Below, piece after piece: positions 1-32,000 of a stretch of DNA of 32,000 nucleotides. This DNA comes from an uncultured Candidatus Saccharimonas sp. GTDB lineage: Bacteria > Patescibacteriota > Saccharimonadia > Saccharimonadales > Saccharimonadaceae. Made by a program: the position numbers and the translations under genes. The DNA lies in the NCBI GenBank assembly GCA_963528875.1, contig CAURWT010000002.1:30001-62000 (forward strand). Direction: 5' to 3'. The notes under the pieces were generated by a model, which was not told the DNA's origin, did no database searches, and saw nothing but the letters and a program-made list of their open reading frames with translations. Position 1 is the stretch's first letter. Every line of letters starts with the position of its first letter.

Positions 1-1602
1 TGCAGATTGAATGGCTGCTTCCGTTCGCGTATCAACAGAACTGGTTGCTTCATCAAGAATCAGCATTGGAGAATCTGCCAAAATAGCCCGCGCAATTGTG
101 AGAAGCTGTTTTTCACCAGCTGAGATATTATCAATATCTTCAGAAATTACCGTATCATAACCTTTTGGTAAGGTTCGAATAAAGTGGTCGGCGTGAGCGG
201 CTTTTGCGGCTTCAATAATTTCTTCACGAGTGGCATTAGGTTTTCCATAAGCCAAGTTTTCAGCAATTGTACCATTAAAAAGCCATGTATCTTGAAGAAC
301 CATTCCAAAAAGGGAGCGAACATCATGCCGCGACATTTTTGAAGTATCAATTCCGTCGATTGTGATTTTTCCGCTATCAATATCATAGAATCGCATCAAA
401 AGATTCACAAGCGTAGTTTTTCCAGCTCCAGTTGGGCCAACAATTGCCACATTTGAACGCGGCGCAATTTTTGTACTGAAATTCGTAATAATTGGCTTAT
501 TTTTTGAATACGAAAAATTAACTTTTGAAAACTCTACAGATCCTTTAATTTCTTTTGGCAAAGTTTTTGAAATTTCAACAAAAGTCTCTTCTTCAGCATC
601 AAGAAAGCCAAAAATTCGCTCACAAGCTGCAACCGTTGTCTGAACACTTGTCATTGAGTTTGCGATATTCGAAATTGGTTGCGTAAATCGGCTCATATAT
701 TGCATAAAAGCAGTAATCTCACCAATTGTCATCTGACCATTTAATGCACGAACGCCACCAATCACCACAACGGTTAAAGTTGAAAGATTATTGATGAAAC
801 CCATAATTGGGTAGAGAAGTCCACCAAAAAACTGAGATTTCCAAGATGAAATATACATTTTGTTATTGATTTTTTCGAAATTTTCAACCGATGATTTTTC
901 GCCATTATAAACCTTAATAACTTCGTGTGAAGAAAGCATCTCATCGGTATGAGCAGTTAAACTCGATGTAAATTTTTGTAAATCCGTAAAATAGACTTGA
1001 CTAAACTTCGAAATAATCATAATAATTCCAACCGAAATTATTCCAGTTGCAAGAGCAATTAGGCTCATTTGCCAGCTAATCGAAATCATCATAACAGTCA
1101 CACCAACAATTGTAATTATTGAATAAGAAAGCTGATTTAAGCTCTCGCTCAAACTGTTGCTGAGTGTCTCGATGTCGTTCGTAATAATTGAAACCGTATC
1201 ACCAGTTTTGTGCTTATCAAAATATGAAAGAGGTAGTCGCGCGATTTTTTTTGAAGCTTCGTCACGTAATTTAAAAACAATTTCTTGAACCATTTGACCC
1301 ATAATCCAGTTTTGCGCATAACCAAAAACTCCTGATCCAACATAGATAGCAATCAAAATAAAGCCAAGTTCGGTAATTTTCGAAAAATCAGGATTAAATC
1401 GAACTGCGCCAGATTGAATTTCAAAATTTTTAGTAATTAAATTAATCATCTCACCCACAATTTGTGGCCCAACAATCGCTGAAACCGAGCTCAAAATCAC
1501 CATAATCGCAAAAAATACAATCAGGAATTTAAACGGTGCAAAATATAGCAAGAGTCGCCAAATTGTTTTTAGCGAAAGTTTGTTTTTTTGATTTTTCGCC
1601 AT
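1..1602 (-). CDS. ABC transporter ATP-binding/permease subunit (type I exporter, MdlB/MsbA-like); C-terminus cut by window edge
   Basis: Absent from the ORF track because it runs off the window. My translation from ATG (1602-1600) stays open to position 1 (534 codons): MAKNQKNKLSLKTIWRLLLYFAPFKF..., TM region, then Walker A GPTGAGKTT, signature ISAGEKQ, Walker B LILDEATS. Its start overlaps the upstream stop (TAATG). Confidence 0.85.
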   Translation of the reverse strand, partial: MAKNQKNKLSLKTIWRLLLYFAPFKFLIVFFAIMVILSSVSAIVGPQIVGEMINLITKNFEIQSGAVRFNPDFSKITELGFILIAIYVGSGVFGYAQNWIMGQMVQEIVFKLRDEASKKIARLPLSYFDKHKTGDTVSIITNDIETLSNSLSESLNQLSYSIITIVGVTVMMISISWQMSLIALATGIISVGIIMIISKFSQVYFTDLQKFTSSLTAHTDEMLSSHEVIKVYNGEKSSVENFEKINNKMYISSWKSQFFGGLLYPIMGFINNLSTLTVVVIGGVRALNGQMTIGEITAFMQYMSRFTQPISNIANSMTSVQTTVAACERIFGFLDAEEETFVEISKTLPKEIKGSVEFSKVNFSYSKNKPIITNFSTKIAPRSNVAIVGPTGAGKTTLVNLLMRFYDIDSGKITIDGIDTSKMSRHDVRSLFGMVLQDTWLFNGTIAENLAYGKPNATREEIIEAAKAAHADHFIRTLPKGYDTVISEDIDNISAGEKQLLTIARAILADSPMLILDEATSSVDTRTEAAIQSA

Positions 1603-3473
1603 TATTTTTCTCCTTTCTTAGATTTTTTCGAAATTACCTTTTTTAAGCTTTTCTTGGCTATCTTTTTCGAAACCGAAACTGCTTTTTTAGTATTTTTTTG
1701 AGTTTTCGAAATAGTTTTTTGCTTTTCAAAATCCTTAATTTGCATTTCAATTTCTTCATCAGAAAGCTGCGAAGATGCTATTTCGCGGTAAATTTCATTA
1801 TTTTTAAGAAGTTCACCATGAATACCAATTCCAACAATCTTTCCACCGTCTAAAACAATAATTTTATCGGCTTGCATAATTGAAGTTACTCGTTGAGCGA
1901 CAATAAACTTGGTTTGCGATTTAGTTTTTATAGCAAGTTCGGCACGAAGCTTAGCGTCGGTTTTATAATCAAGCGCAGAAAAGCTATCATCGAAAATTAA
2001 AATTGGAGCTTTTGAGGCGATTGCCCGAGCAATTGAAAGTCGCTGTTTTTGACCACCAGAGAAATTTTTGCCACCTTGCGAAACTTTCTCGTTTAAATCT
2101 TCAGGCAATTTCTGCACAAAATCCCAAGCTTGAGCGATTTTTAGAGCTTCAATAATTTCTTCATCACTTAGGTTTTTCGAAGAACCATAATTAATATTTT
2201 CACGGATATTCCCAGAAAAAAGGTTTGCTTTTTGTGGAACATAGCCAATCAAATCGTGAAGTTCGCTTTGCTTTAAGTCGCGAATATCCACTCCGCCTAG
2301 TTTAATTTCGCCTTTCGAAACATCATAAAATCGTGGAATTAATTTTGCAATAGTAGATTTTCCTGAACCAGTTCCACCAATTACAGCAATAGTTTCACCT
2401 TGCTTTACTGAAAAATTGATATTTTCAAGAACGGCTTCTTCAGAATCTGGATAGGCAAAACTAACATTTTCGAAAGTTAAATTAAAAGTTTTTGGCAATT
2501 TTTGCGTTTTAGTTTTATCTTTAACTGAAATTTCTTCATCAAGAACTTCGCTCAAGCGCTTGATTGCAACATTCATCCGTGGAATTGACATAAAAATCAT
2601 CGAAAGCATCACGAAAGCGAAAGTAACTTGAGCAAGATATTGAGTAAGGGAAGTTACATCACCAATTGAAATTTCACCAGATTTTACAAAATATGAACCA
2701 ATCCAAGCAATTGCTACAAGCCCAAGCCCTGAAACCATCGTCATATATGGCGAAATTAAGCCAAAAATCCTTTCGAAAAAGATATTCATTTTGAGCATTT
2801 CATTATTGATTTCGTCAAATTTTTCTTCTTCGACTTTTTCTTTTCTATAAGCTCGAATTACACGCAAACCAGTAATTGTTTGGCGAGTTTGCATATTTAA
2901 TTTATCTAGTTTCGTTTGAAAAATCTTTAATTTTGGAACGGCAAAAATACCAATAACCGTAGTCAAAGCAATGATAGAAAAAATCGTCACAACCATAATC
3001 CAGCTCATTGAACTAGAAATAGCTAAAGTGTTAATAATTGCACCAACACCAACAATTGGGGCATAAATTCCCATTCGCATATTCATTGTGAAAGTTTGTT
3101 GAAATTGCCGTACATCATTCGTAATTCGTGTTGTAAGACTCGAAACCGAGAATTTACCAAACTCGTTCATCGAAAAGTTTTCAATTTTCTCGAAAGTTGC
3201 ATGGCGAATATCTCGCACCATCGCCCCAGCTGAACGGCTCGCGAAGAAAACTCCCGCCAGCATTAAAGCGCCACTCAAAAGAGAAAGCCCAATCATATGA
3301 AAGCCGTTTGAATAAATAGCTTCCATATTTTTCATGGATACTCCTTCGGTAATAATTTTTGTGGTATATTGTGGCAAATCAAGATTAATTTTTGCCGAAA
3401 GAACCGTAAAAATAAGCATAAAAGCTAGACTTAGCCAACATTTTTTAGCAAATTTAAAAATAAATTTTAGCAT
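1602..3473 (-). CDS. ABC transporter ATP-binding/permease subunit, probable heterodimer partner of the downstream gene; Lys-rich C-terminal tail
   Basis: 623-aa ORF with N-terminal TM domain, Walker A GGTGSGKST, signature FSGGQKQRLSIARA, Walker B ILIFDDSFSALD. C-terminus is KKAVSVSKKIAKKSLKKVISKKSKKGEK. RBS AAAGGAA lies upstream of the ATG. Confidence 0.9.
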   Translation of the reverse strand: MLKFIFKFAKKCWLSLAFMLIFTVLSAKINLDLPQYTTKIITEGVSMKNMEAIYSNGFHMIGLSLLSGALMLAGVFFASRSAGAMVRDIRHATFEKIENFSMNEFGKFSVSSLTTRITNDVRQFQQTFTMNMRMGIYAPIVGVGAIINTLAISSSMSWIMVVTIFSIIALTTVIGIFAVPKLKIFQTKLDKLNMQTRQTITGLRVIRAYRKEKVEEEKFDEINNEMLKMNIFFERIFGLISPYMTMVSGLGLVAIAWIGSYFVKSGEISIGDVTSLTQYLAQVTFAFVMLSMIFMSIPRMNVAIKRLSEVLDEEISVKDKTKTQKLPKTFNLTFENVSFAYPDSEEAVLENINFSVKQGETIAVIGGTGSGKSTIAKLIPRFYDVSKGEIKLGGVDIRDLKQSELHDLIGYVPQKANLFSGNIRENINYGSSKNLSDEEIIEALKIAQAWDFVQKLPEDLNEKVSQGGKNFSGGQKQRLSIARAIASKAPILIFDDSFSALDYKTDAKLRAELAIKTKSQTKFIVAQRVTSIMQADKIIVLDGGKIVGIGIHGELLKNNEIYREIASSQLSDEEIEMQIKDFEKQKTISKTQKNTKKAVSVSKKIAKKSLKKVISKKSKKGEK

Positions 3474-3539
3474 AATTCCTTTCGTTTTTTATAGTTTATA
3501 GAGTTTAATAGGTTCTAATATTTTAACATAATTTTTCGA

Positions 3540-3565
3540 AAATTAAAAGAGCCGCGAATTGCGGC
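3540..3565 (-). terminator. Intrinsic terminator after the small zinc-finger ORF
   Basis: GCCGC-gaatt-GCGGC hairpin (3551-3565) followed on the minus strand by TCTTTTAATTTT. Confidence 0.6.
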
Positions 3566-3582
3566 TTAACAAAAAAGGAAAT

Positions 3583-3723
3583 TCATTCTTTCACTTTGCC
3601 AGTTCGATTGCAGACATCGCAAGGGAAAGTTCCAGAACCTACAAGCCCTGGCTGTTTATACCACCCAGTCCCATCGCAGTTTTTGCATTCTTTTTCCTCT
3701 ACATAAGGTTTTGGAAATACCAC
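3583..3723 (-). CDS. 46-aa DnaJ-type zinc-finger mini-protein (two CxxCxGxG-like knuckles)
   Basis: Below the 60-aa track cutoff. GTG start sits 8 nt after AAAGGAG. Translation: MVFPKPYVEEKECKNCDGTGWYKQPGLVGSGTFPCDVCNRTGKVKE, stop TGA. A terminator hairpin follows. Confidence 0.6.
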   Translation of the reverse strand: MVFPKPYVEEKECKNCDGTGWYKQPGLVGSGTFPCDVCNRTGKVKE

Positions 3724-3949
3724 AGAAATCACTCCTTTTAGAAAGTTTCAAAGCTTATAGTTGTTTCCGCAACCTAATTTAAGCTTCGAAAAAATTATAC
3801 TATATTTTTTTATTTTAGTCAAGCGTGCTATTATTTCGAAAAATATATTGACTTTAGTTTTTATATAAGATAATATTTATAATCGTGGCATAAACAATTC
3901 AGTAACAATTAAATTAGGTATAAACCCTGCGAAACTTAAGAGAAATATT

Positions 3950-4570
3950 ATGGAATTTAAAATTAGATTTTATTCATTTTTTGCTTTTTTAACCAATAAA
4001 AGAAAGAATTTATGGCTGAGTTTTTACCCAAAAATTAGCGACAAAATTTGGCTCGCAATTTTTAAATTATTCTTTTCGAAAAATATGATTATAGCTTTGA
4101 AAGAAAATAAATCTAAAACTAAAGTTAGAACTGACATTTTCTTGTTTCGAAACCCTAAAAATGCCGAAAAATTCAAGCAGGCACAAAAAATGTCTTGGGA
4201 GGAAAGCGAAGATGAAAAAAATCGGCTGTATGGTGAAGCTCTTGAATATCCAGAATTTGCGATTTCAGATTTTTCAGAATTATTAAAAGAGCGCAAAAAA
4301 GATAATGGCGAAAAAACTAAGCTTGGTGATAGGCTAAGTTTTAGCTGTATTGAGTATGGATATGAAGGTTTTGTTTTTAAACCAGAAAATCTTTCGAAAA
4401 TTATAGATTGGTATAAAGAACAAAAGCTGCCACAGAGAAATGTTAAAATCAAAATATATAATCACCGAATTAAAAAATGGCAAAGCCTTTCGAAAAATGA
4501 AATTGACGAAATTTTGAAATCAAAAAATCCATTAAAAATTTCTGAAAAAATAGCAAAAAATAGAGAATAA
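3950..4570 (+). CDS. Hypothetical protein; start uncertain (alternative ATG at 4085)
   Basis: 206-aa ORF with no motif I recognise. Upstream promoter-like TTGACT-17-TAATAT (3848-3876). The first 45 codons are low-complexity and may be non-coding. Confidence 0.45.
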   Translation: MEFKIRFYSFFAFLTNKRKNLWLSFYPKISDKIWLAIFKLFFSKNMIIALKENKSKTKVRTDIFLFRNPKNAEKFKQAQKMSWEESEDEKNRLYGEALEYPEFAISDFSELLKERKKDNGEKTKLGDRLSFSCIEYGYEGFVFKPENLSKIIDWYKEQKLPQRNVKIKIYNHRIKKWQSLSKNEIDEILKSKNPLKISEKIAKNRE

Positions 4571-4574
4571 ATTT

Positions 4575-4603
4575 TTGTTAAGTTTTTAAAAATGTGTTAT
4601 ACT
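4575..4603 (+). promoter_or_regulatory. Sigma70-type promoter, leaderless configuration (iscS)
   Basis: TTGTTA (4575-4580), 17-bp spacer, TATACT (4598-4603), then 7 nt (attgaag) to ATG 4611. No SD. Confidence 0.6.
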
Positions 4604-4610
4604 ATTGAAG

Positions 4611-5786
4611 ATGAACGAGGAAATTATTTATCTTGACCACGCCGCCACAACACCGGTGAGCGAAAAAGTTTTGGCTGCGATGTTGCCATATTTTAGTGAA
4701 AAATTCTACAATCCAAGTGCGCCTTATGTTCAAGCTTTGGAGGTTCGAAGAGATTATGAAGACGCAAAACATCAAATTGCACAAAATATTGGCGCAAAAA
4801 GCGACGAAATTGTGATTACGGCTGGAGCAACCGAAAGCATAAATTTAGCATTTTCAGCAGCTTCGAAAGAAAATGGCGATGAAATCCTTGTTGGCGAATT
4901 TGAACATCACGCGGTTTTGAATTCAGCCAAAAAATACGGTATCCAAAAACTTGTAAGAATTAAAAAAGATAGCATAATAGACCTTGAAGATTTACGTGCA
5001 AAAATTTCGCCAAAAACAAAGATTGTTTCAGTAATGCTTGCAAATAATGAAACGGGTGTAATTCAGCCAATTTCGAAAATTGCCGAAATTGTGCGAGAGG
5101 AACGAATGCGACGGCTTTCAAATGGTGAAAAAATGCCGATTTACCTCCATTCTGATGCTAGTCAAGGTGTTGGTCAACTGGATATTTCAGTTGCAAGACT
5201 TGGCGTGGATATGCTAACTTTAAACGCTGGCAAGATTTATGGGCCAAAACAAACTGGTCTTTTGTGGGCTAATCGCGAAATTGAATTTAATGCACAAATT
5301 GTGGGCGGCGGACAAGAGCGAAATCTGCGGAGCGGAACTGAAAATGTACCGAGTGTAATTGGTTTTGCGAAAGCTATTCAATTGGCAGAAAAGCATCGCA
5401 AAAAAGAAAATGAACGCCTTCGAAAATTAAAGGAATTATTCAAAAAAACTTTAAGCGAAAACTTTTCGAATGAAGAAATAATTTTTCTTGGAAATCCAAA
5501 AAAACAGCTTGCAAGCCACATTTCAGTATCTTTTCCTGGAATTGACGCCGAGCGGATGGTTTTTGCACTCGAAATGCAAGGGGTTTTAGTGGCAACAGGT
5601 TCAGCTTGCGCGGCAAATAAAGGTACGCGTTCGCACACTTTAACCGCAATGGGCTTGAGCGATTCTGAGGCCGATGGAAGCTTGCGGATCTCGCTAGGAA
5701 AACTTTCGAATGAAGAAAACATAAAGCGTGCAGCTGAAATAATTTCGAAAACTGTGCAAGCTGAATTTAAGAGGATTCAAAAATAA
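4611..5786 (+). CDS. iscS: Cysteine desulfurase, class V aminotransferase (IscS/NifS family)
   Basis: N-terminus IYLDHAATTP, PLP-lysine region LNAGKIYGPKQTG, active-site loop GSACAA. Start moved from track TTG 4605 to ATG 4611 on promoter geometry. Confidence 0.85.
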   Translation: MNEEIIYLDHAATTPVSEKVLAAMLPYFSEKFYNPSAPYVQALEVRRDYEDAKHQIAQNIGAKSDEIVITAGATESINLAFSAASKENGDEILVGEFEHHAVLNSAKKYGIQKLVRIKKDSIIDLEDLRAKISPKTKIVSVMLANNETGVIQPISKIAEIVREERMRRLSNGEKMPIYLHSDASQGVGQLDISVARLGVDMLTLNAGKIYGPKQTGLLWANREIEFNAQIVGGGQERNLRSGTENVPSVIGFAKAIQLAEKHRKKENERLRKLKELFKKTLSENFSNEEIIFLGNPKKQLASHISVSFPGIDAERMVFALEMQGVLVATGSACAANKGTRSHTLTAMGLSDSEADGSLRISLGKLSNEENIKRAAEIISKTVQAEFKRIQK

Positions 5787-6401
5787 ATGGTAAAATTTAT
5801 TGCCTGGATTTTAGCCTTTGTGGGTTTAGTTGCGGTTTTTATTATTAGCACAACTTTAATTATTAGCGATAAAAATCGGCTCGCCGAAATTTGCCCAAAC
5901 TACAAAAAAGGCGAATGTTCTCAAAAAATTGATGCAGTTATAGCGATTTCTGGCGGAAATACTGCTTTAAGAACTCGCGAGGCAATTGAAATTTTTAAAT
6001 CGGTTGAAGCTAAAAAGTTGATTTTTTCAGGTGCAAACTCTAATCCTAAAGTTTTAAGCGATGCGCGCCAAATGGCTAATTTAGCCCGAAAACAAGGAGT
6101 TTTAGAAGAAGAAATTTTACTCGAAGAAAAGGCTCAAAACACTCACCAAAATGCACAATTTACTGCAAAAATAATTAAGCAAAATGGCTATAAGCGCGTA
6201 ACTCTAACCACTTCAAAATATCATCAAACTCGAGCAAGACTCGAATTCGAAAAAGCTCTAGAAGGTTCGGGCGTAGAGGTGATTTCGGCACCAGTTTTGA
6301 ATGATCCAGATTGGAATGGATTCTGGTGGACAAATTCACGCGGTTGGTATCTCTCGATGAGCGAGCTTTTTGGAATTTTTAGATTTTACATAGGAGAATA
6401 A
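5787..6401 (+). CDS. DUF218 (YdcF/SanA/ElyC-like) membrane-anchored protein
   Basis: N-terminal TM helix, then AISGGNTALRTREA...LIFSG...NTHQNAQF...TTSKYHQTRARLEFEKA, typical of DUF218. Junctions TAAATG on both sides indicate coupling. Confidence 0.7.
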   Translation: MVKFIAWILAFVGLVAVFIISTTLIISDKNRLAEICPNYKKGECSQKIDAVIAISGGNTALRTREAIEIFKSVEAKKLIFSGANSNPKVLSDARQMANLARKQGVLEEEILLEEKAQNTHQNAQFTAKIIKQNGYKRVTLTTSKYHQTRARLEFEKALEGSGVEVISAPVLNDPDWNGFWWTNSRGWYLSMSELFGIFRFYIGE

Positions 6402-7511
6402 ATGGATAATTCAAAAATTAAAGTATATGTTGGAATGAGCGGCGGCGTAGACTCATCTTTAACCGCAGCGCTTTTAAAAGAGCAAGGATATAACGTTGTG
6501 GGCGTTTATATGAAAAACTGGACGCAAGATTTACCAGGAATGAAATGCCCTTGGGCAGAAGATTTGGCCGACGCAAAAAGAGTTGCGGTTCAGCTGGGCA
6601 TTGATTTTAAAGTTTTTGATTTCGAAAAACACTACCGCGAAAAAGTTGTGCAATATATGCTTGACGAATACGAAATTGGCCGCACACCAAACCCCGATAT
6701 AATGTGTAATCAAGAAGTAAAATTTAAGCTTTTCTTAGAGGCTGCACTTGAAGATGGAGCCGATCTAATTGCAACAGGCCATTACGCTGGCGTTCGAAAT
6801 GCTTTTACTGAAAATTCTGACGAAAATTTCAACCTTTCGAAAAGTGGAAAAGGCGAGCTACTTCGTGCAAAAGATGAAAATAAAGACCAAACTTATTTTT
6901 TGTATCGTGTGCGAGGTGAGGCTTTGGGGCGAACTTTGTTTCCACTTGGTAAATTTACTAAACCTGAAGTGCGCGAGATGGCGAAAGAGCGCGGGCTTTT
7001 TACTGCTCGAAAAAAAGATTCACAAGGAATTTGCTTTGTTGGAAAAATTGGAATTCGTGACTTTTTAAAACAATTCATCCCCGAACAAAAACCAGGAAAA
7101 ATCATTAACAAAAATACAGGCGAAGTTCTCGGTTGGCACGACGGTGCGATTTTTTACACTTTAGGTCAGCGCCATGGCTTGAATATCGGCGGCGGACTAC
7201 CATTTTATGTTTGCGGTAAAAATATGGAAACTAACGAAGTTTTTGTAACAACTGACATCAATAACGGAGAACTTTGGTCTAATAAAATCAAAGTTTCAGC
7301 ACTTCACTGGATCAACCAAAAAGTTGAAAATGGGGCAGAAATTCAAGTTCGAATCCGCCATCGTGCGTCACTCGTGAATGCAAAAATCTTTTTCGAAAGT
7401 GACAATTCGGCAAAAATTGAATTGCAAGATGAACAGCGCGCAATTACTAGTGGTCAAAGTGTTGTATTTTATTCTGGTGAAGTTTGTTTGGGCGGTGGAA
7501 TCGTCATTTAA
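6402..7511 (+). CDS. mnmA: tRNA-specific 2-thiouridylase
   Basis: PP-loop GMSGGVDSS, NPDIMCN, ATGHYA, DQTYFL, GICFVG. Length 369 aa. Confidence 0.92.
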   Translation: MDNSKIKVYVGMSGGVDSSLTAALLKEQGYNVVGVYMKNWTQDLPGMKCPWAEDLADAKRVAVQLGIDFKVFDFEKHYREKVVQYMLDEYEIGRTPNPDIMCNQEVKFKLFLEAALEDGADLIATGHYAGVRNAFTENSDENFNLSKSGKGELLRAKDENKDQTYFLYRVRGEALGRTLFPLGKFTKPEVREMAKERGLFTARKKDSQGICFVGKIGIRDFLKQFIPEQKPGKIINKNTGEVLGWHDGAIFYTLGQRHGLNIGGGLPFYVCGKNMETNEVFVTTDINNGELWSNKIKVSALHWINQKVENGAEIQVRIRHRASLVNAKIFFESDNSAKIELQDEQRAITSGQSVVFYSGEVCLGGGIVI

Positions 7512-7513
7512 CA

Positions 7514-7542
7514 TTGACATTTTTATATTTTTATGGTAGAAT
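7514..7542 (+). promoter_or_regulatory. Sigma70-type promoter for the 7607 gene
   Basis: TTGACA (7514-7519), 17 bp, TAGAAT (7537-7542) with TG at -15/-14. About 60-nt leader. Confidence 0.55.
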
Positions 7543-7606
7543 ATTGAAGCTAAATTTGAACTTTCTAGTTTAAATTTAAGTATTTACAAAACAGAGGTAC
7601 ATTAAT

Positions 7607-8077
7607 ATGAATATGTTGATTTTAAACTGTATTGAATCAATTTTTAACACTGATAAAGCAAATCAAGAGCTTTATCGAAAGAACTACTTCTCAAAACAAT
7701 TTTTGATAGACACCCTTCAAGATGTTGGGTTTCAATCAGTTAAGGCCTTAGCACCAACTGAAGAAGGGGTAACTATTTTAAGCGCAAAGATTCATGATGA
7801 ACGGGGAAATTTATTCATAATCTCAGTTCATCATCTAGGTAATATACTAAAACTCTCAGCTCGCCCTGTCAATATTAATGGAGGAGTTCCCAGAAATGCA
7901 AACTGCATTTCTATAACGAATATTTATTCGCGAAAATATATAAAGAGTGAAAAAAAGGATGGTTTAGCTTTTGGCAATAAAACCCATACAAACCTCTTGC
8001 GAAAGTGCAAGAGTAGCGCTAACTCATTCTTCGAAGAGCTAGAAGATGAGTTCAAACGGCGCAATAAGTTTATTTAA
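7607..8077 (+). CDS. Hypothetical protein (possible distant paralog of the next gene)
   Basis: 156-aa ORF with its own promoter and terminator. No recognisable domain. Confidence 0.55.
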   Translation: MNMLILNCIESIFNTDKANQELYRKNYFSKQFLIDTLQDVGFQSVKALAPTEEGVTILSAKIHDERGNLFIISVHHLGNILKLSARPVNINGGVPRNANCISITNIYSRKYIKSEKKDGLAFGNKTHTNLLRKCKSSANSFFEELEDEFKRRNKFI

Positions 8078-8095
8078 TCAAAATATCATCATTAA

Positions 8096-8118
8096 CCCAG
8101 CAAAAAGCTGGGTTTTTT
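8096..8118 (+). terminator. Intrinsic terminator
   Basis: CCCAGC-aaaaa-GCTGGG followed by TTTTTT. Confidence 0.8.
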
Positions 8119-8181
8119 CTTGTTTTTTCCACTCTTTAAGTATATAATTAAAATCTAGTTCTTTTCACGGAGGTTTAAAAA

Positions 8182-8565
8182 ATGGATGATTTAATTTTCA
8201 CGCAAGAAAATGTAGAAAAGCTACTATTGGAGGCTGGATTTTCAAATGTTGAAAGTAGGGCATTTTTATCTTCCGAAGATCCAAATACTTTTCGAACAGA
8301 AGCTTTTCTATATAAAAACTCTTCACGAGAAATTTATATTCTAATCGAATGTTTAGGCAATGTAATTGCGATCTATATGCGAAATAATATTGATTTTAAA
8401 ATCTTAAAAAACCAGCGCTATATCATCTTAACAATCGAAAATGGCGAGATAGATGAGCGGGGTGATTTTGAGTTAAATGCCTTCAACTCAAAAAGTGTAT
8501 TTTTAAAAGCAAGCGGAATGCTTACTAATTTTATTAGTAAGCTTAAAAAAATAACCCTCCAGTAA
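8182..8565 (+). CDS. Hypothetical protein (possible distant paralog of the preceding gene)
   Basis: 127-aa ORF. RBS GGAGG 8 nt upstream. TATAAT-like box near 8143. Confidence 0.6.
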   Translation: MDDLIFTQENVEKLLLEAGFSNVESRAFLSSEDPNTFRTEAFLYKNSSREIYILIECLGNVIAIYMRNNIDFKILKNQRYIILTIENGEIDERGDFELNAFNSKSVFLKASGMLTNFISKLKKITLQ

Positions 8566-8571
8566 TTTTCT

Positions 8572-8593
8572 CCCGAGTTTTGCTCGGGTTTTT
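8572..8593 (+). terminator. Intrinsic terminator
   Basis: CCCGAG-ttttg-CTCGGG followed by TTTTT. Confidence 0.8.
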
Positions 8594-8679
8594 ATTTTAG
8601 AAAATTAAAATAGTCACAGATAATATTCTCCACTTAAATATGTTTTAATTATGTAACACGATTTATTAGTCTAAAACGC

Positions 8680-8708
8680 TTGCATTTTGTTTCAAAATCT
8701 GCTAAAAT
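8680..8708 (+). promoter_or_regulatory. Sigma70-type promoter of the rpsL-rpsG operon (about 165-nt leader)
   Basis: TTGCAT (8680-8685), 17 bp, TAAAAT (8703-8708). Confidence 0.55.
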
Positions 8709-8878
8709 GTCTAGTGAGTTTCCTCTTTCTAGTGAATGAACCTGTGTGTTGGTGATTTCAGCTAGAAAGGTAAAGACATTTTTCGAAAATGCTGTTTCGA
8801 AAAATATGAGGCACTTTTTTGAAAACCTTATCAACTTTCGAAAAGGTGAAAATATTAAAATAATTTAAGGGAGAATTG

Positions 8879-9289
8879 ATGCCAACTATCAATCAATTAG
8901 TGCGAAAACCTCGAAAAACTGCTGTGAAAAAATCAAAATCGCCAGCACTTGGTCGAATTCATAATGCACTAAAAACTAAATATTATGCACAAAATGCACC
9001 ACTAAAACGTGGAGTTTGTGTTAAAGTCACAACAAAAACACCTAAAAAGCCTAACTCAGCTCTTCGAAAAGTTGCTCGTGTTCGCTTAACAAATGGCCAC
9101 GAAGTTTGGGCTTATATTGGTGGTGAAGGCCACAACCTTCAAGAACACGCCGTAGTTTTGGTTCGCGGTGGACGCGTGCCAGACCTTCCAGGTGTGCGAT
9201 ATCACATCGTTCGTGGTGCACTTGACCTTCAAGGTGTTGCAGATCGTAAACAAGGCCGTTCGAAATACGGTGCGAAGAAGGAGAAATAA
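8879..9289 (+). CDS. rpsL: 30S ribosomal protein S12
   Basis: [10 protein letters not shown]..., [26 protein letters not shown]. Start taken at ATG 8879, not track TTG 8876. Confidence 0.97.
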
Positions 9290-9291
9290 AG

Positions 9292-9771
9292 ATGCCACGA
9301 AAAGTTACTAAAAAACTACAACGAGAACTAAAACCAGACCGAAAATATCAATCAATTTTAGTTCAACGTTTAATTAACAAATCTATGCTTGATGGTAAGA
9401 AACTTACTGCCGAAAAAGCTGTCTACAAAGCTCTTGAAACTGCAGCTAAAAAACTTGATAGCGAAAACCCTCTTGAAGTTTTCGAAAAAGCACTAAAAAA
9501 TATTTCACCAGCTTTCGAAGTTAAGTCTCGACGCGTTGGTGGTGCAAACTATCAAATTCCATTCCCAGTTCAAGGACACCGACAGCTCCACTTTGCATTT
9601 AGCTGGTTGGTTCAATCAGCACGAGCACGAAGCGGAATGCCTTATAGTCAACGCTTGGCACTTGAAATTGTTGATGCTTATAATGAAACTGGAGCAGCCT
9701 TCAAAAAGAAAGAAGATACTCATAAAATGGCAGAAGCCAACCGAGCTTTTGCACACTTTGCACGAGGCTAA
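9292..9771 (+). CDS. rpsG: 30S ribosomal protein S7
   Basis: 159 aa, MPRK..., GGANYQIPFPV, KKKEDTHKMAEANRAFAHF. Starts 2 nt after rpsL. Confidence 0.97.
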   Translation: MPRKVTKKLQRELKPDRKYQSILVQRLINKSMLDGKKLTAEKAVYKALETAAKKLDSENPLEVFEKALKNISPAFEVKSRRVGGANYQIPFPVQGHRQLHFAFSWLVQSARARSGMPYSQRLALEIVDAYNETGAAFKKKEDTHKMAEANRAFAHFARG

Positions 9772-9782
9772 TCTAAATAAAG

Positions 9783-9815
9783 TCACTCTTTTCCGAAAGG
9801 GTGATTTTTGTTTTT
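9783..9815 (+). terminator. Intrinsic terminator after rpsG
   Basis: TCACTCTT-ttccga-AAGGGTGA (one G-U pair) followed by TTTTTGTTTTT. Confidence 0.7.
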
Positions 9816-9880
9816 ATAAAAATACATAAGCTGCTTGGAATTTTCGAAAAGATGTGGTAAAATTGTACGGAAAGGGAAAA

Positions 9881-10549
9881 ATGGATAGAACGAGAAGTGC
9901 ATACAGACGACTTGGTCGAATACACAAAATTTATCACGGAGGAAGGATTTCGAAAGATCGTCTTGTTGGTTTAATTGATGGCGCCACCGCGATTATTATT
10001 ACGCTTATGGTGCTTGAAATCCAATTGCCAAAATCAGTTAGAGATTTAGCTCAGCTGGAAAGTTTTGGATTTGCAATTTTGATTTACTTTGCAAGTTTTG
10101 TGATCGTTGGAATCCAGTGGAATCGTCATCATCACACTTTAGATAGAGTTGAAAAGGTTACGAATAGCTTTATCTGGAAAAACATGATTTATGTTTTCTT
10201 TTTGTCGCTTATTCCACTATTTATGCGCTGGGTGCTCTCTTCGCCAACGGAGGTTTTACCTGCTTTCTGTTATGCAATGGTTTACCTTTTTACAGATTTA
10301 AGCATGCGCTGGATTACTGCGAGTGCCTTAGGCGAAAATACAGGATTCTTTCACGGCGAAAATCGTAAAGTTCAAAGAAATTACCATTTAATTCGCACGG
10401 GAATGATGGTTTTGTGGATTGCAATTATTGCGTTGATATCGATTTTTCTGCCGCAGGTTGAAATTTTCTTTTTGATTATTTTACCAGTGGCAATTTCACT
10501 ATTTACAGTTTTTGAAGATGAAAAGGAGGAACTAGAAAATGGTAAATAA
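9881..10549 (+). CDS. TMEM175/DUF1211-family putative potassium channel
   Basis: TM1 signature RLVGLIDGATAIIITLMVLEI (compare RxxxFSDGvfAIaiTLLvLEl), then FVIVGIQWNRHHH and SLIPLF. About six predicted TM helices. Start taken at ATG 9881 after GGAAAGGGA, not track GTG 9854. Confidence 0.7.
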   Translation: MDRTRSAYRRLGRIHKIYHGGRISKDRLVGLIDGATAIIITLMVLEIQLPKSVRDLAQLESFGFAILIYFASFVIVGIQWNRHHHTLDRVEKVTNSFIWKNMIYVFFLSLIPLFMRWVLSSPTEVLPAFCYAMVYLFTDLSMRWITASALGENTGFFHGENRKVQRNYHLIRTGMMVLWIAIIALISIFLPQVEIFFLIILPVAISLFTVFEDEKEELENGK

Positions 10550-11474
10550 CATGATTGGTGGAATGCTTCTAATGGTAGTCTTTCTAATGATTTTAGGAAT
10601 TGCACAGATCGCATTTTTTGTCTGGGCTATTGTTGAAATTATTCTTTTCAATAAAAAAGTTAAAGAGCAAACTTTAAAAATTGGTGACGTTAAACGAGCT
10701 TCAATGGCACTACCGCTCGGCTTAAATATACTAGGATTAATTTTATTCTTCGTAATAGTTAAGCCAGCTATTAAAAATGACCCTATTGCAAATAAAAAAG
10801 CAAATCTTTTCTGTTGGTTGTCGTATATAATTTTTACCATCTTATCCGTTACAATTTACGGCTTAACAACTATAAATGCATTAAATACAATAAAAAATGT
10901 AGCTAATGAGACTACACAGCATAATACAACAGGCTTGGTGGAAGATGAACTGTTTAATAAGGATAAAATTAAAGAGCGAACCAGAAAAGCTAAAAATGCA
11001 GGTAAGTTCATATCTGAGGAAGGTGCTTTTGCAATCAAAGCGAAAGGATGTGATAATTTTACAAAACAAAATACTGGTGATAATTCAGTTGGCTATGTTT
11101 GCGCATCCTCAGACTCCACAAATAATGCAATAAACGCCTACATCATTGGTTATACAGACACAGATGAAAATTATGAAGACACTCAAAAACTTAGCAAGGA
11201 GGAATTAATCCACTCTGCGATCAATGGTGTCGGCGGTAATTTTTCAAGTTATGTTTCAGAAGAAGATTTCAAAGTAATCGATTTCAAAGGAGTTCGGGCA
11301 GTCGAAGGAAATATCTCACACAACAGTCAATTTATAAAAATATTAGCCCTACCTACTAAAAAAGATAAGTCCGGGAAGACTCGAGCATTCTTTATTACGA
11401 TGGTTTCAAATAATGGCGGAGATATTCTTGATAATAATTTTGCAAATTTCTCCGATTCTTTCGAAAGATTGTAA
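10539..11474 (+). CDS. Hypothetical membrane protein (about 3 N-terminal TM helices plus a soluble C-terminal domain)
   Basis: 311-aa ORF overlapping the previous stop by 11 nt. Hydrophobic N-terminus. No recognisable domain. Confidence 0.6.
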   Translation: MVNNMIGGMLLMVVFLMILGIAQIAFFVWAIVEIILFNKKVKEQTLKIGDVKRASMALPLGLNILGLILFFVIVKPAIKNDPIANKKANLFCWLSYIIFTILSVTIYGLTTINALNTIKNVANETTQHNTTGLVEDELFNKDKIKERTRKAKNAGKFISEEGAFAIKAKGCDNFTKQNTGDNSVGYVCASSDSTNNAINAYIIGYTDTDENYEDTQKLSKEELIHSAINGVGGNFSSYVSEEDFKVIDFKGVRAVEGNISHNSQFIKILALPTKKDKSGKTRAFFITMVSNNGGDILDNNFANFSDSFERL

Positions 11475-11490
11475 TTTAACCCAATAAAAT

Positions 11491-11515
11491 AGCCCTTGTC
11501 ATGAGGGTTATTTTA
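11491..11515. terminator. Bidirectional hairpin between convergent genes
   Basis: AGCCCT-tgtcatg-AGGGTT flanked by A/T runs on both strands. Confidence 0.6.
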
Positions 11516-12094
11516 TTATTTTGTACGAAAAAATAAGATTTTTGCGCCAGAATATAGCTTTTCACTAATTAAAATTAAATTTTCTGCTTTAAAATTTTCA
11601 ATTTCTTTGGGTTGCGATAGAACTAATATTCCACCAGATCTTAACCTTTTCGAAAGCCTTTCAATAGACGGAAATTGAGGGTCGTAGTATGGCGGATCAG
11701 CAAAAATTATATCAAAAGTTGGAATTTCTAAAATTTCACCAATTTCGAATTGAGATTGGCTCGACCCAATCCAGCCCGAAACACTACTTCGAATTATTTT
11801 AGCTTCTCCAGCGTTTTCATTCTTCTCAATAATTTTTAAATTTTCGGCCAATATTTTTTGTGCTAATCTATTCTTTTCGATAAAAACTACTTTTTTAGCA
11901 CCACGAGAAATCGCTTCAAGACCTAAAGATCCAGTTCCAGCGAAAGCATCAAGAACTTCAGCATTTGGAATTTCCGCCTGAATTGTATTAAAAATTGCGT
12001 TTCTTGCTCGTTCGCTCATTGGGTGAGTTTGGCGAGAATTCGGAGCTGTGATTTTATGATTTTTAAAAATCCCTGAAATCAACCGAATATTCAT
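11516..12094 (-). CDS. rsmD: 16S rRNA (guanine966-N2)-methyltransferase
   Basis: DAFAGTGSLGLEAISRGA SAM motif and FADPPY motif, 192 aa. ATGA overlap with the upstream gene. Confidence 0.85.
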   Translation of the reverse strand: MNIRLISGIFKNHKITAPNSRQTHPMSERARNAIFNTIQAEIPNAEVLDAFAGTGSLGLEAISRGAKKVVFIEKNRLAQKILAENLKIIEKNENAGEAKIIRSSVSGWIGSSQSQFEIGEILEIPTFDIIFADPPYYDPQFPSIERLSKRLRSGGILVLSQPKEIENFKAENLILISEKLYSGAKILFFRTK

Positions 12095-12957
12095 TTTTTA
12101 TCCTCAGATTTATTTTTTATATTTTCAAAATCTTCTTCAAGAGCTCGACGAATACCTTCAAACCATCCGAGAGCTACAATTTTTGAGATTTCAGGTAAGA
12201 GATCATGCTTAGTCTCTCGTGCTAAAGCAGTCGTCCAGCCTTTCTCTAAATACCTTTCGTAATATTTTTGGTCGGCGACCCACTTAATTTTTTCTTCAAA
12301 AATTTGCATAAATTCGCCCTTTAAAACTCGCAAAATTTCTTCATCTGTTGGGCTCTTTATAATTTTCTTTGCAGCAACTGAAGTTATCATTGTAGCAACG
12401 CCCATTTCATAAAGCATATGTGAGCTCATTACGCCTTTCGGCCCAATATATTCCCAGTTCTTCAAAATCCGCTCGCGCCAATTTTCTCCAGAAAGAAACA
12501 TCTTTTTAATCAATTTATCGCGTTCTTCAGGTTTTTTCCCAGAAATTTCAATAATTTTATCAGTCATCGGGAACTGATGAGCTGGTGTTAAGGCATCAGT
12601 TATTGCATGTGCCATCCAACCGGCTTCAAAACTTGCTCGTACAAAATTTTCTTCGTTCAAAGCTTTCGAAATATTAAAAAGATGGTTTTCAACGTAGCTT
12701 CGAATTGGCGCTAAATCGCCATAAGGCTCAACAAAATGCCAAGGTTCATCTTTTCCTGGTGATTTTGTTTTAATCCCATCAGGACCACCATTTCCCTCAA
12801 AAACTAAAATTTCATCAATTTTAGGGAAGTGAATTTTTGAGAATTTTGGATTTTTCGAAATAATTTCGCGCAAAATTAAGCGAGCCGCCCGATCAATTTT
12901 TTGATGCGTTCCAGCAATTTTGTCTGCTTTTTGAAAAGGAGTTGCTCTTGAATACAT
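12091..12957 (-). CDS. Hypothetical protein, possibly zinc-dependent phospholipase C / P1-nuclease-like fold
   Basis: THQKIDRAARL, DEPWHF and AGWMAHAITDALTPAH resemble the His-rich metal motifs of that superfamily (weak, from memory). Start set to ATG 12957 on promoter geometry, not 13032. Confidence 0.45.
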   Translation of the reverse strand: MYSRATPFQKADKIAGTHQKIDRAARLILREIISKNPKFSKIHFPKIDEILVFEGNGGPDGIKTKSPGKDEPWHFVEPYGDLAPIRSYVENHLFNISKALNEENFVRASFEAGWMAHAITDALTPAHQFPMTDKIIEISGKKPEERDKLIKKMFLSGENWRERILKNWEYIGPKGVMSSHMLYEMGVATMITSVAAKKIIKSPTDEEILRVLKGEFMQIFEEKIKWVADQKYYERYLEKGWTTALARETKHDLLPEISKIVALGWFEGIRRALEEDFENIKNKSEDKK

Positions 12958-12964
12958 ATAAACT

Positions 12965-12993
12965 ATTTTACCATTCTTCGTAATAAAAATCAA
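12965..12993 (-). promoter_or_regulatory. Sigma70-type promoter, leaderless configuration (12957 gene)
   Basis: Minus strand: TTGATT (12993-12988), 17 bp, TGgTAAAAT (-10 at 12970-12965), 7 nt, ATG 12957. Confidence 0.55.
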
Positions 12994-12996
12994 AAG

Positions 12997-13025
12997 TTGA
13001 AATTTAATTGTGCTTGTGTTAAAAT
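12997..13025 (+). promoter_or_regulatory. Sigma70-type promoter, leaderless configuration (FAD oxidase)
   Basis: TTGAAA (12997-13002), 17 bp, TAAAAT (13020-13025), 7 nt, ATG 13033. Confidence 0.55.
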
Positions 13026-13032
13026 GGAACAA

Positions 13033-14631
13033 ATGAGTAAAATTGCGAAATATCTAAATGGACACATTATTGGCGAAGTTTCGGCGCGCGAAACTCGATT
13101 GAAGCAGTTTTCAACCGACCGAAGTTTTCTTAAAATTCAACCGGAATTAGTAGTTTACCCACGTTTTAGTGAAGATATTCAAAAAATTATGCGGTTTTCT
13201 TGGCAGCTAGCTGAAAAAGGTCATATTTTTGGTGTTACGGCAAGAGGCTACGGCGGAAGTACCGATGGTTCTTCAATTGGAAAAGGAATTATATTAGATA
13301 TTTCACGGCATCTTGATAAAGTTAAAGAGCTTGATTTACGAGCTAAAACCGTTCAGGTTCAAGCCGGGGCAAATTTTCAAAAATTGAATCTTGCGATTGC
13401 ATCACAAGCGATGGAAATTCCGCAAAGTCCAGCTGGCGAAAGGCTCACAGTTGGTGGGGCGATCGCAATGAATTTGCCAAGCGAAAAGTTTAATTATGGC
13501 GACTTAGTAAATTCCGTTAGCGAAGTTGAGGTTGTCTTAAGTAATGGTGATATCATTAATATTGGAAAAATTTCTCGCAAGGAATTAAGCGAAAAAATCG
13601 CACTTTCTAATTTTGAAGGAGAGATTTATCGTAAAATTGACACTTTAATTGAAGATAATTACAGTTTAATTCAGCAAATCGACAGCGATTCTAGCTTCGG
13701 CTATTCTGGAATTGCAAATGTAAAAAATGAAGATGGAACCTTCAATTTAATTCCGTTATTTTTTGGTTCGCTCGGAACGATAGGAATTATCACCGAGGCG
13801 AAGATTCAAACAAGTTATATAATCAATGAGACCAATTTTATGGTTGTAAGTTTTTCGAATCGCGATGATGCACGTGATTTTAACGATGAAATTGCCAAAT
13901 TCACACCAGATATTGTTGAATTGTTTGATGGCAAAATGTTTGAAGCTGCTGTTGCTTCTGGTAAAAAATACCAATTCTATCTTGATAGGAATTCACAAAA
14001 ATTAGCCACAAAATTAGTTTTAGTTGTTGGAATTTCAGATAAAAGCGCGAAGAAAATTACATCAAAAATACATAAAATTGAAAAAATTGCCAAGAAATTT
14101 GAAGGCGCAACCGTTTGGATTCCAGAAGATGATGAACGTTCGAAAGCTGAACTTGAAGCAATTCGTGATGTTCGTGAAATTTTGCGAGCAAGGAGCGGTG
14201 TAATCAAGCAAGAGATCTACCCAATTCAAGGTGTTTATGTACCAATGGAGCGTTTCGAAACTTTCTATTTAGGGCTTCAAAAACTTGCCTTACAACACAG
14301 CATTCCCGCACCAATTCAAGGTTCAGCACTAACCTCTATTTTTGAAATTCTAGCTGAATTCGACTTTTCGAAAATTAGCGACCGTCAAAAATCACTAAAA
14401 TTTATTGCCGACCTTGGTGCTTTACTTGCAAAAGTTGATGGTGAATTTGCGTATGGTGCAGGTGAAGGGCGAATTTATGGTCATTTTGTTGCAAGAAATA
14501 TCAGTGAAGAAATTGAAGAATTATATTCGCAAATTAAAGACATTTTCGACCCAATGCATATTTTGAATCCTGGCGTAAAAGGTCGCCCAGATACTAAAGA
14601 ATTAGTGAAATCGGTTCGAAATGGAAAATAA
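13033..14631 (+). CDS. FAD-binding oxidoreductase (PCMH-type, GlcD / D-lactate dehydrogenase-like)
   Basis: FAD_binding_4-like N-terminal half: VVYPRFSEDIQKIMRF...VTARGYGGSTDGSSIGKGIILDISR...VQVQAGANF. C-terminal LNPGV motif. Confidence 0.75.
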   Translation: MSKIAKYLNGHIIGEVSARETRLKQFSTDRSFLKIQPELVVYPRFSEDIQKIMRFSWQLAEKGHIFGVTARGYGGSTDGSSIGKGIILDISRHLDKVKELDLRAKTVQVQAGANFQKLNLAIASQAMEIPQSPAGERLTVGGAIAMNLPSEKFNYGDLVNSVSEVEVVLSNGDIINIGKISRKELSEKIALSNFEGEIYRKIDTLIEDNYSLIQQIDSDSSFGYSGIANVKNEDGTFNLIPLFFGSLGTIGIITEAKIQTSYIINETNFMVVSFSNRDDARDFNDEIAKFTPDIVELFDGKMFEAAVASGKKYQFYLDRNSQKLATKLVLVVGISDKSAKKITSKIHKIEKIAKKFEGATVWIPEDDERSKAELEAIRDVREILRARSGVIKQEIYPIQGVYVPMERFETFYLGLQKLALQHSIPAPIQGSALTSIFEILAEFDFSKISDRQKSLKFIADLGALLAKVDGEFAYGAGEGRIYGHFVARNISEEIEELYSQIKDIFDPMHILNPGVKGRPDTKELVKSVRNGK

Positions 14632-15196
14632 ACCAAATTTCGAAACTGGCGAAGGTTTAACCGTTCAAAACGATACCCGAAATGTGATTGATAAATATAA
14701 GGGTGTATCGGTTGAAGAAATTAAAAAAGATCTTGAAACTTCGCGGCACAATTTTCATATTGCTGTTGAGAACTTTCAGCACGATTTTAATATTGGCACA
14801 ATCGCTCGAAACGCCAATGCTTTTAACGCTGCAGGAATTCATATTATTGGCAAAAAACACTGGAATCGACGCGGTGCGATGAAGACAGAGGCTTATATGA
14901 ATGTTTTTCATCATAAGACCGTGCAAGATTTCATAGATTGGGCGAAAGATAATAAATTTAAACTTATTGCAATTGACAACCAGAAAGGCGCAAAGAATCT
15001 AAACAATGCACAACTTTCGAAAGGTTCTATTTTGGTTTTCGGAAACGAGAGCGATGGTCTTTCAGAAGAAATGATCAAGGCCTGCGAAGAAATGATCGCA
15101 ATTGAACAATTTGGCTCAACGAGAAGTGTTAATGTCGGAGTGGCTAGTGGCATTTTAATGTACGAATTCGTGCGGCGAAATTATTTGGCAAAATAA
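14621..15196 (+). CDS. SpoU/TrmH-family RNA 2'-O-methyltransferase
   Basis: NIGTIARNANAF, LVFGNESDGLS, SVNVGVASGILMYEF. Overlaps the upstream stop by 11 nt. Confidence 0.8.
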   Translation: MENKPNFETGEGLTVQNDTRNVIDKYKGVSVEEIKKDLETSRHNFHIAVENFQHDFNIGTIARNANAFNAAGIHIIGKKHWNRRGAMKTEAYMNVFHHKTVQDFIDWAKDNKFKLIAIDNQKGAKNLNNAQLSKGSILVFGNESDGLSEEMIKACEEMIAIEQFGSTRSVNVGVASGILMYEFVRRNYLAK

Positions 15197-15274
15197 TTAT
15201 TCATTAGACAACAGCAGTTTATTTTTATATCTTTTTATTTTTCATAAATGAGGACTGCATATTTATAAACTATT

Positions 15275-15298
15275 GAGCGCTTATTAGCACTCTTTTTT
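15275..15298 (+). terminator. Probable intrinsic terminator
   Basis: GAGCGC-ttatta-GCACTC (one mismatch) followed by TTTTTT. Confidence 0.5.
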
Positions 15299-15325
15299 GC
15301 ATAAAAAAATAGGGTGTGTTATAAT
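15297..15325 (+). promoter_or_regulatory. Sigma70-type promoter, leaderless or near-leaderless (tig)
   Basis: TTGCAT (15297-15302), 17 bp, TGtTATAAT (-10 at 15320-15325), 9 nt, ATG 15335. Confidence 0.55.
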
Positions 15326-15334
15326 TATATAGAT

Positions 15335-16615
15335 ATGAAGATAAAGTTAAAGAATATTTCAGATGTAAAAGTTGAGCTTACAATTTCTCTTGGAGCTGAG
15401 GAATTAAAAGCCGCTGAGCAAGTTGCGCTAACAAAGCTCGCTAAAGAAGTTAAAATTGAAGGCTTTCGAAAAGGAAAAGCACCCCTCGAAATGGTTGCTG
15501 CGCAAGTTGATCCAAATTTGCTTAATCAAGAAACGCTTGAAAACGCGCTTTCAAAATCTGTCGCTGAAGCATTTCTAAAAGAAAAAGTTCAAGCAATTAA
15601 TCGACCAGAAGTTGATGTTAAAAAATTTATTCCTGGAACCGAGCTAGAATTTACCGCAACTACCGAAATCATGCCAAAAGTTGAACTTGGCGACTATAAA
15701 AAATTAGGCGTAAAAAAAGAAGCTGTAAAAGTTTCGAAAAAAGAAGTTAAAGAAACAATCGATCGAATTTTAAAGAATTTTGCCGAAAAGAAAAAAGTTG
15801 AGCGTGAGGCAAAAAATGGTGATGAAGTCATCATCGACTTTTTAGGCAAAAAAGATGGCGTAGCCTTTGATGGTGGAAAAGCTGAAAAATTTCCTCTTGA
15901 ACTTGGCTCAAAATCTTTCATTCCTGGGTTTGAAGAAGGTTTGATTGGTAGAAAAGCTGGCGATGAACTTTCACTCGATTTAGAATTTCCAAAAGATTAC
16001 CACGCAAAAGACTTGGCTGGTGCAAAAGTTGTTTTTGAAGTAAAAATTCACGAAGTTCGAGAAAATATTGAGCCAGAAATCAACGAAGAATTTCTTTCAA
16101 AATTAGGTGATTTCAAAACTAAAGAAGAATTCGAAAAACAGATTGAAGAAGATTTGAAAACTCAAAAACAAGCTGAAGCAGATGAAAAATTTAAAGACGA
16201 ACTTGTTAAAAAATTAGCAGAAGTTTCGAAAGTTCCCGTGCCAGAAATTTTGCTTGAAGATCAAAAGCGCAGCATTGAAATGGATATGCAACAAAATTTG
16301 ATGTATTCTGGGCTTTCACTTGAAGACTATCTTGAACGAATGGGTAAAACTCGTGAAGAATGGCTCGAAAAAGATGTTAAAGAAGCAGCTGAAATGCGCG
16401 TAAAATCTGGATTGGCTTTAGCAGAACTTTCGAAAGTTCAAAAAGTTAAGTCAGACACTAAAGAGCTTGATGCCCGAATTGCACAACTTAAAGAACAATA
16501 CGGAAACAGCAAAGAGGTTCAAAAACAGCTTTCATCAGATGACGTTCGCCGAAACTTAGCAAACCAAATTTTAACCGAAAAAACAATTGATTTATTAGTA
16601 AAATTTAATTCATAG
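15335..16615 (+). CDS. tig: Trigger factor
   Basis: Ribosome-binding signature GFRKGKAP, FKBP-type PPIase middle domain (IDFLGKKDGVAFDGG), Lys/Glu-rich C-terminal arm. Start at ATG 15335, not track GTG 15314. Confidence 0.92.
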   Translation: MKIKLKNISDVKVELTISLGAEELKAAEQVALTKLAKEVKIEGFRKGKAPLEMVAAQVDPNLLNQETLENALSKSVAEAFLKEKVQAINRPEVDVKKFIPGTELEFTATTEIMPKVELGDYKKLGVKKEAVKVSKKEVKETIDRILKNFAEKKKVEREAKNGDEVIIDFLGKKDGVAFDGGKAEKFPLELGSKSFIPGFEEGLIGRKAGDELSLDLEFPKDYHAKDLAGAKVVFEVKIHEVRENIEPEINEEFLSKLGDFKTKEEFEKQIEEDLKTQKQAEADEKFKDELVKKLAEVSKVPVPEILLEDQKRSIEMDMQQNLMYSGLSLEDYLERMGKTREEWLEKDVKEAAEMRVKSGLALAELSKVQKVKSDTKELDARIAQLKEQYGNSKEVQKQLSSDDVRRNLANQILTEKTIDLLVKFNS

Positions 16616-16634
16616 TTTTAAAAATTTTATAAAA

Positions 16635-16659
16635 ACAGGCTCGAAAGGGCTTGTTTTTG
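16635..16659 (+). terminator. Intrinsic terminator after tig
   Basis: ACAGGCTC-gaaa-GGGCTTGT followed by TTTTTG. Confidence 0.65.
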
Positions 16660-16710
16660 TTTATACTTTATTTTATAATAATTATAGTTAGCACATTTGG
16701 AGGTGGTTTT

Positions 16711-17235
16711 ATGATTTCTTTAGAAGAAGCCGCAAAGGATACAACGCTTGATTCAAAAAACTTGACGCTTGTTGTTCATAAGCAAATTATTTTGTCAATT
16801 CGAGCGATTGATTGGGAAGGTTTATTTTCTTATACTCTGCGAGATAGTTTTAGAGCTAAAAATTTAGAGCTTGATTATTCGGGATTGTTAATTCCTGAAA
16901 GGGGAGTTTCTCCCGACAAACCATCGGTTTCTTTTAGCTTTTTAATTAATGACAATAATTTTGAGATAACAGAATGCTCAAAATTAAAAATCCGTAAGAT
17001 TATCGAAAAGATACTTCATGATTGTTTGGGTTACAACCCTTTTAAGCCTCTTAAAGAAATTGAAATTGGTGGAAGGTATAGACACTATAAGGGTGGGGAA
17101 TACGAAATTTTAAATATTTCTCACCACACAGAACAAGATGAAGAACTCGTAAATTACTGCGAAGTTGGTAATAGTAAAATCTGGTCACGGCCAAAAGATA
17201 TGTTTATGGACGGTAGATTTCAACCAATAGATTAA
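16711..17235 (+). CDS. DUF1653-domain protein with an unplaced N-terminal domain
   Basis: C-terminal GRYRHYKGGEYEILNISHHTEQDEELVNY...WSRPKDMF matches the DUF1653 pattern. RBS GGAGGTG precedes ATG 16711; track TTG 16651 rejected. Confidence 0.7.
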   Translation: MISLEEAAKDTTLDSKNLTLVVHKQIILSIRAIDWEGLFSYTLRDSFRAKNLELDYSGLLIPERGVSPDKPSVSFSFLINDNNFEITECSKLKIRKIIEKILHDCLGYNPFKPLKEIEIGGRYRHYKGGEYEILNISHHTEQDEELVNYCEVGNSKIWSRPKDMFMDGRFQPID

Positions 17236-17241
17236 AATTTT

Positions 17242-17265
17242 AGCTCGCATTGCGAGCTTTTTTTC
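17242..17265 (+). terminator. Intrinsic terminator
   Basis: AGCTCGCA-t-TGCGAGCT palindrome followed by TTTTTTT. Confidence 0.8.
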
Positions 17266-17333
17266 GTTTTCTGAATATTGTTTTTTTATTAAACTTATGC
17301 TTTAATTAATATAAAATTACGAGAAAGGAATTT

Positions 17334-17585
17334 ATGAAATTTTTCGAAAAAAGAGATTTATCAATTTTACATATTATTTTAACTATTATTCTTCTTATTG
17401 GGCTGGTTGTAAATAGTATCGTTCTTGGGATTTTTTATAGTGATTATCTTAAAAATTCTGATGGACAGCAAAAAATTGAAAAAAATTACCAAGATCGAAT
17501 TGAATCACTCGAGAGAAAGCTCGACCTCAAATATTCACCAAACAAAAACGGAGAATATTCACATAAATCACAAAGCGAACTCTAA
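17334..17585 (+). CDS. Small membrane-anchored hypothetical protein
   Basis: 83 aa, one N-terminal TM helix (ILHIILTIILLIGLVVNSIVLGIF) and a charged tail. RBS AAAGGA. Confidence 0.55.
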   Translation: MKFFEKRDLSILHIILTIILLIGLVVNSIVLGIFYSDYLKNSDGQQKIEKNYQDRIESLERKLDLKYSPNKNGEYSHKSQSEL

Positions 17586-17601
17586 ACAAGGTTCGCTTTT
17601 T
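17574..17601 (+). terminator. Intrinsic terminator overlapping the end of the 17334 gene
   Basis: AGCGAAC-10 nt-GTTCGCT followed by TTTT. Confidence 0.6.
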
Positions 17602-17602
17602 A

Positions 17603-17611
17603 TGATAAAAT
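17603..17611 (+). promoter_or_regulatory. Extended -10 element, leaderless configuration (helicase-nuclease)
   Basis: TGaTAAAAT, then 6 nt (aggaga) to ATG 17618. The AGGAGA is too close to the ATG to act as an SD. Confidence 0.45.
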
Positions 17612-17617
17612 AGGAGA

Positions 17618-20600
17618 ATGAACGACTTTCAAAAGATTTTCGAAAAAAATTACAAAATGTTAAACGCAGAGCAGAAAGAAGCAGTTGACACAATTGATGG
17701 GCCAGTTTTGGTGATTGCAGGGCCGGGGACAGGAAAAACCCAATTGCTTTCAACGCGAATTGCTAATATTTTGCAAAAAACTGACACAGCACCAGAGAAT
17801 ATCCTTGCAATGACCTTTACTGAAGCTGGAGCCTCGAATATGCGCGAGCGACTTTCGCGTTTTATTGGTACGGATTCTTTTAAAGTTGGAATTTTCACTT
17901 ATCACGGTTTCGCAAATGAAATTATTCAAAATTATCGTGAATATTTTACAGATAAAAATCTTAACGAGGCTGCCGATGAATTAATCACGAAAGAAATTAT
18001 AACAAAAATATCAAACGAATTGCCGAGTTCTTCAAAACTCAAAAAAATCCCTATTTCGAACATCGCCTCCACGATAAAAGAAATGAAAAATGCTTATATT
18101 TCGCCAGATGATTTGCGAAAAGTTGCGAAGGCAAATATTTCTGAGCAAGAAATTTTTAACGAGAGCATTAAAGGATTGCGCGTTAACGGGCGAACTTTTG
18201 CGCAGGTTCAGCCGTTTTATTCAGCAATTCGCGATAATTTAGAAAATTCAATCTCAAAAGATTTAAACGATACAAAGTTTAAAAGTAATCTGTATTTTTA
18301 TTTCGAAAAATTGGATGAAGCTTATCTTGAGGCAGAAGAAACTGGAAAATCAAAACCGTTAACAGATTGGAAGAATACTTTTCTTAATTTAAAAGATTTC
18401 GAAGATAATTTTCAAATCAGCGACACTTATGCAAATAAAAAACTACTTGAATTTGCTGATTTTTATGAAAAATTCAATAATGAAATGAAAAATCGTGGAC
18501 TTTATGATTTTAATGATATGATTCTGGAAGTTATCGAAACACTTGAAAACAACGATGATTTTCGGTTTACACTTCAAGAAAAATATCAGTATTTACTATT
18601 AGACGAATACCAAGACACTAATGATTCTCAGGCGAAAATTATTGAACTGCTCACAAATAATCCTGTTATGGAAGGTAAGCCAAATGTCTTGGCGGTGGGC
18701 GATGATGACCAAGCGATCATGGCTTTTCAAGGCGCAAGCAAGTCGAACATGATCGATTTTTACAATCGTTTTGGCGAAAACACAAAAGTCATCAACTTAA
18801 CTAAAAATTACCGCTCACACGGCGATATTTTAACTGCTTCAAAAAATGTTGCAAATACGATTTCAGGGCGATTAACTAAAAACTTGCCAATTAAAATTGA
18901 GAAAGATATTTCAGCGGAAGGAAACTTTATTAACCGAGAAATTCAGCTTGAGCGAACAAATTTTGAAAGTCAAATCGCAGAATTTTCTTGGGTCGCAGAA
19001 AAAATTTCGAATTTAATTCAAAACGGAGTTGCACCAAAAGAAATTGCCATAATTGCACCAAAGCACAAGATTCTGCAAGCTTTTGTGCCGTATTTAAAAA
19101 ACCAAAATGTACCAATTTATTATGAGAAACGCGAAAATATTCTAAAAAATGAAATAATTTCGCAGCTAATTAAGATTTCGAAGCTAATTTTGGCAATTCG
19201 CGATAAAGACGAAGATAAAATGGCAAATCTTTTCCCTGAAGTTTTGAGTTTTGATTTTTGGCAAATTCCAGCAGTTGAAGTTTGGAAAATGAGCTGGGCG
19301 GCCAAAGATAATCGTGATTTTTGGATTGAAGCTATATTGAAAAGCGAAGTTGAACAAATTCGAAATTTGGGTGAAATTTTAGTTACGCTAGCCGAATTTT
19401 CACACGAGAAGACTTTCGAAGAGCTTTTTGATTATATTTTGGGCTCAAGGGAAATTCGCGAAGGCTTAAAATCACCAATTCGAGATTTTATTTCGCAAAA
19501 ATCTGACGAAGAATTTTATGATACAATTTTAAACTTAACTATTTTGCGAGACAAACTGCGAGAATTTTCGAACGAAGAAAATAATAAACTTGATATTTTA
19601 ATAAATTATGTTGAATTATGTGAAGAATTTGAAATTCAAATTTTGAGCACAAATCCGCATAATACAAGCGAAAATGCAGTTCAAGTTATGACACCCTTTG
19701 TGGCAAAAGGCTTAGAATTTGAATATACTTTTCTAATTTCACTCAATCAAGATAGCTGGAATTCTGCGAGAAAAGGCGGTGGTGGCGAAAATATCACGAT
19801 GCCCGCAAACCTTAAATTTACAAATATCGAAGATGAGGGTGAAGACACGCGCAAGCGCTTGATGTTTGTGGCAATGACGCGTGCCAAAACTCAACTTTAT
19901 CTCACAAACCACAACAGTGATTTAACTGGAAAAACCAAAAAAACACTGTCATTTTTAGATGAGCGAGAAGAAGACGGAGTTTTAAAATCAAAAATTCTAC
20001 CTGAAAAATGGCAAGAAGTTTCAAGAATCCAAAGAGAATCACTTGAAGCTGATGAAGTTGAAACAAACTGGCACGAATTTTATACCATCAAAAATGAAAA
20101 AATGCGAGAGCTTCTGAAGCCAAGAGTTAAAAACTATAAATTAAGCCCAACAGATTTAAACTCCTATACAAGCCTCCAATATAAAGGTCCTCAAACCTTT
20201 TTCGAAAACAAAATTTTATGTTTTCCCGGAGCTTATGGTCCAGCTCTAACGCTTGGAAATATCGTTCATGAAGGCTTTAATTATATTCAAGATGAAATTA
20301 ATTCTGGCAATACACCAAATATTGACAACATTAAAAAATATGCTATTGAAAGATTTTCGAAATACCCACTCTCAGAAAAAGACAAAGAAGAAATTTTAGA
20401 AAGATTTAATCAAATTTTTGAAAACTTTTTCGAAAATAATTTAGGCGAGTTTAAACCTGGAAATATAGCTGAGAAAAACTTTAGCGGTGTTGGTATAACG
20501 GTTGGAGATGCGGTTCTAACGGGAAAAATTGACCTAATTCGAATAGAACACGAAAATAAAAAAATCACAGTCGTTGATTATAAGACCGGTTCAATTCCTT

Positions 20601-20953
20601 TTAATACTAAAACTAATAAATTTGATACAAATTCAACAAAAATTCACGAGTATACACAACAGCTATATTTTTATAAAATTTTGATCGAAAATGCACCAGA
20701 ATTTTCGGGTTACACGGTTGAAAAGGGAATTCTGGAGTTCATTGAGCCAGATAAACGTACTGAAAAAACTTATAATTTTGAAGTCATATTTAAACCTGAA
20801 GAAGAGGAACGGCTAAAAACTCTAATTCAAGCTGTTTGGGCAAAAATTAAATCATTTAATTTTGAGCTAGATGAAGAAAAATATTCGAAAGATATAAAAG
20901 GAACGCGAGCTTTTGAAGCAGATTTAATCGCGGATTTTAAGGATTCAAAATAA
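17618..20953 (+). CDS. UvrD/PcrA-family SF1 helicase fused to a C-terminal RecB-like PD-(D/E)XK nuclease (AddA-like)
   Basis: Motif I AGPGTGKTQ, Ia MTFTEAGA, II LLDEYQDTN, III VGDDDQAIMAFQGA, IV KNYRS, V FVAKGLEFE, VI VAMTRAKTQLYL. Nuclease: GNIVHEGF, GKIDLIRIE...VVDYKTG, QQLYFYKIL. Confidence 0.88.
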   Translation: MNDFQKIFEKNYKMLNAEQKEAVDTIDGPVLVIAGPGTGKTQLLSTRIANILQKTDTAPENILAMTFTEAGASNMRERLSRFIGTDSFKVGIFTYHGFANEIIQNYREYFTDKNLNEAADELITKEIITKISNELPSSSKLKKIPISNIASTIKEMKNAYISPDDLRKVAKANISEQEIFNESIKGLRVNGRTFAQVQPFYSAIRDNLENSISKDLNDTKFKSNLYFYFEKLDEAYLEAEETGKSKPLTDWKNTFLNLKDFEDNFQISDTYANKKLLEFADFYEKFNNEMKNRGLYDFNDMILEVIETLENNDDFRFTLQEKYQYLLLDEYQDTNDSQAKIIELLTNNPVMEGKPNVLAVGDDDQAIMAFQGASKSNMIDFYNRFGENTKVINLTKNYRSHGDILTASKNVANTISGRLTKNLPIKIEKDISAEGNFINREIQLERTNFESQIAEFSWVAEKISNLIQNGVAPKEIAIIAPKHKILQAFVPYLKNQNVPIYYEKRENILKNEIISQLIKISKLILAIRDKDEDKMANLFPEVLSFDFWQIPAVEVWKMSWAAKDNRDFWIEAILKSEVEQIRNLGEILVTLAEFSHEKTFEELFDYILGSREIREGLKSPIRDFISQKSDEEFYDTILNLTILRDKLREFSNEENNKLDILINYVELCEEFEIQILSTNPHNTSENAVQVMTPFVAKGLEFEYTFLISLNQDSWNSARKGGGGENITMPANLKFTNIEDEGEDTRKRLMFVAMTRAKTQLYLTNHNSDLTGKTKKTLSFLDEREEDGVLKSKILPEKWQEVSRIQRESLEADEVETNWHEFYTIKNEKMRELLKPRVKNYKLSPTDLNSYTSLQYKGPQTFFENKILCFPGAYGPALTLGNIVHEGFNYIQDEINSGNTPNIDNIKKYAIERFSKYPLSEKDKEEILERFNQIFENFFENNLGEFKPGNIAEKNFSGVGITVGDAVLTGKIDLIRIEHENKKITVVDYKTGSIPFNTKTNKFDTNSTKIHEYTQQLYFYKILIENAPEFSGYTVEKGILEFIEPDKRTEKTYNFEVIFKPEEEERLKTLIQAVWAKIKSFNFELDEEKYSKDIKGTRAFEADLIADFKDSK

Positions 20954-20956
20954 CTA

Positions 20957-21892
20957 ATGAATAAAGATTTTTTTGAAAAAGATTATCTTTTAACCCGTGT
21001 CGATTTCGATAGAAATCAAAAACCACGTTGGAGATTGGCAGATTTGGATTCTGGTGAAATTCTAAGTTTCTCTCCAGAATTTGAAGAACCAATTTCAATA
21101 GAAATTAACCTTTCAAAACGATTTTGTATTGGTTGGCATAATTTGGAAACGGGTGAGGATTTTGTCTGCCCAGAAAATTATGAACTTGACAAAAAATATG
21201 AACAATGTCAAAATTGCCAAAAGAGAACCGGCTTTAATCCAGCATTTTACAATGTAAAAGATGGAGAAATTTCAAAACAACAGATTGAGCGAAATTTGCA
21301 GCCGCATTTTGTTTATTTGGCATATTTTTCAGATGAAATTATTAAGGTTGGAATTAGTTTTGCAGGACGAGGAATTGCAAGATTACTTGAGCAGGGGGCA
21401 AGAGCCGCGTTGATTTTAGGTGAATTTTCGAGTGCAAATATTGCTCGAAATTATGAAGAGAAAATATCGAAAATGACAGATTTTTGTGAAAATGTCAAAG
21501 CAAATGTGAAATTAAAATTGCTTGAACAAGATTTTGTTTTTTCGAAAGCAGAAAAAGCACTTCTTGATGCTCGCAAAAAAATAGAAACCGCTCAAAAAGT
21601 AGTTTTCGAAAAGCAAGATCCAATAGATTTAAATAAATTTTATGCAAAAAATGGTGAGATTCCAAGCGGAGAAATACTTGAAATACAAAATTGTCTACAA
21701 AATCAAAACGGTGAAACTTTGATTTTTTCAGGTATTTTAAAAGCTCAAGTTGGTTATATTTTACTCGCTGAACAACAGGGTGAAGTTATTTCAATACCAC
21801 TTAAAAAATTTACGGGGCGAAAAATTCGAATTTCAACAAAAATTATTGAACTTAATTTACCAGAACGACAGGCCAGTTTGTTTGATTTTTAA
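20957..21892 (+). CDS. Zinc-ribbon protein with a GIY-YIG/T5orf172-like segment (possibly DUF2797-like)
   Basis: Four Cys (FCIGW...VCPEN...CQNCQ), followed by FVYLAYFSDEIIKVGISFAGRGIARLLEQGA. Begins 3 nt after the helicase stop. Family assignment is from memory only. Confidence 0.55.
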   Translation: MNKDFFEKDYLLTRVDFDRNQKPRWRLADLDSGEILSFSPEFEEPISIEINLSKRFCIGWHNLETGEDFVCPENYELDKKYEQCQNCQKRTGFNPAFYNVKDGEISKQQIERNLQPHFVYLAYFSDEIIKVGISFAGRGIARLLEQGARAALILGEFSSANIARNYEEKISKMTDFCENVKANVKLKLLEQDFVFSKAEKALLDARKKIETAQKVVFEKQDPIDLNKFYAKNGEIPSGEILEIQNCLQNQNGETLIFSGILKAQVGYILLAEQQGEVISIPLKKFTGRKIRISTKIIELNLPERQASLFDF

Positions 21893-21910
21893 GTAAAAAA
21901 CTGATAAAAT
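21882..21910 (+). promoter_or_regulatory. Sigma70-type promoter, leaderless configuration (dnaX); -35 lies inside the upstream gene end
   Basis: TTGATT (21882-21887), 17 bp, TGaTAAAAT (-10 at 21905-21910), 7 nt, ATG 21918. Confidence 0.55.
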
Positions 21911-21917
21911 AGAACTA

Positions 21918-23465
21918 ATGAGTAAAGCATTATATCGCAAATATCGGAGTAAGAAATTAAGTGAAGTTGTGGGTCAAAAACACATCACAACAGTGCTTGA
22001 AAATGCTTTAAAACAGGGGAAAATTGCCCATGCTTACCTTTTTACTGGTCCGCGCGGCGTTGGTAAAACTTCTATTGCACGAATTTTAGCCCACGAAATT
22101 AATAATCTACCATATTCAGAAGAAGATAATCACCCAGATATTATTGAAATTGATGCCGCCAGCAACAACGGAGTAGATGATATCCGCCAGCTTCGAGATA
22201 ATGTGCAAGTTGCGCCGTTTTCTGCCAAATATCGTGTTTACATTATAGATGAAGTTCATATGCTTTCGAAAGCCGCTTTTAATGCACTTCTCAAAACACT
22301 TGAAGAACCACCAGAACACGCCGTTTTTATTCTTGCCACGACCGATGCTCACAAATTGCCAACAACAATTATCAGCCGAACTCAGCGGTTTGTTTTTCGA
22401 TTTATTTCAAAAGAAGACGTTTGCGCCCATTTAGAATTTATTGCTAAAAATGAAAAAATTAATATTTCCAGAGAAGCGATTGAAATTATTGCCGAACGTG
22501 GCGAGGGGAGTTTTCGTGATAGCATTTCGTTGCTTGATCAAATTTCAAGTATTGCAGAAAAAAGTGAAGAAATTACAGCAAGTTTACTTGAAAAAGCCCT
22601 TGGATTGGCGCCAAAAATGCAAATTAATGATTTAATTTCAGCTTTCGAAAACCAAAATTCAAACGAAATTTTGCAAATCGTGCGAGATGTTCACAATTCT
22701 GGTGTAGATTTAAAAAATTTTGCTAGCCAGCTTTTAAGTTTTATTACTGAAAATGTTGGCGAAAAACCATATCTTTCGCAATTTTTAATACCACTAGCAC
22801 GAGCAGAAAAGTCAAATTTTATTGAAATGGAGCTACTTTCTATTTTTATTCAGCCGAGTTTTACGCCGCATTTTTCAATAAATCAAAATATCTTATCACA
22901 AATTCAGCAAAAAACAATTTCGAAGCCAAAGATTGAAAATCAAAAAACGGCAGAAATTTCAAAAAATGAATCAGAAAATCAGCCAAGCCTGCAAAAAGAA
23001 ACTTTCGAAAATTCGCAAAAAAATGAAAATCATGAAAATGATATAGAAATTCCACAAAAATATAAAGAAGACAAATCTCTGAAAAGTGGAATTCCGGAAA
23101 GTTTAGATGAAGTTCAACCAAAAAATGAAAATAAAAATCAAGATCTGGGAGAGAAGAAAGAATTTAAATGGGCAGACTTCTGGGGCGCAATTGATGAGGG
23201 AGACAAAGGAGTTCAAACGATTCTAAAACAATCTGGCCATATTTTCGAAAACGGTAAAATTAAAATTTATACGGGCAGACCTTTTAACCAAAAACAGCTC
23301 GAAAAAGCAAAAGCTCAAGCTTCAATGGGAAAAGCTTTAAAGAAAATTGGCGCAGATGGCTGGGTAATTGAAGTTTTCGGAACGACAAAACCCGCAAGCG
23401 ACCCAGCGATTGCGAGCGTTCAGGATTTAATGGGGGGTGGAGAAATGGTAAAAATTGATGAGTAG
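21918..23465 (+). CDS. dnaX: DNA polymerase III subunit gamma/tau
   Basis: GPRGVGKTS Walker A, IDEVHMLS, FNALLKTLEEPP, SRTQRF. Low-complexity Q/N/E/K linker, then a C-terminal domain. Confidence 0.92.
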   Translation: MSKALYRKYRSKKLSEVVGQKHITTVLENALKQGKIAHAYLFTGPRGVGKTSIARILAHEINNLPYSEEDNHPDIIEIDAASNNGVDDIRQLRDNVQVAPFSAKYRVYIIDEVHMLSKAAFNALLKTLEEPPEHAVFILATTDAHKLPTTIISRTQRFVFRFISKEDVCAHLEFIAKNEKINISREAIEIIAERGEGSFRDSISLLDQISSIAEKSEEITASLLEKALGLAPKMQINDLISAFENQNSNEILQIVRDVHNSGVDLKNFASQLLSFITENVGEKPYLSQFLIPLARAEKSNFIEMELLSIFIQPSFTPHFSINQNILSQIQQKTISKPKIENQKTAEISKNESENQPSLQKETFENSQKNENHENDIEIPQKYKEDKSLKSGIPESLDEVQPKNENKNQDLGEKKEFKWADFWGAIDEGDKGVQTILKQSGHIFENGKIKIYTGRPFNQKQLEKAKAQASMGKALKKIGADGWVIEVFGTTKPASDPAIASVQDLMGGGEMVKIDE

Positions 23466-24810
23466 CGAGAAAACCGGCGGTAAAATTCCGCCACAGAATT
23501 TAGATGCCGAGATGAGTTTAATTGGCGCTATTTTGATTGATGAGGAAGTTTTAATTGATATTGTAGAGATTGTGAAAGCGGCAGATTTTTATGACAAACG
23601 CCACGCTGCAATCTTTGCGTCGATTATTCGGCTTTATGAACATCACCAGCCGGTCGATCTTCTAACACTTACAAACGAACTAAAAAAACGAGAAGAACTC
23701 GATGCAGTTGGTGGCTCAAGCTATTTAGCAGAATTGACAAACTATGTTCCAACAGCTTCGCATGCAGCAAGTTATGCTGAAATTGTTGCTCAGGCAGCAG
23801 TTCGAAGGCGACTAATCAAGGCTGGCGGTGATATTACTGAATTGGCTTTTAATGAAGAATTAACTGTTCCGCAGCTTTTAGGCCAAAGTGAAGCCGAACT
23901 TTTTAGCGTTTCAGACGCGAGCTTAAAACAAGATCTGTCTTCGATGGAAGATATCCTGAACGACTCTTTCGAAAGATTAGATGAGCTTTATAAGAACAAA
24001 GGGGCGATTCGTGGAATTCGAACAGGTTATCGTGATCTTGACAACAAAACAGCAGGATTGCAGCGTTCAGATCTAATTATTCTTGCTGCCCGGCCAGCGA
24101 TGGGAAAAACAACTTTCGTAACAAATTTAGCTTATAATATTGCTACGATTGAAAAAAAATCAGTGCTTTTCTTTAGCCTTGAGATGAGTAAAGAACAACT
24201 TGTCGACCGTATGCTTGCAGATGCTGCTGGAGTTGACTCGTGGAATATTCGAACGGGAAATTTGAGTGATGAAGACTTCGCAAAGCTAGCTGATGCGATG
24301 GGAGAAATGGCTGAAGCTCCGATTTTTATTGATGATACACCGGGCGTAAGTGTTCTTGAAATGCGAACAAAAGCACGGCGCGCAGCACATGATGGCGAGC
24401 TTGGTTTGATTGTTATTGACTACCTCCAGCTGATGCAAGGAAGCGGCTCAGCAAAATCTTCAGCAAACCGTGTTCAAGAAGTTTCAGAAATTTCGCGTGG
24501 CTTGAAGTTGCTTGCACGTGAATTAAATGTGCCTGTAATTGCGCTTTCACAGCTTAGCCGCTCCGTTGAAAGCCGTGACCCTAAAATACCGCAACTTGCC
24601 GATCTCCGTGAATCTGGTTCTATTGAACAAGATGCAGATATCGTAATGTTTCTTTATCGTGAAGCTTATTACAACCCCGAAACTGAGCGTGAAAATATCA
24701 CAGATCTCATTCTTGCCAAACATCGCCACGGCCCAGTTGGTACAATTGAGCTCTATTTCCATCCAGAACGCCTACGCTTTATGTCGCTCGACCGCAAGCA
24801 TGGTGAATAA
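23458..24810 (+). CDS. dnaB: Replicative DNA helicase
   Basis: PPQNLDAEMSLIGAIL N-terminus, Walker A ARPAMGKTT, IVIDYLQLM, ALSQLSR, DADIVMFLYR. Overlaps the dnaX stop by 8 nt. ATG 23458 preferred over TTG 23455. Confidence 0.95.
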   Translation: MSSEKTGGKIPPQNLDAEMSLIGAILIDEEVLIDIVEIVKAADFYDKRHAAIFASIIRLYEHHQPVDLLTLTNELKKREELDAVGGSSYLAELTNYVPTASHAASYAEIVAQAAVRRRLIKAGGDITELAFNEELTVPQLLGQSEAELFSVSDASLKQDLSSMEDILNDSFERLDELYKNKGAIRGIRTGYRDLDNKTAGLQRSDLIILAARPAMGKTTFVTNLAYNIATIEKKSVLFFSLEMSKEQLVDRMLADAAGVDSWNIRTGNLSDEDFAKLADAMGEMAEAPIFIDDTPGVSVLEMRTKARRAAHDGELGLIVIDYLQLMQGSGSAKSSANRVQEVSEISRGLKLLARELNVPVIALSQLSRSVESRDPKIPQLADLRESGSIEQDADIVMFLYREAYYNPETERENITDLILAKHRHGPVGTIELYFHPERLRFMSLDRKHGE

Positions 24811-24817
24811 ATTTTAA

Positions 24818-24846
24818 AACCGCACCCCCTGTTCTTGCGGTTTTTA
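24818..24846 (+). terminator. Intrinsic terminator after dnaB
   Basis: AACCGCA-11 nt-TGCGGTT followed by a T run. Confidence 0.75.
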
Positions 24847-24849
24847 AAA

Positions 24850-24878
24850 TTGATTTTTCATTTTCTTTAGCGTATAAT
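24850..24878 (+). promoter_or_regulatory. Sigma70-type promoter, leaderless configuration (histidine kinase)
   Basis: TTGATT (24850-24855), 17 bp, TATAAT (24873-24878), 7 nt, ATG 24886. Confidence 0.55.
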
Positions 24879-24885
24879 TATGGTT

Positions 24886-26181
24886 ATGGATAAATTTAAT
24901 AATTGCAAAAATGAGCTTTTAATAAGATTCATGCTCGGCACAATGATTTTTCTGTCTGAGATTGCAATTATTTTTATTACTCATCCGCTAAATTTTAATG
25001 ATTTTATAGTGATATTTTTTACACTCTTTGCTTTAAACTTAGCTTTTATAATTTTTGGAGTTCGCCAAAAACAAACTCGCCAAAAAATGTTTGAAGCCCG
25101 CAAAAATGCCGAAGATTCGCGAAATAGAATCTTAACGATCATCAACAGCTTAACTGATGCCGTACTAAGTATTGATTCGCGCGGAAAAATTGAATTATAC
25201 AATTCTGCAGCACTTGAAATTTTAGGCGAAAATGGTGAAATTTTAAATAAGAACCTTTCGAAAATTTGTAAGCTTGCAAAAATCAACACACAAAAATTCG
25301 AAATTCAAGAAATTCTTAAAGCAGGAAAGCCATATTTCTCAACCAACGATTTAATCCTTCAAAAAGAAGATGAAACACTACGAATTGAAATTGAAATTAT
25401 TAAAATTAAAGAATCTTTTTCGAAAAAATCAAGGTCTAATTTAAAAAAATTCGTGGTAATTTTACGCGATATCACCAAGCAAAAAACGCTTGATGAAGAG
25501 CGTGATGAATTTATTAGTGTTGTGAGCCACGAACTTCGCACGCCAGTGGCAATTTTAGAGGGGTCTTTGAGTAATTTAAAACTGCTAATTGATAAAAAAG
25601 CACCTTTTAAGATGCTTGAAAAATCTGCTAAAACCGCCTACAGCCAAAATAATTTTCTCGCAACAATGGTGAATGATCTCTCGATACTTTCACGTACAGA
25701 AAGAGGAATCGGTGAAGGAACGGAAAAAATTAACCCAAAAGAACTTGCCGAGACACTTTTCAAAAAATATCACAAAACAGCTTTCGAAAGAGGTCTAAGC
25801 CTCAATTTAAATATTGACAATAATCTTAATCATGTTAAAGCTAGTAAACTTTATCTGGAAGAATTATTACAAAATTTTATCACAAACGCCTTAAAATATA
25901 CGCGCGAAGGTTCTATTGAAATTTGTTTTAAAAATTCACAAAAAGGTGTAATTTTTGAGATTAAAGATACCGGGATAGGAATTAGCTCAAGCGATCAAAA
26001 ACGGATTTTCGAAAAGTTTTACAGGAGTGAAGATTGGCGAACGCGAGAAACTGGCGGCACAGGCTTAGGGCTTTATATTTCTTCAAAATTGGCAGCAAAA
26101 ATTGGTACAAAAATTCAACTCGAAAGCAAATTAAACCACGGCTCGAAATTCTTTTTTGAACTCCCAAAAATTAAAGAATAG
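24886..26181 (+). CDS. Sensor histidine kinase (2 TM, PAS-like, HisKA, HATPase_c); no adjacent response regulator
   Basis: H-box SHELRTPV, N-box NFITNALKYT, G-boxes DTGIGI and GTGLGLYIS. Start at 24886 on promoter geometry (track 24880). Confidence 0.85.
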   Translation: MDKFNNCKNELLIRFMLGTMIFLSEIAIIFITHPLNFNDFIVIFFTLFALNLAFIIFGVRQKQTRQKMFEARKNAEDSRNRILTIINSLTDAVLSIDSRGKIELYNSAALEILGENGEILNKNLSKICKLAKINTQKFEIQEILKAGKPYFSTNDLILQKEDETLRIEIEIIKIKESFSKKSRSNLKKFVVILRDITKQKTLDEERDEFISVVSHELRTPVAILEGSLSNLKLLIDKKAPFKMLEKSAKTAYSQNNFLATMVNDLSILSRTERGIGEGTEKINPKELAETLFKKYHKTAFERGLSLNLNIDNNLNHVKASKLYLEELLQNFITNALKYTREGSIEICFKNSQKGVIFEIKDTGIGISSSDQKRIFEKFYRSEDWRTRETGGTGLGLYISSKLAAKIGTKIQLESKLNHGSKFFFELPKIKE

Positions 26182-26234
26182 ATTTTTGCATATTTTTTGC
26201 TTTTTTAAAAATTTTATGATATACTTGACATATC

Positions 26235-26252
26235 AAGCCTAATAGGCTTTTT
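26235..26252 (+). terminator. Intrinsic terminator after the histidine kinase gene
   Basis: AGCCT-aat-AGGCT followed by TTTTT. Confidence 0.6.
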
Positions 26253-26272
26253 AATTTTGGAATAGGAGAAAG

Positions 26273-26656
26273 ATGGCGAAGAAAGAAACCAAAATAACTC
26301 GCGTTAAAGCAAAAAACGCAAAATCGAAGCCTGAAAAAGAAGTTTCGAAAGAGCTAAAAATAAGCAAATATGCTGCAAAAGTTGCTGGCATCAAAACAGA
26401 GAAAAAAGCAAAAAAACCGGCACCAAAATTTGTGCGAATTTTAATGAAACCGTTTAAATTCGTTGCAATTCCATTTGTTGCACTTGGTAAATATTTATCA
26501 GCTTCTTGGAAAGAACTAAAACTCGTTCGCTGGCCAACCCGCAAAGAAACTTGGAAAATGACTAGTGCCGTAATTGCATTTTCTGTAGGGTTTGCGACAT
26601 TAATTTTATTACTAGACGGCTTGTTTAACTGGATTTTTAAAACACTAATTAAGTAA
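26273..26656 (+). CDS. secE: Preprotein translocase subunit SecE with a Lys-rich N-terminal extension
   Basis: C-terminal VRWPTRKETWKMTSAVIAFSVGFATLILLLDGLF. Position immediately upstream of nusG. RBS GGAGAAAG. Confidence 0.85.
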   Translation: MAKKETKITRVKAKNAKSKPEKEVSKELKISKYAAKVAGIKTEKKAKKPAPKFVRILMKPFKFVAIPFVALGKYLSASWKELKLVRWPTRKETWKMTSAVIAFSVGFATLILLLDGLFNWIFKTLIK

Positions 26657-26671
26657 TTTTGAAAGGTATTT

Positions 26672-27214
26672 ATGGCAAATAAACGATATGATGATTCCCG
26701 AAACTGGTATGCAGTTACAACTTTAGCGGGATATGAAGACAAAGTTGCGGAAAATCTTCGCCAACGAATTGAAGGCGTAGATATGGCCGACAAAATCTTT
26801 GACACGCTTGTTCCAAAAGAGAAGCAGATCGAAGTTAGAAATGGGAAACGCAAAGTTGTTGAACGAAAAATTCTACAAAGTTATGTTTTGGTTGAAATGA
26901 AATTAACTGAGGAAACTTGGTTTGTAGTTCGAAACACACCAGGTGTGACTGGATTTATTGGTTCAGATTCACCAACACCAGTTTCCGAAAAAGAAATGCG
27001 TGATATTCGCCGCCGAATGGGTGCCGAAGAGCCAATGTTTGAAATTAACTTTTCTGAAGGTGAAATTATCAATATTATTGATGGTCCATTCAAAGGTTTC
27101 GAAGGTGCAGTTTCTGAGATTGACGCCGTGAAAGGCAAAATCAAAGTAATGGTTTCAATGTTTGGCCGCGAAACACCAGTTGAGCTTGATATTCTTCAAA
27201 TTGAAAAAATCTAA
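26672..27214 (+). CDS. nusG: Transcription termination/antitermination factor NusG
   Basis: NGN domain WYAVTTLAGYEDKV...SYVLVEM, KOW IIDGPFKGFEGAVSEID...KIKVMVSMFGRETPVEL. Confidence 0.95.
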   Translation: MANKRYDDSRNWYAVTTLAGYEDKVAENLRQRIEGVDMADKIFDTLVPKEKQIEVRNGKRKVVERKILQSYVLVEMKLTEETWFVVRNTPGVTGFIGSDSPTPVSEKEMRDIRRRMGAEEPMFEINFSEGEIINIIDGPFKGFEGAVSEIDAVKGKIKVMVSMFGRETPVELDILQIEKI

Positions 27215-27237
27215 TTTTAAATTTCGAAAGCTAAAAA

Positions 27238-27262
27238 ACGCTCAAAATTGAGCGTTTTAATT
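27238..27262 (+). terminator. Intrinsic terminator after nusG
   Basis: CGCTC-aaaatt-GAGCG followed by TTTTAATTT. Confidence 0.65.
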
Positions 27263-27271
27263 TGGTTTAAA

Positions 27272-27298
27272 TTAAAAATCTCGCCAAATTCAGCGAGA
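27272..27298 (-). terminator. Intrinsic terminator after the nucleotidyltransferase gene
   Basis: Minus strand: TCTCGC-tgaatttg-GCGAGA followed by TTTTT. Confidence 0.65.
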
Positions 27299-27303
27299 AA
27301 AAA

Positions 27304-27813
27304 TTACTTTTTGGAAACAACGTTTTTATTAATCCTAAGAGCTTTATCTATCATATACTCAGAATTTGATAAATTATGATTAATAAGTTCAAGTTCTTGC
27401 GTTCGAGAATATTTGTGAAATTCAGGTGTCGCTAGAATCATCCCATCTTCAACGCAAATACAAACCTGGTAAAGATTGAAACCGAATGACGAAATTAGAT
27501 CTGTAATATTATGATACTTTCGTTCAAATCCTTGTTTAAAAATCGCATCCGTATCTTTGATTCTCCAAATATCAAAAAGTTGTCCGCGATAGTTAATTCT
27601 AAAACCTTTGTGATTATTATTTTCGACAAAAGTTCCGCCCAGATCTTCAAGCCGTTTACGAATTTTTGAAACAGCTACATCTGTTTTTACCACAATATCA
27701 ATATCGTGATTTTGAACAGAATCAATGCAAAGAGCTTTATAGACTGCAAAACTCCCCACAATATAAACCCGCCCAAAATCTTTTAGAACTTCAAGTACTT
27801 CACGATTTTCCAT
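27304..27813 (-). CDS. Small pol-beta-superfamily nucleotidyltransferase (169 aa)
   Basis: VYIVGSFAVYKALCIDSVQNHDIDIVV fits the G[SG]-x(9-13)-DxD NTase motif and resembles the head motif of class II CCA-adding / Lnu-ANT(2'')-type enzymes (from memory). RBS GGAGG precedes ATG 27813; the track N-terminal extension to 27885 covers the promoter. Confidence 0.6.
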   Translation of the reverse strand: MENREVLEVLKDFGRVYIVGSFAVYKALCIDSVQNHDIDIVVKTDVAVSKIRKRLEDLGGTFVENNNHKGFRINYRGQLFDIWRIKDTDAIFKQGFERKYHNITDLISSFGFNLYQVCICVEDGMILATPEFHKYSRTQELELINHNLSNSEYMIDKALRINKNVVSKK

Positions 27814-27841
27814 TTTTAAACCTCCAAAGCGTGATTTTAAA

Positions 27842-27870
27842 ATTATAGCATAGTTAAAAATTAAAGACAA
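27842..27870 (-). promoter_or_regulatory. Sigma70-type promoter of the nucleotidyltransferase gene
   Basis: Minus strand: TTGTCT (27870-27865), 17 bp, TGcTATAAT (-10 at 27847-27842). Confidence 0.55.
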
Positions 27871-28055
27871 GAAAAAACATAGCAAAGCTGAGGGCTATAG
27901 AGGTTTATATTAAACTAATGCCATTTCTTACAAGCAATGTGCTTTAACAATATTTTTCACGCTAATCACATTTTCATATTCGTAATTTTCCGTCGAACAA
28001 TCTTAACAAAATTTTACACAATGAGTTAATAGTCCTAAAATAAACAAATTGAAGC

Positions 28056-28084
28056 TTGAAATTTTAAAAAAAATATGCTAAAAT
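28056..28084 (+). promoter_or_regulatory. Sigma70-type promoter of rplK (about 50-nt leader)
   Basis: TTGAAA (28056-28061), 17 bp, TGcTAAAAT (-10 at 28079-28084). Confidence 0.55.
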
Positions 28085-28136
28085 TAATACGTTACGCACT
28101 TGAATTATCAAGTATAAAATTATTTAAAGGGAAATT

Positions 28137-28562
28137 ATGGCAAAAAAAGTTATTGGAAATTTGAAACTTCGAATCCCAGCCGGCCGTGCAACAGCAGGTC
28201 CTCCAGTTGGTTCAACACTTGGTCAATGGGGTCTAAATATGATGGACTTCATCAACCCATTCAATGAAAAAACTAAAGATATGATGGGCAAAGATGTAAT
28301 TGTTCACCTTCAAGTTTTCGAAGACCGAACTTTCACTTGGAAATCACTTGGTCAACCAGTTGATGATATGATTCGAGACCGAGCAGGAATCCAAAAAGGT
28401 GCAGGAAATTCAAAAACTGACAAAGTTGGTAAAATTACAAAAGCTCAATTGCAAGAAATTGCTGAAGCTAAAATGGAACACTTAAATGCAGTTTCGCTTG
28501 AAGGCGCTATGAAAACTATCGCCGGTACAGCTCGTTCAATGGGTGTTGAAATTACTGAATAA
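28137..28562 (+). CDS. rplK: 50S ribosomal protein L11
   Basis: IKLRIPAGRATAGPPVGSTLGQ..., 141 aa. RBS AAAGGGA. Confidence 0.96.
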   Translation: MAKKVIGNLKLRIPAGRATAGPPVGSTLGQWGLNMMDFINPFNEKTKDMMGKDVIVHLQVFEDRTFTWKSLGQPVDDMIRDRAGIQKGAGNSKTDKVGKITKAQLQEIAEAKMEHLNAVSLEGAMKTIAGTARSMGVEITE

Positions 28563-28575
28563 TATTCTTAAAAAT

Positions 28576-28595
28576 CGCTCTTCTGGGCGGTTTTT
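28576..28595 (+). terminator. Probable intrinsic terminator after rplK
   Basis: CGCTC-ttct-GGGCG (one G-U pair) followed by GTTTTT. Confidence 0.5.
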
Positions 28596-28598
28596 AAA

Positions 28599-28627
28599 TT
28601 GCAAAAAAAACTTTTCTATGTTATACT
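28599..28627 (+). promoter_or_regulatory. Sigma70-type promoter, leaderless configuration (tgt)
   Basis: TTGCAA (28599-28604), 17 bp, TATACT (28622-28627), 7 nt, ATG 28635. Confidence 0.55.
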
Positions 28628-28634
28628 TTAACAG

Positions 28635-29906
28635 ATGAAAAAAGCTTTAAGTTTCGAAATTAAAACTCGCCTTAATGGCACTTTGGCAAGAACTGGAGTA
28701 ATTCAAACTCCACACGGTGAAATTAAAACCCCAGTTTATATTGCAGGCGGAACTAATGCAACAGTGAAAGCAATGACGCCTGAGCAAATCCGCTCAACTG
28801 GTGCGCAAGCCGTACTAGCAAACACCTACCATCTAATGCTTCGGCCTGGTGTAGATATTCTAGCGAAAGCTGGCGGAATCCATAAGTTCATGAATTGGAA
28901 CGCACCAACCTTTACTGATTCAGGCGGTTTTCAAGTTTTTTCACTTGGAATGGCTTACAAAAAGGGAATTGACGCAACTTCACACATTTCGAAGGGTGAT
29001 TCAAATTTAGCACGCCATAATTCAAATCAGCTCGCAAAAGTTGGTGAAGATGGAGTTTGGTTTAAATCTCACATTTCGGGCGAAAAGATTTTTATGAGCC
29101 CTGAAATTTCAATGGAGCTTCAGCATAAAATTGGCGCCGATATTCACATGGCTTTTGATGAATTGACTTCGCCACTAGCTGGCCGAGCACAAATTAAATC
29201 CGCATTAGATAAAACTCATTTTTGGGCTGAAAAGTGTTTGAAACGCCACAACGAATTAAATACCGAACATATCACAAAAGGCGAAAATCTGCAGGCGCTT
29301 TTTGCGGTGGTTCAAGGTGCGCGCGAAGAAGATTTTCGAAAAGAAAGTGCGAGTTTTTTGGGGTCGAAAAACTTTGATGGCTTTGGGATTGGTGGAATTT
29401 TTCAGCCAGAAGAAATCCCTGAAGTTCTAACTTGGGTGAACACAACCTTGCCAGAAGAAAAGCCACGGCATCTGTTAGGAATGGGTGCGCAGCCGGCCGA
29501 TCTATTTTTAGGTGTGGAATTTGGTATTGACACATTTGACTGTGTGGCGCCAACTCGTCAAGCTCGAAACGGTGCAATCTTTACTTATTCTGGGCGAATT
29601 AATATTAAAAATGCCAAGTTTAAAGAAGACTTCACACCGATTGATAACGATTGCAATTGTTATACTTGCCAAAATTTCACAAAAGCTTATGTTAATCATC
29701 TTTTCCGTGCGGACGAAATTCTTGCCAGCACACTTGCTTCAATTCATAATGAATTTTTCGTAATTAATACAGTTGACAAAATCCGTGAAAGTCTTGAAAA
29801 TGGCACTTTTTTTGAATATAAACGCCAATTTTTAACAAAATATTATGGTAAAGAGCGAGCAAAAGATTTCGAAACTAAGCAAAATGAAGATTCGTTGCAA
29901 AATTAA
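28635..29906 (+). CDS. tgt: tRNA-guanine transglycosylase (queuine tRNA-ribosyltransferase)
   Basis: LANTYHL, FTDSGGFQVFSL, FAVVQG, LLGMG, zinc site CNCYTCQNFTKAYVNHL. Confidence 0.93.
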   Translation: MKKALSFEIKTRLNGTLARTGVIQTPHGEIKTPVYIAGGTNATVKAMTPEQIRSTGAQAVLANTYHLMLRPGVDILAKAGGIHKFMNWNAPTFTDSGGFQVFSLGMAYKKGIDATSHISKGDSNLARHNSNQLAKVGEDGVWFKSHISGEKIFMSPEISMELQHKIGADIHMAFDELTSPLAGRAQIKSALDKTHFWAEKCLKRHNELNTEHITKGENLQALFAVVQGAREEDFRKESASFLGSKNFDGFGIGGIFQPEEIPEVLTWVNTTLPEEKPRHLLGMGAQPADLFLGVEFGIDTFDCVAPTRQARNGAIFTYSGRINIKNAKFKEDFTPIDNDCNCYTCQNFTKAYVNHLFRADEILASTLASIHNEFFVINTVDKIRESLENGTFFEYKRQFLTKYYGKERAKDFETKQNEDSLQN

Positions 29907-30117
29907 GCCAAATTCAAAAAAAGGGAATCTCATTCAAAAATCACAAGATGAAAACGGTGAGTTTTTTGAGATTTTTATTCGTGAGCCAGCAATTGAAGGT
30001 AAAGCAAATCTGGCGGTAATCAAATTATTAAGCGAAGAATTTGGCGTTTCGAAAAGCAAAGTTTCCTTAAAAACCGGTGTAAAATCACGATTTAAGATTT
30101 TCGAAATTGAAAAATAA
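29884..30117 (+). CDS. DUF167 (YggU-like) protein
   Basis: IKPNSKKGNL...EPAIEGKANLAVIKLLSEEFGVSKSKVSLKTGVKSRFKIFEI. Overlaps the tgt 3' end. Start 29884 preferred over 29845 (uncertain). Confidence 0.7.
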   Translation: MKIRCKIKPNSKKGNLIQKSQDENGEFFEIFIREPAIEGKANLAVIKLLSEEFGVSKSKVSLKTGVKSRFKIFEIEK

Positions 30118-30245
30118 CAATTTTACTTCCATAAAAGCAATTCTATTTTAGTCATAATTAAATAGAAAAAGAAGACTATTCCTTCGATTTTTAGTTGGCA
30201 GGTTTAATCTATAACACAAATAACTATAATATTTTATATAATAAT

Positions 30246-30274
30246 TTTACAATCAGTCCATTTTATAGTATAAT
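30246..30274 (+). promoter_or_regulatory. Sigma70-type promoter, leaderless configuration (30281 ORF)
   Basis: TTTACA (30246-30251), 17 bp, TATAAT (30269-30274), 6 nt, ATG 30281. Confidence 0.55.
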
Positions 30275-30280
30275 TTAGTT

Positions 30281-30610
30281 ATGTTTAAAGAATTATCTCG
30301 ATTAATTAGAGATTACGCAGAAAATCAATCAACCGATTCAGTGAAGCGATATTATAACGACATCGCAGACGCTTTAGATGATGAAGAGTTTCTTCAGACT
30401 CTATCAAACACAGGAGTTTTAAATCAACTAGATTATCTTCTGGATAACTTCGACTACTATATATCCAATGCAGGCAATCACCAGAATGCATTAAATACAA
30501 TCTATACTAACTATGTTATATATAGATCAGAACCAAAGCAGGCTATCAGTAATTTTTTGGAAAAAATTAAAAATTTTGAAAAAAAATTAAAGAAAGTGAA
30601 GAAAGCTTAG
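30281..30610 (+). CDS. Hypothetical protein; probably the N-terminal part of a gene split at an A8 tract
   Basis: 109-aa ORF with no recognisable domain. Ends shortly after the A8 run at 30579-30586. Confidence 0.5.
   Translation: MFKELSRLIRDYAENQSTDSVKRYYNDIADALDDEEFLQTLSNTGVLNQLDYLLDNFDYYISNAGNHQNALNTIYTNYVIYRSEPKQAISNFLEKIKNFEKKLKKVKKA
30579..30586 (+). other. A8 homopolymer at the overlap of the two reading frames (candidate frameshift / slippage site)
   Basis: Frame of the 30652 ORF is open back to TGA 30577-30579. One extra A would fuse both ORFs. Confidence 0.6.
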
Positions 30611-30651
30611 AAATAATTAAAAAAGTCGCAGGTGATATATCTGGTGCTGAG

Positions 30652-31152
30652 ATGTTAGAAAAGTATGCTAGATTTTTTGATAAAGAAGCTAAAAAGCATA
30701 AAGAGGAATCGAGAAAGTGGCTAAAATGGTTAACTATATCCGTTATTATATTTACTGCTATTGTTGCATTACTTTTGTTTGTTCAAATTTCTAACTTCTC
30801 TATTATTAAAGACTGGATAGCTAATGATATAAAATGGTTAGCTAATCTAAACACCTTGATGCTTGTTATAAAAGGCTCAATAATTATAGCTTATGTTCAA
30901 ATTCCGCTATTTATTAGAAAAAATTACTTTGCAGAAAAACATTTAGAGCAGTCCTCAATCCATCGCAGAAATGTATTAAGAGCTCTGCACGCCGTCTATA
31001 AAACAATAAGCAATCCTGAAGAAAAGGATAAGATACTCACAGTCGGAGCAACTATTGCATTCTCAGAACCAGAAAGCGGATTTATTACTAGAAAAGAAGG
31101 TGCTGGCGGAGATGACAATATTGAAGCTATTTTAAAGGTAATCAGTAAATAA
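30652..31152 (+). CDS. Hypothetical membrane protein (two TM helices); probably the C-terminal part of the split gene
   Basis: 166-aa ORF. TM helices LTISVIIFTAIVALLLFV and LMLVIKGSIIIAYVQIPLFI. No SD or promoter upstream of its ATG. Confidence 0.5.
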   Translation: MLEKYARFFDKEAKKHKEESRKWLKWLTISVIIFTAIVALLLFVQISNFSIIKDWIANDIKWLANLNTLMLVIKGSIIIAYVQIPLFIRKNYFAEKHLEQSSIHRRNVLRALHAVYKTISNPEEKDKILTVGATIAFSEPESGFITRKEGAGGDDNIEAILKVISK

Positions 31153-31160
31153 AAGCAAAA

Positions 31161-31202
31161 AACGGCAGCGATGCCCGAACCAAAATCGGGTACATTACCG
31201 TT
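31161..31202. terminator. Long imperfect bidirectional hairpin between convergent ORFs
   Basis: AACGGCAGCGATGCCCGA-accaaaa-TCGGGTACATTACCGTT. A-run upstream and T-run downstream, so it is usable on both strands. Confidence 0.6.
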
Positions 31203-31221
31203 CTTTTATACTTTAATAGCG

Positions 31222-31335
31222 CTACAAAATAAAAAAATCAATATTATCTAATTGTTTTGCCGGTTTGAGTTTTAATTTCGAGTTCTTGATTTTTTCAAGC
31301 TCTTGTTCAAACTCGGTTTCGTTAGTATTTTGCAT
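31222..31335 (-). CDS. 37-aa hypothetical small protein
   Basis: Below the track cutoff. AAGGAG sits 6 nt before the ATG. MQNTNETEFEQELEKIKNSKLKLKPAKQLDNIDFFIL, stop TAG, followed by the bidirectional terminator. Confidence 0.45.
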   Translation of the reverse strand: MQNTNETEFEQELEKIKNSKLKLKPAKQLDNIDFFIL

Positions 31336-31346
31336 AATTTACTCCT

Positions 31347-31410
31347 TTTTAGTGAGCGGTTTGAACTGAAGTATGGTTGGGTGGATTCTAGCTCGAATCG
31401 CTCACTAAAA
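31347..31410. repeat. 12-bp perfect inverted repeat with 40-nt spacer, abutting the SD of the 37-aa ORF
   Basis: TTTTAGTGAGCG (31347-31358) and CGCTCACTAAAA (31399-31410). Inner stem GATTC-gagcta-GAATC on the minus strand. Confidence 0.7.
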
Positions 31411-31654
31411 GTTATAATTTTGAAGTTTCCTAGTCTAATTGCTTAAGCTCTAAATTATTGCTGATTAGCTCGCTTTCGAAAGGGAAGACTTCTATTAAAT
31501 AATGCCAGATTGTTAATAAACACACCTATTATCAGGTTTTTGTTAGACTGATGAAGAGGCTTAAAACCAAAGTCCCCTCAATTCGTATAACAAAAAAGAG
31601 TGCAGCATCGCCATAACACTACGCTCTTTTGGTCTTATCTTTTTCTATATAATT

Positions 31655-31698
31655 AAAAAGCCAAGACAAAGTGTTTACAATAAACATCTCATCTTGGC
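31655..31698 (-). terminator. Terminator hairpin immediately after tRNA-Gln
   Basis: Minus strand: GCCAAGA-25 nt (with inner GTTTA/TAAAC stem)-TCTTGGC followed by TTTTT. The 5' arm includes the tRNA GCCA end. Confidence 0.55.
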
Positions 31699-31769
31699 TG
31701 GGATGGAGGGATTCGAACCCCCGAATGGCGGGACCAGAACCCGCTGCCTTACCACTTGGCGACATCCCA
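31695..31769 (-). tRNA. tRNA-Gln, anticodon CUG, CCA encoded
   Basis: Minus-strand sequence TGGGATGTCGCCAAGTGGTAAGGCAGCGGGTTCTGGTCCCGCCATTCGGGGGTTCGAATCCCTCCATCCCAGCCA folds as a cloverleaf: 7-bp acceptor, anticodon loop TTCTGGT, T-loop TTCGAAT. It closely parallels E. coli tRNA-Gln. Confidence 0.93.
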
Positions 31770-31779
31770 ATACTTTTCA

Positions 31780-31808
31780 ATTATATCAAAAAAAATAATG
31801 CTTTTCAA
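31780..31808 (-). promoter_or_regulatory. Sigma70-type promoter of tRNA-Gln
   Basis: Minus strand: TTGAAA (31808-31803), 17 bp, TATAAT (31785-31780), about 10 nt to the tRNA 5' end. Confidence 0.6.
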
Positions 31809-31829
31809 GAGCTTTTCGAAAGCCTTTTA

Positions 31830-31858
31830 TTGACAAAACTCATATTTTCTGCTATAAT
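31830..31858 (+). promoter_or_regulatory. Consensus sigma70 promoter of the last gene
   Basis: TTGACA (31830-31835), 17 bp, TATAAT (31853-31858). Leader carries GGAGG. Confidence 0.65.
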
Positions 31859-31902
31859 TTAATTATTCAAGCTTTTGCTAGAACTTTTCAGGAGGACTTA
31901 AA

Positions 31903-32000
31903 ATGATTGACCTTTTATTACAAACTGTGATTGTCGAAGCAATTCAAAGAAATTCAGTCTTACGATTCGAGATGGACGGAAACAAAGTTGTACACATACA
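31903..32000 (+). CDS. 5' end of an unidentified gene (continues beyond the window)
   Basis: RBS GGAGG 7 nt upstream. MIDLLLQTVIVEAIQRNSVLRFEMDGNKVVHI. Very weak resemblance to the start of PilT/GspE-type ATPases; not assignable. Confidence 0.5.
   Translation, partial: MIDLLLQTVIVEAIQRNSVLRFEMDGNKVVHI

Follow-up and report, generated by a model that had tools for sequence, protein, structure and literature searches.

What causes the palindrome TTCGAA to recur throughout this DNA, a 32-kb stretch (the window; G+C 35.0%) of a metagenome genome from an ultrasmall bacterium, a Candidatus Saccharibacteria (Saccharimonadales)? An earlier note had estimated 105–110 copies, with about ten expected from base composition, and had placed more than half of them in longer palindromes that chance should produce about once. 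Exact counting gave 109 TTCGAA (first at 174, last at 31815–31820; composition expectation 10.9), 63 TTTCGAAA (expectation 1.2) and 16 TTTTCGAAAA, in agreement with these estimates. TTTCGAAA occurs at about 2 per kb, inside genes and between them; the sites are as follows (strand given where assigned).

174..31820: field of 109 dispersed TTCGAA, 63 being full TTTCGAAA (exact count)
TTTCGAAA starts, first part: 873, 1378, 1626, 1665, 1704, 2313, 2468, 2771, 3534, 3834, 4074, 4145, 4392, 4488, 5071, 5743
TTTCGAAA starts, second part: 6620, 6835, 7391, 8781, 8795, 8836, 9480, 9842, 9948, 11459, 11648, 12664, 12853, 14253, 14366, 14638
TTTCGAAA starts, third part: 15015, 15464, 15732, 16224, 16428, 17342, 17638, 18301, 20200, 20355, 20428, 21540, 21604, 22264, 22643, 23003
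TTTCGAAA starts, last part: 23243, 23967, 25256, 25418, 25782, 26007, 26343, 27222, 28652, 29334, 29867, 30047, 30099, 31474, 31814
3534..3541: intergenic TTTCGAAA inside TTTTCGAAAA, gap between the ABC transporter gene and hyp206
3785..3790: intergenic TTCGAA, the sole intergenic copy short of the full octamer (CTTCGAAA)
3834..3841: intergenic TTTCGAAA
8781..8843: three intergenic TTTCGAAA (8781, 8795, 8836), upstream of rpsL
9842..9849: intergenic TTTCGAAA, gap between rpsG and the TMEM175-like gene
15464..15471, + strand: octamer in tig, TTT-CGA-AAA (F-R-K)
15732..15739, + strand: octamer in tig, GTT-TCG-AAA (V-S-K)
16130..16135, + strand: hexamer in tig, TTC-GAA (F-E)
26142..26147: site with three alleles among the species genomes, CTCGAA in this and one further genome, TTCAAA in 5, TTCGAA in 11
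27222..27229: intergenic TTTCGAAA directly past nusG; species alleles TTCGAA (16 genomes), TTCAAA (2)
27597..27602: private loss in the window's strain, TTCTAA here, TTCGAA in all 17 other species genomes
31474..31481: intergenic TTTCGAAA
31712..31717, − strand: TTCGAA in the T-arm/T-loop of tRNA-Gln (31695–31769), the eleventh non-coding copy
31814..31821: intergenic TTTCGAAA

The copy at 31712 is an ordinary tRNA feature and is to be left out of the phenomenon.

For TTCGAA the dinucleotide expectation was 27.7; dinucleotide-preserving shuffles (n = 100) gave a mean of 27.5 (sd 5.6), and the highest count among them, 43, fell short of 109; Markov models of order 2, 3 and 4 gave 47.8, 62.0 and 97.7. 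Shuffles that left all proteins and the codon usage of each gene unchanged gave 32.6 ± 4.9 (maximum 47) vs 99 coding copies (gene-wise counts). The tenfold enrichment stated previously holds against base composition only; dinucleotides reduce it to 3.9-fold and the codon-aware null to 3-fold. A ratio near 1 under a Markov model of order 3–4 had been named as evidence to the contrary; at order 4 the ratio comes close to this (1.12), but the value is no refutation because the sub-words themselves consist of the motif (109 of 129 TTCGA and 109 of 152 TCGAA lie within TTCGAA). For TTTCGAAA, 5.6 (dinucleotides), 13.5 (order 3) and 30.9 (order 4) copies were expected, and the codon-aware shuffle gave 9.9 ± 2.8 vs 55 observed; the excess is 52-fold (composition), 11-fold (dinucleotides) and 5.6-fold (codon-aware), and the octamer is the real unit of enrichment. 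TTCGAA ranks fifth among all hexamers, at 3.8 times the next NNCGNN word (others at most 29 copies); TTTCGAAA is four times as frequent as the next TTTNNAAA word, TTTTAAAA (16). Other short palindromes are below expectation (GATC 47 vs 92, CATG 27 vs 88, ACGT 19 vs 63), the avoidance that had been described as normal for bacteria.

It is quite unlikely that the excess arises, without any fixation bias, from mutation that depends on sequence context or from a general oligonucleotide signature of TTCG/CGAA-rich DNA. High-order Markov models absorb much of the excess, CG is over-represented (observed/expected 1.27–1.6) and TA under-represented throughout the clade, and the unrelated viral contigs L124 and L135, which have a strong TTCG/CGAA signature, reach 6–8 TTCGAA per kb; however, the half-sites TTC and GAA are tightly linked (independent occurrence would give 26 copies, 109 were observed), the nested sister lineage L012 has the dinucleotide signature of the enriched lineages (CG 1.29) and lacks the motif enrichment, and breaking variants, as described below, arise near-normally and do not spread.

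TTCGAA density was 3.41/kb in coding and 3.39/kb in non-coding DNA; coding copies fell in all three phases (34/21/44, gene-wise) and on both strands, and the three phases cited for tig were as stated. All ten non-coding positions listed in the earlier note were intergenic, and nine of the ten carry the full octamer. FE and [ILFV]-S-K peptides are common, as would be expected if codon pairs or dipeptides of the encoded proteins produced the motif as an artefact; that explanation, already rejected in the earlier note, is refuted by the non-coding density, by the phases, by the 3- to 5.6-fold excess over shuffles with unchanged proteins and codon usage and by serine codon usage (TCG for 39 of the 56 serines in TT-Ser-[KN] contexts vs 13% elsewhere), and its probability is practically nil. 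The TCG preference makes the peptide bias an effect, not a cause. The motif had also been said to shape the proteome, and this effect is real but modest: FE is at 1.4–1.8 of expectation in enriched lineages vs 0.3–1.3 in relatives without the motif, [ILFV]-S-K peptides are at 2–3.5 times expectation, and FR is not enriched. Synonymously accessible sites are occupied to 44% (TTCGAA) and 60% (TTTCGAAA), and every gene carries the motif in proportion to its accessible sites; the octamer fills about half of the protein-permitted positions, at the same density between genes, and the proposal of a DNA-level iterated palindrome of the HIP1 kind is borne out.

No longer repeat family carrying TTCGAA sites was found in the window, no insertions or deletions were found at motif sites, and the flanks showed no base conservation beyond ±2 bases. 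The octamer spreads through point substitution, not on a mobile repeat.

Conservation between strains, suggested earlier as a check, was followed in 18 genomes of the species (33–77 motif positions; metagenome assemblies with population structure). Synonymous sites within the octamer were 2–5 times less polymorphic than matched sites. Synonymous-transition polymorphism was 10/33 at the motif CpG vs 223/337 at other CpGs (p = 9e-5; TCGA outside the motif, 20/29), 2/51 vs 683/3368 at the motif T/A positions (p = 0.002) and 1/26 at the octamer's flanking T. Rare loss alleles were present at 21% of motif sites vs 26% of other CpGs; loss alleles at a frequency of at least 30% were present at 3% vs 20% (p = 0.016; rank test p = 7e-6). 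Breaking variants originate near-normally and fail to spread, and the effect is therefore one of fixation, not of mutation: a fixation bias on all eight bases keeps the octamer in place, and breaking mutations almost never reach high frequency.

In Escherichia coli the methylated palindrome CCWGG is over-represented through biased repair by Dcm/Vsr (very-short-patch repair); the effect is small, and T:G-derived neighbours are depleted. A neutral ratchet of this type, or that of Elhai's HIP model, in which a TTCGAA methyltransferase would bias mismatch correction and turn near-cognates into a palindrome without function, is somewhat unlikely here. Over-representation of a palindrome is shared with Dcm/Vsr, but TTTTGAAA, the neighbour that T:G repair would be expected to use up, shows no depletion (observed/expected 1.03; relatives 0.94), and protection is as strong at the outer T/A positions as at the CpG, which repair of central mismatches cannot explain. 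Motif-creating transitions at TTTGAA/TTCAAA are no commoner than other TG/CA-to-CpG transitions (8/29 vs 28%) and reach no higher frequencies. The ratchet would account for the nesting of restriction-type palindromes (TCGA < TTCGAA < TTTCGAAA, like GATC < CGATCG < GCGATCGC in HIP1), for a prophage without enrichment (in L097) and for a patchy phylogeny with a TCGA-avoiding sister lineage, from which it follows that enzymes of such specificity circulate in the clade. One-base deviants (observed/expected 2.8 at positions 1/8, 1.75 at 2/7, 0.9 at 3/6 and 4/5) are most enriched at the outermost positions, the pattern reported for HIP1 (Elhai, PMC4390886). The product of known TTCGAA methyltransferases is m6A (PMC5930826), not m5C, which speaks against the ratchet and fits the finding that the motif's C is not hypermutable. 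The search for a TTCGAA methyltransferase or restriction enzyme that had been proposed gave nothing: the 49.5 kb read from this genome contained neither of these, and no Vsr gene or candidate receptor either, a further point against the ratchet, and the reader protein is therefore purely inferred.

The consensus (t)TTTCGAAA(a) is common to the window and L093, L095, L096, L007 and, more weakly, L097 (251 octamers in 135.5 kb vs 25.7 expected; G+C 35–48%). Occupancy at amino-acid-conserved contexts is about 55–60% per enriched lineage at any divergence and 6% in L012, where the octamer is at expectation (12 vs 17). The nested relative L094 has none (9.3 expected) and avoids TCGA (11 vs 57 expected); L098 and related phage contigs also avoid TCGA/TTCGAA. 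No replacement motif or 'dialect' was found in the lineages without the octamer. In a neighbour-joining tree built from a single protein, the trait goes far back in this clade and was lost at least twice, once with TCGA avoidance. The L097 prophage is not enriched (6 vs 6.4 expected; adjoining chromosome 39 vs 15.7), and related phage contigs hold 4 copies vs 14.4 expected.

This shortage in phage relatives would also suit a palindromic Chi-like signal shielding self DNA from the AddA/RecB-type helicase-nuclease (UvrD-PD-(D/E)XK) that is encoded at 17618–20953 and conserved in the clade, and short Chi sites can reach such a frequency. Known Chi sites are, however, asymmetric, strand-skewed and read as single-stranded DNA, whereas a palindrome has no orientation, and the helicase-nuclease (68% identity) is still present in L012, where the motif is not enriched; the probability of a Chi-like role is very small.

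TTCGAA spacing in the window is about random (mean gap 293, CV 0.93); over 49.5 kb it departs weakly from random towards evenness (CV 0.85, p = 0.02), as in three of six loci (not in L095 or L007). This evenness, the symmetric 8-bp site suited to a dimer, the fixation bias and the presence in every gene would agree with binding by an abundant protein that is associated with the nucleoid or organises the chromosome. For HIP1, Xu et al. reportedly proposed such a structural role; a HIP1 periodicity of 10–90 kb is on record (longest stretch read here, about 50 kb). So sharp a hexamer specificity is rare for this class of proteins, and two nested lineages do without the motif altogether and without a substitute; we consider a structural role unlikely.

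TTTCGAAA is a real, actively retained highly iterated palindrome spread via substitution, with cyanobacterial HIP1 (GCGATCGC) as its closest analogue; no description of it in Saccharibacteria was found in the literature. HIP1 and the alternate HIPs share the nesting of 6-bp and 4-bp restriction/methylation-type palindromes in 8 bp, a density of about one per 0.3–1 kb in coding and non-coding DNA, spread via substitution, synonymous-site conservation, deviants concentrated at the first and last positions, a patchy phylogeny with some lineages lacking the motif, and a naturally transformable host. The present motif differs in sequence (A+T-rich arms, CpG centre), in phylum (Saccharibacteria, candidate phyla radiation, genomes under 1 Mb), in having no cognate methyltransferase in the 49.5 kb (DmtA and DmtC are known for HIP1) and in its smaller excess (11-fold over dinucleotides and 52-fold over composition vs 15–300-fold). 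The DUS of Neisseriaceae and USS of Pasteurellaceae are likewise short motifs (about 1–3 per kb) of competent bacteria, genic and intergenic, lineage-specific, lower in phage DNA and able to build up by uptake bias and recombination; they differ in being 9–12 bases long, asymmetric and often paired as terminators, and the DUS has a known receptor (ComP). Type II restriction-site avoidance concerns the same words (BstBI/AsuII-type TTCGAA, TaqI-type TCGA), but in the window its sign is reversed while GATC, CATG and ACGT are avoided as usual.

The favoured reading, with about an even chance of being correct, is a lineage-specific HIP-type genomic tag of one Candidatus Saccharibacteria clade, read by machinery that would recognise conspecific DNA; the support for a neutral repair ratchet is weaker. 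The DNA-level enrichment, its recurrence in related lineages, the population data and the unenriched prophage count in favour of the tag. Specificity this sharp and symmetric suggests that double-stranded DNA is read by a dimeric protein. This putative reader would at best guess be a methyltransferase specific for TTCGAA, a factor that takes part in natural transformation or recombination, or both, marking or recognising conspecific DNA by a tag frequent in self and rare in foreign DNA. It may act much as uptake sequences do, or as proposed for HIP1, for which methylation-dependent enhancement of transformation is now considered; against a tag, the known uptake sequences are, to our knowledge, not palindromes, the 49.5 kb contained no methyltransferase, restriction enzyme or candidate receptor, lineages lacking the octamer have no replacement motif, and the spacing is at most weakly more regular than chance. 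DprA and RecR are encoded 14–17 kb downstream, and Saccharibacteria are naturally competent (PMC10633639). In its resemblance to the unexplained HIP1, the Saccharibacteria octamer offers a second system for learning what such motifs do.

An exact count gave 109 copies of TTCGAA in the window (G+C 35.0%), which bears out the 105–110 counted by hand in the earlier note; TTTCGAAA was found 63 times and TTTTCGAAAA 16 times. In 100 dinucleotide-preserving shuffles the hexamer occurred 27.5 ± 5.6 times (highest 43). Markov expectation, orders 0, 1, 2, 3 and 4: TTCGAA – 10.9, 27.7, 47.8, 62.0 and 97.7; octamer TTTCGAAA – 1.2, 5.6, 9.3, 13.5 and 30.9. The enrichment of TTCGAA, earlier put at tenfold, is 4- to 10-fold in the window. 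At order 4 the ratio for the hexamer is close to unity, yet this is no refutation, since 109 of 129 TTCGA and 109 of 152 TCGAA are located within the motif and the half-sites are coupled (109 TTCGAA vs 26 expected if TTC and GAA were independent). The maximal-order Markov null was dropped as self-referential, its 5-mers being mostly made of the motif.

The next word of the form NNCGNN is 3.8-fold rarer than TTCGAA in the window; the next TTTNNAAA word is TTTTAAAA (n = 16), TTTCGAAA being four-fold commoner in an A+T-rich genome. Among palindromic octamers TTTCGAAA ranks first (63 vs 1.2, 5.6 or 9.9 expected; runner-up 16). The base before TTCGAA is T in 73% and the base after it A in 72% of cases, 9 of 10 intergenic copies are the full TTTCGAAA, and the consensus (t)TTTCGAAA(a) is common to five further lineages. 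The true unit of enrichment is the octamer. The local spacing of sites had a CV of 0.85–0.93, and the signal of regular spacing was weak and inconsistent. Three octamers at 1627, 1666 and 1705 follow each other at exact 39-base steps at the 3' end of an ABC-transporter gene (Lys-rich C-terminal tail); this spacing may be due to chance. Other short palindromes are strongly avoided in the window: GATC 47 vs 92, CATG 27 vs 88, ACGT 19 vs 63; hexamers: ACATGT 0, ATGCAT 3 vs 12, TGATCA 2 vs 10.

Gene calling gave 32 genes in the window. The motif was found at 3.41/kb in coding and 3.39/kb in non-coding DNA, with codon phases 34/21/44, and the earlier contention that it is not a codon-pair artefact was upheld. 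Synonymous codons were permuted gene by gene, proteins and codon usage being kept; this null gave 32.6 ± 4.9 TTCGAA (highest 47) vs 99 real, and 9.9 ± 2.8 octamers vs 55 real. TTCGAA occupies 44% and the octamer 60% of protein-permitted positions; control words occupy 5% to 41% (41% for TTTAAA, A+T only), the octamer control TTTTAAAA 29%. The dipeptide F-E is spelled TTCGAA in 34 of 69 cases, TTC being the minority Phe codon (130 of all 533, and about 18% where the GA context is absent), and Ser in TT-Ser-[KN] contexts is TCG in 39 of 56 cases vs 13% elsewhere. A codon artefact as origin of the motif was excluded. That the motif shapes the proteome, as had been proposed, is seen in the FE dipeptide, with observed/expected of 1.4–1.8 in enriched lineages vs 0.3–1.3 in others. 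CGA is the most used Arg codon of the window (141 of 428) despite 35% G+C.

Occupancy was even from gene to gene; differences among genes were rejected as a mark of foreign origin, long gaps (e.g., 9949–11460) being just without synonymously accessible sites. One gene was noted as a separate observation:

27304–27885, minus strand: conserved hypothetical gene, 87–92% identity in the relatives L012 and L093, no Pfam match; called length strain-dependent (191 or 169 residues); none of its 7 synonymously accessible TTCGAA sites occupied in the strain of the window.

No repeat families longer than chance matches were found to carry motif sites in the window, and flanks more than 2 bases from the motif were without conservation. 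Alignments at orthologous motif sites displayed base substitutions and no insertions or deletions; among 41 sites compared, one partial one-base gap (in L012) and no full indel were detected. A mobile-repeat origin was excluded. One-base deviants, observed/expected from the outermost to the innermost position: 2.83, 1.75, 0.91 and 0.87. Inference of precursors at orthologous positions of L012 and L007 was uninformative, the divergence being too high (67–70% nucleotide identity). The TTCGAA at 31712 was set aside as an ordinary tRNA feature (T-loop of tRNA-Gln).

The window was compared with 17 more assemblies of the species (0.8–6% divergent from it), a comparison between strains such as the earlier note had called for; all these tests rest on a small number of motif positions and on metagenome assemblies from a structured population. 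In the seven closest, 1 of 62 motif sites was variable vs 14% of all hexamers. Synonymous-capable sites in the same seven were polymorphic in 1 of 129 cases within the motif and 396 of 6136 outside (p = 0.003). Synonymous transitions in all 18 genomes: motif CpG 10/33, other CpGs 223/337 (p = 9e-5), non-motif TCGA 20/29; motif T/A positions 2/51 vs 683/3368 (p = 0.002). The deficit of synonymous polymorphism is 2.2-fold at the motif CpG and 5-fold at its T/A positions; the flanking T of the octamer was polymorphic in 1 of 26 cases. Variant alleles were mostly TTCAAA or TTTGAA, an excess that is only the general CpG mutability of this genome. Rare breaking alleles were present at 21% of motif sites vs 26% of other CpGs, and alleles of ≥30% frequency at 3% vs 20% of sites (p = 0.016; rank test p = 7e-6). 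No excess of motif-creating transitions was observed (8/29 vs 28% at comparable sites). Retention is due to a fixation bias over all eight positions and not to scarce mutation; this bias holds the octamer genome-wide. Two findings make pure mutation bias unlikely: L012 matches the dinucleotide signature but lacks the motif, and the frequency spectrum is skewed. By itself, Vsr-type repair of T:G mismatches at the motif centre is not enough: the outer positions are protected as much as the centre, TTTTGAAA is without depletion (observed/expected 1.03), and the TTCGAA methylation known is m6A (PMC5930826). Unrepaired m5C at the motif C is argued against by the fact that this C is no deamination hot spot.

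The relatives of the window in a species-level genome collection are metagenome-assembled Candidatus Saccharibacteria/Saccharimonadales; the loci compared lay around DnaB (from this collection) or held graded homologues of the 1111-residue UvrD-like helicase-nuclease encoded at 17618–20953 of the window.

Loci of relatives: identity of the UvrD-like protein to that of the window; G+C; TTCGAA observed vs dinucleotide expectation
L093: 71%; 35.5%; 80 vs 26
L095: 55%; 47.6%; 112 vs 25
L096: 53%; 39.8%; 79 vs 22
L007: 52%; 43.8%; 88 vs 23
L097: 46%; 43%; 45 vs 22 (weaker)
L012 group: 68%; 37%; 12 vs 17 (no enrichment)
L094 (ERZ28615205 scaffold_1875): 64%; 42%; 0 vs 9.3
L098 (ERZ21615828 NODE_612): 47%; 32%; 0 vs 3.3

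Avoidance typical of restriction targets was found only in L094 and L098, where TCGA itself is avoided (11 vs 57 and 11 vs 22 expected, respectively); this would point to restriction of the TaqI type acting on both. The under-representation expected if a resident Type II restriction-modification system had the motif as its site is absent from the window, where the site is enriched. No enrichment was found in more distant Saccharibacteria and other phyla, and a search for a substitute motif in the non-enriched lineages gave none. The neighbour-joining tree of the UvrD-like protein placed the L012 group beside the window and L093, and L094 beside L095; on this one protein tree, the simplest history would be that the motif was gained long ago and then lost two or more times. 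In amino-acid-conserved contexts a motif of the window is also a motif in L093 in 57%, L007 in 60% and L012 in 6% of cases (all hexamers: 41%, 31% and 31%); the shared-occupancy figures of 57% and 60% therefore place the enriched lineages at one equilibrium occupancy. The copies in L007 are clustered, unlike those of other enriched loci (spacing CV 1.36; 40% of gaps <50 bases), with 6 TTCGAA in its secE homologue.

HIP1 of cyanobacteria has been under study for about thirty years with its function still unsettled, and to our knowledge it is limited to one phylum. The likeness to HIP1 proposed in the earlier note extends to all sequence-level properties tested (property set from PMC4390886 and PMC5861425): nested 4-, 6- and 8-bp palindromes, spread by substitution, equal presence in genes and spacers, conserved sites, one-base deviants biased outward, and sporadic loss. 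The octamer is, with high probability, a HIP-type motif. HIP1 itself is further marked by cognate DNA methyltransferases for its internal palindromes and, reportedly, by a quasi-periodic distribution on a scale of 10–90 kb. The uptake sequences DUS and USS are asymmetric, 9–12 bases long and often arranged as inverted pairs at terminators; the motif of the window, in contrast, is an 8-bp palindrome, and no terminator stems were found among its intergenic copies. An Ardenticatenaceae MAG (Chloroflexota; L071, JACKBX010000009.1, 1–21311) has 37 copies of ACGGCCGT in 21 kb, dispersed with a mean gap of 526; 37 of its 42 CGGCCG are flanked by A...T, and TCGGCCGA, GCGGCCGC and CCGGCCGG have zero copies. 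ACGGCCGT is a candidate for a second HIP-like palindrome, a hint that motifs of this kind occur more widely than published work would lead one to expect.

The prophage of L097 (17147–23465) has 6 TTCGAA vs 6.4 expected, beside an enriched chromosome with 39 vs 15.7, and phage relatives of this clade prophage have 4 vs 14.4. The TCGA avoidance of the sister lineages, the depleted phage relatives and the unenriched prophage by an enriched chromosome show that TCGA/TTCGAA-recognising enzymes act in the clade. The prophage carries integrase, terminase, SPP1-type portal and Mu F-like genes and adjoins RecR/DHH; at the L097 locus AACGTT, ATGCAT and TCATGA are all zero, and TTGCAA is found once vs 17 expected. 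Apart from the TTCGAA findings, two motif-enriched relatives encode restriction-modification enzymes of the MmeI family (Type IIL) at differing positions (L095, 3867–6647; L097, 2573–5338). An integrated element of some strains (rolling-circle Rep REP_ORF2-G2P and serine recombinase) has full TTCGAA density. The region downstream of tgt varies by strain (window 30100–32000; L138, L141 and L144 about 15200–18700; L090 11000–14000) and holds this Rep/recombinase element, an SNase-domain gene or a DnaJ gene.

Viral contigs with three octamers in a stretch of about 76 bases were looked for; mainly local clusters were obtained, L124 and L135 being globally rich. These two come from unrelated organisms, whose dinucleotide signature differs. 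L124 with L125 (IMGVR_UViG_3300044959_000237, 111 kb) and L135 have 6–8 TTCGAA/kb, L124 also 66 TCCGGA; their signature is extreme (CG observed/expected 1.7–1.9, TA 0.3–0.4), with stop codons scarce in every frame. Metagenome contigs with three octamers within about 76 bases were mainly short unrelated ones among the matches listed.

Both flanks were added from a 375-kb contig identical to the window (ENA ERZ28636975 scaffold_8), and the resulting 49.5 kb contained 155 TTCGAA and 88 octamers. No DNA methyltransferase or restriction enzyme was encoded in this stretch, and a Pfam scan of hypothetical proteins near the window gave no methyltransferase or nuclease. DprA, RecR and YbaB are encoded (DprA and RecR 14–17 kb downstream of the window); ComEC and pilins were not seen within the 49.5 kb. 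The octamer would be read by a dimeric protein with sequence specificity for double-stranded DNA. It may tag self DNA for recognition by methylation and/or transformation machinery; this is favoured, at well under even confidence, on the strength of the natural competence of Saccharibacteria in culture (PMC10633639) and of the methylation-dependent rise in transformation that HIP1 is said to cause, according to the summary in bioRxiv 10.64898/2026.06.24.733823. Next in order of probability would come a neutral ratchet coupled to methylation, a site for a nucleoid protein and a Chi-like signal.

No earlier description of TTCGAA/TTTCGAAA enrichment, highly iterated palindromes or uptake sequences in Saccharibacteria was found in the literature; the octamer adds a new phylum and a new sequence to the HIP kind. 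A second, independent palindrome is available beside HIP1, with the practical advantages of tiny genomes, competent cultivated Saccharibacteria and contrasting sisters. Cultivated Saccharibacteria have already been genetically manipulated. Sister lineages are with the motif, without it or core-avoiding, and a comparison of gene presence and absence could therefore name the putative reader protein. Codon choice and even the frequency of dipeptides are skewed by the motif, and methods based on k-mer composition (binning, host–phage matching) could be misled by it; the octamer is also predicted to mark DNA that transforms these organisms efficiently. It is a rather unlikely proposal that TTTCGAAA, probably methylated at TTCGAA, is a putative 'self' watermark for an obligate epibiont, by which conspecific DNA would be recombined, DNA of the bacterium lived on would be used for nucleotides, and phage DNA would also be distinguished. 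If true, HIPs would have evolved convergently and would serve naturally transformable bacteria in general, ACGGCCGT of L071 being another instance.
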